DNA of 51,450 nucleotides from an uncultured virus (IMG/VR IMGVR_UViG_2061766007_000510) (taxonomy: Duplodnaviria > Heunggongvirae > Uroviricota > Caudoviricetes). Under the pieces are notes generated by a model. That model ran no database searches and was not told where the DNA came from. It worked only from the letters and a program-made list of their open reading frames with translations. Numbering within the stretch: position 1 is the first letter of the stretch; each line of letters starts with the position of its first letter. Where the stretch lies: IMG/VR virus record IMGVR_UViG_2061766007_000510, one strand, 5' to 3'. Positions 1 through 51,450 of the stretch are shown piece by piece. The position numbers were made by a program, and so were the translations under genes.

Positions 1-120
1 TCCGAGAAGGACGGGACGCTGAGGCTGCGTACCGACGAGTGGGTGAAGGTGTGGAATAAGGTGGAGAAGAAACTGAAGAAGAAGGCTGACCGTTACCTCC
101 CGGAGGAATCCAAGAAATGA
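1..120 (+). CDS. 3' end of hypothetical protein (partial)
   Basis: Open frame from window edge to TGA at 118-120, overlapping the next ATG (ATGA). Confidence 0.6.
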   Translation, partial: SEKDGTLRLRTDEWVKVWNKVEKKLKKKADRYLPEESKK

Positions 121-554
121 GCATATTGTACATAGTCGCCGGCCTGGTGCTAACGGCGTTCCTTGTATGGAGTTTCATCCGTGGTGACAGGCAGATTGAA
201 CAGGTTCGGCTGATGGAGATTAGGGCGAAACTCGAGTCCTTCATGAAACTGGAAAAGGGCTGGTACGCCTACGACAATCCCCCGGTAGACCCTCTGGTAA
301 TAGCAAATGCATCGTACCTCATTGACTGCATGGAGATGACCGGGAAGTGCGGAAACTGGGAGGTGTTCCCTTGTCCTGACGGCACGATACAGTTCGAACT
401 GGATAGGAAGCCGAACAAGTACTGGTTCATAGTGAACGTGGAGAAGGACTACTACGTGCTATCAACGAATTCCGACAGTGTCGAGGAGGCGAAGGTCACC
501 GACCCGGAAGTCGTGTTCGACTGGATGCTCCGTGCGATGCCGTTCGTGAAGTAG
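117..554 (+). CDS. hypothetical protein with N-terminal transmembrane helix
   Basis: 145 aa; hydrophobic N-terminus ILYIVAGLVLTAFLVWSFI; GGAGG upstream. Confidence 0.75.
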   Translation: MSILYIVAGLVLTAFLVWSFIRGDRQIEQVRLMEIRAKLESFMKLEKGWYAYDNPPVDPLVIANASYLIDCMEMTGKCGNWEVFPCPDGTIQFELDRKPNKYWFIVNVEKDYYVLSTNSDSVEEAKVTDPEVVFDWMLRAMPFVK

Positions 555-557
555 ATT

Positions 558-569
558 TTGCTATATTTG
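558..569 (+). promoter_or_regulatory. TTGCTATATTTG promoter motif (copy 1 of 7)
   Basis: Identical 12-mer at 558, 2449, 12696, 15357, 15710, 20753 (+) and 5834-5845 (-), each about 22-50 nt upstream of a co-oriented start codon; fits extended -10 TGnTATAnT and also TAnnTTTG. Confidence 0.7.
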
Positions 570-599
570 GATTGCAAACTTTCAAACAAAGGAAACAGG

Positions 600-1364
600 A
601 TGAAGAAAATCATTGGACTGATTGCGGTTGCACTGCTCGCGGGCTGTGCGCAGATTGACGAGACGGAGCGCGGTGTCGTGCTCGAGTTCGGAAAGTACTC
701 CGAGTCTTTCGACCCGGGACTCCACTTCTATAACGTGTTCACTAAGGACATCGTACGCATCCCGGTGGCAACCCAGTTGGAGACGGTGCGCATCGAGTCC
801 GGTTCCAAGGACCTCCAGACGGTGCGCGTGGAGACCAACGTGAACTACCACGTGGACCCGCTGCAGGTCGGCAAGGTCTACTCCCAGTTCGGAAAGGCTT
901 ACGTGTCCACCATTCTGCAGCCGAAAATCAAGGAGACTATCACCGGTATCACCCCGCAGTACGTTCCCGAGGAGATGCTCCAGAAGCGCGAGGAAATCCG
1001 TGCCCGTATGGAGACTGCACTGAAGGAAAAGCTCGACTCCGCCAAGGCGAACATTATCATTGACGGCTTCACCATCACATCGTTCAGTTTCTCCCAGGCG
1101 TTCGACCGTGCAATCGAGGAGAAGCAGGTTGCCGAGCAGGAGGCGTTGAGGGAGAAGAACATCAAGATTAAGGTGGACTACCAGAACGAGCAGCGCATCG
1201 CCAAGGCGAAGGCCGACTCTGCCGTAATCGCCCTGCAGATGGAGGCGTTGAAGAAGCAGAACGGCAAGGAATACCTGATGCTCAAGTGGATTGAGAAGTG
1301 GGACGGGAAGCTGCCGCAGGTCAACGCCAACGAGAAGACAATCCCTGTCATTAACATGAACTGA
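600..1364 (+). CDS. SPFH/band-7 (prohibitin-like) lipoprotein
   Basis: Lipobox LLAGC; GERGV-like start, PGLHF, FDRAIEEKQVAEQ, KWIEKWDGKLPQV typical of prohibitin-like proteins. Confidence 0.9.
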   Translation: MKKIIGLIAVALLAGCAQIDETERGVVLEFGKYSESFDPGLHFYNVFTKDIVRIPVATQLETVRIESGSKDLQTVRVETNVNYHVDPLQVGKVYSQFGKAYVSTILQPKIKETITGITPQYVPEEMLQKREEIRARMETALKEKLDSAKANIIIDGFTITSFSFSQAFDRAIEEKQVAEQEALREKNIKIKVDYQNEQRIAKAKADSAVIALQMEALKKQNGKEYLMLKWIEKWDGKLPQVNANEKTIPVINMN

Positions 1365-1377
1365 AAAGAGACTGGCT

Positions 1378-1893
1378 ATGGAAAGAGTTACGTGGATAGA
1401 CCATATACGCCGGTGTACCCGGCACCTCCTGGACGAACTGCTGGATACGGTGGAGAAGGAGACGGCCGGCCTGAAGGACGATACCAGTTCTCGTCTGAAG
1501 CAGGCTACGGACCGTATCCGTACAAAACTGGAAGTCATTGACGAGTTCGATAAGTACATCACCGCATGCGACGATGTCCACAAGTTCGTGGACAAGGTGC
1601 TGACGCCCAGCCGGAGAGAACACAATCCTCGCCACGACATGCCCGCGCCGGTCCCCCCGGCCAGGGAAAGGAAGGGCGACTATGAACCCAAGGACGAGCC
1701 GGCAGGAAGCTGGCCTCCCCCGTACTTTGATGGGTTCAATCCCGGACAGTTCCCTTGCGAGACCGATTCCAAGCAGTTCCCGTGCGAGTTCGATTCCACT
1801 TATGTGAAGCCGTGCGAGTGGAAACCAAACGTTTCCGGCACGGAGACATACAACGTGATGTACTCGGACAAGACTTCCGGAGGCATGCAATGA
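1378..1893 (+). CDS. hypothetical protein
   Basis: 171 aa ORF in operon context; short internal QFPCE repeat. Confidence 0.65.
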   Translation: MERVTWIDHIRRCTRHLLDELLDTVEKETAGLKDDTSSRLKQATDRIRTKLEVIDEFDKYITACDDVHKFVDKVLTPSRREHNPRHDMPAPVPPARERKGDYEPKDEPAGSWPPPYFDGFNPGQFPCETDSKQFPCEFDSTYVKPCEWKPNVSGTETYNVMYSDKTSGGMQ

Positions 1894-2093
1894 TTTCGGT
1901 AGTGGAAGCTGCAGAGAGCCTCGCGCACAAGTACCTCCCGGGTACTGCCGGTTATGCCGACAGGCTGCGCGATGACATCTACGAGGCGCTCGGGTCGGTG
2001 GGAGTATCATCCGACATCGACCTGGACTGGGAAGGTAGCAACCGGCACGTCGCGTATTCCCCAAGGGACGCCGCGGAGGAGCTCCTGGAGAAG
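1890..2093 (+). CDS. hypothetical protein (runs into N gap)
   Basis: ATGA overlap with previous stop; GGAGG upstream. Confidence 0.55.
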
Positions 2094-2448
2094 NNNNNNN
2101 NNNNNNNNNNNNNNNNNNNNNNNNNNNNNNNNNNNNNNNNNNNNNNNNNNNNNNNNNNNNNNNNNNNNNNNNNNNNNNNNNNNNNNNNNNNNNNNNNNNN
2201 NNNNNTTAATGCCGTGTCCCATTTATAGTATTGGAGAAATATAATGAAAACAGATAAGAGGAAAAAGGAAACCATAGGTCAGAAGATTGCGAAGTTTCTC
2301 GTGAAGAACCCGGTATCCTCCCGGTTCCGNNNNNNNNNNTACTGGCCAGATGCCGGAATGGGCGAGGTGATTACCGTGGAGAAGGCTATAGTTGACTCGT
2401 TGAGCCGACTGGGAGCCGACGGGATTTCCTTGTAAACTTCTTGCAAAA

Positions 2449-2460
2449 TTGCTATATTTG
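2449..2460 (+). promoter_or_regulatory. TTGCTATATTTG promoter motif
   Basis: Exact copy upstream of ATG at 2510. Confidence 0.65.
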
Positions 2461-2509
2461 GGACATAGGCGAAAGCCGTGTCCCATTTATAGTTTTTGGA
2501 GTTTTAATA

Positions 2510-2820
2510 ATGAAGACAGACCGTAAGAAAAAGACAACATTGATGCAGAAGCTTGCGAAGCTCCTCGTGAAGAACCCGGTATCGTCCCGGTTCCGCCAGG
2601 TGCTATTCGGGTGGCGCAAGGTAAGGCGCCACGGGGTTACCATATGGTACCANNNNNNNNNNTGTTCGAGCGGGCTGTCCGTGTATCAAGGAAGTTCAAG
2701 CGGGAGTACAGCGACCGCAGGGTGGCCATCCCGGTGGAGGTATACTACTCCGGCGGTAGGCCGGGAATCGGTACACGCATGGTGAGCTACAAGATTATGC
2801 CCTACCGCAAGGTGTTCTAG
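2510..2820 (+). CDS. small basic hypothetical protein (gap-interrupted)
   Basis: MKTDRKKK... to ...MPYRKVF* across a 10-N gap; 5' part duplicated at 2244, 3' part duplicated at 8897-9080. Confidence 0.55.
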
Positions 2821-4374
2821 TTGATTGACCCGAAGAAAAGAAGTGCCTCGGAGCAGGCGCTGAAGGATGCGGTGCTGGCGATGTCCCGTACATCCCACGG
2901 TATGCTCCCGGTGTACATGGGGCTGCGCCAGAGGGCGACCGAGGACCCTTCCGTTACCGTTCGCCTGAACGTAGGCAATGGCGGTATTGAACTCGAGTAC
3001 AACGTGGACTTCGTCACGAAACTGGAGACGAGCATGCTCGGTGCCGTACTGTACATGCAGTGCCTGAAGGTTGCGCTGCACCACTGCGACCATCGAAGGA
3101 AGGAACCGCTTAGCATGCTGAAACTGGCAAGCGACATAGTGGTTGCCGAGTATGCCAGGAAGGTGGTCGACACATCCAAGGGAGACAACTACGAGATACT
3201 GAACCGCCTGTTCCCGAGCATATGGGAGCACTGGGATGTACTGGGGAAGCACGGGTTCATGCCGGAGACCGACCTGGTGCTCGAGAAGCTGTTCGCCATA
3301 TTCTCCGAGGAGCAGGAGGAGATAGAGAAGCAGAAGGGCACGAAGCCCCAGCCAGAGGAGCGTGACGCTTCCGGCGAGGGGGAACGGGGCGAGTCCGGGG
3401 AGGAGACCGGAGAAGACGACAGCGAGGAGAACAGTGATTCACTCGGTGATTCCGGCGAGCGGCAGGGAGGCGACGGGGACAAGGCCGGCGAGGACGATGG
3501 AGATATTGGCGACGGGGATNNNNNNNNNNNNNNNNNNNNNNNNNNNNNNNNNNNAGGAACCCGGGGAATACGACGAAAATGGCGAGGAACCCGGGGACGA
3601 ACCTGGCGAAGATGCAGGGGATACGGATGGGGATTCCGGGGAGGAACCGGGGGAATCCGATGAGGGTTCCGATGATTTTTCCGCAATGGAGAAGTACTTC
3701 GACATAGAGAGCGCCGCTACGGAGNNNNNNNNNNNNNNNNNNNNNNNNNNNNNNNNNNNNNNNNNNNNNNNNNNNNNNNNNNNNNNNNNNNNNNNNNNNN
3801 NNNNNNNGGCAAGCTGCCCATTGCGCTGCGTGATGCCAACCGGCTGAAGGTGGACACCACCGCGATGTTCCGTCGTTTCATAGCGAGCGTGATGGACGAC
3901 GAGACCACCCCGAGCTGGTCGAGGAGGAACCGGAAGTACCTGAAATACGGAGTAATAGCTCCCGGTTACCTATATGACGAGACCCCGAGGATACTGATGT
4001 GCGTGGACGTGTCCGGGTCTATGTACGTTGACAACCTGATTTACGAGTGCCTGAAGGTGATGGACGCCGTGTTCAACGGGATATCGGTGGACATGGTCTA
4101 CTGGGATGCCGTATGCAGCCCGGTGTTCAGCAATCCAAAGAGCATGAAGGAAGTCGAGGTATATGGCGGAGGATACACCAATCCGGACTGCGTACTGCAG
4201 AAACTGGGTCCGGAAAGGTTCAAGTACGATGGACTGGTGTTCGTTACCGACTGCGAGTTCATTTGGAACGAGCCCCCTAGGGCGAGACAGATTATGATAC
4301 TGCGTACCGGGGATAGGAAGCACGACTTTCCACAGTGGTGCGTATACAGGGACGACCTGAAGAACTTCATTTAG
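2821..4374 (+). CDS. DUF2201-type putative metallopeptidase / VWA-like protein, copy 1 (gap-interrupted)
   Basis: Close paralog of 9081-10688; DVSGSM MIDAS-like motif, GGGYT, VFVTD; frame changes coincide with N gaps. Confidence 0.8.
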
Positions 4375-4408
4375 AAGGCTAGGTCCACCCAAAGAGTTGC
4401 TGGAAGGA

Positions 4409-4759
4409 TTATGAAAGCCCCGTTAAACATNNNNNNNNNNNNNNNNNNNNNNNNNNNNNNNNNNNNNNNNNNNNNNNNNNNNNNNNNNNNNNNAAGAACT
4501 TGGATATTAAAATATCGGGGCTTACTTTTCTACGTATAGTATTTTCTTCGGTCTTCCATTCAAAACAATCTTCGTAGTTTCTAACCATATCTATTGCATA
4601 TTTGCTGGAAAACAAAAACACCGCATTTACTTTATGTTCCTTAATGACCTTGGTTATTTTAACACGATATTCATTAAGTTCGGCAAGAGAAATATCTTCC
4701 TTGTTATTGGTTATTAAAGCTAAAGCAACCAAATACTCAATATTAATGAAATTACACAT
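4409..4759 (-). CDS. hypothetical passenger protein (AT-rich)
   Basis: 116 aa ORF inside the IR-bounded element, partly N. Confidence 0.6.
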   Translation of the reverse strand: MCNFINIEYLVALALITNNKEDISLAELNEYRVKITKVIKEHKVNAVFLFSSKYAIDMVRNYEDCFEWKTEENTIRRKVSPDILISKFXXXXXXXXXXXXXXXXXXXXXXCLTGLS

Positions 4760-5357
4760 TTTTGGATCCTTTTTGGTTTAAGTCATTTTCCTTGCACCAA
4801 TTAATGTAATCTGTCAGCAGGTTGTTGAGTGTTTCTGAGTGGTGTAGCTTGACCCATTCCAGGAATGCCAGTGGTTCGCCTTTCAAGACTTCCATCGGCC
4901 CGATGTCGTTAATGTAAAGTTTGCAGAAGAACTGGCGACGAGACTTGAAGTGTTCTTCGTCCGTTGCCATTTTCCTGTCGCAAAGTTCTTGTCGCAGGAT
5001 GGCGAAGGCTTGTAGGGCTTCTTCGGATGTGAACCTGCAAGCGTGTTCGAGTCTGCGGTCGTATGCAGAAGCGTGGTCATCGGGGTATTCGGGTGACCAC
5101 ATTCGGGACAGGTAGAAGTAGTCGTGGTAAGCTTCATCGTAATACTTGATTACGCAAGTGCGGGGAGGGTCTTTCGGCATAGGTGGTGTACTCTTGACGT
5201 GGTGACGGGTAGTTTTGTTGATGATAACGTCGATATGGTCAACGATCTTCGTTTCTACGCAATAGGCATCTACAACGAGGGTTCCGTCTGGGGTCATCCC
5301 CATCACTTCGCTCTTTACGAGTTTCAATTCATCGGGTAAATCGGATTTATTTTGCAT
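4752..5357 (-). CDS. hypothetical passenger protein
   Basis: 201 aa ORF with AAGGAG RBS. Confidence 0.7.
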   Translation of the reverse strand: MQNKSDLPDELKLVKSEVMGMTPDGTLVVDAYCVETKIVDHIDVIINKTTRHHVKSTPPMPKDPPRTCVIKYYDEAYHDYFYLSRMWSPEYPDDHASAYDRRLEHACRFTSEEALQAFAILRQELCDRKMATDEEHFKSRRQFFCKLYINDIGPMEVLKGEPLAFLEWVKLHHSETLNNLLTDYINWCKENDLNQKGSKNV

Positions 5358-5401
5358 AAATGCTCCTTTTAGATGATTTTTAGTTATTCTCGTTCATTTT
5401 T

Positions 5402-5427
5402 CAGCAACACTTTGGGTGGACATAGCC
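5402..5427 (-). repeat. extra copy of the element end (GGCTATGTCCACCCAAAGTGTTGCTG)
   Basis: Matches the IRs at 4377 and 5929. Confidence 0.8.
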
Positions 5428-5510
5428 TAACATTATCACCATGACGTTCGTGCATCGTTTGGTATGGTTGGATTTACTCGCCACGACCCAGCGGGAAATC
5501 AATGTTCTGC

Positions 5511-5810
5511 TTAGTTGTCATGGCATTCCTCGATGCAACCGTCCTTGGTAAACCGCATCGCCACCCATTCCGGCACATTGATTCCATGAATCTGATAACG
5601 GGAGCGTTCGGATGCAAGCATCAGTTCCTGGGTTTCCTCGGACCAAAGGGTGAAGAACCAGTTCCCGAAGCGTTTCAGACGGGTCTGGATGAAATTGTAG
5701 AACGTCACACGACGGGCGTGGCCGTTCTTTCTCGCTGTCTTTTCGAGCTTCTTGAACTTATCGCGAAGGCTGATTGTCTTTCTTCCGATGATTACTGCGG
5801 GATGTGTCAT
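5511..5810 (-). CDS. hypothetical passenger protein
   Basis: 99 aa; GAGG RBS; TTGCTATATTTG motif at 5834-5845 on the - strand. Confidence 0.7.
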   Translation of the reverse strand: MTHPAVIIGRKTISLRDKFKKLEKTARKNGHARRVTFYNFIQTRLKRFGNWFFTLWSEETQELMLASERSRYQIHGINVPEWVAMRFTKDGCIEECHDN

Positions 5811-5833
5811 GTTTGTCCTCTCTTTTGATACTA

Positions 5834-5845
5834 CAAATATAGCAA
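5834..5845 (-). promoter_or_regulatory. TTGCTATATTTG promoter motif inside the element
   Basis: caaatatagcaa on the + strand, upstream of start at 5810. Confidence 0.65.
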
Positions 5846-5993
5846 TTTATGGGGTTTGTGGGTTAAATGCTGGGTTTAGCCAATTTTGGCCATTTTTATC
5901 GGCCAGCCACACTTTGGGTGGACATAGCCATTTAGAATATCGCACAGAGAAGCATGTCACCCAGCGCCGAGAGGCGCTGTGAACCCCTGTAGG

Positions 5994-6176
5994 TTAACGA
6001 AGATAGGCGACCAGTCCTACCGTCGCGAGTATCCATACGGCCACCATCAAGACAAAGCCGCTGGCAATGCCTATGCTGTCCATTATGTACTGCGATGGCA
6101 TGTCCATAATCTTGACCAGCATGGCGGACAGGAACACGCAATATGCTACGTATATTGTAATGGCTATAATTGTCAT
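5994..6176 (-). CDS. small two-helix membrane protein
   Basis: 60 aa, two hydrophobic stretches; GGAGG RBS. Confidence 0.6.
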   Translation of the reverse strand: MTIIAITIYVAYCVFLSAMLVKIMDMPSQYIMDSIGIASGFVLMVAVWILATVGLVAYLR

Positions 6177-6484
6177 CAGGGCCTCCTTATGAGCTTGATG
6201 ACGGTATCATTGTAGGATATAATGCAAGTGTTATCGGCCATGCTGTCGTCCAGGTACACGCGTATTACACCGTTGACCATTCCGATTACGCCGTCCTTCG
6301 CCTCGTCAACCTGGTTGAAGAACTGCTTTGCGTCCTGTAGGACCTTTAGCATACCCGGTCCTACACGGAGTTCGTCGCCGCAGTAACCCACCGACCGCCA
6401 CATCTGGTTGGACTCGGTCATGATGGCTGAGCATATTTCGTCTGGTGTCTTCCCTATGAGATATGCAGTTCTGATTATGTTCAT
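6176..6484 (-). CDS. hypothetical protein
   Basis: MNIIRTAYL... with AAGGA RBS. Confidence 0.6.
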   Translation of the reverse strand: MNIIRTAYLIGKTPDEICSAIMTESNQMWRSVGYCGDELRVGPGMLKVLQDAKQFFNQVDEAKDGVIGMVNGVIRVYLDDSMADNTCIISYNDTVIKLIRRP

Positions 6485-6518
6485 GGTGTTATCCTTATGG
6501 TGTTTACCAAGTAAGTAA

Positions 6519-6749
6519 TTAGTATCTGCTACACCTTGCATCAAGGTTAGCACGGTCTAGTCGACGCGACAAGTCTATATTAGCCACCCGCAATCTGTGG
6601 ATAGTATCGGCCTGTTCGGCAATAATATCCTCAAGATGTGATACATAAGTATCCATCTCGTCTTTGGCGTATCCAGCAACGAAGTCGTCGCTATTATTGT
6701 GTCTAAATTGCAAGGTGCAGGGTCTTTCCAGTTTTTTAACGTTTACCAT
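6519..6749 (-). CDS. hypothetical protein
   Basis: 76 aa; GGAGG RBS; homologous fragment just upstream (6837-6905). Confidence 0.65.
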   Translation of the reverse strand: MVNVKKLERPCTLQFRHNNSDDFVAGYAKDEMDTYVSHLEDIIAEQADTIHRLRVANIDLSRRLDRANLDARCSRY

Positions 6750-6810
6750 TTTTAATCCTCCATGGAAAATATAAGTTGTAGTTTTCGGTCGGCATAAATA
6801 ATCTCCTTTT

Positions 6811-6836
6811 CAGCAATACTTTGGGTGGGCATAGCC
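6811..6836 (-). repeat. orphan copy of the element end
   Basis: Reverse complement GGCTATGCCCACCCAAAGTATTGCTG. Confidence 0.8.
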
Positions 6837-6911
6837 TTTTCATAACCGGCGGTAAAGCCATCGACTCCATTATGTCTAAATGGTAAGGCAGCAGGTTTTA
6901 GCACCTCATTC

Positions 6912-7419
6912 TTATTGGGGGTTATTCTGGCTGATATTATCACGAAGTAACCTAATAGATAGACAAAGAGTACTGCAGTAGGTTCGTTCATACACCACAG
7001 GCGATGTATTAAACACAATGGCCTCGGCAAATTGTTCATGTTTGTTCTCTGTTACTGCCCAGAAGAATGCGTTAGACCCCACATCAGTTGTCTTACCGTC
7101 AAAAAATGAACCATGCGGCTTAACGGAGAAGCCAAGTTCATTAGTTCCGTTAGCATTTCCGTTCCAACCAAAGTCGGACTTGAGTTTATCACCAGCCAGT
7201 GTATCGCCACCNNNNNNNNNNNNNNNNNNNNNNCATAGAAGGAAGATGCCAACCGGTAAGTTGATTAACTATTCTTATTGCAGCCTCGTAACTATACATT
7301 ACTTCGCCATTGTACTCGTTGTGGTAGATTCCGTCACCGCCGTCGTCGACCGATAGATTCTTAGGTGACCATAGTTGAGTCCCTATTTTTACCGGGTGGT
7401 CTAGACTCTCATCGTGCAA
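6912..7419 (-). CDS. FISUMP (Fibrobacter succinogenes major paralogous) domain protein, gap-interrupted, 5' end uncertain
   Basis: VKIGTQLWSPKNL, YSYEAA, GWHLPS; after the gap (hand-translated) AGDKLKSDFGW...NGTNELGFSVKPHG...AFFW...LSIRLLRD. Confidence 0.8.
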
Positions 7420-7970
7420 TACGCCACTTAACTTATCTGGGTCGGACTCAATNNNNNNNNNNNNNNNNNNNNNNNNNNNNNNNNNNNNNNNNNNNNNNNN
7501 NNNNNNNNNNNNNNNNNNNNNNNNNNNNNNNNNNNNNNNNNNNNNNNNNNNNNNNNNNNNNNNNNNNNNNNNNNNNNNNNNNNNNNNNNNNNNNNNNNNN
7601 NNNNNNNNNNNNNNNNNNNNNNNNNNNNNNNNNNNNNNNNNNNNNNNNNNNNNNNNNNNNNNNNNNNNNNNNNNNNNNNNNNNNNNNNNNNNNNNNNNNN
7701 NNNNNNNNNNNNNNNNNNNNNNNNNNNNNNNNNNNNNNNNNNNNNNNNNNNNNNNNNGCCCGAGGAATCCTTAGTCAAGATCGCTAACATTCTCGCCGAC
7801 GAACTTGACGCCACGGCAAAGTCTGGATGCTACGACTTTCCGACTTTCCTCGAACAAGCAGCNNNNNNNNNNNNNNNNNNNNNNNNNNNNNNNNNNNNNN
7901 NNNNNNNNAAATGGCGCATATGGTCATTCACATTCAACAAGCGCCGGAAAATCGTATCAAGGAGTAAGCC

Positions 7971-8516
7971 ATGAAACTTGATTTAGAGTCTTATAAGGAA
8001 ACGTCTAATCTTACCGGATTGACATATATGGTACTAAAAATGTCCAACTCCGAGCGAGAACGCTTGGACAAATGTAGGTTATGTTTAGCTAAGGCTAACT
8101 TCTACCTTATTGACACGGTGCATGTTTTTGCGAATAAGGAAGAATGCGACCATATTCTGGCACAGGTCAAGACGTGGCTTGAAACGGCGCTAAGTGAATA
8201 CAACAAACTTTTACAGGAATCGGGTCTATCCACGAAGGATAGTGCGCCTTCGGATAACCATGACGACCAGGTAGTCGAAGATATTCCTTTGGAAAGGATG
8301 GTTAGGTATATATTGCTGTGCCGTAGCGATGCGAGGTTTGTAGAAGAAGGGGGACATCCGATTATCAAGTATCATAATAGGAATTATTACCTTGATTCTT
8401 TAGGATATGCGATAGCTAAACAACCGCACTTTATTACACTACTCTTTCAAGATATGGATAGTAATGATAGGTTAGATAGGATGCGGNNNNNNNNNNTGTA
8501 CAATCTTCTCACTTAA
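7971..8516 (+). CDS. hypothetical protein
   Basis: 181 aa; AAGGAG RBS; 5' end repeated at 8833-8886. Confidence 0.65.
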   Translation: MKLDLESYKETSNLTGLTYMVLKMSNSERERLDKCRLCLAKANFYLIDTVHVFANKEECDHILAQVKTWLETALSEYNKLLQESGLSTKDSAPSDNHDDQVVEDIPLERMVRYILLCRSDARFVEEGGHPIIKYHNRNYYLDSLGYAIAKQPHFITLLFQDMDSNDRLDRMRXXXXYNLLT

Positions 8517-8529
8517 CTCGGAGGAAACA

Positions 8530-8829
8530 ATGGCTAAACTGAAACACAATCCTATGGACAATCCTAAGCTGGACTATGCTGCAGTAGCGCTCAGCTATAT
8601 GAAGAATCCCGAGGAATCCTTAGTCAAAATCGCTAACATTCTCGCCGACGAACTCGAAGCCACGGCAAAGTCTGGATGCTACGACTTTCCGACTTTCCTC
8701 GAACAATCCGCTAAGAACATCCGAGAGAAAGCTAAGCGCGGCGAGTACACTGCTGACACGCTCCTCACTGAAATGTCGCATATAGTCATTCATATTCAAC
8801 AAGTGCCCGAAAACCGTATCAAGGAGTAA
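8530..8829 (+). CDS. hypothetical protein
   Basis: 99 aa; GGAGG RBS; near-identical partial copy at 7758-7967. Confidence 0.7.
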   Translation: MAKLKHNPMDNPKLDYAAVALSYMKNPEESLVKIANILADELEATAKSGCYDFPTFLEQSAKNIREKAKRGEYTADTLLTEMSHIVIHIQQVPENRIKE

Positions 8830-9080
8830 GCCATGCAACTTGATTTAGAGTCTTATAAGGAAACGTCTAATCTTACCGGATTGACANNNNNNNNNNGTAC
8901 AGCGAGTACGACCACGAGTCGATGTTCGAGCGTGCCGTGAGGGTATCCCGGAAGTACCACAGGGAGTACCGGGACCGCCGCGTGGCGGTACTGGTGGAGG
9001 TGTACTACTCGGGTGGACGCCCGGGAATAGGTACGCGCATGGTGAGCTACAAGATTCTGCCCTACCGCAAGGTGTTCTAG

Positions 9081-10688
9081 TTGATTGACCCGAAGAAAAG
9101 AGCTGCCGCAGAAAGGGCGCTGAAGGATGCGGTGCTGGCGATGTCCAGGACCTCCCAGGGCATGCTCCCGGTGTACATGGGATTGCGCCAGAGGGCTACC
9201 GAGGACCCGGCCGTAACGGTGCGACTGAACGTTGGCAACTGCGGGGTGGAGCTGGAATACAACGTGGACTTCGTAACCAAGCTGGAGACGTCCATGCTTG
9301 GTGCAGTCGTGTACATGCAGTGCCTGAAGGTGGCGCTGCACCACTGTGACCACAGGAAGAAGGAACCGCTGTCCATGCTGAAGCTCGCGAGCGACATAGT
9401 GGTCGCCGAGTACGCGAGGAAGGTGGTGGACACGTCCAGGGCTGACAACTACGAGATTCTCAACAGGCTGTTCCCTAGCATATGGGAGCACTGGGACGTG
9501 CTGGGAAAGCACGGGTTCATGCCGGAGAATGACCTGGTGCTCGAGAAGCTGTTCGCCATATTCTCCGAGGAGCAGGAGTCGATAGAGAAGCAGAAGGGCA
9601 TGAAGCCACGCGAGGAAAGGGAACAGTCTTCCTCCGAGGGAGAACCCGGGGAGGAAGGCGAGGAGTCCGGTGAAGAGTCAGATGAAGGCGAACCGCAGGA
9701 TTCCAAGTCCGGGGGTGACGAGGGTGAAGGCGAGGGAGAAGACTCTGATGATTCCGGGGAAAGTTCCCCCGGTGACTCCGGTGAGCAGCGGGAAGGCGAC
9801 GGGGACAACCCGGGTGAAGGCGAGGGCGAAGGGGACAAGTCCGACGAAGGCGACGGGGAACCCGGTGACGGGGAACCCGGCGAGGGCGAAGGCGAGGGAG
9901 AATCTGACGGTGACGGGGACGCCGAAGGCGATACCGGGGATGCACCGGCAGCTCCCGGGGCAGGCACCGGGAACTACGAGGCGATGGAGAAGTACTTCTC
10001 GCTGGAGAGCGCCGAGGCCGAGACCGAGAACTGGGCGCAGGACGAGGCGGCGACCGACCGCATAACGGCGACCGTGATGGACGCGCTGGACAAGGGAATG
10101 TTCGACAGGATGCGCGGAAAGCTCCCTCTTGCCCTGCGCGAGGCCAACCGGCTGAAGGTGGATACCGCCGCGATGTTCAGGAAGTTCCTTACGAGCGTAA
10201 TGGATGACGAGACCAGGTCTAGCTGGGGCAGGAGGAACCGGAAGTACATGAAGTACGGCGTAATCGCCCCCGGCTACCTGTACGACGAGACGCCGAGGAT
10301 ACTGATGTGCGTGGACGTGTCCGGGTCTATGTACGTGGACAACCTGATAGGCGAGTGCCTGAAGGTCATGGACGCAGTGTGCAACGGGATATCGGTGGAC
10401 CTGGTGTACTGGGATGCCGTGTGCAGCCCGGTGTTCGACACCCCGAAGACTATCAAGGAAGTGGAGATTTACGGTGGCGGCTATACGAACCCAGACTGCG
10501 TCCTGCAGAAGCTGGGTCCCGACAGGTTCAAGTACGACGGGCTGGTGTTCATAACCGACTGCGAGTTCTCATGGAACGAGCCTCCCCGGCCGAGACAGAT
10601 TATGATACTCCGTGCCGGTGACAGGAAGTACGAATTTCCTTCCTGGTGCGTGTACAAGGATGAACTGAAGAATTTTATAAACAATTAG
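9081..10688 (+). CDS. DUF2201-type putative metallopeptidase / VWA-like protein with long acidic G/E/D linker
   Basis: N-terminal LKVALHH region, D/E/G/S linker, C-terminal CVDVSGSM / GGGYT / VFITD. Confidence 0.85.
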   Translation: MIDPKKRAAAERALKDAVLAMSRTSQGMLPVYMGLRQRATEDPAVTVRLNVGNCGVELEYNVDFVTKLETSMLGAVVYMQCLKVALHHCDHRKKEPLSMLKLASDIVVAEYARKVVDTSRADNYEILNRLFPSIWEHWDVLGKHGFMPENDLVLEKLFAIFSEEQESIEKQKGMKPREEREQSSSEGEPGEEGEESGEESDEGEPQDSKSGGDEGEGEGEDSDDSGESSPGDSGEQREGDGDNPGEGEGEGDKSDEGDGEPGDGEPGEGEGEGESDGDGDAEGDTGDAPAAPGAGTGNYEAMEKYFSLESAEAETENWAQDEAATDRITATVMDALDKGMFDRMRGKLPLALREANRLKVDTAAMFRKFLTSVMDDETRSSWGRRNRKYMKYGVIAPGYLYDETPRILMCVDVSGSMYVDNLIGECLKVMDAVCNGISVDLVYWDAVCSPVFDTPKTIKEVEIYGGGYTNPDCVLQKLGPDRFKYDGLVFITDCEFSWNEPPRPRQIMILRAGDRKYEFPSWCVYKDELKNFINN

Positions 10689-10692
10689 TCCA

Positions 10693-11973
10693 ATGAGAAT
10701 CGAAGAAGCGAAAGATATCGAGAGTGTTGAAAGAGGTCTCCGGCTGGTGCGGGAGATTGAAGCATGCGGATATACCGCATGCATCGCGGGCGGCTGCGTA
10801 CGCGACCTTGTAAGGTGGAAGATTGGCCTTTGGCACGACCCGGACATACATGACGTGGATATAGCGACCAACATGCCCATGGAAATGCTGAAGGAGCACT
10901 TCAGGTGTGCCAGCAACAACGGGGAGGCCCACGGTACCATCCTGGTGCTGTTCGAGGACGTTCCGTACGAAGTGACCCAGTACAGGGCCGACGGGAAGTA
11001 TACCGACGGGCGGCATCCCGATTCGGTCGAGTGGGCCGATACGTTCGAGGAGGATTCCAAGAGGCGTGACTTCACCATGAACGCAATGGGACTGGATTCG
11101 GAGTACAATGTACTTGATTACCATGGCGGCGAGGAGTCCATTAGGTTCGGCGAGATTGCCACGGTAGGAGACCCAATCGAGAGGTTCAACGAGGACGCAC
11201 TGCGTATTATTCGGGCCTACCGGTTCGCCTCCCGGTTCGGAATGTCGATTTCCCCGGTGACTTCCGCAGCCTGCATGGCGCTTGCCGGGAGGGTCGCCCA
11301 TCTTACTCCCGAGAGACTGCATGACGAGTTCTACAAGACTGCGTCGTACGGGGTGAAGGCGTTCGCCGAGTTCATCAGCTACCTCGCCGAGGGAGTCGGT
11401 CAGTACATATGCGGCGGCATAGACTGGAAGGAGCTTGCCACGCAGTTCCACCGGATAAGGTCCACCCAGCTGCTCCCGTGGGACCCCGGGTATGCGCTCG
11501 CGCTCCTCTTCGATACCGAGGAGCAGATGAGGGATTTCCGGTGCAGCCTTGACGAGATTAGGTCGCTGAAGTTCATCCAGTCGTACTACCCTCGGTACCT
11601 TGCCGGGGAGCTCGACCTGGTGGACTTCGTGGACGGCACCAACGACCCCCGGTGGGACGCGCTGAGGGCCTATGCGATATCCAGGCAGGGGTTCTTCGTG
11701 CTGCGCCCCGACGAGGAGACGAGGTTCCGCTCGTTCAGGTACAGGTATCCTACGGCAGGGGACATAAGCAAGGAACTGGAGGAGTCCGGGGTAGCATCCG
11801 GGAAGCTGTTCGGTGATTATCTCCGGGAGACCCGGAAGCTGGCCTACCGGGATATGATGGCGAGGAAGGAGATTAGTACGGATGACCTGCATAAACTGGT
11901 TGCCGAAGCAAGGAGACAAGTCGACAGCCGATGCACGCAGTCCTCAGTATCATCTTCTGGCTCCTCGGAATAG
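10693..11973 (+). CDS. cca: CCA-adding tRNA nucleotidyltransferase
   Basis: AGGCVRDL, DVDIAT, HGTILV, RRDFTMNAM, RFNEDALRIIRAYRF, ERLHDEF; no poly(A) polymerase GRRF signature. Confidence 0.9.
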   Translation: MRIEEAKDIESVERGLRLVREIEACGYTACIAGGCVRDLVRWKIGLWHDPDIHDVDIATNMPMEMLKEHFRCASNNGEAHGTILVLFEDVPYEVTQYRADGKYTDGRHPDSVEWADTFEEDSKRRDFTMNAMGLDSEYNVLDYHGGEESIRFGEIATVGDPIERFNEDALRIIRAYRFASRFGMSISPVTSAACMALAGRVAHLTPERLHDEFYKTASYGVKAFAEFISYLAEGVGQYICGGIDWKELATQFHRIRSTQLLPWDPGYALALLFDTEEQMRDFRCSLDEIRSLKFIQSYYPRYLAGELDLVDFVDGTNDPRWDALRAYAISRQGFFVLRPDEETRFRSFRYRYPTAGDISKELEESGVASGKLFGDYLRETRKLAYRDMMARKEISTDDLHKLVAEARRQVDSRCTQSSVSSSGSSE

Positions 11974-12218
11974 CGGGAGCAGTGGCATTCGCATTCAACC
12001 TGGCCCCGCAGCTGGTTGACGCCCTACGGAAGAAGGCTACCGGGCTGACCTACGGGTTCTTCGCGCTGGCACTGGTGGGTAACATCGGGTCATGCTCGTA
12101 TGTATTCTGGACTAACCTGCAGACCGGGGTGTGGCAGTGGCCACTGTACGGGAACTACGGGGTAGCCACCGGGCTTACGGTGTCTTTACTGGTATTGCGC
12201 AGGAAGTACGGGAAGTGA
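11931..12218 (+). CDS. PQ-loop / SemiSWEET-like membrane protein
   Basis: 95 aa, three hydrophobic helices, LAPQL motif followed by K..TGL. Confidence 0.7.
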   Translation: MHAVLSIIFWLLGIAGAVAFAFNLAPQLVDALRKKATGLTYGFFALALVGNIGSCSYVFWTNLQTGVWQWPLYGNYGVATGLTVSLLVLRRKYGK

Positions 12219-12222
12219 CCGG

Positions 12223-12231
12223 TATAAACTG
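12223..12231 (+). promoter_or_regulatory. ATAAACT motif, putative late-type promoter
   Basis: Same core 23-35 nt upstream of starts at 12265(+), 25719(+), 20704(-), 25618(-). Confidence 0.45.
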
Positions 12232-12264
12232 TGTATAACAGTATGGAATCAAGGAAGATTTCCC

Positions 12265-12621
12265 ATGAACAAGCAGCAGAAGACCTACACAGCATTCATA
12301 GAGAGCGTGTGCAACAAGTTCAACTGCCCGGAGGCGACTCCGGCACTCCAGGAAGGGTTTCAGGCCTTCTGCGAGGCGATGGGCAATGATATGCCGTTGG
12401 ATAGAAGTGTCTTGCTTGAAAAATATGCTAAATATAACGACCTTCACCAATTACTTGATGCTCTTCGGAACGACTTTAAATGTGCCACGCAAGTTACTCC
12501 AGATAGTAAAGAAAACGTGTGCTATATAGATATGCCATGTGCTGAATTTATTGTTAAATGCATTCACAAGCCATATGAAAATGGCTATGATGTTGAATTG
12601 CTTGATGTGGTGGTTAAATAA
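12265..12621 (+). CDS. hypothetical protein
   Basis: 118 aa; 3' half markedly AT-richer than 5' half. Confidence 0.7.
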   Translation: MNKQQKTYTAFIESVCNKFNCPEATPALQEGFQAFCEAMGNDMPLDRSVLLEKYAKYNDLHQLLDALRNDFKCATQVTPDSKENVCYIDMPCAEFIVKCIHKPYENGYDVELLDVVVK

Positions 12622-12659
12622 GGTATCACATTTACCTGGTTATCGATAAAAAACTTGCA

Positions 12660-12690
12660 AAAAGTCCGCGGAAATGCTCCGTGGACTTTT
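12660..12690 (+). terminator. intrinsic terminator
   Basis: AAAAGTCCGCGGA-AATGC-TCCGTGGACTTTT. Confidence 0.7.
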
Positions 12691-12695
12691 CTCTT

Positions 12696-12707
12696 TTGCT
12701 ATATTTG
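12696..12707 (+). promoter_or_regulatory. TTGCTATATTTG promoter motif
   Basis: Upstream of ATG at 12735. Confidence 0.7.
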
Positions 12708-12734
12708 TGATAGAAATTAAAGAGGCTGCTATAA

Positions 12735-13899
12735 ATGAGACAAGGCTACAGTATAGCCCAGTTCTACGACCTTATGAAGATTGGGCCACCAGCACAGGCA
12801 ATACTGCTGGTGGGCGAGACAGGCATAGGAAAGACGACAATAGCGAATGACTTCGCCGCGAACGTGGCGAAGCTCCCGCTGTGCACCATACAGGTTTCCG
12901 AGGGAACCGACATGGTGGACGTGTTCGGCCTCCCGGACATCTCCGGCGACCACACGATATACAAGCCGCCATCATGGTACATTCCGGGACAGCGCTGCGT
13001 CCTGTTCATGGACGAGGTGAACCGCAACAAGACAATCATGAAGGGCCTGATGCGCCTGGCTACCGACCAGCGGATAGGCGACCTCGTATTGCCTGACGGC
13101 TCCTACGTGATAGGGGCGATAAACCCGGAATACGGCTCGAAGTACCAGGTGGTCNNNNNNNNNNGTTGAACTCAACCCGACGGTCGACGAGTGGCTGACT
13201 TTTGCAAGGAAGGAGAATGTCCACCATGCTATCCTGGAGTATATCGAGGAGCACGGGGAGGACCTTGACTCCTTCACCAACGAGAGCAACATGGTAGCGG
13301 CCAACGGCCGGTTCTACCACAACGTGCTGCCGTGCCGCCGCCAGTGGCATGCCCTGTCCCCGTACCTGTACAACGGGGAGTGTTTCCAGGGAGGCAAGTC
13401 GAGGTTCGACGTGAACGCCTACGAGGATGCCGAGGACTTCCTGAGGGGAGTGGTGAGCGGCCTGGTTGGAGTAGGAGTTGCCGACCGGTTCGTACCTTTC
13501 TACTATGCGTCTGGTGGAGGCATAAGCGCCATAAGGATTCTGGAAGGCGACGACGATACCTGGAGCCCGAAGGGGGAGCTGGTGAAGGAGATACGGAAGA
13601 TGGCCGATACTGACCTGCCGTCGCTCACCAGGCTGACCGAGCGCGTATTCGGCAGGGTAGCCAGGTCGGAATCCGAGCTGTGGAACGCACTGAAGAGCGG
13701 ATACAGCGAGCTCGCGATGAAGTATTCGAGGAATGTATACAAGTTCCTCCACCTGTGCCCCCCGGAAGTCCAGAGCAACGTGTACTTCAGCATCGTGCGC
13801 CCTGCGACCAAGGCCGGCAACAAGTGGCCCAACCTTTTATGCAACGCCACGCCTGCGCTGGTGGACCTGTTTACAAAGGCGTGCACAAAATCCAAATGA
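12735..13899 (+). CDS. MoxR-like AAA+ ATPase (gap-interrupted)
   Basis: Walker A GETGIGKT, Walker B LFMDEVNR, IGAINP; continues after a 10-N gap. Confidence 0.85.
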
Positions 13900-13909
13900 G
13901 GAGACAACA

Positions 13910-14350
13910 ATGGCTGCTATGGAAACAACTAACGAGAACACTACCGTACCTCCCGACGAGGACAGCGAGTACATCAAGGGATTGCCTAGTCTTGTCCGGG
14001 AGAGGATAGACGAGGCCCGGGCAATGGACTACGAGGACGGAGACAGCATCGTGCTGCTGCATGGCATGGAACGCGCCATGATTGGTACGGTCGAGAATGC
14101 CGCCGGGAAGATAGTCGCCGTGTACGAGGAGGAACTCTGCATAAAGTGCCTCATGGAGGACATGTCGAAGCCGGAAGATGCCGGTGACGACTGGGGAGAG
14201 GACGACGCCTACACGGAAGCGCGGGAGTTCTACGAGTACAATACCGTGCGTGCCCTGCCCTACATAGGAGAGAGCGCTCCCATGATAATACGTGGTTTCG
14301 ACGTAGACTCCGACCGTTGGGAGGCCTTTAAGAATGCCGCAGGAAATTGA
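13910..14350 (+). CDS. conserved-looking phage hypothetical protein
   Basis: GAGGAG RBS; AMIG...AVY...C...EAREFYEYNT...YIGESAP pattern. Confidence 0.75.
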   Translation: MAAMETTNENTTVPPDEDSEYIKGLPSLVRERIDEARAMDYEDGDSIVLLHGMERAMIGTVENAAGKIVAVYEEELCIKCLMEDMSKPEDAGDDWGEDDAYTEAREFYEYNTVRALPYIGESAPMIIRGFDVDSDRWEAFKNAAGN

Positions 14351-14879
14351 CTATAACGCAGTTGTCCGCATGGCCGCCGGTGTCGGGCTCAGGCTCGGAA
14401 ACCACGAGGGCCGCCCGGTGTTCGTCTACGGGAAGCCGGGAGGATTCGGGATGGAGTTCGCCTGCCAGTGGCTGACCGNNNNNNNNNNNNNNNNNNNNNN
14501 NNNNNNNNNNNNNNNAAGGACGCAACTGCAGGCGATGCTGGGCTCGGCCAAGCTGGACGAGAAGGTGTACGACTTCCTACACGTTCAGTCAAACGTCGAC
14601 CGGATTACCAAGGCATGCAAGGACTTCGGCATGGTCTACGACAGCTCCACCGGCAGCTTCTACTACGTGAAGAAGGGCAAGGCCGTATTCGGGGTGGACC
14701 ATGACTACATAGCCAGCCTGGTATGCACCGGGAAGGCTTCGATGGACAAGCTGAAGGAACTGCTGGAGACGTTCCTGGAGACTGCCGAGTTCGAGGCCGA
14801 GTGCTCCCGGGTGGCCTCCGGGGAGGACCTGCTGGAAGTCCGCGTCAAACCAAAGAGGAAATCCAATGGGAAGAAGTAG
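14334..14879 (+). CDS. hypothetical protein
   Basis: 181 aa ORF overlapping neighbours. Confidence 0.65.
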   Translation: MPQEIDYNAVVRMAAGVGLRLGNHEGRPVFVYGKPGGFGMEFACQWLTXXXXXXXXXXXXXRTQLQAMLGSAKLDEKVYDFLHVQSNVDRITKACKDFGMVYDSSTGSFYYVKKGKAVFGVDHDYIASLVCTGKASMDKLKELLETFLETAEFEAECSRVASGEDLLEVRVKPKRKSNGKK

Positions 14880-15324
14880 CCAGAAGACATTTTATCCGCC
14901 GAGGAAACGGCTCACCATAGCGGTAGACTTCGACGGTACCATCGCGCTGGGCTCGTGGCCCGACGTTCACCAGGGGAAGCTCAACCTCCCTGTGTATGAC
15001 TGGCTCATCAAGAGGCAGAAGAAGGGCGACCGTATCATCCTGTGGACCTGCCGGGAGAACTACGGAGGCCGCCAGTTCCCCGACGGCGAATACCTGAACG
15101 ACGCAATCCAGTTCTGTGTCAGGAACCAACTGTTTCTCTCTGAGTGGAACCGGAACATCGGGGAGGCTCCCGGGGAGTACCAGGAAGGCTCGAAAAACTA
15201 TGGAAGGAAGATTTATGCGGACGTATACATCGACGACCACGCGGTCCCATTCAAACCTGACTCCCGCTTCGCTGCATGGTGGTGGAAGATATACTTCTGG
15301 CTGTTGGACAGAAAGCTCGGTTAG
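14866..15324 (+). CDS. HAD-superfamily hydrolase (BT0820-like)
   Basis: IAVDFDGTI, ILWTCR, KIYADVYIDD. Confidence 0.85.
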   Translation: MGRSSQKTFYPPRKRLTIAVDFDGTIALGSWPDVHQGKLNLPVYDWLIKRQKKGDRIILWTCRENYGGRQFPDGEYLNDAIQFCVRNQLFLSEWNRNIGEAPGEYQEGSKNYGRKIYADVYIDDHAVPFKPDSRFAAWWWKIYFWLLDRKLG

Positions 15325-15332
15325 TACAAACT

Positions 15333-15358
15333 AAAGTCCCGCCGCCGGCGGGATTTTT
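15333..15358 (+). terminator. intrinsic terminator abutting the next promoter
   Basis: GTCCCGCC-GCC-GGCGGGAT followed by a T run. Confidence 0.6.
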
Positions 15359-15368
15359 GCTATATTTG
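15357..15368 (+). promoter_or_regulatory. TTGCTATATTTG promoter motif
   Basis: Upstream of ATG at 15391. Confidence 0.7.
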
Positions 15369-15390
15369 TGACAGTCAAGGAGTTACAACA

Positions 15391-15687
15391 ATGTTCATAC
15401 TTATTCATTCTTCCACCAGGCCGGGTACCAGGGCGCAGCAGGCACCCGAGATTGTCGCCCGGAGCGACTACAAGAGCATGCTCGTCAGCAGACTGTGCGA
15501 CGAGGTCGAGGGCTGCATCGGGTTAGGAACCAAGGTATATGCCAGGGTACCTAACGAGGGCGAGACGAGGATAGAGCCCCCGAACAACATGTACGCGGTG
15601 GTTGCCGCGGTCGACCGGGGATGCACCGGTGTCACCGTGGAGGTTCCCGGGAGCCACCGGGAGCACTTCGTGCTGGCAGAAATATAG
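15391..15687 (+). CDS. hypothetical protein
   Basis: 98 aa; AAGGAG RBS. Confidence 0.7.
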   Translation: MFILIHSSTRPGTRAQQAPEIVARSDYKSMLVSRLCDEVEGCIGLGTKVYARVPNEGETRIEPPNNMYAVVAAVDRGCTGVTVEVPGSHREHFVLAEI

Positions 15688-15709
15688 GCGTTCATCGCCT
15701 GTAAGATTT

Positions 15710-15721
15710 TTGCTATATTTG
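15710..15721 (+). promoter_or_regulatory. TTGCTATATTTG promoter motif
   Basis: Upstream of ATG at 15766. Confidence 0.7.
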
Positions 15722-15765
15722 CATATGGAACTAAAAACAATAACTCAATAGCAAGGATACACAAT

Positions 15766-16718
15766 ATGCCGAACAACTATGAAGCGGTCATGTCCGCCCT
15801 CCAGGAAAAGAACCTCGACTTCGACGCCGTGCTCCGCCCGGTGTCCTTCCTCGGTACCGATGGGGAATTCCACGATACCAAGATGTTCACCCCGGTACGT
15901 TCCGACAACGGGACCATCATCTCGCAGCATGCGTTCACCCAGGCATATCATCCTATCCAGAACCGCGACGCGTTCAGGGTCATCGCTGACATCAGCGAGC
16001 TTGCCGACGTGGAGTTCAAGAACGTGGGCTCTTGGGGAAACGGTGCCGGAGTGTACGCGCAGATTGCCCTCGGCGAGGACATCGACGTGGGCGGTACCGG
16101 AGACCATGTAGGCCGCTACCTTTCCGTGGTCAATTCCCACGACGGCAGCCGCGGCNNNNNNNNNNNNNNNNNNNNNNNNNNNNNNNNNNNNACCAGATTA
16201 CCCCGGCAATCAACCATGCCGAGGACGGTCAGATTTTCAGCATCCGTCACAACGCCCTCGCACAGAACCGACTGAAGATTCTCGCCGAGAGCCTGCACGT
16301 GTGCAACAAGGTGTTCATCCGCACTGCCGATACCTACAACGAGCTCGCTGCAAAGGTAATCACCATGGACGAGGTTCGCGAGACCATGGCCCGCGTGCTC
16401 CCGTTCGTTGCAGACAACGACCAGAGCGGAGAGGGCAGCGCCCACTGGAAGAAGATGCTCACCAAAATGACCAACCGATTCCACTCTGCTGACGGCGGTA
16501 ATGTCGAGAAGATGACCGCGTGGAACCTCTACAACTCCATCCAGGGAACCTTCCAGCACGACACCCGCAACGGTGCGAACAAGGAGTTCTCCATCCTCTG
16601 CGGAGGCATCGCCAGCAAGAGCGCACACGCGTTCAAGACGGTGGTGAACCTCGCAAGGGAAGGCCTCGAGAAGACCGAGCACCCGCAGTTCGACCGCTTC
16701 TTCGCACAGGTTGCATAA
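15766..16718 (+). CDS. DUF932 / TIGR03299-like phage-plasmid protein (gap-interrupted)
   Basis: YHPIQNRDAF, YLSVVNSHDGS, SIRH, TAWNLYNSI. Confidence 0.8.
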
Positions 16719-17065
16719 TGACGAAGACCGTACAGAAGGGCAGGAGCCACGAGCTGGAACACCTCCGCAAGGAGGTGGAGCGCCTGTCTTCCGCCCTTAC
16801 TGCAATTAAGAACCAGAAGGACGCATACTTCCTCGAAATCCGAGAGGACGACGGGGAGAGCTTCCGCATAACGAGGACGTACTACCGCGCCAAGAAGGAT
16901 GCGGTGAACGACCTCAACGTAGCCAAGCATGCATTCTGCGAAGGTGACGAGGCACTGCTTTCCAAGTCTCCAGAACAGGTTGCACGTGGCAACGTGGACT
17001 TGACAATATCGCGGGACGACGGGCACGTGTTCCGCGGCATCATAACTAGAATCAAAATACTATAG
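16718..17065 (+). CDS. hypothetical protein
   Basis: TAATG coupling with previous gene. Confidence 0.65.
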   Translation: MTKTVQKGRSHELEHLRKEVERLSSALTAIKNQKDAYFLEIREDDGESFRITRTYYRAKKDAVNDLNVAKHAFCEGDEALLSKSPEQVARGNVDLTISRDDGHVFRGIITRIKIL

Positions 17066-17076
17066 GAGAGTCAATA

Positions 17077-17295
17077 ATGGACATGAGAGAACTTAGACCG
17101 GCAACGGTTAAAGATTTTGCCGAGCATTTCAACCGCCTGGTTGAACTCGGAAAGGGCGACCTTGTAGTCAGAATTGACGACAATTGCGGCCGCGACTATA
17201 CTATCGACCTGGACCAGTCCTACGGGAAGAACGAACAGGGGCTGCGTGACGAGTTCGGTTCTGTTTTTGCTGACTGTGTGTGCATTGGAGGATAA
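17077..17295 (+). CDS. hypothetical protein
   Basis: 72 aa; AGGAG RBS. Confidence 0.65.
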   Translation: MDMRELRPATVKDFAEHFNRLVELGKGDLVVRIDDNCGRDYTIDLDQSYGKNEQGLRDEFGSVFADCVCIGG

Positions 17296-17296
17296 C

Positions 17297-17851
17297 ATGC
17301 CAGTACCTGTATCAAGACTCATGAAACTCGGGACCCCGCGTCTCGACCTCCCGACGGGCGACTACCCGGCAATCATCGTGGCCATGGTCTACCCGAAGGA
17401 AACCAACGGCGCATGCAACAGGACAAGGGGAGAATACCTACTCCAGGTCCACAACAAGGAAGGGATGGTGTGCTACGTGGCCACCAAGCCATTCGACATC
17501 TCCATCAACGAGAGCAGCCCGCTGTATACGTTGCTGTGCGGGCTCAGCAACACCCACTCCCCTGAACAGCTTTTCGCATGGCTGGAGAGGAACGACTATT
17601 TCGTCGACGACATGTTCGACGAGACCGACTTCCTCGGTGCGCCGGTCATGGCACACGTGGAACGCCGGGAGAAGCGCAAGCCGAACGTCCCGGGGCCTTC
17701 CAAGTTCTTTAACCTCGTCACCGAGTTCGCCCCAATCGACGAGTCCAGGGAGCCCACACTGAACACCGGGCGACTCATCCCGGCGGGGTTCGCCAATACC
17801 AACAAGTATGTCATCGAGAAGCTCGAAGAGCTCGACATCGACGAGGCATAA
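17297..17851 (+). CDS. hypothetical protein
   Basis: MPVPVSRL...; GGAGG RBS. Confidence 0.7.
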   Translation: MPVPVSRLMKLGTPRLDLPTGDYPAIIVAMVYPKETNGACNRTRGEYLLQVHNKEGMVCYVATKPFDISINESSPLYTLLCGLSNTHSPEQLFAWLERNDYFVDDMFDETDFLGAPVMAHVERREKRKPNVPGPSKFFNLVTEFAPIDESREPTLNTGRLIPAGFANTNKYVIEKLEELDIDEA

Positions 17852-18151
17852 ATGACGCTGGGTGACGGATTGAAACTCGGGCAGGCGCTGTTCAGCATGA
17901 ACGACGGTATCCACATGGTTACCGACTTCATGTGGGTACGCAACGGGAAGATTACCTATACCAGCCCGATGCAGGAGATGCTACCGGTGAATACCGATAT
18001 GCACCTCATTTCGCGAAACGACTTCCTGGAATACCTGGAATCCGTCGGAGCCACGGACAGCGACCTGGAGAAGCCATACGGGACCTACAACACGTTCGCC
18101 AAGGCGGACGACAGCGAGGACTACTTTGCCTATTATGACAACGATAGATAG
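17852..18151 (+). CDS. hypothetical protein
   Basis: 99 aa, abuts previous stop. Confidence 0.65.
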   Translation: MTLGDGLKLGQALFSMNDGIHMVTDFMWVRNGKITYTSPMQEMLPVNTDMHLISRNDFLEYLESVGATDSDLEKPYGTYNTFAKADDSEDYFAYYDNDR

Positions 18152-18643
18152 CGAGCCGTGGGTTCCCACCGGTTCCCCCTCCGAGAAGGACCGGAAGGAG
18201 CTCGGGGAGGTCCTCGAAATGTGGACCTCGATATCCCCGGTGTGCACGGTATCTACCGAGCGGCACGACCAGTGGAACCACGACCTCCTGTGGCGTGGGC
18301 ACAACTTCGGCCTCATAACGCAGGGAATGGGGATGATAGGGTTCACCTCCAAGGTGTGCCTCGGCAGGGACCCGTATGCGAACAAGCCGGTGTCGATATC
18401 TGAGATGCCGGAAGTATACGGGGGGTTCTGCGGGTACGTCTCCCGCATGGAGGCGATGGTGCGCCAGTGGCCTGAGGTGCTCCTTGATGCAGTCGGGAAT
18501 ATCCGCCTGCTATACGGGAAGGGCGAGTACGGGCTCATCGAGTTCGCGATAAACGAGGTTAAGTTCAGGAAGGTGAAGAGCGTAAACAAGTACAACCCGA
18601 GGCTGAGCACATGGGAATACGCAGATTTAGAAGTAATGGAAAG
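18135..18643 (+). CDS. hypothetical protein (runs into a ~1-kb N gap)
   Basis: Open frame to the gap. Confidence 0.6.
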
Positions 18644-19642
18644 NNNNNNNNNNNNNNNNNNNNNNNNNNNNNNNNNNNNNNNNNNNNNNNNNNNNNNNNN
18701 NNNNNNNNNNNNNNNNNNNNNNNNNNNNNNNNNNNNNNNNNNNNNNNNNNNNNNNNNNNNNNNNNNNNNNNNNNNNNNNNNNNNNNNNNNNNNNNNNNNN
18801 NNNNNNNNNNNNNNNNNNNNNNNNNNNNNNNNNNNNNNNNNNNNNNNNNNNNNNNNNNNNNNNNNNNNNNNNNNNNNNNNNNNNNNNNNNNNNNNNNNNN
18901 NNNNNNNNNNNNNNNNNNNNNNNNNNNNNNNNNNNNNNNNNNNNNNNNNNNNNNNNNNNNNNNNNNNNNNNNNNNNNNNNNNNNNNNNNNNNNNNNNNNN
19001 NNNNNNNNNNNNNNNNNNNNNNNNNNNNNNNNNNNNNNNNNNNNNNNNNNNNNNNNNNNNNNNNNNNNNNNNNNNNNNNNNNNNNNNNNNNNNNNNNNNN
19101 NNNNNNNNNNNNNNNNNNNNNNNNNNNNNNNNNNNNNNNNNNNNNNNNNNNNNNNNNNNNNNNNNNNNNNNNNNNNNNNNNNNNNNNNNNNNNNNNNNNN
19201 NNNNNNNNNNNNNNNNNNNNNNNNNNNNNNNNNNNNNNNNNNNNNNNNNNNNNNNNNNNNNNNNNNNNNNNNNNNNNNNNNNNNNNNNNNNNNNNNNNNN
19301 NNNNNNNNNNNNNNNNNNNNNNNNNNNNNNNNNNNNNNNNNNNNNNNNNNNNNNNNNNNNNNNNNNNNNNNNNNNNNNNNNNNNNNNNNNNNNNNNNNNN
19401 NNNNNNNNNNNNNNNNNNNNNNNNNNNNNNNNNNNNNNNNNNNNNNNNNNNNNNNNNNNNNNNNNNNNNNNNNNNNNNNNNNNNNNNNNNNNNNNNNNNN
19501 NNNNNNNNNNNNNNNNNNNNNNNNNNNNNNNNNNNNNNNNNNNNNNNNNNNNNNNNNNNNNNNNNNNNNNNNNNNNNNNNNNNNNNNNNNNNNNNNNNNN
19601 NNNNNNNNNNNNNNNNNNNNNNNNNNNNNNNNNNNNTAAGAG

Positions 19643-19916
19643 TATGAAGGAATGGCTGCAAGATTCTATAGGAAGGGCGTTCGACACTGTTCGGACAGAA
19701 CTTGGACAGGCCGGGTTCGTACAGGTCAAGACTGTGCGCAACCATGCGACTAAGAACACCGTGGCCGTGTTCCGCAAGGCGGTGCGCGGGGATGACCCGG
19801 CATACACCGTGGAGGTGGAGCACGACTGGGAATACGACCACTACGGCATCGGGAAGTGCGGCAAGGTTGTCCGCACCAGCGAGATGTCGGGGAGCATGCG
19901 CAATGACTATACGTGA
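19643..19916 (+). CDS. hypothetical protein (5' end near or in the gap)
   Basis: Open frame after the gap. Confidence 0.55.
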
Positions 19917-20262
19917 TGCATTCCAGCAGGTGGCCGAGGCGGCTGTGCAGGCTGGCTGCGCCCAGCTGTTCGTGCAGGTGCTCCGTACAATGGAGTACAG
20001 CATATCGGGCCCCTCGGAAGAGGATGGGCTACTGAACGAGGATGAACTCGGGGAAGTAATCCCGGAGCACCAGTGCATCGTGGCGGGCATGTTCCTTGGC
20101 GGGTTCTATGCAGGTACCGGCAACCTGCTTTACAAGGTGCCTACCGAAGCGGCCGAGGCGATACGCCGCGGGCTGGACAGGATGTCCAAGGGACAGAATG
20201 CAGAGGGAGTATCCGACTCCGCACTGGAAGCTGACATGGACAAGAATATCGACCTTATTTAG
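19903..20262 (+). CDS. hypothetical protein
   Basis: MTIRDAFQQ...; GGGAG RBS. Confidence 0.65.
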   Translation: MTIRDAFQQVAEAAVQAGCAQLFVQVLRTMEYSISGPSEEDGLLNEDELGEVIPEHQCIVAGMFLGGFYAGTGNLLYKVPTEAAEAIRRGLDRMSKGQNAEGVSDSALEADMDKNIDLI

Positions 20263-20704
20263 AACGGTCGCGGCGTCTCTCGTTGTAACGGTTTCGCCAG
20301 CGGTCACGGTCGTCCCTCATGTAGTCGAGCTTGTCGCTATATGAGTCGCGGGTGCTGTATGCCTTGTCGCGGGCCTTGTTGGCCTTCTCGACATCGCGCA
20401 CGGCCTTGTCGTACTGCTTGCCGGCCCTGCGTATTTCCGATAGGATGGACGTGCGCATGGAGTCCACGTCGCGCATTATGTCGTAGGCCGACGACCGGTA
20501 GCTCCCGGACGGACTGGCCATGTACCGGTCCTCTCGCCTGGAGTTCTTCTCGTAGAAGCGGTCGAAGATGTCGTTGACCTTCTCCTCCAGACGCTGTGAC
20601 GGGGACTTGCTGGACCCGAACAGCCAACTGAGGATGCCCTCGGTCATCGGGTGCCCGAAGATTTGCTCATATCCTTCCACCAGTGCTTTCTCGATTGCTA
20701 CCAT
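20255..20704 (-). CDS. hypothetical coiled-coil protein, possible late/virion protein
   Basis: Opposite to neighbours; ATAAACT motif at 20728-20736 (-); N-terminal ALVEG/MTEG. Confidence 0.7.
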   Translation of the reverse strand: MVAIEKALVEGYEQIFGHPMTEGILSWLFGSSKSPSQRLEEKVNDIFDRFYEKNSRREDRYMASPSGSYRSSAYDIMRDVDSMRTSILSEIRRAGKQYDKAVRDVEKANKARDKAYSTRDSYSDKLDYMRDDRDRWRNRYNERRRDRSK

Positions 20705-20752
20705 GTTGAATCCGGGGTCTTTTCAACCAGTTTATCTGCGCCCTCCTTAAAT

Positions 20753-20764
20753 TTGCTATATTTG
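20753..20764 (+). promoter_or_regulatory. TTGCTATATTTG promoter motif
   Basis: Upstream of ATG at 20799. Confidence 0.7.
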
Positions 20765-20798
20765 TGGAAACTTAAACTAACCAAATGAGGTACATACC

Positions 20799-21119
20799 AT
20801 GAACACAAAGAAAGTTGTAATCGTTGCCGCCTGTGCCGCCGTCCTGGTAGGCTCGGCAATCGCCTTCCGCAAGGTGAAGAAGGAAGTCACCCGTATCCTC
20901 AAGGCCGAGGAGCCCAAGGATGACACTGTTGACTGCAAGCCGAAGTTTGATGGCTGCGATGCGCGTGCCGAGAAGCTCAACGACTGCTGCGAAGCCCGTA
21001 ACCGCTATGTCGGTCGCAGTCATGCCGACTGTGACTGCGAAGCATTCGGCGACAGCTGCGAGGCAATGAGCCCCTGCGCGGACGCTGCGCCCATGGGCAA
21101 GTCTCGACTGGTCGACTAG
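20799..21119 (+). CDS. membrane-anchored Cys-rich small protein
   Basis: N-terminal hydrophobic segment; many Cys in the C-terminal half. Confidence 0.65.
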   Translation: MNTKKVVIVAACAAVLVGSAIAFRKVKKEVTRILKAEEPKDDTVDCKPKFDGCDARAEKLNDCCEARNRYVGRSHADCDCEAFGDSCEAMSPCADAAPMGKSRLVD

Positions 21120-21414
21120 CCAGGTACTACATCTGCCGGTGAGCCCGTGGTACCNNNNNNNNNNACGGCGTGGACACCGGCAAGAAGGACGGGACACTCC
21201 ATATCCCGCTGAACATCTTCAACAAGGCGGGTAGGAAGAACCTGCTCAAGATACTCGAGAACCTCGACAACGACGGCATCATGGTGTTTGTCGACGTTGA
21301 GTTTGACCGCAGCACCATCGACCAGCTTCAGCGTCTCGATACCGAGATGGAGCTTATCCGCGTGGAGGACGAGGTCGTCGCTTCCGAGGAGATGGAAGAA
21401 GAGGAGGAATTCTA

Positions 21415-21845
21415 GTGGCAGTATACGTAAAGCAGAAGAAGGACCGGTGGACTCCCGAGGAGATAGGCATCCTACGCTTAGGACAGGTCCCCGAAGGTCG
21501 TTCACCGGACAGCGCTAGGGCCAAGGCCAAGTCATTGGGCATTACCTTGTTTGACCGCGAGGGACCCAATACCAGGTGGACGTCCGATGAGTTGGAATCC
21601 CTGGAGCGCGGGGAGCAGCCTCCCGGTCGCTCCGAGACGGCATGCATTTACAAGGGCATGAGCCTCGGGCTCACCGTGAAGTTCGATGACGGCAAGATGT
21701 CCGTCACCCGCAAGAAGGTGAGCGACCGCCGGAAGAAGCTCCTGCAGCGTGCCAGGCAGTATGCCAAGATGAAGGAAAACGGGGAGTCGCTGGCCGAAAT
21801 AGGAAGGCGCGACGGAGTGTCGCGCCAGCGTGTGAACGAGATTAT
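21415..21845 (+). CDS. putative DNA-binding protein (two Myb/SANT-like W-T-x-E-E repeats plus C-terminal HTH)
   Basis: RWTPEEIGIL, RWTSDELESL, SLAEIGRRDGVSRQRVNEI; ends at a gap; paralog at 23331-23730. Confidence 0.7.
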
Positions 21846-21872
21846 NNNNNNNNNNGAAAGAGGAAATTCAAT

Positions 21873-22568
21873 ATGGCCATTACAGCAATATTCTCCGACC
21901 TGGGCGACGTGGACTGCTCCACAATCCCGAACCTGTGGGCTGGCATCAGCGACATAAATGTACTGCGTGTAACCAGGGACTCCGACTATACCAGGGAGGA
22001 CCTCTGGGATGCAATCCGTAACGAGGACGACACCCTCATCATGGCCGGGCACGGCACCCCTGCGGGACTGCTCGGATACGTGGCCCCGCCGCGACCGCAG
22101 CCTACCGACGAATACCTGGAGGACGACGATAGCTTCGACTCCGACATGTTCGGGTACACGTTCGGTTTCAATACTGCGCTCGGACCCAAGGCTGGAAGCA
22201 GGTACGCCCGTCCGTCATACAGGCACATGGAGACAATTGTCGACGACCAGATGGCGAAGGACATCCATGCGGACAAGGTTATTGCTATATGGTGCCATGC
22301 GTCCTCTTTTGCGAAGAACAACCACCTGTACGGATTCTGGTCCTCCATGTTCATAAGCAACAGCGCAGAGGCCAGGTACTGCGGTTTCCAGGGTGTCCCC
22401 AACGAGCTCATAGTCAAGGAGACCATCAAGTTCTTCCATGACGCCAACGTTCTCCTGAAGGCCGGCGTGCCGCTCGAGGAGTGGCCCGAGCGCATCAAGG
22501 CGGTGGGAAACATGAACTACCCGACCACCAAGTACAACTACGACGGACTGATGTATTTCCCGAAATAG
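21873..22568 (+). CDS. hypothetical protein (GHG...WCHA motifs)
   Basis: 231 aa; LIMAGHGTPAGL and IAIWCHAS could be a His/Cys dyad (inference). Confidence 0.75.
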   Translation: MAITAIFSDLGDVDCSTIPNLWAGISDINVLRVTRDSDYTREDLWDAIRNEDDTLIMAGHGTPAGLLGYVAPPRPQPTDEYLEDDDSFDSDMFGYTFGFNTALGPKAGSRYARPSYRHMETIVDDQMAKDIHADKVIAIWCHASSFAKNNHLYGFWSSMFISNSAEARYCGFQGVPNELIVKETIKFFHDANVLLKAGVPLEEWPERIKAVGNMNYPTTKYNYDGLMYFPK

Positions 22569-22595
22569 TCCTTTTGTAAATTAAAATTTTACAAT

Positions 22596-22629
22596 AAATC
22601 CCTTGACAACAGGGGATTTTTTATATAAT
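22596..22629 (+). promoter_or_regulatory. terminator hairpin overlapping a TTGACA...TATAAT-type promoter
   Basis: AAATCCCTTG-ACAA-CAGGGGATTT hairpin containing TTGACA (22603); TATAAT at 22624 (15-nt spacer). Confidence 0.55.
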
Positions 22630-22662
22630 TTACAGAAAGAACAAACAACAAAGGAGCATACC

Positions 22663-23331
22663 ATGGCATACCGTAATATCACATCCTTCCTCGGCCACTG
22701 CTGGATTGGCAGCGAGGACATCCGCAAGATTTCCGAGAAGTTCCCCGCCAAGATGTACGACGTGGACGTCTACTTCACTGACGGCTCCCAGAAGCCCCTC
22801 ATGGCTTGCACCGGCAAGGAACGCAATGTCGAGAAGATTGTCATATCCTACCTGGACGGCACCGGCACCGTCGACCCGGACCCGTACATCCAGCACATCT
22901 ACGGCCCGGTGGATGCCGAGGAGTTCATCAAAGGTACGTTCGACCGCAACCCCGTACTCCACTTCTTCGAGCGCTGCAAGGACGAGTTCCACGAGCAGAC
23001 CCGCAACGAGGACCCGAGGAACATTGCCATGTTCCGCGAGGCCGCCCGCAAGCGTTTCGTGGACTTCGTCGGCATGACCGGGGTCGATTCCGGTAAGAAG
23101 GACGGTACCCTCCATATCCCGTTGAACATCTTCAATAAGGCGGGTAGGAAGAACCTCCTCAAGATTCTCGAGAACCTGGACAGCGACGGAANNNNNNNNN
23201 NNNNNNNNNNNNNNNNNNNNNNNNNNNNNCGCAGTACCATCGACCAGCTCCAGCGTCTCGATACCGAGATGGAACTTATCCGCGTAGAGGACGCGGTTGC
23301 CTCCGAACCCATAGAAGAGGAAGAATTCTAA
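22663..23331 (+). CDS. hypothetical protein
   Basis: AAGGAG RBS; C-terminus duplicated at 21165-21415. Confidence 0.75.
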   Translation: MAYRNITSFLGHCWIGSEDIRKISEKFPAKMYDVDVYFTDGSQKPLMACTGKERNVEKIVISYLDGTGTVDPDPYIQHIYGPVDAEEFIKGTFDRNPVLHFFERCKDEFHEQTRNEDPRNIAMFREAARKRFVDFVGMTGVDSGKKDGTLHIPLNIFNKAGRKNLLKILENLDSDGXXXXXXXXXXXXXRSTIDQLQRLDTEMELIRVEDAVASEPIEEEEF

Positions 23332-23730
23332 TGGCAGTATACATGAAAAAGAAGAAGGACCGTTGGACACCGGAGGAGATTGANNNNNNNNNNNNNNNNN
23401 NNNNNNNNNNNNNNNNNNNNNNNNNNNNNNNNNGCAAAGGCAAAGGCGAAGACGCTGGGCATCACCCTTTTCGACCGTTCCGGGCCGAGCACCCGGTGGA
23501 CTCCGGATGAGATTGAAATGCTCCAGAACGGAGAACAGCCTCCCGGTCGCTCCGAGGTAGCATGCTTCTACAAGGGCATGAGCCTCGGACTTNNNNNNNN
23601 NNTCTGGAACGCGCCAGGTCATATGCCAAGATGAAGGATAGTGGCGATTCGCTTGCTGAAATAGGAAGGCGCGACGGGGTGTCGCGCCAGAGGGTTAACG
23701 AGATTATCGGAGAACTCTCGTCTATTCGCT
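23331..23730 (+). CDS. second copy of the Myb-like/HTH protein (fragmented by gaps)
   Basis: RWTPEEI, RWTPDEIEML, SLAEIGRRDGVSRQRVNEI. Confidence 0.55.
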
Positions 23731-24477
23731 GAATTCCTCCACGGAGCCATCGGGAGATATCTCGGCCTCGGGAAGAATGGAGCCTTCGTCCACCATTTCT
23801 TGCATGGTGTAGTCGTCACTGGTCAGTGTGTATTCCTTCCAGTCATCCGGGGTGAACCGGGAGGACTGCACTGCTACATCGTCGTCATAGTTGTCAGTAA
23901 CCCCGTAGATGCCAACCGGGCAACCGGTGGCCTTCGCTATGACGAATGCATTTGCACCGGCGACACCGTCGGTGCATCTTGTTATCCTGACCTCGTTGCC
24001 GATGGTAACACAGAGGAGTTTCCCAGGAACGAACTCGCCGGTCTTGTCGCGGAAGTCCTGGGTGGTATCCTTGATTACGCCGGATTCCTCGAGCTCGTTG
24101 AGGTAGTCCTCGGTAAGGACGTTGGTGACTACCTGGTGAATATCGTCATACGGGGTGTACTTCAGTATGATGTGTGACTCCCGGGTGCTCATGATGCGGA
24201 ACGGGATGCCCCGTGCGGACAGCTCCATCACGGCCTTCCTGAGCCGGGTGTCGGACATGCCTACCACGTTGAGTTCGCCCTTCTGGTCTGCAGGGGTCAC
24301 CAGGAGGTGGGCTACCTTGGCACCGGGAGTGACCGGGGCAGTTCCCTCGTTCTTGATAATAGGCTGGTCGTTTGTTACCGTAACGTGCAGACCGAGTTCA
24401 TTGTTGATTTCGTTGGCGAGTTTCTGGAACTCTTCCCCATGTCCCATTTCATCTTCCGCATCCTGCCGGTACATCGG
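23722..24477 (-). CDS. C-terminal part of SprT-like protein, duplicate copy (5' end at a gap)
   Basis: Aligns along its length with the product of 24490-25230. Confidence 0.6.
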   Translation of the reverse strand, partial: PMYRQDAEDEMGHGEEFQKLANEINNELGLHVTVTNDQPIIKNEGTAPVTPGAKVAHLLVTPADQKGELNVVGMSDTRLRKAVMELSARGIPFRIMSTRESHIILKYTPYDDIHQVVTNVLTEDYLNELEESGVIKDTTQDFRDKTGEFVPGKLLCVTIGNEVRITRCTDGVAGANAFVIAKATGCPVGIYGVTDNYDDDVAVQSSRFTPDDWKEYTLTSDDYTMQEMVDEGSILPEAEISPDGSVEEFSE

Positions 24478-24489
24478 GNNNNNNNNNNA

Positions 24490-25618
24490 CTGAGCCGTCG
24501 GGAGACACTTCCGCCTCAGGCAGGAGTGCCCCGTCGTCCACCATCTGCTGCATGGTGTAGTCGTCGCAGCGCAGGGTGTAGTCCTTCCATCCTTCCGGGT
24601 TGAACTGTTCGGACTGCACGGCAACATCGTCGTCGTAAATATCGGTCACTCCGTAGATGCCCACCGGGTTCCCGGTGGCTTTTGCTATGATGAGAGCGTT
24701 GGTACCGGCCACTTCGTCGGTGCATCGCGTGACCCTAACCTCGCTGCCGTCTGTGACACACAGGAGCTTGCCCGGGATGAACTCCCCGGTCTTGCTCATG
24801 AATTCCTGCGTGGTGTCTTTGATGACCCCGGCCTCCTCCAGGTCCGCCAGGTACTCCTCGGTGACCGTGCTGGTGACAACATCGTCTATGTCGTCGAACG
24901 GGGTGTACTTCACTATGATATGGGACTCGCGGGTGCTCATGATGCGGAACTGCTTGCCTGCCGCGGACAGTTCCATCACCTCGCGCTTCAGGTTGGTGTC
25001 GGACATCCCCTTCATTATCACCTCGCCCTTCTTGGTGCCCGGGGTGACCAGGAGGTGAGCCACCTTGGCGCTCGGAACCGGGGCGTTGTTGCCGTCGTTC
25101 TGCATGATTGGCTGGTCGTTGGTCACGGTGACGTTCAGTCCGAGTTCGGAGTTGATTTCGCTGGCGAGCTTCTTGAACTCGTCGCCGTGGTCCATGTCCT
25201 CCTCGGCGGTCTGCCGGTATACCAAGTAGTCCCCATCCCTGGCGGCCTCGTTTGCCATGTCGGTGACTACCATAGTGAGCATGAGGTGAATCATCTCGTG
25301 GGCGATTACGTTCAGGAGCTGCAGCGGGGTAAGGCGGAAGTGGTTACTGAGCTCGATTCCGAAGTCCGTGGAGGTCATCTTCCTGATGCCGCCGTCCTGC
25401 TCGGTCCTGTACTGGATGTTCGCCGTGAACATGCCAAGGTGGTCCTGGGAGTCGCTGAACGTGAAGTCGACCTCCCCGGGGAACACGATACCCATGTACT
25501 CCCCATTCTCGGCGAACCACTCCTTGCGCAGGGTGTCGTACATTCGCTTGATGACCGGGAGGCCATATTCCTGAGGCGTCTTCAGGCTCTGGGTGGTCTT
25601 GTCGTAGTTGATTGGCAT
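24490..25618 (-). CDS. SprT-like zinc metalloprotease domain protein
   Basis: IELS...VIAHEMIHL...HGDEFKKLASEIN; 3' end at a gap; ATAAACT motif upstream (25645-25653). Confidence 0.8.
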
Positions 25619-25718
25619 TTCTATGGGTCCGTACTGTTTTCTACCAGTTTATCCCGGGAGCGAAAAACAGAAACATATAAACTTCGGGCAATCGCGATTA
25701 AACTATGGAGAACTCCAA

Positions 25719-26717
25719 ATGAACAAGAATTTTGACAGGTTCCTCGCTATGCTCGAAAGCAAGGCCTCCACTCCGGAAAGGAAGGCCGACATCCGGGCAG
25801 CGCGTGAACTCTACCGTACCGGTACGCTTACCGAGGGCTGGACCACCTGGCAGGGTGTATCCAACTGGGGCAAGAGCAAGCTCGGCAACATCTTCGGAAG
25901 TGCCGGCAAGGACAGCTCCAAGTACAAGGACGCCGGCAAGTCTGCCGAGGCCAAGGAGCGTGACGACAAGAAGGCCGCCCGCATGCGCGAGGTCGAGGAG
26001 AAGCTTGACAAGGCATGCGAGATTGTACTCGATGCCGCCAAGTGGAATCCCGGCCAGGTCGACGCCTGGGTGGACTACCGCCTGAGGCCGGCAATCAAGA
26101 AGGCCATCAACACTGATGACGAGCTGCTTGACTCAGAGACGAAGAAGGGTGCATTCAAGGAAGAACGTGCCCAGTTCGCCAAGATGTACAAGGATGCCGA
26201 CAAGTCCGAGAAGCAGACCATGAAGGACAACCTTGACTCCGCCCTGAAGAAGGCCAACGAAGAGGGAGCCTACAAGAAGGAGGAGGAACAGACCAAGGCT
26301 GCCGAGGAGAAGTTCAACAAGGAGCGCGAGCTTGCCCAGAAGGGCCAGGAAAAGCGCGATGCCGCAAAGAATGACTCTACCGAGAACAAGTGGGATGCCA
26401 CCCAGTCCGTCGGCGCTTCCGAGAAGGACGTGCGTGACAACGCTTCCAACAACCGCAGCAAGGGCTTCGAGGAACGCATGGCTAAGGAAAAGGAAGAGGC
26501 CGGTAAGAAGGTCGCTGACAGCCAGCCGCTCACCATCAAGGGCGACGACGGTTCCGACCTCGACGTAGACACCCTGTACAAGCAGATGTTCGGCGAGTCC
26601 GTCTCCACCAAGAAGCTCCGCGCCGCTTTCGAGAGCGTGTACGGTGACTCCCGTGGATACACTGACCGGGAAATCCGCATGATTTGCGAGTCCTGCTACC
26701 GTCGCAGCAAGCGTTAA
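25719..26717 (+). CDS. highly charged helical protein, possible late/virion protein
   Basis: K/E/A-rich; TATAAACT at 25676; GGAG RBS; MLES, LTEG, FGES, AFES motifs. Confidence 0.75.
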   Translation: MNKNFDRFLAMLESKASTPERKADIRAARELYRTGTLTEGWTTWQGVSNWGKSKLGNIFGSAGKDSSKYKDAGKSAEAKERDDKKAARMREVEEKLDKACEIVLDAAKWNPGQVDAWVDYRLRPAIKKAINTDDELLDSETKKGAFKEERAQFAKMYKDADKSEKQTMKDNLDSALKKANEEGAYKKEEEQTKAAEEKFNKERELAQKGQEKRDAAKNDSTENKWDATQSVGASEKDVRDNASNNRSKGFEERMAKEKEEAGKKVADSQPLTIKGDDGSDLDVDTLYKQMFGESVSTKKLRAAFESVYGDSRGYTDREIRMICESCYRRSKR

Positions 26718-26735
26718 TCTCCAAAAAAATGAAAT

Positions 26736-26768
26736 AAAAAAATCCCGGGAGTACTCCCGGGATTTTTT
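26736..26768. terminator. bidirectional intrinsic terminator
   Basis: Perfect palindrome AAAAAATCCCGGGAGTACTCCCGGGATTTTTT between convergent genes. Confidence 0.85.
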
Positions 26769-26794
26769 CTATCCACACAAAATACAAATTATTT

Positions 26795-27565
26795 TTAGCA
26801 CACTGCGTGGTCGAGGCACCAGTCGCTTTCTTCCTCGTACTTCTTGCGGAGCTTCTGGAGGGCAAGCTTGTGCTTGTTCCTGATGTAGTCCTTGCTGCTG
26901 CCGGTGACCGCGGCGATAGAAGCCAGGGACCATGTATGGCCGCTCATGCGCCCGTCGGTGTCGGCCTCGTCATGGCGGTAGCACTTGTCGACGATGTCCT
27001 TCTCCTCGGAGTCGAGAACGCAGGAGATGGTATCGGCGATAGTCTTGTATTCCCTTGTCGCAGAATAGTTTACGACGGACTCCGCCGCTTCACCCTCGAG
27101 CGTGTCGAACAGGGTGAGGCTGCCGCCGTCCTTGACGGACTTGTGGCCGGACTCGAGCTTCACGTACTTGTCACACTTGTTGGCCTTGACGATATTCTCC
27201 GGGAGATGGATGAGCCGGTCCTCGTAGCATTCCTTGTTCATCGCGGAGAACACATGGTTGCGGAGGAAAGTCCAGAAGCGGTTTCCCTGGGTGGGCTCGA
27301 ACAGCTCGATTGCACGGTCGATGGCGAGCATGGCAGCGGAGATGAGTTCCTCCGTGTTGCCGGTAAAGTGCTTGTACTTGTCCTTGCTCGCCATTTCCAT
27401 GATTGCCGGCAACTGCTTCTCAAACAACAGGTTACGGGCTATGATGTCGCCTTTCTTGGCGCGCATGATGATGGCTGTTTCTGCATCAACCGTGCGGGCT
27501 GCCTTGCTTGCCAGGGTATATACCTTCCTCACACGGTTCTTGAACTGTTCCGTTGCTCTTTCCAT
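26795..27565 (-). CDS. phage-encoded sigma-70-family RNA polymerase sigma factor
   Basis: AKKGDIIARNLL, EELISAAMLAIDRAIELFEPTQGNRFWTF, RLIHLP; region-4 HTH SLASIAAVTGSSKDYIRNKHKLALQKLR. Confidence 0.85.
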   Translation of the reverse strand: MERATEQFKNRVRKVYTLASKAARTVDAETAIIMRAKKGDIIARNLLFEKQLPAIMEMASKDKYKHFTGNTEELISAAMLAIDRAIELFEPTQGNRFWTFLRNHVFSAMNKECYEDRLIHLPENIVKANKCDKYVKLESGHKSVKDGGSLTLFDTLEGEAAESVVNYSATREYKTIADTISCVLDSEEKDIVDKCYRHDEADTDGRMSGHTWSLASIAAVTGSSKDYIRNKHKLALQKLRKKYEEESDWCLDHAVC

Positions 27566-27683
27566 GATTGCGTCTCCATGTTAACTTGTTCGTTGTTGTG
27601 TTCTTTTGTCAATAATTTTGTGATAGAAATATAATAAATAAATCTGTCACGGAGCATATTTTTTCAAAATAATTTGTAAAATT

Positions 27684-28277
27684 TTATTGCTTCTCCTCGG
27701 CGAAGATTTCCGGGTTCGTGCGACGCATGGAGGTGAAGCCCTGGCGGCTAATCACGACGCTGTCGAGGAGCCTGAAGCCGAGCAGCTTGCCGGAGTCGAG
27801 GAGCCCCTTGGTGAACGTGATGTCCTTGCCGGAAAACTCGAGGCTTCCGCTCGGATGGTTGTGCGCGATGATGATGCCGGTGGCGCGGTCCTCGNNNNNN
27901 NNNNNNNNNNNNNNNNNNNNNNNNNNNNNNNNNNNNNNNNNNNNNNNNNNNNNNNNNNNNNNNNNNNNNNNNNGGAGGTCACCGTGAGGACGACCAGGTT
28001 CTCCACGTTCTTGTCCTTCAGGTCGCTGAGATGCCATGCGACGATGTCGGGATTGCTGAGCGGGAGCATCATCGTCCCGAACACGAACTTGGTGGACATG
28101 GATGCCGCGGCGACNNNNNNNNNNNNNNNNNNNNNNNNNNNNNNNNNNAAGGTCGGAAGCGACTGCTTCCGGGGAGGGAATTTCGCGGCACTTTGCAAGA
28201 TAGCTTACCGCGATTTCGGCCACCCGGCGGTTGCCGAGGATGGTGGCCATGAGAGTGATAGTATCGTTGTTTGCCAT
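27684..28277 (-). CDS. RadC-like JAB/MPN domain protein (gap-interrupted)
   Basis: IIIAHNHPSGSLEFSGKD...T..L...GKLLGFRLLDSVVI. Confidence 0.85.
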   Translation of the reverse strand: MANNDTITLMATILGNRRVAEIAVSYLAKCREIPSPEAVASDLXXXXXXXXXXXXRRGIHVHQVRVRDDDAPAQQSRHRRMASQRPEGQERGEPGRPHGDLXXXXXXXXXXXXXXXXXXXXXXXXXXXEDRATGIIIAHNHPSGSLEFSGKDITFTKGLLDSGKLLGFRLLDSVVISRQGFTSMRRTNPEIFAEEKQ

Positions 28278-28318
28278 GATTAACTCCTTGAGTAGTAAAT
28301 TTTTAAATTATTTTTTCT

Positions 28319-29581
28319 TTATCCACAGCACTTGTATTCGGAAGGGGCCAGACTGTTGTCGCCGAAGGCGTGTTCCTTGAAGGGAGCGACGCAGCGGGCA
28401 ATCTCGCTATCGGTAAGCATGCACCCGTGCAGCCTGACCGGCACATCGCCATCCGGGCCGACATAGAGCATGTCGCCACGGCCGCAGAGGGACTCAGCAC
28501 CGCCCTGGTCGATGATGACCTGGGAGTCGGTACGGGAGGCCACCTTCAGGGCCACTCGGGTGGACAGGTTGGCCTTCAGCGCACCGCGCACCACGTCGGC
28601 GCTCGGACGCTGCGTGGCGAGCACCAGGTGGATGCCTGCGCTCCTTGCCTTGGCCGCGAGGACCGAGAGCGGTTCCTCGAAGTCGGAACCGAAGGACACC
28701 ATCAGGTCGTAGAACTCGTCAATCACGACCACGATGCGGGGGAGCGGCGAGTAAACCGGGTTTCCGTACTGGTTTACCGGCGGGATTTCCGCCGAAGTGA
28801 TAAGGGCGTTGCATGCGTCGAGATTGTTGACGCCAATGGCCTTGAAGAAGCCCATGCGGTACTTCATCAGGGACACAGCGTAGTTCACCACCTCGATGGC
28901 CTGGTCTGTGCCGTAGGGCATGTTTCCGTCATCCTGGGTGTTCATGTTTCCGATGGAGGGATGACCGGCGAACGAGTTGAACTCCGTTCCCTTCGGGTCC
29001 ACGATGAGCAGACGGCACTCGGTCGGGTGATAGTTGCTGATAATCCCGCAGATGAGGGAGTTGAGGAACACGGACTTGCCGGAACCGCTCTGACCCGCCA
29101 CGAGCATGTGAGGGGCCTTGGAAATGTCCACCACGTACGGCTTGCCGGTGGTGTCCACGCCGAAGCACACGGAAAGCCCATTTCCTCCACCCATGGGCAC
29201 TACGCAGCCGCTAGGCACCGCGATGCGCTCGTGGTTGGGCACCTCTATCGCGAGGCGCACCATGCCGTTCCAAAGGGTCTCCCCGATGAACACCTTGGCG
29301 GAGCCCACCCCGAGACGGAGGCCGAGGTCCCTGCGCAGGTTCTCGATGCGGCTCACGTGTTCCTTGTCGCTCGTGAGCTCCACGACGTAGGTGGAGACCA
29401 CCGGACCCTTCTCGGTGCCGACGACCTTCGCGCCGATGCCGTTCGCACGGAAGAACGCGTCGATGCGTTCGCCCATCGCCTCTCCCGGGAATTCCGGGAG
29501 GCTACCGGTGAAAATACCTTCATACTTGCTGAAGTACTGTTCCTTGAAGTTATTTCCTCTTATTTTCTCGAAGTAAGACAT
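28319..29581 (-). CDS. FtsK/SpoIIIE-family DNA translocase motor domain (no TM or gamma domain)
   Basis: PHMLVAGQSGSGKS, IVDPK, IVVVIDEF, ARSAGIHLVLATQRPS, GAESLCGRGDML. Confidence 0.9.
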   Translation of the reverse strand: MSYFEKIRGNNFKEQYFSKYEGIFTGSLPEFPGEAMGERIDAFFRANGIGAKVVGTEKGPVVSTYVVELTSDKEHVSRIENLRRDLGLRLGVGSAKVFIGETLWNGMVRLAIEVPNHERIAVPSGCVVPMGGGNGLSVCFGVDTTGKPYVVDISKAPHMLVAGQSGSGKSVFLNSLICGIISNYHPTECRLLIVDPKGTEFNSFAGHPSIGNMNTQDDGNMPYGTDQAIEVVNYAVSLMKYRMGFFKAIGVNNLDACNALITSAEIPPVNQYGNPVYSPLPRIVVVIDEFYDLMVSFGSDFEEPLSVLAAKARSAGIHLVLATQRPSADVVRGALKANLSTRVALKVASRTDSQVIIDQGGAESLCGRGDMLYVGPDGDVPVRLHGCMLTDSEIARCVAPFKEHAFGDNSLAPSEYKCCG

Positions 29582-29612
29582 AGTCGTGTTCCCTTTAAAA
29601 AATTGAAAAAAA

Positions 29613-30265
29613 TTACTTGCCGTCCCATGTGTTCCTGTAGGTGACTGGCTCCATTTTCATTCCCTTGACTCCGGCATAGTCGGGGCCAAGGTAGAACTTC
29701 AGTTGGGCCAGGTACTCTTCCGTGGCGCACAGCCTGAGTTTTCCATCCGGCTTAATAAGGCTCACGTTGAGCGGATAGCCGCGCTCGAAGTACGTGGCCG
29801 GGTTGTCTCCCCGACTGTAGTACTTCCATCCGACGACGTTCATCTTGCCGAAGCCCGCCGTGGTGACGATAATGTCGGGACAGTTCTCGACGTGGTCCGT
29901 CACCAGGGCGACCTGGTTCCCCGGCTGCATCAGGTCGTACTTGCAGACCATCCCGTAGCACTTCCCGCCCTCGCGGATGATGTCCGTGTCGTATAGGTGG
30001 CGCACCGCTACGTCCGGGCAGCCCCATTCCGTCTCGCCGGTGTAGGGGTTCGCTTCCTTGAACGCGGGAACGTCGAGGTCCTTCAGGTAGGTGCAGACAT
30101 GCCTGCCGCCCTTCACCTTGAGCGTGGCGTCCCTGCCGTCGAGTTCCCACACGGTACCGCGACCGCCCGGTATGTACGGCATGCTGAACGTGAACTTTCT
30201 CGGGTCGAACTCCGCACCCNNNNNNNNNNNNNNNNNNNNGCTGTCATGTACTTGCTGATGTTCAT
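29613..30265 (-). CDS. hypothetical protein (gap near 5' end)
   Basis: GGAGG RBS; repeat copy 1 upstream. Confidence 0.65.
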
Positions 30266-30270
30266 GGTGG

Positions 30271-30642
30271 CTATTCCTCCTCGGTGCCCCTATCCGCTAC
30301 CGGGGCGCTCCGGCTTGCCCCCCGTCCGTACCCGGTGGATGCACGGCGCCTAATCTCCAGCGCCCTGCGGACCTCCCAGAGAACCTCGCGGGTGACCTTG
30401 TTGTAGAGGAAGTGCCCGTGCACGCCCTTCCCGTCAAGGGAGAGAGCCCTGGGCTGGATGCCGTCGTCCGTGCGGAGGACGAGGGTCATCCTGGGTACGA
30501 CTGAAGAGCCGACTGGAAGGCCGGCCCGTGCCAGGAGAGTATCCCTCTCCCTGTCGCTGTCGAAAGACATCTCCACGACCACCGTGGCCTTGCCCTCGAT
30601 GCGTCGCAGCGGTGTCACTGAATAAATGCTCTTGAACTTCAT
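30271..30642 (-). CDS. hypothetical protein (frame reads through repeat copy 1)
   Basis: MKFKSIYSV...; AAGGAGG RBS after repeat copy 2. Confidence 0.65.
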   Translation of the reverse strand: MKFKSIYSVTPLRRIEGKATVVVEMSFDSDRERDTLLARAGLPVGSSVVPRMTLVLRTDDGIQPRALSLDGKGVHGHFLYNKVTREVLWEVRRALEIRRRASTGYGRGASRSAPVADRGTEEE

Positions 30643-31027
30643 GGTGTCCTCCTTGTTGGTACAACACCAGTATCCGCCACCGGGAAGCTCCGGCTTGCCC
30701 CCCGTCCCCACCCGGTGGGNNNNNNNNNNNNNNNNNNNNTCGTTGAAGTCCACGATGGACTTCTTGGCGAACCATTCCTTGCCCTTGTGGGCCTCGACCT
30801 CGGCCTCGGTGTACTGCATGGACCAGTCCGTGCCGAACCTTGCCATGAAGATTCCCCTGGCCTCCTCGTAGGCCTTCGGGCATTCCGAGGGATAGGGGAC
30901 GGTCACGCGCACGTAGGTGTCGCGGTTCGGGCTGTCGAAGCCGAAGGTGAAGTANNNNNNNNNNNNNNNNNNNNNNTGCTTGATAGTTCCTTGAATTTAT
31001 CGTTTCGAGAAGAAAAAATGTAAAGCG

Positions 31028-31371
31028 CTATTTCGATGCCATGCGGGAGACGGTCTCCATAATCTCGGCATGGGTGAACTTGCAGCGTTCGCGCAGGCTC
31101 GGCTTGCCGATNNNNNNNNNNNNNNNNNNCTCCCGGACAGGTCGAACTCGAACTCCCACCTCGATTTCCCGCCGGTGGCGGCCACGTGGACCGCCAGGCC
31201 CTGCGGACCGCCGAAGGTGAGGTTGCTGCTGTAGGAAATCTCTTTGTACTCCTCCGGCGGCAGCGCTCCCAGCATGCAACTGGATACCATCAGGCGGAGG
31301 TCGGCCAGTACGACGTTCACGGACTTGACTGCCTTCTCAATGTCCCTGCCGTAGTTAATCTTTGCGCTCAT
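31028..31371 (-). CDS. hypothetical protein (gap-interrupted)
   Basis: MSAKINYG...; AAGGAG RBS. Confidence 0.6.
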
Positions 31372-31394
31372 ATATGTCTCCTTGAAGAAAAAAA

Positions 31395-31742
31395 TTATTG
31401 GTCGGTCACGTCGACCATCCCGGAAAGCAGCCGGGTCAGGACGAGGGAGTACCGGGAGTGTTCCGAGCTGCTCGGGTCGCACCCGTTGCATGCGTCCGTG
31501 TAGAACTTGATGGCGGCCTCCCTGGTGGACCAGTGGATGCTCTCTCCCCCGCAGGTCACGTCGACCCCGTGGCACGCCTCCATCAGTATGTCGGGAGTAC
31601 CGGCGGGTACCGGGGTATGCAGTCCCATACGGGCCAGCAGGGTCTCGCCGGACAGTCTCTCGACATGCCGGGTAAGCTCGTCCGGGTTCACGTCATCGTC
31701 GAGGACTACCGGAATTCTTATAGTGAGATTAAATTTCCTCAT
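31395..31742 (-). CDS. hypothetical protein
   Basis: MRKFNLTIRIP...; TGATG coupling; AIKFYTDAC..C..SSSEHSRY. Confidence 0.7.
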   Translation of the reverse strand: MRKFNLTIRIPVVLDDDVNPDELTRHVERLSGETLLARMGLHTPVPAGTPDILMEACHGVDVTCGGESIHWSTREAAIKFYTDACNGCDPSSSEHSRYSLVLTRLLSGMVDVTDQ

Positions 31743-31918
31743 CAGTTCCTCCCCGCCGCGCGCATACGCAGCATGGTCGCAGTGTTCTCCACTGGCTCCC
31801 CCCATTCCCAGCACTCGGCAACGAGCCCGTGGTTGTCCTCCACTATGCCATGGGCGTCGAGGAACCCGGCGTTGGTGAGCGCCTCCTTCACGAGCATGGT
31901 GTATTCGTCCAATGTCAT
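31742..31918 (-). CDS. small hypothetical protein
   Basis: MTLDEYTML...; ATGA coupling. Confidence 0.6.
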   Translation of the reverse strand: MTLDEYTMLVKEALTNAGFLDAHGIVEDNHGLVAECWEWGEPVENTATMLRMRAAGRN

Positions 31919-32244
31919 GCCACGCCCCCGAAACATGCGGTTTCAGCTTCCTCGGCGGAAAGCACGAACACCTGGTCGCTCTCCGGGTTACGGAAGTAGA
32001 CGGTGCCGTCCTGGCACACGTGTTCCACCTCGCAGGTCTCCCCGTCGCAGCATACCGGCCCGTCGAAATTCTTTTCGCACCCGTCCGCATAAAGGTCGAA
32101 CCAGTCGCTGCCGGAGTCCTCCGTATGCACCAGGAGGTCGCCGCAGCGGGTCCTCCTCCCGTTCACGTTCTCGCGGAGAATGTCCCACAGGGTCGACAGC
32201 GACACGCAGACCTTCTCGCCTTCAGTAAATTTTGCCTTGCTCAT
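31915..32244 (-). CDS. Cys/acidic hypothetical protein, paralog of 42859-43188
   Basis: Both share VNGRRTRCGDLLVHTED and DGPVCCDGETCEVE. Confidence 0.8.
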   Translation of the reverse strand: MSKAKFTEGEKVCVSLSTLWDILRENVNGRRTRCGDLLVHTEDSGSDWFDLYADGCEKNFDGPVCCDGETCEVEHVCQDGTVYFRNPESDQVFVLSAEEAETACFGGVA

Positions 32245-32366
32245 GATGAAGTCTCCTTGATTTCCTTGTGCCTAACCTATCCGCCACCGGGGCGTCCCGG
32301 CTTGCCCCCCGTCCCTACCCGGTGNNNNNNNNNNNNNNNNNNNNNNNNNNNNNNNNNNNNNNNNNN

Positions 32367-32747
32367 TTCCTTTTCGAGGACTTTTCGTTCGGCCAGCGCC
32401 TTCTCGTGCTTAGCCTTCTCTTCGGCTTCCCTGATACGGCGTTCCTCGTCCTTTATCTTCTTCAGTTCGGCATACGCCTCGCCGCGCGTCTCCTTGCAGA
32501 AACACTTCTCGCACAGGTCGGCGGGAACAGTAAACGTCTCGCCGTAATAGGTTTCGCCTTGCGTAACCCAGTCGACCGTGATTTCGTACCGGTCTCCTTT
32601 CCGTTCGATACCCTTGAACTCGTAATATCCTGCGCCGCTGATATATATCGAACCGAGCTTGTCGGCTACCCAGTCCGTCAAGTCATAGAGCTCGTCCAGC
32701 GTTTTGCTCGCCTCGATATAGCGGTCAATATTTTCTTTCCCATTCAT
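32367..32747 (-). CDS. hypothetical protein (3' end in gap)
   Basis: MNGKENIDRY...; GGAGG RBS. Confidence 0.65.
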
Positions 32748-32749
32748 TG

Positions 32750-33013
32750 TTATGCCTCCTTCGATACAGGTATCTTGAACACGTGAACCGAGCTGTACCA
32801 GTCGCCCCCGGTAGGCTCTCCGTATTGCCTCTCGCCCACCTGTTCGTATCCGTTCTCGCGCATCACCCAGTCCAGGTGGAGGTGGTCGTGCTTCCAGTCG
32901 CCGTCGGGCACGTCGACCTCCACATTCCCTTCCCGGGTCACATTCCATTCGTAGGGGAGTTCTTTCTCCTTGAAGAAGGCCCTCACCTGGTCAATCAGTG
33001 CCTGCATGCCCAT
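32750..33013 (-). CDS. hypothetical protein
   Basis: 87 aa; GDWKHDHLHLD; AAGGAG RBS. Confidence 0.7.
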   Translation of the reverse strand: MGMQALIDQVRAFFKEKELPYEWNVTREGNVEVDVPDGDWKHDHLHLDWVMRENGYEQVGERQYGEPTGGDWYSSVHVFKIPVSKEA

Positions 33014-33028
33014 CTCTCCTTGTAAATG

Positions 33029-33229
33029 TTATTTTGCCCTCTTGGTTGTCTCGGACTTGATGCGGATGTTCTTCACCTTCGCGGCAGCGAACGCCCTCTT
33101 TACCCAGTCCTTCGCGAACTCTTCGGCTTCCTTCTGACGTTCCTCGTGAGTATCGCCACGGCCCACACCTTCTATGGTGAACGTGACCGTAGTGCTGAAC
33201 TTCTCGTAGATGTAGTCTTTCTTGCTCAT
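33029..33229 (-). CDS. small hypothetical protein
   Basis: 66 aa after repeat and RBS. Confidence 0.7.
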   Translation of the reverse strand: MSKKDYIYEKFSTTVTFTIEGVGRGDTHEERQKEAEEFAKDWVKRAFAAAKVKNIRIKSETTKRAK

Positions 33230-33320
33230 GGTTAAGTCTCCTTGGTTTCCTTGTACCTCACCTATCCGCCACCGGGGCGTCCCGGCTTGCCCCCCGTCCG
33301 TACCCGGTGGCTACCGGGAG

Positions 33321-33512
33321 TTACTTTTCCTTCGCGACGGGTATTGCCTTGGCGCTGATGAACTTGCATCCAATCTTCTTCGTAAGGTTGTACCCGGCAA
33401 TGTTCTCGGCTGCCTTCATGCGGTCTGCGGGAGTGGCCCCGCTTGCCTTGACGGTGGTGGAATATGTCACCGTCACTGTGAAGGTTTCGGTTGTCTTGTC
33501 TACTGTAGTCAT
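33321..33512 (-). CDS. small hypothetical protein
   Basis: 63 aa between two repeats. Confidence 0.7.
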   Translation of the reverse strand: MTTVDKTTETFTVTVTYSTTVKASGATPADRMKAAENIAGYNLTKKIGCKFISAKAIPVAKEK

Positions 33513-33596
33513 GGTTAAGTCTCCTTGGTTTCCTTGTACCTCGCCTATCCGCCACCGGGGCGTACCGGCTTTCCCCCCGTCTCTACCCGGTGGGCG

Positions 33597-33854
33597 CTAG
33601 AGCCCCGAGAGGATTTCCTCCACATCCCGGAACGTACCGGCAAGCCTATCCGCGCAGATGCCGGCCTTCGCCAGGGCCATGAAGAAGTCCTTCCCGTCAT
33701 AGGGACGGGCGAAGAGCAGGTTGCCGCCGGCGGCGCACCCGATGNNNNNNNNNNNNNNNNNNNNNNNNNNNNNNNNNNNNNNNNNNNNNNNNNNNNNNNN
33801 NNNNNNNNNNNNNNNNNNNNNNNNNGCCTGTTCCCTTTCTTCCTCGGTAAGCAT
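33597..33854 (-). CDS. hypothetical protein (partly N)
   Basis: AAGGAG RBS; stop 3 nt from a repeat. Confidence 0.6.
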   Translation of the reverse strand: MLTEEEREQXXXXXXXXXXXXXXXXXXXXXXXXXXXXIGCAAGGNLLFARPYDGKDFFMALAKAGICADRLAGTFRDVEEILSGL

Positions 33855-33896
33855 AAAGAGTCTCCTTAAAAATTTAAATAACGTTTTTTGTAAAAT

Positions 33897-34463
33897 TTAA
33901 TTTTCATCCGGCATCACCAGCACGTGGTCGTCCGTGTCGAAGCATCCCGCCACCGGCAGCTCCACCGAGGGAAAACGGCCCTCGTCCAGCACGTACTCGT
34001 CCTCCACGCAGAAGTCCACCGTGACGCCAACCGGGACCACCCGGAAGGTACTGGTGTCTCTGTTGCTCACAAGGGCCAGGTTGTGCCTCTTCAGCACCTT
34101 CACGAGCCTCTCGGAGGCTTCCACCACCTCGTCAATCGCCCCGTCGGTCACCTTCCCGTACCATTCGGCCTTCCTCTTGTCGTTCTCCTCGCCCTTCCGG
34201 TACCACTTGCCAATCTCCTCGGCGAACCCGTGGTTGGACATGATGAACCTGTCGGCGCGGTCGCCGTTCCTGTAGATGGATAGCACCGGCCCGGCTGCGT
34301 TCAGGTCCAGGTCGAAGTGCACGTAGTCCCCGCCGCCCACGCGGATGAGGCCGCACACCCCGCGCGTGGCCGAGTAGTCCACGCACGTGTTCCTGACGGT
34401 CACGCAGACCCCATCGAGGGCCTTCGATACAACCTTCTCCAGGTCCGTCCCGATGGCATCCAC
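33897..34463 (-). CDS. hypothetical protein (probably extends 5' across the gap towards 34774)
   Basis: 188+ aa ORF. Confidence 0.6.
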   Translation of the reverse strand: MDAIGTDLEKVVSKALDGVCVTVRNTCVDYSATRGVCGLIRVGGGDYVHFDLDLNAAGPVLSIYRNGDRADRFIMSNHGFAEEIGKWYRKGEENDKRKAEWYGKVTDGAIDEVVEASERLVKVLKRHNLALVSNRDTSTFRVVPVGVTVDFCVEDEYVLDEGRFPSVELPVAGCFDTDDHVLVMPDEN

Positions 34464-34778
34464 GTGGTTCGCTATCCCCGCCGTACTCTCCGCGGNNNNN
34501 NNNNNNNNNNNNNNNNNNNNNNNNNNNNNNNNNNNNNNNNNNNNNNNNNNNNNNNNNNNNNNNNNNNNNNNNNNNNNNNNNNNNNNNNNNNNNNNNNNNN
34601 NNNNNNNNNNNNNNNNNNNNNNNNNNNNNNNNNNNNNNNNNNNNNNNNNNNNNNNNNNNNNNNNNNNNNNNNNAGCCTACCCCAGCGAACCCGGTCGCCC
34701 TCCGGGCGAACCCCGGAGGCTCCCGGCAGGCCCCTCGACTCCAAAAATTCCTTTACCTTCTCGGCATTGCACATGGCC

Positions 34779-35090
34779 CTATCCCCCTATTACGAAAATC
34801 CTTACGCTGCCCACGTCCACCTGGTTCACAGACCCGTCGGCGACCGCTGCCTCCAGGCAGTCGAGCCAGGAGTCGAGCTCCGGACCGTCCTTGACGAGGA
34901 AACGGCAGAGTCCGGTCCATCCGCTCCTGTTGCTGAACCCGACCGCGTAGGAGCCTCGCTGGCTCCCCACTATATCCCGGACCTCCCTGGCCGCCTCCGG
35001 CAGGCCCCGGCAGGTCCCGTCGCTCCACGTGGCCCTCTCCTTCCCGTTCACCTCGGCCATGCTCTGGCCGTATACTACGACGTGTACCAT
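34779..35090 (-). CDS. hypothetical protein
   Basis: 103 aa; AGGAG RBS after repeat. Confidence 0.65.
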   Translation of the reverse strand: MVHVVVYGQSMAEVNGKERATWSDGTCRGLPEAAREVRDIVGSQRGSYAVGFSNRSGWTGLCRFLVKDGPELDSWLDCLEAAVADGSVNQVDVGSVRIFVIGG

Positions 35091-35181
35091 GTTCCAGTCT
35101 CCTGTTTTTAAAAAATTTTTCCCGCACTCCGCCTATCCGCCACCGGTACTCCCCGGCTTGCCCCCCGTCCATACCCGGTGG

Positions 35182-35520
35182 CTACCGGGAGGACTTCATC
35201 TTCTCCCACCTGTCCATCTCGTAGTCCAGGTCCTTCGCCTTTACTCCGCAACGGACAAGGCAGTCCCTCATCTCCCTGATTTCCTTGTCGGAGAACTTCC
35301 AGAAGTTCTCGGCGATGAAGGCCTCGGATACGTCGTTCACCACGGCGTAGGTCAGGTAGCCCTTCGGGGTGCACTCCACCCGTCCACCCGGATGCTTCGG
35401 GTCGTTTACCTCCTTCTGGACGGTAGTCAGGTCGAAGAACCAGTCCATCTTGGCCGCATCGGCCAGCCGGTCGATAAGCCACCATTCGTGCCTCGTGATT
35501 TCAGTTCTGCGGTGTGCCAT
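35182..35520 (-). CDS. hypothetical protein
   Basis: MAHRRTEI...; exactly fills the interval between two repeats. Confidence 0.7.
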   Translation of the reverse strand: MAHRRTEITRHEWWLIDRLADAAKMDWFFDLTTVQKEVNDPKHPGGRVECTPKGYLTYAVVNDVSEAFIAENFWKFSDKEIREMRDCLVRCGVKAKDLDYEMDRWEKMKSSR

Positions 35521-35645
35521 TATAATGTCTCCTATAAAAAAGTTTTCCAATCCACCTATCCGCCACCCGTACTCCCCGGCTTGCCCCCCGTCCGCTCCCG
35601 GTGGAATACACCGGGAAATCCCCCGGGAGGCTACCGGGAGGTCCC

Positions 35646-36010
35646 CTAGATGCTCTCCACCTTGTAGATTTCCACGTGGTAGAGCCCGGGCTTCGTGATG
35701 TAAAGCTCCCCGCACTCCTCCTCGGCTACCTCCCGGGCAATCTCGGCAACCTTCTTGCTGAAGCCCCTGCCCTCCACGCGAGTCCACTCGCAGTTCGGCA
35801 GCGTGCTGTACAAAAGAACGCTCCCCGGGCCGTACCCGGCCAGTGCGTGGATGGCCGCCTCGAGCGCGGACGCTATCGCCCCGCTACGGGGGTTCGCATC
35901 GCTCTCCACCNNNNNNNNNNNNNNNNNNNNNNCTCGATGGCCTCGTCCTCCCCGCTCAGCGCCCCCATGTCGGTGACGCACCTCGCTCCTATCAGTACCT
36001 TCATATCCAT
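35646..36010 (-). CDS. hypothetical protein (gap-interrupted)
   Basis: MDMKVLIG...; AGGAG RBS after repeat. Confidence 0.6.
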
Positions 36011-36314
36011 GTCTCCTATTTAAAAGTTTTTTTCCTTGTACTTCTCCTATCAGCCACCGGTGCATCCCGGCTTTCCCCCCGTCCCCACCCGGTGGGTTCC
36101 ACCCGGAACCTACACGCTAGACCCGATGCCCGTACTCCCCGTAGAAGCCCCCGTGCAGTACCCCCCCTGCCCATCCGTGCAGGGTACACCGAATGTCCCC
36201 CCTACGGGGATATGCCGGGCCGATGGTGGGAACTACTGGGAGATACTGGGAGGATGTGGGGGAATACCGGGAGAAGGAGGGGTCAAACCCGTGTTCAACG
36301 AGACGAGAATTGCC

Positions 36315-36710
36315 CTTTTTGAGCGAATTTAAGCATTTGGAAAATTAAAATTTACAATACCTCCCGGAGACCCCCCGGAGACCCCCCGGAGCCTCCCGGT
36401 AGCAACCTGGGTGCAGACGAGGTGCATACTAGGTGCAGACCCGGAGCCGGAGGCCACCCCGGAGCCTACCGGGAGTCACCGGGAGCAACCTGGGAGCCAC
36501 CGGGAGATACATATCCGCCACCGGGGGCCACCGGCATGCCCCCCGTCCTCACCCGGTGGATGGAGGGCGGCTCCACGGGGACAGACCGGGATGCGCCATC
36601 CCCCTGGAGACCTCCCGGTGGCATCCGGGTGGCTACCGGGAGCGACCTGGGGGCGACCTAGGGGCTACCGGGAGGAACCTAGGGGCTACCGGGAGATACC
36701 GGGAGGGGCA
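36315..36710. repeat. non-coding tract of ~10-11-bp-periodic CCGG(G)AG units beside an AT-rich stretch
   Basis: CCGGAGACCCC repeated, then many (CT/CC)ACCGGGAG units; AT-rich 36315-36358. Confidence 0.7.
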
Positions 36711-36747
36711 AAAAAACAAAAAAAGCCCCCGCCTGACGGCGGGAGCT
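36710..36747 (-). terminator. intrinsic terminator
   Basis: GC-rich hairpin 36724-36747 followed by a long T run on the - strand. Confidence 0.7.
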
Positions 36748-36759
36748 GCCCCTTGTCGT

Positions 36760-37296
36760 TATGAGTATCAGTAGTAGATGGGCGCGAGGGTGATGCGGGC
36801 GTCCTTTACCGGCTGGGNNNNNNNNNNNNNNNNNNNNNNNNNNNNNGGCCTCCTCGGTGGTGTCCTCGGGAGCGAGGTCGTAGACCTTGACGAGCTTTCC
36901 GTTTTCGTCCACGGTGTTGATGGTAGCCACCCAGGCATCGGGCTTGGGGGGTTCGTCGACGGTATCGTGGAGGTCGTTGAGGCGCTCGCGGATGTCGGCG
37001 GCGGTCTCCTGGAACTCGTCCTTCAGGGTGTCGGTCTCGTCGGCGAGGGTGTCAATCTTGTCGGAGAGTTCCTCCCAGGCCTTCTTCTTCTTCCCGAAGA
37101 GGGGGAGTCGGAAGGACCAGGGGGAGCCGACGGCCTTGACGAAGGCGGCCACCGCGAGGATGACGATTACCGCGTAGACGGCGACGGTCTCGACGACGGT
37201 GGTCGGGGAGGCCTGGCCGGAGGCGATGAGGTAGGTGTTGAAGCCCGCGACGCCGAGTACGGCGAGGGCGACTGTGTAGATGAGTGTCTTGAGCAT
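36760..37296 (-). CDS. membrane protein with two TM helices and acidic coiled coil (3' end uncertain, gap)
   Basis: MLKTLIYTVALAVLGVAGF...VIVILAVAAFV; AAGGAG RBS. Confidence 0.7.
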
Positions 37297-37389
37297 TGGT
37301 TGACTCCTTTTGTAGTTGATTGTTTCAAGTTCGGTTTACATATACGCTACCGGGGCGTCCCGGCTTGCCCCCCGTCCGTACCCGGTGGG

Positions 37390-37740
37390 CTACGAGTTGT
37401 GGTCCGCCGTGACGAAGGACTCCAGTTCCCTTACGAGGTCGAAGGTATGGAATACGAGGTCGATTAGGGGCCAGACCTTGTAGCTGACAACCCTGTCGAG
37501 GACTACGGAGCGTTCGGTGAGGGAGCGTACGACTACCCGGCATGCGGGGTCCCTCCCGTTCCTTCCGTGGGATACGGAGGCGGGAAGGAATTCTACGGTG
37601 TGGGTGTCGGACTTCACCTTGGTGCCTCCCGGTAGAAGGACGAGGTTGAGGCCGGTGATTTCCTTGTAGTCCACGAAGGACTTGCTGATGGCGCTGGCCT
37701 CTTCCGGGGTGAACTTCTTGTGGGTATGGGTAGTGGGCAT
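37390..37740 (-). CDS. hypothetical protein
   Basis: 116 aa; stop 1 nt from a repeat. Confidence 0.7.
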   Translation of the reverse strand: MPTTHTHKKFTPEEASAISKSFVDYKEITGLNLVLLPGGTKVKSDTHTVEFLPASVSHGRNGRDPACRVVVRSLTERSVVLDRVVSYKVWPLIDLVFHTFDLVRELESFVTADHNS

Positions 37741-37758
37741 GGTCTGGCTCCTATGGGA

Positions 37759-38322
37759 TTACTTGAGCATCCCGTCGATGAGGTTGGCGAGCGCGATGAG
37801 CTGGTCCTTCTCGCAGTTGACCGCGTGGAGGCGGATTTTCTGGGAGAGGCGCTGGAGGAAGCGCGGGTCCTTCCGGGAGGGGAAGGGGAGCTGCTCGATG
37901 GGGATGCGGGAGAGTTCGGCCTCCTTCTTCAGGCGGATTTCCTCGGCCTTTGCCTGTTCGGCGTAGGCCTTGAGCTGGAGGTAGTGCTGGTGGGCGTCGT
38001 CGGCGGAGGTGTAGTTGGCCTTGGAGAGCGTCCCGGTGGCGCAGTTGCCGCATGATACCGGGAAGCCCTTGAAGTTCCTGGAGTAGTGGAGGTCCTTCCC
38101 GCAGGTACAGCGGTAGGGGTGCGGGAGGCCGAAGAGCATGGCGAAGCACTCGTCTACGCGGAGGGGGTGCTTCTGGTACACGTGGTCCTCGAAGACGCGC
38201 TTGGGGAACGGGGTCCGGCAGAGCGGACAGTGGATTGTGGTACGGGAGTACTTCATCCCCTCGGTCTTCTGGTGGGTGACGTACTGGTCCTTCGGCTGTG
38301 TGATGTACTTCAGTTGTGGCAT
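37759..38322 (-). CDS. zinc-finger protein
   Basis: C2H2-like CPLC...H...H, then CxCG and CxxC; MPQLKYIT start with AGGAG. Confidence 0.7.
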   Translation of the reverse strand: MPQLKYITQPKDQYVTHQKTEGMKYSRTTIHCPLCRTPFPKRVFEDHVYQKHPLRVDECFAMLFGLPHPYRCTCGKDLHYSRNFKGFPVSCGNCATGTLSKANYTSADDAHQHYLQLKAYAEQAKAEEIRLKKEAELSRIPIEQLPFPSRKDPRFLQRLSQKIRLHAVNCEKDQLIALANLIDGMLK

Positions 38323-38462
38323 CTGTTGGCTCCTATGAAAATTAAGATTTACAATATTGGGAAATCTCCCGGAAGCATCCGGTGCATACCGTATACGCCA
38401 CCGGGGCATGCCGGCTTGCCCCCCGTCCTCACCCGGTGGGTACGGCGGGGGCAACCGGGAGG

Positions 38463-38804
38463 CTACCCGGCGAACTTCCCGACCAGTGCCATCGCGGATA
38501 TGTCGACGGCCACGTAGTCTATGCGGGAGACCTTCCCGAGTGCGGCGAGCACGGCCTCGACGACCTTGGACCCGCTACGGAATGCGGGTTTGCCGCCAAT
38601 CCCGTCGGTTAAGTATACGATGGACTTCGTGACCTGGCTGCCGTGATGGACGATAGTGAGGAACGCCCCGTGCAGCTGGTCCGGCGTGTTCACGTTCATG
38701 ATATTCACGATGCGGGCGGAAATCTCGTACGCAAGCGCCAGTTTCTTCCCGGGATTTTCCGGGAGGTCCGGGAGAGTGACCCTGTTCTCGTTAAAAAGTT
38801 CCAT
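38463..38804 (-). CDS. hypothetical protein
   Basis: MELFNENRV...; between two identical repeats. Confidence 0.7.
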   Translation of the reverse strand: MELFNENRVTLPDLPENPGKKLALAYEISARIVNIMNVNTPDQLHGAFLTIVHHGSQVTKSIVYLTDGIGGKPAFRSGSKVVEAVLAALGKVSRIDYVAVDISAMALVGKFAG

Positions 38805-38936
38805 TGCGGTCTCCTTTGTCTGGTGCATGTATACGCCACCGGGGCATGCCGGCTTGCCCCCCGTCCTCACCCGGTGGATGGCGCGGGAGCTCCCGGGAGG
38901 TACCAGGGGACTCTCGGGGGATTTGCCGGGGATACG

Positions 38937-38970
38937 AAAAGGGGCCCCCCGGCAGAAACCGGGAGGCCCC
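38937..38970 (-). terminator. intrinsic terminator
   Basis: GGGGCCTCCCGG-TTTCTG-CCGGGGGGCCCC-TTTT on the - strand. Confidence 0.7.
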
Positions 38971-38988
38971 ATGAGGAGACAACAAAAA

Positions 38989-40062
38989 TTAAATTTTTTT
39001 CTTGATTTCGGTGACTTCGTCCTGGAGGGAGGCGATGAGGTGTTCTACCTTGTCGAGGCGTTCCTCGAGGGACTTCCTGGGGATTTCCTGGTCGCGCTCG
39101 TAGGCGTCCTCCCGGGTAATGGGTCTGGGGAACCCGGGGAAGTGCCCGGTATCGTCCACGGAGTCTATTTTTTCCTGGAGGGTGTCGACGGTGACGTAGG
39201 CGCAGTCAATGTTCTCCTGGTACTTGTTGGTGGCATAGAGGCAGAGGGTGTTATTGCCGTCCTCCATGCAGAAGTCGACATGAAATTTTTTCCCCTTGTA
39301 TTGGAACCATACCTCTACCCATTTGACGGCTGCGATGTCGTCGCTGGCCTCGACACCAAGGAGGGTGGCTTCCTTGAGCCAGGACTGCAAGAAGAGGTTG
39401 GCGATGCCCTTGAGCTTCCTCTCGGTATTCGTCGGGAGTGCCTTCGCGAAGTCGATGTCCTTCATGGCGGCGAACATGGCCGTCTCCGGGGTGACTCCTT
39501 TGACGTGGAGGTCGAAGGCCTGCTTTACGTCGGCTGTATCATCGTATATGTCGAAGGCGGAGAGTGTGGACTTGGAGTCGATGAATACCATGATGCAGGA
39601 ATCGGGCCCGTTCCAGTCGAGCTGGGCGATGAACTGCGTGCCGTTGTACTTGATGGAGATGTCGGTTTCGGCATCTGCCTTCTTGACGGTTGCATCCGGG
39701 AGGACCTGGGTGAGGTAATCGACGGCGAGCTCCCGGGCCTTTATGTATGGTGTGTTCTCGTCACAGAGGCTTGCCCAGAATTCATCCCAGAGTGCCTCGC
39801 GTTCGGCCTCGGGTGCGTGCAGGTCCTTGACGAGCTTGGAGATGCCCGCGAAGGCTTGCTCGGAGTAGGAGTTGAACACGACGTAGTTGCCCACCTGGAA
39901 GGCACCGGTGTGCCCTTCCTGGACACGGCCCTTGGCGTTGACCCACTGGCTTTCGTTGATTGCGTGGGCTGCCGCCTTGGCGAGGCCGTTGTTGTGGAAC
40001 TCGAAGATGCCGGCGAAGTCGGCGTGGGAGTGTTCATGCTCTGCTAGGGTGATGAATTTCAT
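38989..40062 (-). CDS. hypothetical protein
   Basis: 357 aa; AAGGAG RBS after repeat. Confidence 0.8.
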   Translation of the reverse strand: MKFITLAEHEHSHADFAGIFEFHNNGLAKAAAHAINESQWVNAKGRVQEGHTGAFQVGNYVVFNSYSEQAFAGISKLVKDLHAPEAEREALWDEFWASLCDENTPYIKARELAVDYLTQVLPDATVKKADAETDISIKYNGTQFIAQLDWNGPDSCIMVFIDSKSTLSAFDIYDDTADVKQAFDLHVKGVTPETAMFAAMKDIDFAKALPTNTERKLKGIANLFLQSWLKEATLLGVEASDDIAAVKWVEVWFQYKGKKFHVDFCMEDGNNTLCLYATNKYQENIDCAYVTVDTLQEKIDSVDDTGHFPGFPRPITREDAYERDQEIPRKSLEERLDKVEHLIASLQDEVTEIKKKI

Positions 40063-40087
40063 GGTTGTGTCTCCTTTGATGTTCTGC

Positions 40088-40384
40088 CTATCCTCTACCG
40101 GTGCATCCCGGCTTGCCCCCCGTCCTTACCCGGTGGGTGCCCAAGTCGAGCGCGTCGAGGATTGCCAGTATCTGCTGGTGGGTGTCCTCGGAGTAGACTC
40201 GGTAGGAGATGTACTCGCCAATGCGGATAACCGCCTGGACGTAGAGTTCATCCTCGGTGGTGAGCCCGTCGATGCCATGTAGGGCCTCGAGGGCGAGTTT
40301 GGCCATCTCCACGTCGGGGCACTTGATGAGTGCCGAGATGGATGTCGTGGTCTGCCTGTCGAGTTTTGTAATCTTGTACTTCAT
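40088..40384 (-). CDS. hypothetical protein (reads through a repeat)
   Basis: 98 aa; AGGAGG RBS. Confidence 0.65.
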   Translation of the reverse strand: MKYKITKLDRQTTTSISALIKCPDVEMAKLALEALHGIDGLTTEDELYVQAVIRIGEYISYRVYSEDTHQQILAILDALDLGTHRVRTGGKPGCTGRG

Positions 40385-40394
40385 GATTTGCCTC

Positions 40395-41312
40395 CTAGTA
40401 ATGTGCAGCTTCCTTCCTGGTGCGGAAGAAGTGGATGCCGGGTGCGCACTCGATGTTCCTCTCGAGGCAGAAGTCCTTGACTTTCAAAATTTTTCCCTTG
40501 CTGTACGTGAACGTGTGGTCGTAGCACGAGTGCAGTACCTTGTGGCCGCCCATGTCTACGACCTTGGCGGTGTTCGTGCGGCACTTGTCGCCGTTGATGG
40601 AGAAGACGATAGCGCCCTTGGGGATTTCCAGCTTGATAACCACTCCCTCGGATGTCTTCTTGTAGCCTACCGTCCTCTTGTCGATGATGACTCCCTTGCG
40701 CCATGCTTCCTTCTTGTCGAAGATGGTATTGTGGAGATTGGCTTCCTCCATGCGGGTATTTTTGAAGATTGCGCCGGTGAAGTTGGCCCCGGTGAGGTTT
40801 GCTTCGGAGAAGTCCGTTTCGGTGAGGTTCGCTCCGGAGAAGTCCGCGTTGGTCAGGTCCGCCCCGTAGAAGGATGTGTTCTCGAGGTTGGCCTTGGTGA
40901 ACTTTGCCCCGGTGAAGTCGCCCCTGCAACAGTTGACCCCTCCCATGTCAGCATCGGTGAAGTTGCCGTACATGCAGAAAGCGCGGTGCAGTGTAGCTGA
41001 GCGCAGGTCGGCTTTGACCAGTGTGGAAAAATTCAGGTAAGCCCCGGCAATATTGGCCCGGTACAGGTATGCGCCGTTGAAGTTGGCGCCTTTTATTGTG
41101 GCCCCTTCCAGGTCGAGCGAGAGAAAGTGGCCCTCGGAGAAGTCCGGCTCGAAGAGGGTAGCGTGGGCGAACTTGGCAAAGTCGAGATTTGCACCCTTGA
41201 GTACCAGACCGTCCTCGACAGTGTCTTCCAGTTTGAAACATTCGCCCCCCTTCTTGCAGTTGAGGTAGAGCTGGTGTTTATTGAGCATCTTTGCGAGCAA
41301 TTTCTTGTTCAT
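40395..41312 (-). CDS. pentapeptide-repeat protein with DUF5758-like C-terminus
   Basis: Many A(N/D)(L/F)xx repeats; GYKK...KLEIP...KCR...ECAPGIHFF. Confidence 0.9.
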   Translation of the reverse strand: MNKKLLAKMLNKHQLYLNCKKGGECFKLEDTVEDGLVLKGANLDFAKFAHATLFEPDFSEGHFLSLDLEGATIKGANFNGAYLYRANIAGAYLNFSTLVKADLRSATLHRAFCMYGNFTDADMGGVNCCRGDFTGAKFTKANLENTSFYGADLTNADFSGANLTETDFSEANLTGANFTGAIFKNTRMEEANLHNTIFDKKEAWRKGVIIDKRTVGYKKTSEGVVIKLEIPKGAIVFSINGDKCRTNTAKVVDMGGHKVLHSCYDHTFTYSKGKILKVKDFCLERNIECAPGIHFFRTRKEAAHY

Positions 41313-41391
41313 GTTGTCTCCTTTGTTGTCATGCCTATACGCCACCGGGGCGCACCGGCTTGCCCCCCGTCCGTACCCGGTGGATGCTATA

Positions 41392-41571
41392 TTAGGCATC
41401 CTTTGCGGAGAATGTCCGCTTGGCTAGGTGGGGTTTCCCATCGTCGCCGATTACCGGGTAGACCACCTGTTTCCCCCCGGTGACGAACTTGGTGAAGATG
41501 TCTGCCTTCGAGTATCCCTGCTCGACGAGGGATGCGATGAAGGCGTTTGCGGTTTCGGTATACTGTGCCAT
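41392..41571 (-). CDS. 59-aa hypothetical protein (below ORF-track cutoff)
   Basis: Hand-translated MAQYTETANAFIASLVEQG...; AGGAG RBS. Confidence 0.6.
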   Translation of the reverse strand: MAQYTETANAFIASLVEQGYSKADIFTKFVTGGKQVVYPVIGDDGKPHLAKRTFSAKDA

Positions 41572-41586
41572 GATGTCTCCTGTGGG

Positions 41587-41754
41587 TTAATCGTCTTCTT
41601 CGTCTTCTTCGTCGTCTTCTACCGGTTCATCCTGGTCGTATACGGAGTCGTAACCGCACTCGGGGCATTCCCAGCCTTCGACCAGCTGGTGTTCGATGTG
41701 CGGGTCGTCGGTAATCATCCGGCGGAGTTTCGTATCGCAGTGTGGACATCTCAT
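41587..41754 (-). CDS. 55-aa zinc-ribbon protein with acidic tail (below ORF-track cutoff)
   Basis: MRCPHCD...WECPECGY...EDDEEDEEDD; AAGGAGG RBS after repeat. Confidence 0.7.
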   Translation of the reverse strand: MRCPHCDTKLRRMITDDPHIEHQLVEGWECPECGYDSVYDQDEPVEDDEEDEEDD

Positions 41755-41829
41755 AGGTTGCCTCCTTGTTGTAGTACACTTATCAGCTACCGGGGTGCAC
41801 CGGCTTGCCCCCCGTCCGTACCCGGTGGA

Positions 41830-42174
41830 TTAACCGGACTGTCTTGCCGCAAAGCGCTTTGCGACGAGTTCGGTCCATTCCTTCGTGTATATCCTCTTTG
41901 CTTCAAGGAAAGTAAGCAAGCGAGCCTTGCCATTGAACCAGTTGGTTGCCACCTTCTTTGCGCAGTCCTCCTTTGGTAGGCCGAGGGCTTCCGCCGTGAT
42001 AATGCCCAGTTCATAGTTCCGGAAGCAGAGGGTCTTGCCCTTGGTTTCCACCTCAATGAGGCTGCCCCACCCATCTTCCAGTTGGAAAGCCATTTCTTCC
42101 GCTTCCGCCTCGGTGGGAAAATCAACCTCGTAATGCCTGCTGAGGCACACGGGAGTAAATTCTTCATCTTCCAT
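41830..42174 (-). CDS. hypothetical protein
   Basis: MEDEEFTP...; AAGGAG RBS; stop 1 nt from a repeat. Confidence 0.7.
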   Translation of the reverse strand: MEDEEFTPVCLSRHYEVDFPTEAEAEEMAFQLEDGWGSLIEVETKGKTLCFRNYELGIITAEALGLPKEDCAKKVATNWFNGKARLLTFLEAKRIYTKEWTELVAKRFAARQSG

Positions 42175-42254
42175 GTCGGTCTCCTTGTTATATAATACGG
42201 GTATGCCCCCGGTAGTTTCCGGGAGCATCCACCGGCGGCACCCGGTGGGCCAGG

Positions 42255-42773
42255 TTAGTTCTGCCTCGCGAATGTACGGACCGCCTTGAACATGGCGACT
42301 ACGGCTTCCTTCTCGGCTACGGTGAGGCCGTTCCAAAATGCCTCCGCTTCGGTACCCTGTGTAAACGACGCGATGTCGTAGTCCTTCACGAACGGGTTGA
42401 TGAAGGTATCGAGAAGCATCTTCTCGGTCGGGTTCATGAAGGAGTATACCGCCGCGTTCTTCCCGAAATAGTCAGCCGTCCGTTTCTGGTAGGCACCCAC
42501 CTCGGGCATGCCCGGGATGGCATACTGGGTAGTGCAGTTGAACGACTTGCCGTCGGTTTCACGGGAAATCACGCAGTTTTCGCGTGCTTCCGCAGGCATG
42601 CCGTCGTATCCCGCGAGCTTGGGGTTGTAGTGAAGCACATACTTCACGCCGTTTACCGTGAACCAACATTCTATGTCCCCGTGCGAGCGAACGTGGCACT
42701 TGCGCACGGAGTCCGGGTTGGGCGGGAAAATCTTTGTAATCTTGATGACGGGTTTCTTGGTCTGCTTTGCCAT
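42255..42773 (-). CDS. hypothetical protein
   Basis: MAKQTKKP...; AAGGAG RBS after repeat. Confidence 0.75.
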   Translation of the reverse strand: MAKQTKKPVIKITKIFPPNPDSVRKCHVRSHGDIECWFTVNGVKYVLHYNPKLAGYDGMPAEARENCVISRETDGKSFNCTTQYAIPGMPEVGAYQKRTADYFGKNAAVYSFMNPTEKMLLDTFINPFVKDYDIASFTQGTEAEAFWNGLTVAEKEAVVAMFKAVRTFARQN

Positions 42774-42858
42774 TGTTGTGTCTCCTTTTGTTAAATTTTT
42801 TATCTGCCACCGGGGCGCACCGGAGTGCCCCCCGTCCTTACCCGGTGGGCTACCGGGT

Positions 42859-43188
42859 CTATGCCGCGAAACATGCGGTGGCTGCCTCGGTTGCCGACAG
42901 GACGAAGACCTGGTCGCTCTCGGAGTTGCGAAGGTAGACGGTACCGTCCTGGCAGACGTATTCCACCTCGCAGGTCTCCCCGTCGCAGCATACCGGGCCG
43001 TCGCAGTTCCGGTCGCTGCCGTCTGCATACAGGTCGAACCAGTCGCTGCCGGAGTCGTCCTCCGTATGCACCAGTAGGTCGCCGCATCTTGTACGGCGTC
43101 CGTTGACGCTTTCCTTGAGTATGTCCCACAGGATTGCCAGGGATACACCCACGCGTTCGCCTTCTGTAAAAAATTTTTTAGTTGCCAT
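42859..43188 (-). CDS. Cys/acidic hypothetical protein, paralog of 31915-32244
   Basis: 109 aa; single-ORF unit between two repeats. Confidence 0.8.
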   Translation of the reverse strand: MATKKFFTEGERVGVSLAILWDILKESVNGRRTRCGDLLVHTEDDSGSDWFDLYADGSDRNCDGPVCCDGETCEVEYVCQDGTVYLRNSESDQVFVLSATEAATACFAA

Positions 43189-43266
43189 GCTGCTGTCTCC
43201 TTTTGTTGATTTCTCTATACGCCACCGGGGGGCACCGGCGTGCCCCCCGTCCTTACCCGGTGGATG

Positions 43267-43539
43267 CTAGTAGAGTTCCAGGGTCTCGATGTGGAACACT
43301 TCGGTCCCTGCATCCCCGTCCTCGTTCCATGCGAGGGTAATCCAGGTTGCACCGGAGTTGACGGCCTCGGCCACCGCAGCTACGCTGGCAGGCTCCGGGG
43401 AGTCTCCGAAGGTAGCTCCGGGGTGGAGGCAGATGATGGTGGCGACCTCGTCGCAGAGGGCCTGGAGGACGTTGCCCTCCAGTTCATCGTCGGCGGCCAT
43501 GATTGAGTTTTCGTGAATAAGCAAAAATTTTTTATTCAT
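43267..43539 (-). CDS. small acidic protein
   Basis: 90 aa; stop 3 nt from a repeat. Confidence 0.7.
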   Translation of the reverse strand: MNKKFLLIHENSIMAADDELEGNVLQALCDEVATIICLHPGATFGDSPEPASVAAVAEAVNSGATWITLAWNEDGDAGTEVFHIETLELY

Positions 43540-43540
43540 A

Positions 43541-43747
43541 TCAGTCGTCCGTCGAGATGTTGATGGTTACAATGTCGGAGCCCTTCTTGATGCAGTCGAT
43601 GGAGCATACCTCGTGATAGAGGATGTTTGTGTCGGTGAGTTCGTCACCGGGGCCACGATAGATTTCCTTGCTCTGGTCGAGGTCGTAGATGGCAAATTGC
43701 TGCAATCCGGAGTCACAGAAGGTGTCGATGAGTTCTTCTACGGTCAT
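43541..43747 (-). CDS. small acidic protein
   Basis: 68 aa; AGGAGG RBS. Confidence 0.7.
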   Translation of the reverse strand: MTVEELIDTFCDSGLQQFAIYDLDQSKEIYRGPGDELTDTNILYHEVCSIDCIKKGSDIVTINISTDD

Positions 43748-43756
43748 GATGTCCTC

Positions 43757-44032
43757 CTACACTTCGATGGTGCTTGCGGTGATTTCCCACTTGACCCAGC
43801 CGTCCCAGCGGTCGTCCGGGGACTCGATGCCCTGGCGCTTGGCGATGCTCTTCCACTCGTCCTTCGGGAGGGCGGTCTCTTCCGCGTCGTTCTGTTCGGC
43901 CATGGTGTTGTAGTCCTTGACGATGAACTTCGCAGCCTTCTCGATGGTCGGGAAAGCCTTGGCGAAGGTGATGAGTTCGCCGGAGTTTTCGTAGAACTGC
44001 GCGGTGTGTACGATGTAGATTTTCTTCTTCAT
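43757..44032 (-). CDS. hypothetical protein
   Basis: 91 aa after repeat and RBS. Confidence 0.7.
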   Translation of the reverse strand: MKKKIYIVHTAQFYENSGELITFAKAFPTIEKAAKFIVKDYNTMAEQNDAEETALPKDEWKSIAKRQGIESPDDRWDGWVKWEITASTIEV

Positions 44033-44165
44033 GGTGTGTCTCCTTGTTGATGTTTGTTGATTACCGTATCAGCCACCGGGGCATCCCGGCTTGCCCCCCG
44101 TCCTTACCCGGTGGATTACCCGTGGTAGCCCCCGATACGTCCCGGCCTGCGTTCGTCCCTTGCCA

Positions 44166-44342
44166 TTACTGTACCTCCTCTACGGAGTTGGTTTCCACCC
44201 ATGCGAGGTCGAGGTCTTCCTTTGCCTCGTCGTCGTACAGTTCGTAGCCGCCGTAGATTTCCTCGGCTTCCTCCGGGGAACTGGCCCATACGAACGCCTC
44301 CGAGCGGAAAGTAATTCTGTAGCGTTTCTTTTCCATTGGCAT
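44166..44342 (-). CDS. small very acidic protein
   Basis: MPMEKKRYRITF...ASSPEEAEEI. Confidence 0.7.
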   Translation of the reverse strand: MPMEKKRYRITFRSEAFVWASSPEEAEEIYGGYELYDDEAKEDLDLAWVETNSVEEVQ

Positions 44343-44435
44343 AGTTGTGTCTCCTTGTTGATGTTTGTTGATTATCGTATCAGCCACCGGTGCATCCCGG
44401 CGTGCCCCCCGTCCGTACCCGGTGGATTGCCGGGG

Positions 44436-44762
44436 TCAGCCCTCGGCTTCCACGGTGACGATGAAGGCGTTTCCTTCGTGGTCGCACAGTTGCCATTCGC
44501 CGAGGAACTCGTCCTCCACGTCGGTATGCGATACCTCGGAGTAGGTGCCGTCCGCGTTGCGCTTGAACAGCACGGCCTCCGTCCAGCAGGGCTCCTCGTC
44601 ACCGCAACCGACGATTTTCACGTCCACCAGGTACAGGTCGTCGAGGAACGACGCGGTTTCCGCTTCCGAGGCCATGTCGTCCATGAGTCCGGGTTCGGAA
44701 AGCGCACGCTTGATGAAGTCGGCGCGTTCCTTGGAAATTTTTATTGTCTTGTAGTAGTCCAT
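44436..44762 (-). CDS. acidic hypothetical protein
   Basis: MDYYKTIKIS...WTEAVLF; GGAGG RBS. Confidence 0.7.
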   Translation of the reverse strand: MDYYKTIKISKERADFIKRALSEPGLMDDMASEAETASFLDDLYLVDVKIVGCGDEEPCWTEAVLFKRNADGTYSEVSHTDVEDEFLGEWQLCDHEGNAFIVTVEAEG

Positions 44763-44773
44763 AGTTGCCTCCC

Positions 44774-45007
44774 TTATTTGGCCTTCTCGATGTCGATGGA
44801 ATATCCACATCCCTCGTCGATGTAGAAACTCATGTCCTTGTTGCTGTCGAGTTCAAAGCACCAGTCCTGTACTGCGTACTTGTCAATGGTGTCGTTGTCG
44901 TACAGTTCGATGCAGATTTCGCGTACCTTGTCGTTGCGTGCCTTGAAAGCCTCGTTAATTGTGCGGTGGGTAGATACGATGTTTCCGTCTACTTTGAGAT
45001 TGTACAT
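44774..45007 (-). CDS. hypothetical protein
   Basis: 77 aa after repeat and AGGAGG. Confidence 0.7.
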   Translation of the reverse strand: MYNLKVDGNIVSTHRTINEAFKARNDKVREICIELYDNDTIDKYAVQDWCFELDSNKDMSFYIDEGCGYSIDIEKAK

Positions 45008-45080
45008 GTTGCCTCCTGGTTGCAGAAAAAATATCCGAGACCGGGGTGCACCGGCGTGCCCCCCGTCCGTGCCCGGTGGG

Positions 45081-45518
45081 CTACCAGCGTACCCCGTTGT
45101 AGTGGAAGCCGTCGTCGTCGGTGTGGATGTTGTGGACGATGGTCGCCTGCTTCATGCGTGCCACCTGCCCGTCGTAGATGGCCCTGGTCTCCTCCTTGGA
45201 GAGGGCGCGGGCGTCCCGCTGTTCCTCGGTTCCGAGGAACTTGGGGTCGCGGTCTGGCGCGGATGAGGTGAGCGGGCGCGGGTAGTTGTACTCGCGCTCG
45301 AAGCGTCCCCAGTCCATGAGGTCGTTGTAGCAGTAGAGGCAGTTCACCATACGCATCGCGCGCAGTGCGGCAATCCTATGGGTCTCCTGCGGGGTCTGGA
45401 GGTAGAAGTAGGGGTAGTCTGCATCCGGGTTGCGGGCCAGGACAGCAGCGTCGATGTCCTCTATTTCCTTTTCGATTTCCGGGTCGGACAGACCCACCTT
45501 TCCGAGTTCAAGTGCCAT
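45081..45518 (-). CDS. hypothetical protein
   Basis: 145 aa single-ORF unit; stop 1 nt from a repeat. Confidence 0.75.
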   Translation of the reverse strand: MALELGKVGLSDPEIEKEIEDIDAAVLARNPDADYPYFYLQTPQETHRIAALRAMRMVNCLYCYNDLMDWGRFEREYNYPRPLTSSAPDRDPKFLGTEEQRDARALSKEETRAIYDGQVARMKQATIVHNIHTDDDGFHYNGVRW

Positions 45519-45775
45519 GATGTTATCTCCTTTGTCTGGTGGATGTATCTGCTACCGGGGCATCCCGGCATGCCCCCCGTCCTCACCCGGTGGATAGCGG
45601 CATGTCGCCCGCCAGGCGACGCCGGTACCTCCTGCTGTCAGCCAGTTGAGAAACATAAGTAGCCCCCCGGGATATTCCGGGAGGCTACTGGGAGAGGCTT
45701 TGCCCACACAAGATTATCCTTGTGCATTTTTCGCTACAGAATGAACGGGGGTTAGCCTTGGAGACAACAAAGTTA

Positions 45776-46933
45776 TTAGAGTTTCCTACCGCACTCGGGG
45801 CAGAACTTCCACTCGGCGCAGCCGGCATAGAGGCCGGAGTCGTAGACGTTGACCTCGCAGGTACGTCCGTCGCGCTGGAAGTGGAGGGTTTCCGAGCCGA
45901 AGGTTACCTCCTTGCCGGAGCAGAGGGGGCATTCCGGTTCCTTACCGGAGGCTTCCGGGGGAACGATGTACTCATTGAGGTTCTTCTCGAGCTCTTCGTA
46001 GGTGTAGCCACCCCCGGTGAGCCCCGGAGAGGAAAAGGAAAATTCTTTGCCCTTGCATCGGATGGTCAGCGGGCATTCCTGGTAGGTACCATTCCATTCA
46101 ATCGTGCCGTCCGCTTTGAGGTTGACGGACTTCTCGGTAAATTCCGGGAGCCTGTCCTTGTACTTTCGCTCGATGAAGTAGTGAAATGTAAAATAAAAAT
46201 TTACAATTTCCTGGCGGGCATTGTACGGGTCCTTGATTGCGAGCTCGTCGGACTCGTCTTCTTTCGGCCAGATGAACATGAAATGTTCCCATTCCTTGTC
46301 GGTGCAGCGCCACATGGTCTTGAAGCGGCAGACGAACATGGTTCCGCCGAGTACGAACGGGATGTCCACGTTGATTGCCTGACCCCCGTCATGGAATGAC
46401 GATACACAGAGAGGGTCGAACTTGGCATCGGGGAGGCAGCGGTTGAACGCGGTAATCGCCAGTTGCTCCCGGTAGGCTACCGGGGTGAGACTGTCGAAGA
46501 GTTCCTTCACCGGGTCGTCCGCCTCGGGGTCGTTGGTATATACCACTTCGACGTTCCTGCGGTCGTACCCGTTCTTCTCGAGGAGGTTGAGGAGGTGCAG
46601 GGCGATTGTCTGTTCGTCCGGGGAGGGCATTTCGGCGGTACCGGAGAGTACGTTGGCGAGCGCCACGATGGTGTTGGCGGACTTGGAGTAGGCGACGTAG
46701 GCGCTCATGCCGGTGTCGGGGTTGACGACTACGCTGTTGCTGCGCCTGGACTTGTACCATTCGATAGGCGCGTCGAAGCGGTCCGCGTATTCCTCGGAGG
46801 GCATGGCGAAGGCCAGGTCTCCGTACTGGGCGGGAACCAGGTCGAGGTTTTCGAGGTATTCCACCACCCCGCAGATGTCCGGGTGGTTCTTGATTGCGAC
46901 GATGGAAAGGGTGAGTTTGCCAGTGTTCTTCAT
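45776..46933 (-). CDS. hypothetical protein with C-terminal zinc ribbon
   Basis: 385 aa; CPLC...FCPECGRKL. Confidence 0.75.
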   Translation of the reverse strand: MKNTGKLTLSIVAIKNHPDICGVVEYLENLDLVPAQYGDLAFAMPSEEYADRFDAPIEWYKSRRSNSVVVNPDTGMSAYVAYSKSANTIVALANVLSGTAEMPSPDEQTIALHLLNLLEKNGYDRRNVEVVYTNDPEADDPVKELFDSLTPVAYREQLAITAFNRCLPDAKFDPLCVSSFHDGGQAINVDIPFVLGGTMFVCRFKTMWRCTDKEWEHFMFIWPKEDESDELAIKDPYNARQEIVNFYFTFHYFIERKYKDRLPEFTEKSVNLKADGTIEWNGTYQECPLTIRCKGKEFSFSSPGLTGGGYTYEELEKNLNEYIVPPEASGKEPECPLCSGKEVTFGSETLHFQRDGRTCEVNVYDSGLYAGCAEWKFCPECGRKL

Positions 46934-47060
46934 GTTGTCTCCTTTGCTGCTTAACGTATCTGCTACCGGGGCATCCCGGCTTGCCCCCCGTCCTTACCCG
47001 GTGGGTAAAGTGGAGCCTCCCGGCAGGTACCGGGAGGCCACTGGAGGCAACAAAAAATTA

Positions 47061-47083
47061 GGCTATGTCCACCCAAAGTGTTG
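47061..47083 (+). repeat. orphan copy of the IS1595-like element end
   Basis: GGCTATGTCCACCCAAAGTGTTG, identical to the reverse complement of 5405-5427. Confidence 0.8.
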
Positions 47084-47085
47084 AA

Positions 47086-47340
47086 TTAACCTCTTATTTC
47101 AACGATTTTCAACGCGAGGATTTCGCCGGAGGAGGTTTCATACCGGTAACCTTCGGAGCAGTCCTCCGGTAAAACTGGTTCGTCCTCATCATCGCATACG
47201 GCTATCGTTTCGTTGACGATGGTGCTGACCTCTTTCGCGGCCTTTTCGCGGCTGGTGAAAACGTCCGGCACCTCTACAATTTCGGTACCGTCAGAGAACT
47301 GATGGTAGCCGCTGATGATGAATTTGCTCTTGCAGGCCAT
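47086..47340 (-). CDS. acidic hypothetical protein
   Basis: MACKSKFII...; GGAGG RBS. Confidence 0.7.
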   Translation of the reverse strand: MACKSKFIISGYHQFSDGTEIVEVPDVFTSREKAAKEVSTIVNETIAVCDDEDEPVLPEDCSEGYRYETSSGEILALKIVEIRG

Positions 47341-47359
47341 AGGGTCCTCCATTTAAAAA

Positions 47360-48046
47360 TTATTCGTTGGATATTGCGTACTGGTACTTTTCCAGAACGC
47401 AGTTTTCTATGTGTTCGCGGAGCTGGCGGGTAATCGGGAAGAACTGGGTACGCAGGTCTTCCTCCTTGGCGTTGACTACCGGGTAGGCCACGAACAGCCC
47501 GTTCACGCCGTCCACGATGCGGAGGTCGCGGAGAATAAGCTGGTCGTTCAGCACGACAGATGCGAGACCGACCGTGTGCTTGGCGTTCGGCTTGATGAAG
47601 GGGAACACCTGAACCTGGGTGACGGCCAGGCAGTCGAAGGCGTCGGTCTTCTCGGTTTCTACCGGTTGCTGCCGGGAGGCGCCGGTGAGCTTGTAGAGGA
47701 GGTCTTTCATTTCTCCCTTCATGTACTCCTTGTCCTCGATGAGCTCCTTGAGGTCGGGAGCGCCGTTCTTGCCGTGTCCCTCGGAGTCCACCCAGGGCAT
47801 GGCCTCGGCTACGGGGTCGTAGGAGTCGATGTAGTCCTGGAGCTCGCCGGCGATTTCCTTGACGGTGGGCTTCCCGGAGATTACGAGGGAGGCGATGAAG
47901 TCTTCGCCTGCTGGCGAGGCTGTCTCGAACTCGACGACGGTTTCTGCGCGGTCTCCATTCTGGCTGACGCTCGCGCTCCATTCGGAGTCCTTGATGATTT
48001 CCTCCAGTTTCTCTTGGGTCTTTTCGTAGTAAGATTTACGTGCCAT
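47360..48046 (-). CDS. SpoVG-domain fusion protein
   Basis: C-terminal VTQVQVFP...LASVVLNDQLILRDLRIVDGVNGLFVAYP...FPITRQLREHIENCVLEKY; extra ~125-aa acidic N-terminal domain. Confidence 0.85.
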   Translation of the reverse strand: MARKSYYEKTQEKLEEIIKDSEWSASVSQNGDRAETVVEFETASPAGEDFIASLVISGKPTVKEIAGELQDYIDSYDPVAEAMPWVDSEGHGKNGAPDLKELIEDKEYMKGEMKDLLYKLTGASRQQPVETEKTDAFDCLAVTQVQVFPFIKPNAKHTVGLASVVLNDQLILRDLRIVDGVNGLFVAYPVVNAKEEDLRTQFFPITRQLREHIENCVLEKYQYAISNE

Positions 48047-48119
48047 GTTGTTGTCTCCTGTTGATTACCGTATCTGCCACCGGGGCATCCCGGCTTGCCC
48101 CCCGTCCGTACCCGGTGGG

Positions 48120-48473
48120 CTAGAAGTCCTTACCCCGGCGCGGCTGGTAGACGTTCAGCTTCTTGACCTCGACCGGGTAGCCCTTGCCGTCCATGTCGTT
48201 GTGCCAGTCGGTGCGGTACTGGTCGAGCAGGTACTTGACGTGTTCCGGGTCGCACCGGTCAGTCCCCGGGCGGGAGTGGGCATAGTAGTCGTAGCCGGAC
48301 TCGTTGTAGTAGTGGCTGTCGCCCGTATCGGTGCAGATGCACTCAATCCAGCTCTTCCGGCATACCTTGGAGCAGCTCCAGAAAAAAATAATCGGGAACC
48401 AGCAGCGTTGGTACGGGTTGTATTCCTGCCGGAGAACAAAGGCGTTCTCCCAGTTCTTTACTTGTCTAGCCAT
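48120..48473 (-). CDS. hypothetical protein
   Basis: MARQVKNW...; single-ORF unit. Confidence 0.7.
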   Translation of the reverse strand: MARQVKNWENAFVLRQEYNPYQRCWFPIIFFWSCSKVCRKSWIECICTDTGDSHYYNESGYDYYAHSRPGTDRCDPEHVKYLLDQYRTDWHNDMDGKGYPVEVKKLNVYQPRRGKDF

Positions 48474-48545
48474 ATCAGCCTCCTTGTTGTTCACTATATA
48501 CGCCACCGGGGAGCACCGGCGTGCCCCCCGTCCGTACCCGGTGGA

Positions 48546-49028
48546 CTACTTGGCAATCTCCGGGAGGTCCTTGGTGATTTTGACTCCGAACATTTCGGCC
48601 TTCTTCTTGAACTCCTCCCAGAACGGCTTGAGGCGTTCGACGGGCGTGGACTTGATGGTAGTCCCGTCATCGTTCACGTCGAACCATGCGTCTATGCACT
48701 CGTCCTTGTCGTCGCTGAAGATTTCCGCCTCGGTAATGGTGCCGTACCCTTCTCCGTAGCGGTCGATGTCGCCGTCGTCCTGGCCTACTCGGATAAGGTA
48801 GTAGTCTTCTTCGTCGGCATTGTCGAGCACGTCCATGACGGCATCAACATCCGGGTAGTGTCCCCGGCAGTATTCATCCCACTTCGTATAGGCCTCGAAG
48901 TAGTAGGTCTGCCCACTGGGGGAAACCTTGAGTTCTTCGAACGGCGACCCGTTTTCCTTGATTGCCTTGAAAATTTTCTTTGCCACATTCTTCTTTGCGA
49001 GAAGCCTGACTGTGCTGTAATATCCCAT
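48546..49028 (-). CDS. acidic hypothetical protein
   Basis: MGYYSTV...KW...Y...IRVGQDDGDI; single-ORF unit. Confidence 0.75.
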   Translation of the reverse strand: MGYYSTVRLLAKKNVAKKIFKAIKENGSPFEELKVSPSGQTYYFEAYTKWDEYCRGHYPDVDAVMDVLDNADEEDYYLIRVGQDDGDIDRYGEGYGTITEAEIFSDDKDECIDAWFDVNDDGTTIKSTPVERLKPFWEEFKKKAEMFGVKITKDLPEIAK

Positions 49029-49100
49029 GTTTGCCTCCTTGGTAAAAAAATTATCCGATACCGGGGAACCCCGGCGTGCCCCCCGTCCGTACCCGGTGGA

Positions 49101-49616
49101 CTACTTGGCCGCCTGGATGGCGTCCAGGAAGACCGAGTGGTTGTGTGACTGGTGTGTGAGGTCGTCGATGAAGTCGGAGTCCACCAGGGTGTAGTATTCG
49201 TGGTCCCAGTTGTCCACGCCGAAGTGTTCGAAGTCCACGTCCGCGTATCGGTCCACGTCGATGATGCCGGAGCCGTTGCACTCGCAGCAGGTCTCCTCTA
49301 CGGTGACCGTCTCGCCATCCTCGTCCTCTTCCTCGTACTGGAGGTAGCCGGACCCGTCGCAGTCCGGGCAGGACTTCGAGAGGGAGATGCCGTCTACTCC
49401 CTTGACGATGAACTGGGCCGCCTCGGTTGCCTTCCGGCCCGCCTCGGTATCTCCCAGTTCATGCTTGAGTGCGTTCGCCCAGTCGTCCACGGAACCGTAT
49501 GCTTCGATGAGGTCGTCAATGTAGCCGTTGAAGCACGCTTGTGCCATGCCCCCGTTGCAAATCTGGTAGTGGAGCTGCCCGAGCCATTCGACTGCGGTAA
49601 ATTCTTTTGTTGCCAT
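49101..49616 (-). CDS. DMP19/DUF4375-like acidic protein with inserted CxxCxGxG zinc finger
   Basis: YQICNGGMAQACFNG resembles the DUF4375 EVxNGGFxQxFxN motif; CPDCDGSG...CCECNGSG. Confidence 0.6.
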   Translation of the reverse strand: MATKEFTAVEWLGQLHYQICNGGMAQACFNGYIDDLIEAYGSVDDWANALKHELGDTEAGRKATEAAQFIVKGVDGISLSKSCPDCDGSGYLQYEEEDEDGETVTVEETCCECNGSGIIDVDRYADVDFEHFGVDNWDHEYYTLVDSDFIDDLTHQSHNHSVFLDAIQAAK

Positions 49617-49692
49617 AGTAGCCTCCTTGTTGTATAAAAAATATCTGCCACCGGGGCGCACCGGCGTGCCCCCCGTCCTTGCCCGGTGGATG

Positions 49693-49866
49693 CTACCGGG
49701 ACTTCTCCTTCAGTTCCAGTCCGTCCTCCAGTCTGGTGTTCATCCAGTGTCTGAGGGAACGGGCGCAGTCCCGGCAGATTACGCGGGTGTCAGCGCCGAA
49801 AGAAAATTTTGGCCCCGGGTCGCCCTTCAGCGGCAGCCTGCAAACTTGACATTCAGTAATCGGCAT
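49693..49866 (-). CDS. 57-aa CxxC...CxxC protein (below ORF-track cutoff)
   Basis: MPITECQVC...VICRDCAR; AAGGAG RBS; stop 3 nt from a repeat. Confidence 0.6.
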   Translation of the reverse strand: MPITECQVCRLPLKGDPGPKFSFGADTRVICRDCARSLRHWMNTRLEDGLELKEKSR

Positions 49867-49939
49867 GGTTTTCTCCTTGTAGTAAACGGTGGCCTCCCGG
49901 GATGTACCCGGGAGGCTTTGGTTGGCTGCTATGGAAAGG

Positions 49940-50320
49940 TTAGTCCCATTCCTCGTGGTAGAGCTTGCGGAGCTCGCCGAGGGTATTCTTGAAGGGTTCG
50001 ACGGAGCTGTCGCGCTCGATGTACAGCCCGTAGGGGAGCTTGATGTCCATCAGTTCCTTGAGGCTGATGTCGCCGAGCTCGAGGCCGTAGCCCAGGGTTG
50101 CGGCTCCGAACACAATCATGTTCTCGTCGATGTGGTCGGCGTCCTTCGGTTCGCCGTCCTTGAAGAACATGGAGTCTTCGAGCACGTACCATGTGCCACT
50201 GCCCATCGGGTTGAAGAAGCGGGCGATTACGCGCTTGTCGTCCTTCGGGGTTCCGTCGGTGGAGCCGTAGGGGGTCTTGGCGAGTGCGTCGATGATTGCC
50301 TTGGTTATTCTTTTCTGCAT
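49940..50320 (-). CDS. DUF2958-like protein
   Basis: RFFNPMGSGTWYVLE...FG...LGYGLELGDISLKEL...IERD. Confidence 0.8.
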   Translation of the reverse strand: MQKRITKAIIDALAKTPYGSTDGTPKDDKRVIARFFNPMGSGTWYVLEDSMFFKDGEPKDADHIDENMIVFGAATLGYGLELGDISLKELMDIKLPYGLYIERDSSVEPFKNTLGELRKLYHEEWD

Positions 50321-50515
50321 ATTGTTGTCTCCTGTTGATTACCGTATCTGCTACCGGGGCGCACCGGCTTGCCCCCCGTCCTCACCCGGTGGATGTACCC
50401 GGTTCCGACTGGCAGGTCCCGGGGACAGCGCATCGAGGCGCAGGAAGGCATTTTATACAAAAAATCCCCCGGGATAGCCCTGGAGATTTCTGGAGGTCGT
50501 CGAAATTAGCGAAAT

Positions 50516-50956
50516 TTAGCCAAAACGCGAGTGACGCTGGTCAGTGTCGATGTTTCCATACTTCTCCTGGAAGGCCTTGGCCTTGTCAGTCATCTTCCTG
50601 GGAAGCCAGACATCGCTCTCGTCGAGTTCCCAGTACCATTCATCGGTGTCCAAATCGTCATAGCAATCGCCGTCCCCGTCGAGGTAGACATAGGAAATGG
50701 ACATCCCGGTCTTTTCCTCGAAGGCGTTGCGAAGGGCCTCATAGGCCTTGTCGAGGGCTTTATATTCTTCGTCCTCGTCATCGACATCCCAGAAGTCGCC
50801 TTCGTTGAGGGCGTCGTGGACTGCGCTTTCATTGCGGTCTTCGATGAAGGTCTTGTGTTTGTTCATAAAGTTGTCGTACAGGTTCTTGCCGACGACCTTC
50901 TTGACAATATCGTCCGCCACAATCTGGTGGAAGCTCTCGATGTTTCCCATTGACAT
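50516..50956 (-). CDS. acidic hypothetical protein
   Basis: 146 aa, D/E-rich; after repeat and AAGGAG. Confidence 0.75.
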   Translation of the reverse strand: MSMGNIESFHQIVADDIVKKVVGKNLYDNFMNKHKTFIEDRNESAVHDALNEGDFWDVDDEDEEYKALDKAYEALRNAFEEKTGMSISYVYLDGDGDCYDDLDTDEWYWELDESDVWLPRKMTDKAKAFQEKYGNIDTDQRHSRFG

Positions 50957-51096
50957 AGTTGTCTCCTTGTTGAGGTTTTCTAATTTATATATCAGCTACC
51001 GGGGCTTCCCGGCTTGCCCCCCGTCCGTACCCGGTGGACAGCGTCGCCTCCCGGCGTCCCCGGCCGGGACCTGACAGTGCAGCTTCAGAGTCCTGA

Positions 51097-51133
51097 AAAA
51101 AGAGTTAGCCCCCGGACGAACCGGGGGCTAACT
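51097..51133 (-). terminator. intrinsic terminator
   Basis: AGTTAGCCCCCGG-loop-CCGGGGGCTAACT, then a T run on the - strand. Confidence 0.7.
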
Positions 51134-51152
51134 GGTGGCTGCTATGGAAAAA

Positions 51153-51450
51153 TTAATTTTTTTCGAAGCGGTAGCCGTCTGCGGCCTTGGGGTGGAACTC
51201 GGCGATGAGGCGGTAGCCTGCACGCTCGATGATGTTGCGGTGGCAGTTGAAGCCTACCGCGCCCTCGAAGCGGAAGCCCGTATAAGAGCAGGACAAGCCG
51301 TAGGTGTGGGTGCTGTTCCCGGCCTCCGTCTCCTTCTCGTCGAGCCACGCGCAGGTTGCTGCGATGCGGGCGAAGACGGGGTTCTTCTCGAAGGCGCGGG
51401 CGGTAGCCGTGGACTCCTTGTCGTAGCCGCAGCCGCCGATGAACTCGGAA
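51153..51450 (-). CDS. 3' part of hypothetical protein (partial)
   Basis: Hand-translated GGCGYDKESTA...FEGAVGFNCH...RFEKN*. Confidence 0.65.
   Translation of the reverse strand, partial: SEFIGGCGYDKESTATARAFEKNPVFARIAATCAWLDEKETEAGNSTHTYGLSCSYTGFRFEGAVGFNCHRNIIERAGYRLIAEFHPKAADGYRFEKN

Follow-up and report, generated by a model that had tools for sequence, protein, structure and literature searches.

The window analysed here, a 51,450-base stretch of viral DNA, carries an array of small genes punctuated by a 48-bp repeat, and the question is whether this element is a recombination site, a phage-specific promoter, or both, as an earlier note had proposed. The whole window was scanned with the 43-nt core pattern given in that note, allowing up to 3 mismatches. 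This yielded 28 matches, all on the minus strand between 30296 and 51037, with no match elsewhere in the window and none in 100 dinucleotide-preserving shuffles of it. There were no mismatches to the core in 19 copies, 1 in 7 and 2 in 2, and in one of the single-mismatch copies the mismatch is an N from a masked run. Eight masked N-runs lie within 30.2-36.9 kb, and further copies could be hidden there. The full 48-bp copies span 30291-51037 and align without indels, confirming the number, common orientation and fixed length described before. They are located as follows:

Copy 1: 50990..51037, minus strand, ATG 33 nt downstream, 146-codon ORF; intrinsic terminator 51103-51133, 66 nt upstream
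Copy 2: 50345..50392, minus strand, ATG 24 nt downstream; 126 codons, DUF2958
Copy 3: 49642..49689, minus strand, upstream stop at 3 nt; ATG 25 nt downstream, 171 codons
Copy 4: 49052..49099, minus strand, upstream stop at 1 nt; ATG 23 nt downstream
Copy 5: 48497..48544, minus strand, upstream stop at 1 nt; ATG 23 nt downstream
Copy 6: 48071..48118, minus strand, upstream stop at 1 nt; SpoVG-domain gene behind
Copy 7: 46957..47004, minus strand, ATG 23 nt downstream, 385 codons
Copy 8: 45546..45593, minus strand, terminator 45658-45689, 65 nt upstream
Copy 9: 45032..45079, minus strand, upstream stop at 1 nt; two-gene unit
Copy 10: 44378..44425, minus strand, core-pattern match
Copy 11: 44067..44114, minus strand, three-gene unit
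Copy 12: 43216..43263, minus strand, upstream stop at 3 nt
Copy 13: 42801..42848, minus strand, core-pattern match
Copy 14: 41781..41828, minus strand, upstream stop at 1 nt
Copy 15: 41336..41383, minus strand, pentapeptide-repeat gene behind
Copy 16: 40089..40136, minus strand, upstream ORF runs through the copy and stops in GGATAG just downstream
Copy 17: 38830..38877, minus strand, terminator 38941-38970, 64 nt upstream
Copy 18: 38392..38439, minus strand, longest leader, ATG 69 nt downstream
Copy 19: 37341..37388, minus strand, upstream stop at 1 nt
Copy 20: 36512..36559, minus strand, orphan without a gene behind, in a repeat-rich non-coding stretch
Copy 21: 36048..36095, minus strand, core-pattern match
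Copy 22: 35557..35604, minus strand, core-pattern match
Copy 23: 35134..35181, minus strand, upstream stop at 0 nt
Copy 24: 33546..33593, minus strand, TAG 3 nt upstream
Copy 25: 33263..33310, minus strand, core-pattern match
Copy 26: 32278..32325, minus strand, first base masked (N)
Copy 27: 30671..30718, minus strand, core-pattern match
Copy 28: 30291..30338, minus strand, last copy; heads a conserved operon

Positions 46-48 of the element read ATA in all 28 copies, preceded at position 45 by a G in 22 and a T in 6. Positions 2-8, 13-21, 23, 26-29, 36 and 38-40 are likewise invariant, and variation is found at positions 9-11, 24, 30-35, 41 and 44-45. The near-terminal inverted repeat, CCACCGG/CCGGTGG, is real, but its pairing is broken in some copies without compensation. 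Pair 2-41 is complementary in 18 of the 28 copies and pair 8-35 in 23, and no compensating changes occur among them because the 5' arm never varies. A search of Rfam with the element gave no match, and neither the GTTRRRY core nor other attC features were found. The closest known system is the PeSL cassettes of T4-type phages, discussed below.

Behind 27 of the 28 copies there is an AGGAG sequence and an ATG that opens an ORF of at least 43 codons. This ATG lies 23-44 nt, and once 69 nt, from element position 48, exactly as noted before. The exception, the copy at 36512-36559, precedes a gene-free run of phased short repeats, ~450 nt long:

36100..36700, minus strand, non-coding stretch on both sides of the orphan copy, with CCCGG-type repeats phased at 10-11 bp

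By crude gene calls, the units behind the element hold 1 to ~3-4 ORFs, close to the 1-4 previously claimed. Pfam names were obtained for only 6 of the 30 ORFs submitted (DUF2958, DnaJ-type zinc finger, SpoVG, zinc ribbon, and pentapeptide repeats with DUF5758). In 10 copies, an upstream ORF at least 79 codons long ends with its stop codon 0-3 nt before the element. The earlier note also listed 10 such copies, nine of which are shared, but 41336-41383 replaces 33546-33593. This adjacency is explained more simply by a promoter that is packed tightly behind the previous gene.

The window comes from the genome of an uncultured, T4-like jumbo phage found in metagenomes of the bovine gut, and scans of its relatives detected versions of the element in three records (21, 36, and 43 copies). 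Each relative has its own diverged, GC-rich version of ~50 nt, on one strand and in one block per record. All 21 copies of G001 are on the plus strand. In G002 (260 kb, 91% complete) 36 copies with E<1e-3, all minus, were found at 222.9-259.5 kb, together with 7 weaker profile matches in the same stretch, and in G003 (222 kb) 43 copies with E<1e-3, all plus, at 97.1-124.0 kb; outside this block no match was better than E=0.03. The elements of the window and G001 differ in their middle and 3' parts. Across four lineages the sequences differ, but the layout is common, with a 5' box, a G-run, and an ATA 45-46 nt after the box; unlike this spacing, no hairpin is common to the lineages. Several lineages carry C/T-ATA, CCATA or ACATA at the place of the ATA. 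The 3' box is either of an ATA or a CGTA type, and this split matches the sigma tree, as it does everything else, there being two clades only.

G002 contains genes for T4-like portal, head, sheath and baseplate proteins, UvsX and a gp55-like protein. No RNA polymerase of the phage's own was detected, and the phage type encodes sigma factors, one complete and one minimal (gp55-like). The T4-like genes and the lack of a polymerase fit the 'group 2' jumbo phages, which, according to Iyer et al. 2021 (PMC7824862), recruit the host polymerase with their own sigmas. The array block ends at a conserved module:

29613..30182, minus strand, conserved first gene after the array, orthologues of which begin with a signal-peptide-like segment
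28319..29581, minus strand, FtsK/SpoIIIE-like ATPase without the gamma (KOPS-reading) domain
27684..28277, minus strand, RadC-like JAB-domain protein
27566..27683, minus strand, AT-rich intergenic region directly upstream of the sigma gene that contains a -10-like box of the TATATTT type
26795..27565, minus strand, sigma-70-family sigma factor, candidate reader of the 48-bp element

The best family matches of this sigma factor are SigK, SigE and SigI, all of which score far under the curated cut-offs. Even loci in which the sigma match drops to 25-32% identity retain the order array, FtsK, sigma. In window-like lineages the sigma gene is located downstream of the array, and in 4 distant loci an element lies directly before it. 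Locus L064 has both the AT-rich TATATTT region and an element before the sigma gene, and one related sigma gene has a TTGACA close upstream of an AT-rich -10-like box.

Based on these data, we consider it rather likely that the 48-bp element is a promoter of a phage-specific class, read by the host core polymerase with a phage sigma, and that its copies double as recombination joints. From its anatomy, its restriction to the array, the lineage versions with conserved spacing, and the cassette differences between relatives described below, we infer promoter activity, a start site, a reader and a recombination mechanism. The element would head every transcription unit of the large accessory-gene array and be read as double-stranded DNA over ~48 bp, with the 5' box (CCACCGGG), the G-run 12-21 nt in, and the ATA at 46-48 as a -10-like element. 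The predicted transcription start lies a few bases past the ATA, before the AT-rich leader and AGGAG. Since no phage polymerase is recognisable, the element is most likely read by the core RNA polymerase of the host together with a phage factor. The best candidate for this factor, and probably the right one, is the SigK/SigE-like sigma encoded where the array ends, perhaps aided by further contacts upstream. The -10 boxes of mother-cell sigmas begin with CATA (PMC3789822), and this, together with the C/T-ATA, CCATA or ACATA of several lineages, the SigK and SigE matches, the retained gene order and the elements before distant sigma genes, counts in favour of this sigma.

The position at the head of units, the co-orientation, the array restriction, the conserved spacing across lineages and the phage type support the proposed phage-specific expression signal. 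So do strong intrinsic terminators on the coding strand: three of them precede copies 1, 8 and 17 by 64-66 nt, and transcription must restart there. We also count in favour of a promoter that distinct promoter-like classes partition the genome, the 48-bp element in the array and TGCTATATTT outside. The latter occurs as 7 exact copies in the window, between 559 and 20763, and in the array only as a near-match with one mismatch on the non-coding strand, when ~1.0 is expected by chance. In G001 and G002, both TGCTATATTT and TATAAACT show enrichment in front of genes that lie outside the array. A -35 was found at 15-30% of the TGCTATATTT-class sites, versus ~10% of controls, in G001-G003, and at 1 of 8 in the window; with no -35 to define this class, its host type is not secure.

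Several points count against the promoter reading. A search for RNA runs that contain the stretch found none. The conserved upstream boxes lie ~26-45 nt before the ATA, too distant for a normal -35, which is spaced at 16-18 bp, and no clear -35 is common to the lineages. The sigma factors of the window and G001 are 89% identical, yet their elements differ, so that specificity is not obviously set by the sigma; its gene could simply be one more member of the array, with a product that reads the TGCTATATTT class instead. The identity of copies within a genome could in part reflect gene conversion instead of a 48-bp recognition site.

It is unlikely that the element is an ordinary early promoter, in effect a true PeSL, which the unmodified host holoenzyme reads at the start of infection. 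Small accessory-gene arrays are early genes in T4-type phages (PMC2839356), and a sigma gene downstream of the array could be an early product of it, but the element contains no TTGACA or TATAAT-like boxes, and the TTGACA with AT-rich box at the related sigma gene shows what a host-type promoter of these phages looks like. A sigma-70 consensus scan of 36.9-51.4 kb found 1 site, on the wrong strand, versus 4.9 expected, and this scarcity of other promoters also favours the phage-specific reading. Moreover, the element differs strongly between sister lineages, whereas the canonical-looking TG-n-TATATT motif is identical letter for letter in four genomes.

The stop codons just before 10 copies, the inverted repeats, and the T- or A-run after four copies could also indicate an RNA-level element on long polycistronic transcripts, such as a site of processing, a 3'-end stabiliser of the upstream gene or an attenuator for it, or a leader structure of the downstream gene. 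Folding compared to shuffles gave z=-5.1 for L040 and -2.1 for a G003-lineage copy (L086), one copy each, and -2.05 for one of two G001-lineage copies, and the copies of L041, from a reading of the listing, keep a hairpin with different arm sequences. We nevertheless find this quite improbable, as the six window copies that were folded had z values of -0.5 to -1.2, not above shuffles in stability, and adopted structures unlike one another. Pairs 2-41 and 8-35 are broken without compensation in 10 and 5 of the 28 copies, lineages share box spacing and not hairpins, and the terminators before three copies and the negative Rfam search argue in the same direction.

The G/C tracts inside the element recur every ~10-11 bp, and tandem 10-11-bp arrays of this tract unit are present in non-coding DNA of both the window and relative L001, with similar repeats behind some G003-lineage copies. 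Together with the polarity of all copies and the FtsK-like gene adjoining in many lineages, this might suggest a phased array bound by a protein unrelated to initiation, serving to guide the FtsK-like motor, or in packaging, partition or silencing. This is very unlikely, since the gamma domain that reads polar sequences (PF09397) is absent from the window FtsK protein and none is listed for P0001-P0030, and since the tight coupling to gene starts and the invariant ATA would be left unexplained.

The arrays of related phages differ by gain, loss and reordering of cassettes. Examples are a clean one-cassette indel between two elements (L086 1125-1680 versus L033), a cassette swap with breakpoints inside elements (L040 versus L039), and a cassette that brought its own element to a new place (L033 5386-5814). 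In contigs of another strain, an element separates two genes that are direct neighbours in the window, and assembled contigs break at the repeat. Of the 17 rearrangement junctions in 4 close pairs, 9 were in or at an element, but 8 had no element contact, for instance where an additional gene splits a unit between two of its members; the suggested shuffling at the element thus holds for part of the junctions. A dedicated capture system was not supported: no tyrosine recombinase was found in the records of three relatives, of which one is 91% complete, or in PHROGs and Pfam searches with ORFs of the window, and the sole serine-recombinase-like gene of G002 lies beside a TnpB-type 'transposase', far from the array. 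Despite the cassette-like layout, a site-specific recombination site of an integron-like system, or a small self-inserting mobile element, is therefore the most improbable of the alternatives, also because G002 and G003 have no copies outside the array and the phage has UvsX, whose pathway needs only short homology (PMC2839356).

PeSLs, promoter-early stem-loop cassettes, have been described in the T4-type phages RB49/phi1, T4/PST and KVP40/nt-1 (Arbiol et al. 2010, PMC2839356; Comeau et al. 2014, PMC4122927). Like the 48-bp element, they are repeated composite signals that follow a stop codon and precede the next Shine-Dalgarno and ATG, contain G/C-run stem-forming sequences, and head small, mostly unknown genes in a T4-like plastic region. 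In both cases relatives differ by cassette indels or replacements with junctions often in the repeats, and a dedicated recombinase is known for neither. PeSLs have an AT-rich upstream region and boxes that match the host sigma-70 consensus exactly; the 48-bp element fails these criteria, being GC-rich and lacking such boxes. Furthermore, PeSL stem-loops occur at variable positions and the cassettes are scattered over several plastic regions, whereas the element has a fixed length and forms one co-oriented block of 21-37 kb, varies between sister lineages, and has in the window a thermodynamically ordinary hairpin. Promoter, terminator and mini-circle activities have been measured for PeSLs; the element and its relatives are known from sequence alone.

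Phage sigma-dependent promoter classes include those of SPO1 gp28 and gp33/34 and the T4 gp55 late promoters, and such promoters are short, with -35/-10 boxes or a -10 only. As in these systems, the genomes of the present phages are divided among several promoter-like motif classes, which are distinct and highly conserved. Like the 'group 2' jumbo phages (PMC7824862), the present phages have their own sigmas without their own polymerase. Conservation over 48 bp, with the best boxes 26-45 nt upstream of the ATA, is unlike known phage sigma promoters, and the sigma-site pairing is putative. Integron attC arrays likewise consist of co-oriented, small, unrelated genes with a repeated, partly palindromic site against the previous stop, but here there is no integrase and no attC core or bulged-hairpin architecture, the copies within one genome are near-identical, and instead of one common promoter a signal and ribosome site precede every unit.

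The 48-bp element is thus one lineage's version of a signal class common to a clade of rumen jumbo phages. The repeats appear to double as homology patches: because the copies number dozens, are near-identical and all point the same way, homologous recombination by the phage itself would use them as joints, and cassettes of a promoter with its gene or genes would in this way be deleted, inserted and reordered, as described for PeSLs.

The earlier note had described the 48-bp element as 28 co-oriented, gapless copies, and a scan of the window with the core pattern (at most 3 mismatches) returned the same number: 28 matches, all on the minus strand within 30296-51037, compared to 0 in shuffled sequences. 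The window is masked by many N-runs, eight of which lie within 30.2-36.9 kb and may conceal copies, so that 28 is a minimum count. When the 28 copies were aligned, positions 2-8, 13-21, 23, 26-29, 36, 38-40 and 46-48 were invariant, the last three reading ATA in 28/28 copies, and variation was confined to positions 9-11, 24, 30-35, 41 and 44-45. The element is GC-rich across positions 1-43. Its reported placement relative to genes was found as well: AGGAG and then ATG follow in 27 of the 28 copies, 23-44 nt past position 48 (once 69 nt), and in 10 copies a stop codon lies 0-3 nt before the element. The Shine-Dalgarno sequence of the window copies is always at least about 10 nt away from the ATA, which leaves space for a transcription start between the two.

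The copy at 36512-36559 has no gene downstream. It is surrounded by non-coding, 10-11-bp phased tandem repeats of the CCCGG/CCGGG type (36100-36700, minus strand) with an AT-rich core at about 36300-36370, and this stretch may act as a binding array, as an origin or as a regulatory hub. The relative L001 has a stretch of 10-bp tandem repeats at 3050-3950, and comparable repeats follow some copies in L086, a locus of the G003 lineage. Gene calls in the window, including the array, are crude. The following array cargo genes are candidates for host-takeover or anti-defence roles.

Cargo genes of the array (window coordinates)
40395-41312, pentapeptide-repeat protein with DUF5758; a repeat of 15-nt period lies at L001 233-702
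47360-48046, SpoVG-domain fusion
49940-50320, DUF2958 protein

Exact-pattern scans with the window core found nothing in viral, genome and metagenome contig collections, because the element is too lineage-specific, and phage and plasmid collections yielded no megablast hit to the array. The relatives were found by means of the FtsK protein encoded next to the array, not by the element sequence. Scanning them showed that three related viral records (G001, G002 and G003) each have their own diverged version of the element, on a single strand and in a single block.

Element versions in three related viral records
G001, 696-17663, plus strand, 21 copies (regular expression), immediately before its FtsK gene
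G002, 222.9-259.5 kb, minus strand, 36 copies at E<1e-3 (own-copy profile)
G003 (222 kb), 97.1-124.0 kb, plus strand, 43 copies at E<1e-3

All 43 hits up to E=10 in G002 fall within its 222.9-259.5 kb block, and outside the G003 array the best hit is no better than E=0.03, thus both ends of that array lie within the contig. Only these three viral contigs were scanned whole, the metagenome records of L024, L057, L040 and L041 not being among them. Other metagenome loci contain further element versions ahead of genes upstream of FtsK. The consensus sequences diverge strongly between lineages, the shared 5' box being CCACCGGG in the window and G001, CTAWCGGG in G003 and CA-CCGG in G002. Common to the lineages are a G-run about 13-21 nt in and an ATA 45-46 nt from the start of the 5' box, the latter replaced by a CATCGTA 3' end in a more distant group. 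Such constant spacing with free intervening sequence points to a single protein complex that would read double-stranded DNA. By these shared features, the window element is the form that one lineage carries of a signal present throughout the clade.

The FtsK relatives are located on contigs of 116-474 kb, and the window stretch itself is present in bovine gut metagenome runs; for 41001-51000 no RNA run was listed. The 260-kb G002 record (91% complete by CheckV) encodes a portal, major head protein, prohead protease, tail sheath, baseplate wedge proteins and a sheath stabiliser, a gp55-like late sigma, and, for replication and recombination, UvsX, a family-B DNA polymerase, clamp loader, DnaB, primase, SbcCD and ligase, a gene set that identifies it as a T4-like jumbo myovirus. 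RNA polymerase domains (PF04997, PF00562) gave no match in G001-G003, and the positive controls matched; PF00940 gave no match either, but its control was silent too, so that this blank carries little weight. Large G002 ORFs compared with PHROGs and Pfam yielded no polymerase and stay nameless, and a 2703-aa ORF had no PDB sequence match. This negative search fits the 'group 2' jumbo phages that Iyer et al. describe as lacking a polymerase and carrying one minimal and one complete sigma (PMC7824862).

The non-array part of the window carries genes for an SPFH protein, DUF2201-type proteins, a CCA-adding enzyme, an AAA ATPase, a DUF932 protein and an SprT-like protein. At 4400-8000 the GC content falls to 37-45% (compared to ~55%) over minus-strand ORFs without family matches; the DUF2201-type genes flanking this island (2821-4374 and 9081-10688) both match one G001 gene, so that it resembles an insertion with gene duplication or splitting. 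At least nine ORFs of G002 (loci L011-L020) match the TnpB-type 'transposase' phrog_506; they are scattered, with none in the array, and one adjoins a serine-recombinase-like gene (L020:16609-17157). A distantly related 42-kb viral contig (L096, with L076) carries, at 2198-3204 and beyond, a CRISPR-like array in which a repeat of ~29 nt returns every 61-62 nt, ~29 times in all, between spacers that vary.

The position and orientation of the element relative to the ribosome-binding sites are consistent with a promoter. On the coding strand, three copies have a strong intrinsic terminator 64-66 nt upstream, hence transcription must restart there. No sigma-70-like promoter was found on the coding strand of the array (1 site, on the opposite strand, per 14.5 kb versus 4.9 in shuffles), and the invariant positions of the element contain neither TTGACA nor TATAAT. 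As in sigma-dependent phage promoters, the copies occupy a fixed place upstream of genes, are co-oriented, and occur in a phage that encodes a sigma. From its sequence context, the element reads as the promoter class of the array.

Genes outside the array have other motifs upstream. In both G001 and G002, TTTTGCTATATTTG and TATAAACT are overrepresented ahead of such genes, and TGCTATATTT occurs in 7 exact window copies within 559-20763, against ~1.0 expected by chance, and is absent from the array coding strand.

Motif copies in the window (exact for TGCTATATTT)
559-568, TGCTATATTT
2450-2459, TGCTATATTT
5835-5844, minus strand, TGCTATATTT
12697-12706, TGCTATATTT
15358-15367, TGCTATATTT
15711-15720, TGCTATATTT
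20754-20763, TGCTATATTT
12223-12230, TATAAACT
25676-25683, TATAAACT

The TTTTGCTATATTTG class is letter-identical across the four genomes, with 8, 23, 34 and 54 sites; it reads as a putative extended -10 (TG-n-TATATT) and would fit the Bacteroidota TAnnTTTG box as well. A -35 for the TGCTATATTT class is weakly enriched, with little signal. The two window copies of TATAAACT are not significant on their own; across the genomes of G001 and G002, its enrichment ahead of non-array genes is 15-27-fold. It resembles the T4 late TATAAATA and, by analogy, is likely the late-promoter box of the gp55-like sigma. The distinct motif classes of core and array thus split the genome into promoter-like classes, with the element as the class of the array.

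After the last element copy, and on the same strand, follow genes for a 189-aa protein, an FtsK/SpoIIIE-like ATPase, a RadC-like protein and a sigma-70-family sigma (26795-27565), and we infer that this phage sigma is the candidate reader of the element. The order array-FtsK-sigma is retained even where the sigma match drops to 25-32% identity, and in four loci (L038, L039, L040 and L041) the element directly precedes the sigma gene. The sigma gene of the window and nearer relatives is preceded by an AT-rich region of its own (29-46% GC versus 51-59% for the loci) holding a TATATTT-type box; L033 and L086 also have TTGACA close upstream of an AT-rich -10-like box at this place, and L064 has the AT-rich region and the element in tandem. 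The best NCBIfam matches of the sigma are SigK, SigE and SigI, all far under the cut-off, and close cellular relatives were absent among its hits, 11/11 being metagenomic. The 3' box in several lineages is C/T-ATA, CCATA or ACATA, and -10 boxes of mother-cell sigmas in Clostridioides difficile start with CATA (PMC3789822). There is, however, evidence against this sigma as the reader. The best-conserved boxes of the element are too far upstream to serve as a -35, and the window and G001 sigmas are 89% identical, yet their elements differ. The split between ATA and CGTA tracks the sigma tree, but this involves two clades only. Moreover, the TGCTATATTT class, with its little -35 signal, could itself belong to the phage sigma, and the weak -35 enrichment weakens the argument by elimination that the host sigma reads TGCTATATTT and the phage sigma therefore the element.

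Other readers were considered. The conserved 189-aa protein was dropped since its orthologues start with signal-peptide-like segments, and sigma54-type and ECF-type readings were dropped by eye, their defining boxes being absent at the right spacing. The FtsK/SpoIIIE-like motor (28319-29581) is kept next to a sigma gene throughout a deep clade of rumen phage contigs. Polar guide sequences of FtsK/SpoIIIE (KOPS/SRS) need a motif-reading gamma domain, whereas the FtsK of the window consists of alpha and motor domains and lacks membrane and gamma domains, and no gamma domain (PF09397) is listed for its 30 nearest relatives.

The inverted repeat claimed for the element is largely accounted for by two CCGG-containing boxes; the stem itself is mismatched without compensation (pair 2-41 in 10/28 copies and pair 8-35 in 5/28). 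Six window copies were not more stably folded than shuffles (z -0.5 to -1.2) and took up differing structures; a conserved RNA or single-strand fold finds no support in the window. Most window copies are without a U-run. Elsewhere, folding gave z=-5.1 for L040, -2.1 for a G003-lineage copy and -2.05 for one of two G001-lineage copies. Integron attC sites have R''/L'' and L'/R' arms and a GTTRRRY core, which the element lacks: as the earlier note had stated, none of the 28 aligned copies contains GTTRRRY, and the 5' arm is invariant. An IntI-type tyrosine recombinase, which integrons have nearby, was not found either in the records of the three relatives or among the scanned window ORFs. In line with the statement that the element matches no recognised family, a gathering-threshold scan of Rfam 15 gave 0 matches, and REP/MITE-like repeats are dispersed, with terminal repeats and target duplications, whereas the element copies occur in the array only and before genes only. 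The element is neither an integron, nor a described Rfam family, nor a dispersed REP/MITE. In the literature searched, supplements aside, we found no description of it or of the promoters of this clade.

The proposal that genes are captured and shuffled at the element was supported in part. The core is collinear with G001 and G002: by tblastn, 21 of the 25 gene calls of window 1-29.6 kb match G001 in collinear order, and many match G002 too. Array gene calls were matched for 19/38 in G001 and 7/38 in G002, and in the promoter-distal half the window and G001 have them in scrambled order. Numbered by window units, the G001 order is 5, 9b, 6, 1, 7, 8, (11b, 14b, 11c), 16, 3, 15, 18, 19..., with gene 14b between two genes of another unit and neither junction carrying an element. 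Between the two genomes, blocks of nucleotide homology often start ~55-76 nt past an element start, and 3 of 21 end 7-42 nt within the next element. Four closer pairs have 17 junctions, of which 9 touch an element (one event being counted in two pairs and one junction being a repeated-HSP artefact), and elements with a 10-nt margin make up 6-12% of the arrays. A 553-bp element-plus-gene cassette is present in L086 and missing from L033, with the homology overlapping in the element; L040 and L039 have a swapped cassette order with breakpoints 0-18 nt into elements; and one gene was lost right behind an element. Counter-cases are gene indels between AT-rich flanks and an insertion of 1.3 kb that lies between genes. 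A viable breakpoint has to be intergenic, and much of the intergenic space is taken up by elements, so the enrichment is suggestive only; the intergenic constraint alone would enrich too.

The search for a recombinase came back empty, with 0 matches to PF00589 in the records of the three relatives and none among the scanned window ORFs; UvsX is present in G002. T4-type recombination needs <50 bp of homology, according to the discussion in the PeSL paper (PMC2839356). In the likely source run, contigs end at the element and show joints between element positions, with sides of 20-47 nt, which are inseparable from assembly-graph effects and do not count here as evidence for recombination or circles. 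Contigs of public runs, in which at least three related strains are represented, showed strain differences: one run lacks a 300-bp gene, and two genes that neighbour each other in the window are separated by an element in the contigs.

The nearest known system is the promoter-early stem-loop cassettes (PeSLs) of T4-type phages (PMC2839356, PMC4122927). Like PeSLs, the element separates small accessory ORFs within a plastic region of a T4-like phage and leads from a stop codon to a Shine-Dalgarno sequence and ATG. PeSLs have -35/-10 boxes matching the host sigma-70 consensus and an AT-rich upstream region; the element has no such boxes and is GC-rich. PeSLs have a stable stem-loop acting as terminator or attenuator; predicted folding here is at shuffle level in the window copies and strong in the L040 lineage. 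Between close relatives, PeSL indels and replacements join within the repeats; here 9/17 junctions touch an element, an enrichment to which intergenic constraint would also lead. PeSL mini-circles arise by recombination between flanking copies; the material here is assembled contigs, which end at the repeat. The element further differs in its fixed length, its lineage specificity and its confinement to one block. In layout and setting it is the same as the PeSLs, and in evolutionary behaviour it appears to be; it would work like a PeSL but is not a member by these criteria.

A tentative wider reading, which we consider possible but rather doubtful, is an integrase-free 'promoter integron' of rumen jumbo phages, in which an unusually long (~48 bp), helically phased, GC-rich promoter and a phage sigma or other factor would co-diversify and the copies would serve as reshuffling joints. 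The phage's own recombination would then keep reshuffling a 21-37 kb host-takeover array at its promoter copies. If true, this would couple expression specificity and gene mobility within one element. Apart from this wider reading, the element extends the PeSL idea of promoters doubling as recombination joints to a probable promoter type that is non-host-like and differs between sister phages. Phage 'cassette arrays' need not imply integron-type machinery. If the pairing with the sigma holds, the lineages would offer a natural series of orthogonal sigma/promoter pairs. In a large clade of uncultured rumen jumbo phages, the element yields a testable transcription signal with a candidate reader, and it groups 21-37 kb of probable host-takeover genes per genome into a single co-regulated class.

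Follow-up and report, generated by a model that had tools for sequence, protein, structure and literature searches.

The window, a stretch of 51,450 nucleotides from a large T4-like phage of the cattle gut, contains 29 copies of a G+C-rich element of 47-48 bp, all on the minus strand, and 28 of the 29 are followed by a leader, a ribosome-binding site (RBS) and a start codon. These units precede most small genes of one variable region, and most of the ORFs behind them had no family assignment (57 window proteins scanned). Comparison with two related phages revealed, besides the repeats and families of shared leaders, orthologs that switch elements, changed gene order and element types specific to a genome. 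We suggest that the units are promoter-RBS cassettes resembling the promoter-early stem-loops (PeSLs) of T4-type phages, and that they are likely homogenised and shuffled by recombination between copies. The array spans 30291-51037 and is thus wider than the initially annotated 32245..50392. Its features are as follows.

26795..27565, minus: phage-encoded factor of the sigma-70 family (256 aa, with regions 2 and 4); its counterpart in relative G001 is 88% identical
30266..30338, minus: type-A element 30291-30338, 25-nt leader/RBS; ORF start 30265
30643..30718, minus: type-A element 30671-30718, 28-nt leader; ORF start 30642
32245..32325, minus: type-A element 32278-32325, 33-nt leader of one family with those of 33263 and 33546; ORF 32244
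33230..33310, minus: type-A element 33263-33310, 33-nt leader; ORF 33229, 66 aa, remote paralog of 33512
33513..33593, minus: type-A element 33546-33593, 33-nt leader; ORF 33512, 63 aa
35091..35181, minus: type-A element 35134-35181, 43-nt leader; ORF start 35090
35521..35604, minus: type-A element 35557-35604, 36-nt leader; ORF start 35520
36011..36095, minus: type-A element 36048-36095 and leader; ORF start 36010 or 36004
36100..36760, no strand: non-coding repeat-rich spacer with an orphan type-A element and a terminator at 36724-36747
36512-36559, minus: the orphan type-A element, without RBS, ORF or start signature
37297..37388, minus: type-A element 37341-37388, 44-nt leader; ORF 37296, RBS-ATG spacer kept in both relatives
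38323..38439, minus: type-A element 38392-38439, 69-nt leader; ORF 38322
38805..38877, minus: type-A element 38830-38877, 25-nt leader; ORF 38804
38941..38985, minus: intrinsic-terminator-like hairpin 38941-38970, apart from element, preceded by anti-RBS stretch 38975-38985
40063..40136, minus: type-A element 40089-40136, 26-nt leader; ORF 40062, 357 aa
41313..41383, minus: type-A element 41336-41383, 23-nt leader; ORF 41312, pentapeptide repeats and DUF5758
41755..41828, minus: type-A element 41781-41828, 26-nt leader; ORF 41754
42175..42248, minus: sole type-B element of the window, 42202-42248 (47 bp), and leader; ORF 42174; clusters with the relatives' elements (100/100)
42774..42848, minus: type-A element 42801-42848, 27-nt leader; ORF 42773
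43189..43263, minus: type-A element 43216-43263, 27-nt leader; ORF 43188, paralog of 32244
44033..44114, minus: type-A element 44067-44114, 34-nt leader; ORF 44032
44343..44425, minus: type-A element 44378-44425, 35-nt leader; ORF 44342
45008..45079, minus: type-A element 45032-45079, 24-nt leader; ORF 45007, then element-less ORF 44762
45519..45593, minus: type-A element 45546-45593, 27-nt leader; ORF 45518
45658..45689, minus: intrinsic-terminator-like hairpin, apart from element
46934..47004, minus: type-A element 46957-47004, 23-nt leader; ORF 46933, 385 aa
48047..48118, minus: type-A element 48071-48118, 24-nt leader; ORF 48046, C-terminal SpoVG domain
48474..48544, minus: type-A element 48497-48544, 23-nt leader; ORF 48473
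49029..49099, minus: type-A element 49052-49099, 23-nt leader; ORF 49028
49617..49689, minus: type-A element 49642-49689, 25-nt leader; ORF 49616
50321..50392, minus: type-A element 50345-50392, 24-nt leader; ORF 50320 (DUF2958)
50957..51037, minus: type-A element 50990-51037, 33-nt leader; ORF 50956
51103..51133, minus: intrinsic-terminator-like hairpin, apart from element

The relatives, G001 (116.7 kb, from a record 41% complete) and L025, are two independent assemblies, one of them a 9-kb piece; G001 encodes a gp55-type late sigma factor, prohead protease, tail sheath stabilizer and baseplate wedge of T4-like kind. Type A dominates the window and type B is the type of the relatives. A tree of element plus leader, proposed in the initial annotation, separated type A (26 window copies) from type B (21 from G001, 11 from L025 and 1 from the window) with support 100/100, and grouping followed genome rather than ORF. 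The elements share the 5' arm CCACCGG and contain two tandem CCGG-N6-CCGG inverted sites, whose N6 spacers vary freely from copy to copy; in type B the second site is a near-perfect 11-bp inverted repeat. Type B occurs in 47- and 48-bp forms, the extra base lying between an ATGC box and an ATA, a length change that resembles 17/18-bp promoter spacers. Leaders measure at least 22 nt in the 60 elements of the three genomes that have one.

The element is probably a promoter. An ATA is invariant, and a pyrimidine at +8 and a purine at +9 after it occur in 57 of these 60 elements (28/28 in the window; 41/43 after removal of near-copies; background 0.16 per position). When the same signature was anchored on the ATG, no offset exceeded 21/60. 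The fixed offset, which recurs in 5/9 and 14/25 cases among the phage's host-type TGnTATATT promoters, places the ATA at -11 to -9. The ATGC(T/C) box of type B would lie at about -36 to -31. The -10 consensus is poorly kept (T at -12 in only 9/60 and at -7 in only 11/60 elements), there is no TTGACA, and no sigma-70 site was found on the minus strand between 31500 and 51450. The geometry of the predicted start site is sigma-70-like, whereas its sequence is not, and the promoter class would be of an unfamiliar kind, neither host-type nor late. The sigma-70-family factor at 26795..27565 is a candidate reader.

The initial annotation had described near-identical element and leader blocks, and this was confirmed in part. 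Leaders 33230-33262 and 33513-33545 agree at 32/33 positions, 44035-44066 and 44346-44377 at 31/32, and 48048-48070 and 50322-50344 at 23/23. A relation of 32245-32277 to the first pair is present (28/33 and 27/33), but 28/33 reaches only the edge of the null distribution. Across 351 pairs the median leader identity was 0.52, and the best pair in 200 column-shuffled, RBS-anchored sets never exceeded 0.846; the three best real pairs (0.97, 0.96 and 0.91) thus stand clear of chance. Elements 38392 and 38830 are identical (48/48), and 35134 and 35557 agree at 44/48. The likeness of neighbors also held: adjacent elements differ at 5.56 positions versus 6.48 when permuted (p 0.003, n=28), and adjacent leaders are 0.624 alike versus 0.515 (p 5e-5, n=27). 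Restricted to the right block, the effect has p 0.002 for leaders but only p 0.053 for elements. It may partly reflect strand-specific base bias, because the coding strand is G-rich in the left block and C-rich in the right one; the sign of GC skew flips within the spacer 36100..36760. The blocks are not near-identical as wholes, however: elements 48071 and 50345 differ at 6/48 positions, about as much as an average pair, despite their matching leaders. Shared tracts are patchy.

The initial annotation also proposed a comparison of orthologous ORFs, and this supports exchange: in the two relatives they carry different elements and leaders and stand in altered order. The first 90 nt of window ORF 41754 and L025 ORF 4201 agree to 97%, and the L025 ORF has a type-B element and a leader 100% identical to that of the unrelated L025 ORF 4910. 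ORF 48046 is 94% identical to G001 ORF 1179, with a different element and leader and identity starting 12-13 nt before the ATG. ORFs 44762 (99% identical to G001 ORF 768), 43747, 32747 and 31371 have an element in G001 and none in the window. Overall, ORFs with a gained or switched element and leader are 94-99% identical at their 5' ends, from the RBS on. The ortholog's leader was the reciprocal best match in only 3/23 cross-genome pairs; 10 of the 11 leader pairs at or above 0.85 lie within one genome (643 within- and 1127 cross-genome pairs), and the nearest neighbor came from the same genome for 53/60 elements and 37/60 leaders (about 22 by permutation).

The boundaries of identity are scattered from the 5' arm to the RBS, with no single crossover point. 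The trailer between stop codon and element, together with the first element bases, goes with the upstream ORF, its length being kept (1/1, 1/1/1, 10/10 and 3/3) though the next gene changes, and the RBS-ATG spacer often goes with the downstream ORF. Before 38322, a genome-specific ORF lies between identical repeats in two of three genomes (48/48 in the window, 71/71 in G001); the window's ORF 38804 has no ortholog in the compared stretches of either relative. The leaders of 38322 and 37296 stay with their ORFs across genomes, and in L025 the former is kept with a changed element type. Some shuffling was not element-to-element: ORF 43539 changed its upstream neighbor at a junction without an element, and ORF 37740 was lost where only one side has one. 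ORFs 40384 and 41571 lack an element in the window, but contigs of gut run X6 join them to a new leader and element, and those of X1 and X4 skip the 36010 unit; these are among the joints listed, from short-word contigs at 85% likeness, and mis-joins or mis-placed repeats are possible. The initial suggestion that element and RBS are copied as a module, or ORFs swapped behind it, stands as exchange but not as movement of a rigid single block.

We propose that the element is a repeated non-canonical promoter covering about -56 to +1, and that promoter, short leader and RBS would front most transcription units of the variable region. Since 20-30 similar, co-oriented copies are present, the phage's ordinary homologous recombination may act between them by crossover or conversion, for which patchy tracts are the expected pattern. 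Exchange would take place mostly between the common 5' arm and the common RBS, possibly with circles as intermediates; ORFs would be inserted, deleted or moved, or receive a new promoter and leader, and copies inside one genome would stay alike by concerted evolution. The phage's sigma-70-family factor or an activator may read the element. It is also conceivable, if rather improbable, that one phage protein reads the CCGG-N6-CCGG double site, both driving the promoter and steering recombination. This would be an integrase-free shuffling device, with the site helically phased genome-wide and types A and B sweeping arrays with reader variants.

Tandem duplication of whole promoter-leader-ORF units, with ORFs diverging fast and the regulatory part subject to selection or base bias, would account for similar neighbors and for short, A/C-rich leaders under common constraint. 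The adjacent ORFs 33229 and 33512, whose leaders are nearly identical, fit it: contrary to the initial view that ORFs behind shared leaders lack clear similarity, they align from Met1 (z 7.0 local and 5.6 global, 2000 shuffles). For that one pair, this is the outcome which the initial annotation had named as refuting its suggestion. The three other pairs tested are unrelated, with local z of -1.0 (44032/44342; hhalign probability 0.4%), -0.3 (48046/50320; SpoVG versus DUF2958, different families) and -0.3 (32244/33229). Identity does not always end at the start codon, as had been claimed, since 32244 and 33229 match at 9 of the first 10 coding bases. ORF 44032 has a paralog in the element-less ORF 47340, and the closest paralogs, 32244 and 43188, are 80% identical in amino acids, yet their leaders are only 0.48 alike. 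Element type follows genome, and the ortholog switches largely refute duplication without exchange, which we consider very improbable. Leader families created by the assembly from collapsed repeats are extremely unlikely. The window is a gapped scaffold (2455 N) and its repeats exceed common assembly word lengths, but several positions distinguish the members of a family. Among the pieces listed, contigs of run X1, which may be the source sample, read from leader into ORF at 44032, 48046 and 50320 and show 0 differences there. Both further assemblies repeat the pattern, each with leader families of its own.

A role of the element as RNA, whether it terminates a long transcript, marks a processing site in it or stabilises it by a hairpin, is likewise very unlikely. 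Type B does fold well (mean z -3.7; 21/22 and 12/12 below -2), and the outer type-A stem is 91% paired. However, type A folds weakly (mean z -1.7; 10/28 below -2) into differing shapes, and its outer stem has 0 compensatory changes and 18/208 broken cells; no U-tract follows the elements, terminators are separate units, Rfam gave no match for the elements, and the start signature behind the ATA is fixed. Site-specific shuffling, in which a phage protein binds the tandem sites and directs strand exchange to them in the manner of an integron integrase acting on attC, appears quite improbable to us. Each element has two arm-spacer-arm sites with 6-bp spacers, and their outline resembles tyrosine-recombinase sites; G001 is enriched throughout in CCGG pairs 10 bp apart, and the slot with a variable ORF between identical repeats would also fit. 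Against this, tyrosine recombinases (PF00589) had 0 matches in the 116.7 kb of G001 (record 41% complete) and none was found among the 57 window proteins scanned; only IS607-type serine recombinases adjoining transposases were found. Boundaries are spread and N6 spacers differ freely. The attC core boxes of integrons are RYYYAAC and GTTRRRY, and both occur together in 0/29 window elements.

The PeSL-like reading can be set against several known systems. Integron arrays share co-oriented small ORFs, repeated sites with inverted symmetry and variable order and content; here, in contrast, each unit would have its own promoter, boundaries do not fall at one point, and no integrase was found in the G001 record or among the 57 window proteins scanned. 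In the excerpts used here, the SAS/ESAS repeats of cluster K mycobacteriophages are start-associated sequences that precede non-core genes and combine imperfect inverted repeats with a variable spacer; their consensus varies between related phage groups, their function is described as not established, and ESAS remain linked to the same families of genes in different genomes (Pope et al. 2011, PMC3203893). Our element is likewise an inverted repeat with a variable spacer before genes and differs in consensus between related phages, but here orthologous ORFs gain, lose and switch elements, and both phage group and sequence are different. T4 middle (MotA/AsiA) promoters, as described in the part of the source used, have an intact TATAAT, with the Mot box TGCTT lying 11-13 bp upstream of it (Nolan et al. 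2006, PMC1524935). Like them, our element would be a second phage-specific class beside host-type and gp55 late promoters, and in type B a conserved upstream box similarly replaces TTGACA. However, box and -10 are about 18 bp apart here, the -10 is degenerate and type A has no box (60-element alignment); a general PHROGs scan of 59 G001 and 57 window proteins did not name MotA or AsiA.

PeSLs are the closest parallel. The excerpts used here describe them in the T4-type phages RB49/phi1, PST/T4 and nt-1/KVP40. Their promoters are of host sigma-70 or T4 early/middle type, the upstream part is rich in A+T, and the unit includes a terminator stem-loop; both promoter activity and mini-circles were demonstrated, crossovers were reported between -10 and RBS/ATG, and no dedicated recombinase was identified (Arbiol et al. 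2010, PMC2839356; Comeau et al. 2014, PMC4122927). The present comparison covers DNA contigs. As with PeSLs, the setting is a hyperplastic region of a T4-like phage, where dense intergenic units of putative promoter, RBS and ATG precede orphan ORFs; ORFs are gained, lost and exchanged at them between close relatives (with exceptions at element-free junctions), and many boundaries fall between -10 and RBS/ATG. Unlike PeSLs, the element is G+C-rich and lacks a host sigma-70 or T4 early/middle consensus, with only the ATA of the -10 kept; a conserved hairpin seems to be absent, type B folding well but type A weakly, and terminators are separate units. Between close relatives, moreover, one of the two types takes the place of the other over almost the entire array. 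The cassette design is already known from T4-type phages, and two things appear to be added to it. One is the promoter class, neither host-type nor late, found in a phage with a second sigma factor of its own. The other is the replacement of one promoter type by another over 20-30 copies between close relatives, a case of concerted evolution of cis-regulatory repeats. Near-identical ORFs behind different promoters and leaders, with boundaries readable at the RBS and 5' arm, make the comparative evidence for promoter-mediated gene shuffling in phages unusually sharp. In addition, the defined motif and candidate reader make testable the question, posed in the PeSL work, of whether a sequence-specific protein targets recombination.

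Each element consists of two tandem CCGG-N6-(C/A)CGG sites followed by ATA. The window's usual form, type A, occurs in 28 copies of 48 bp between 30291 and 51037, all on the minus strand and none in the rest of the window. Its consensus is CCACCGGG-N4-GACGGGGGG(C/A)A-NN-CCGG-N6-CCGGT-N5-ATA, with 29/48 columns invariant in an alignment of 26 copies, from which one copy truncated by Ns and one member of an identical pair were omitted. In 27/28 cases the element stands before a 23–69-nt leader, RBS and ATG, the copy at 36512 being an orphan; a 29th element (47 bp, at 42202) is of another type. Exact pattern scans for type A gave no match in viral, metagenome or genome contigs, and neither the element nor the phage was described in the open-access papers searched. 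L024, a lone pattern hit within apparent coding sequence, was discarded as chance.

The window, a scaffold with gaps, shares its sequence words with bovine gut runs. It codes for a sigma-70-family factor, FtsK, RadC, DUF932, a CCA-adding enzyme and many orphans. The sigma factor, which had no match among the annotated phages searched, led to a relative, G001 (= L001; 116.7 kb, 41% complete). Because the latter encodes a gp55-type late sigma factor, prohead protease, tail sheath stabilizer and baseplate wedge, the window was read as belonging to a large T4-like phage. Comparison of a cassette with annotated phages yielded a sole, chance-level match of 46 bases, and PADLOC matched 0/11 array proteins. 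Other observations on gene content include an FtsK motor (27684–29581) in which the C-terminal gamma domain was not evident, a SpoVG fusion (47360–48046), DUF2958 (49940–50320), DUF932 (15766–16718) and RadC/JAB. These families, present here in a T4-like phage, are commoner on conjugative elements. The left half of the window contains several duplicated gene blocks, 75–85% alike, including a DUF2201-type metallopeptidase/vWA-like gene (twice) and SprT-like tandem domains, among others. G001 carries IS607-type serine recombinase and TnpB-like transposase pairs, plus lone TnpB-like genes. The region 4400–8900 has lower G+C (about 0.41–0.48) and copies of the short repeat CACTTTGGGTGGACATAGCC at its edges, and looks like a small inserted element; the repeat is also present at 47060–47080 and in G001.

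Duplicated blocks (window) and IS607-type/TnpB-like genes (stretches of G001)
Window 2663–4374 and 8923–10688: duplicated block pair
Window 7760–8100 and 8530–8890: duplicated block pair
Window 21165–21845 and 22663–23700: duplicated block pair
Window 23741–24470 and 24489–25618: duplicated block pair
L003 9829–11729; L004 12478–14214 and 17634–19604; L005 13618–14778: IS607-type/TnpB-like genes

When leaders were aligned on ATA, 57/60 copies had a pyrimidine at +8 followed by a purine at +9, irrespective of leader length (20/22 long leaders); the signature was absent when the alignment was anchored on ATG. The same offset occurs in 19/34 of the phage's host-type TGnTATATT promoters. Taken with established promoter anatomy, this fixed signature points to a start site that would place ATA at -11 to -9, and the element is probably a promoter. 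It has no conserved -12 T or -7 T and no TTGACA, and T4-like late motifs, (G)TATAAACT, occur elsewhere in the phage, so that the element represents a predicted third promoter class; judged from its sequence, the phage has three. Host-type extended -10 promoters, TGCTATATT, lie at 559, 2450, 12697, 15358, 15711, 20754 and 22620 (plus strand) and at 5844 (minus strand), one of them a complete TTGACA-17-TATAAT. The sigma-70-family gene is located 2.7 kb past the last element, and its product would be the obvious candidate reader. Terminators are units separate from the element. An anti-RBS stretch, TTGTTG(T/C)CTCC on the transcribed strand, separates the stop codon from the terminator hairpin. 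It is the complement of the RBS-spacer most frequent among the leaders and could pair with that RBS-spacer or be an inverted relic.

Anti-RBS stretches (window, G001 stretch L002 and the 9-kb relative L025)
Window 38975–38985, 45760–45770 and 47043–47053
L002 1871, 3948 and 7166
L025 496, 2945 and 6055

The CCGG motif is also enriched beyond the array: at 19–117 kb of G001, 46 pairs are 10 bp apart versus about 11 per distance, and 37 long ORFs contain 23 such pairs versus 4.1 +/- 1.8 in 30 synonymous shuffles. Of the tetramers that occur at least 150 times, CCGG was the most strongly phased with the helix. This enrichment of CCGG-N6-CCGG suggests a genome-wide site for a DNA-binding or modifying protein. 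Spacing peaks were observed at 10–11, 21 and 32 bp in G001 19000–116730 (L002–L007); phasing was weaker in window 1–29600. Separately, a non-coding spacer contains roughly 10-bp repeats with CCGG plus orphan elements, and GC skew flips sign there in both the window and G001; it is possibly a replication origin or genome end.

Non-coding spacer
Window 36100–36760
L002 11900–12900
L025 8430–8964

A homologous array in G001 and L025 uses another element, type B, with the consensus CCACCGG-N6-CCGGGGGATGC-NN-CCGG-N6-CCGG-N4/5-ATA. A further candidate relative, L026, from a 284-kb contig, matched G001 at 99.985% across 20.5 kb; the two are one phage, and L026 was not counted as independent. The mean number of differing positions between elements (ungapped) is 7.7 inside the window and 22–23 between the window and either relative. 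In the proposed tree of element plus leader (59 rows, orphans and the N-truncated copy omitted), types A and B separated with 100/100 support, and window element 42202 fell with type B. At 9834 in G001, a decayed type-A copy directly precedes a type-B copy. Between phages with type A and those with type B, the sigma factor differs at a few region-4 positions, none linkable to the element change.

Orthologous ORFs (numbered by start coordinate) are 32–98% identical in amino acids; order is changed in the right block and kept, with indels, in the left. Their comparison, suggested by the initial annotation, revealed that leaders and elements do switch, in three sharp cases. ORF 41754 and L025-4201 are 97% identical over 90 nt, and the L025 leader is identical to that of the unrelated L025-4910; 44762 and G001-768 are 99% identical and G001 alone has an element; for 48046 and G001-1179 (94%), identity begins at the RBS. 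The reciprocal best leader match was the ortholog's in 3/23 pairs, all 38322 or 37296. The ortholog's leader often ranked 2nd–4th because the RBS–ATG spacer tends to go with the ORF. As this spacer tends to follow the downstream ORF and the trailer (stop codon into the first element bases) follows the upstream one, the changing part lies between two short shared sequences, the 5' arm and the RBS. At 43539, a new neighbor occurs at a junction without an element, which counts against a purely element-to-element model. The next gene differed in 30/36 ortholog pairs, a crude tally unfit as a measure and weakened by two pairs at the L025 end, frames read through N gaps and omitted genes. Contigs from four gut runs (on 31460–51450) contained three leader–ORF junctions with 0 differences and joints at elements, and X6 contigs had a new leader and element ahead of 40384 and 41571; since mis-joins are possible at repeats, these contigs are supporting evidence only. 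Joints of depth 79.7 in run X1 lay in short diverged pieces away from elements and were treated as another organism. In L002 7550–8400, unrelated DNA cuts off the ortholog of 49616 at about residue 72; this DNA has on either side 80-bp repeats (96% identical) containing the element.

The leader and element identities listed in the initial annotation were all present, and neighboring units resembled each other beyond chance. The top three leader pairs exceeded an RBS-anchored null; that the leader families are an artefact is very improbable. The blocks had been called near-identical, which did not hold uniformly, as shared tracts are patchy and the 48046/50320 leaders match while their elements differ like an average pair. 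The ORFs behind shared leaders had also been described as without clear similarity. This was borne out for 44032/44342, 48046/50320 and 32244/33229, for which a shuffle test, a profile comparison or Pfam showed no relationship, but 33229/33512 are remote paralogs. Deep-profile searches gave one match each for 33229 and 33512 and three for 44342, too few for a profile; Atlas placed 33229 and 33512 near a common 1195-member viral cluster (scores 0.80–0.84), a lead only. A 109-aa paralog used as query found no locus, and searching genome contigs with a SpoVG alignment gave no relative. A reverse case had been overlooked: the 32244 and 43188 proteins are 80% identical (DNA 77%) with leaders 48% alike, each leader being nearer to a neighboring unit's (0.85 and 0.78). 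At this level of DNA identity the case is suggestive but not decisive. Duplication of units without any exchange is a distinctly improbable account.

We consider it probable that promoter units are shuffled and homogenized by general recombination between copies. If each unit strongly needs one and the same promoter ahead of it, many co-oriented repeats would result, and recombination among them would move ORFs and homogenize element and leader; type-A and type-B phages might swap units, with an imported element converted later. A dedicated site-specific shuffling system is unlikely, as no integrase was found in the incomplete G001 or among the 57 window proteins scanned, and no attC in the window's elements. 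That the element acts as RNA is less likely still: Rfam gave 0 matches, and an RNA-structure role for type A is not supported.

The element would work in the manner of the promoter-early stem-loops (PeSLs) of T4-type phages, for which mini-circles and crossovers between -10 and RBS/ATG were demonstrated (PMC2839356; PMC4122927). It does not fit the PeSL promoter consensus; because of this mismatch and a mixed stem-loop signal, with weak folding in type A and good folding in type B, it was not classed as a PeSL member. The start-associated repeats (ESAS) of cluster K mycobacteriophages likewise have inverted repeats and a group-specific consensus but remain with their genes, unlike the element here (PMC3203893).
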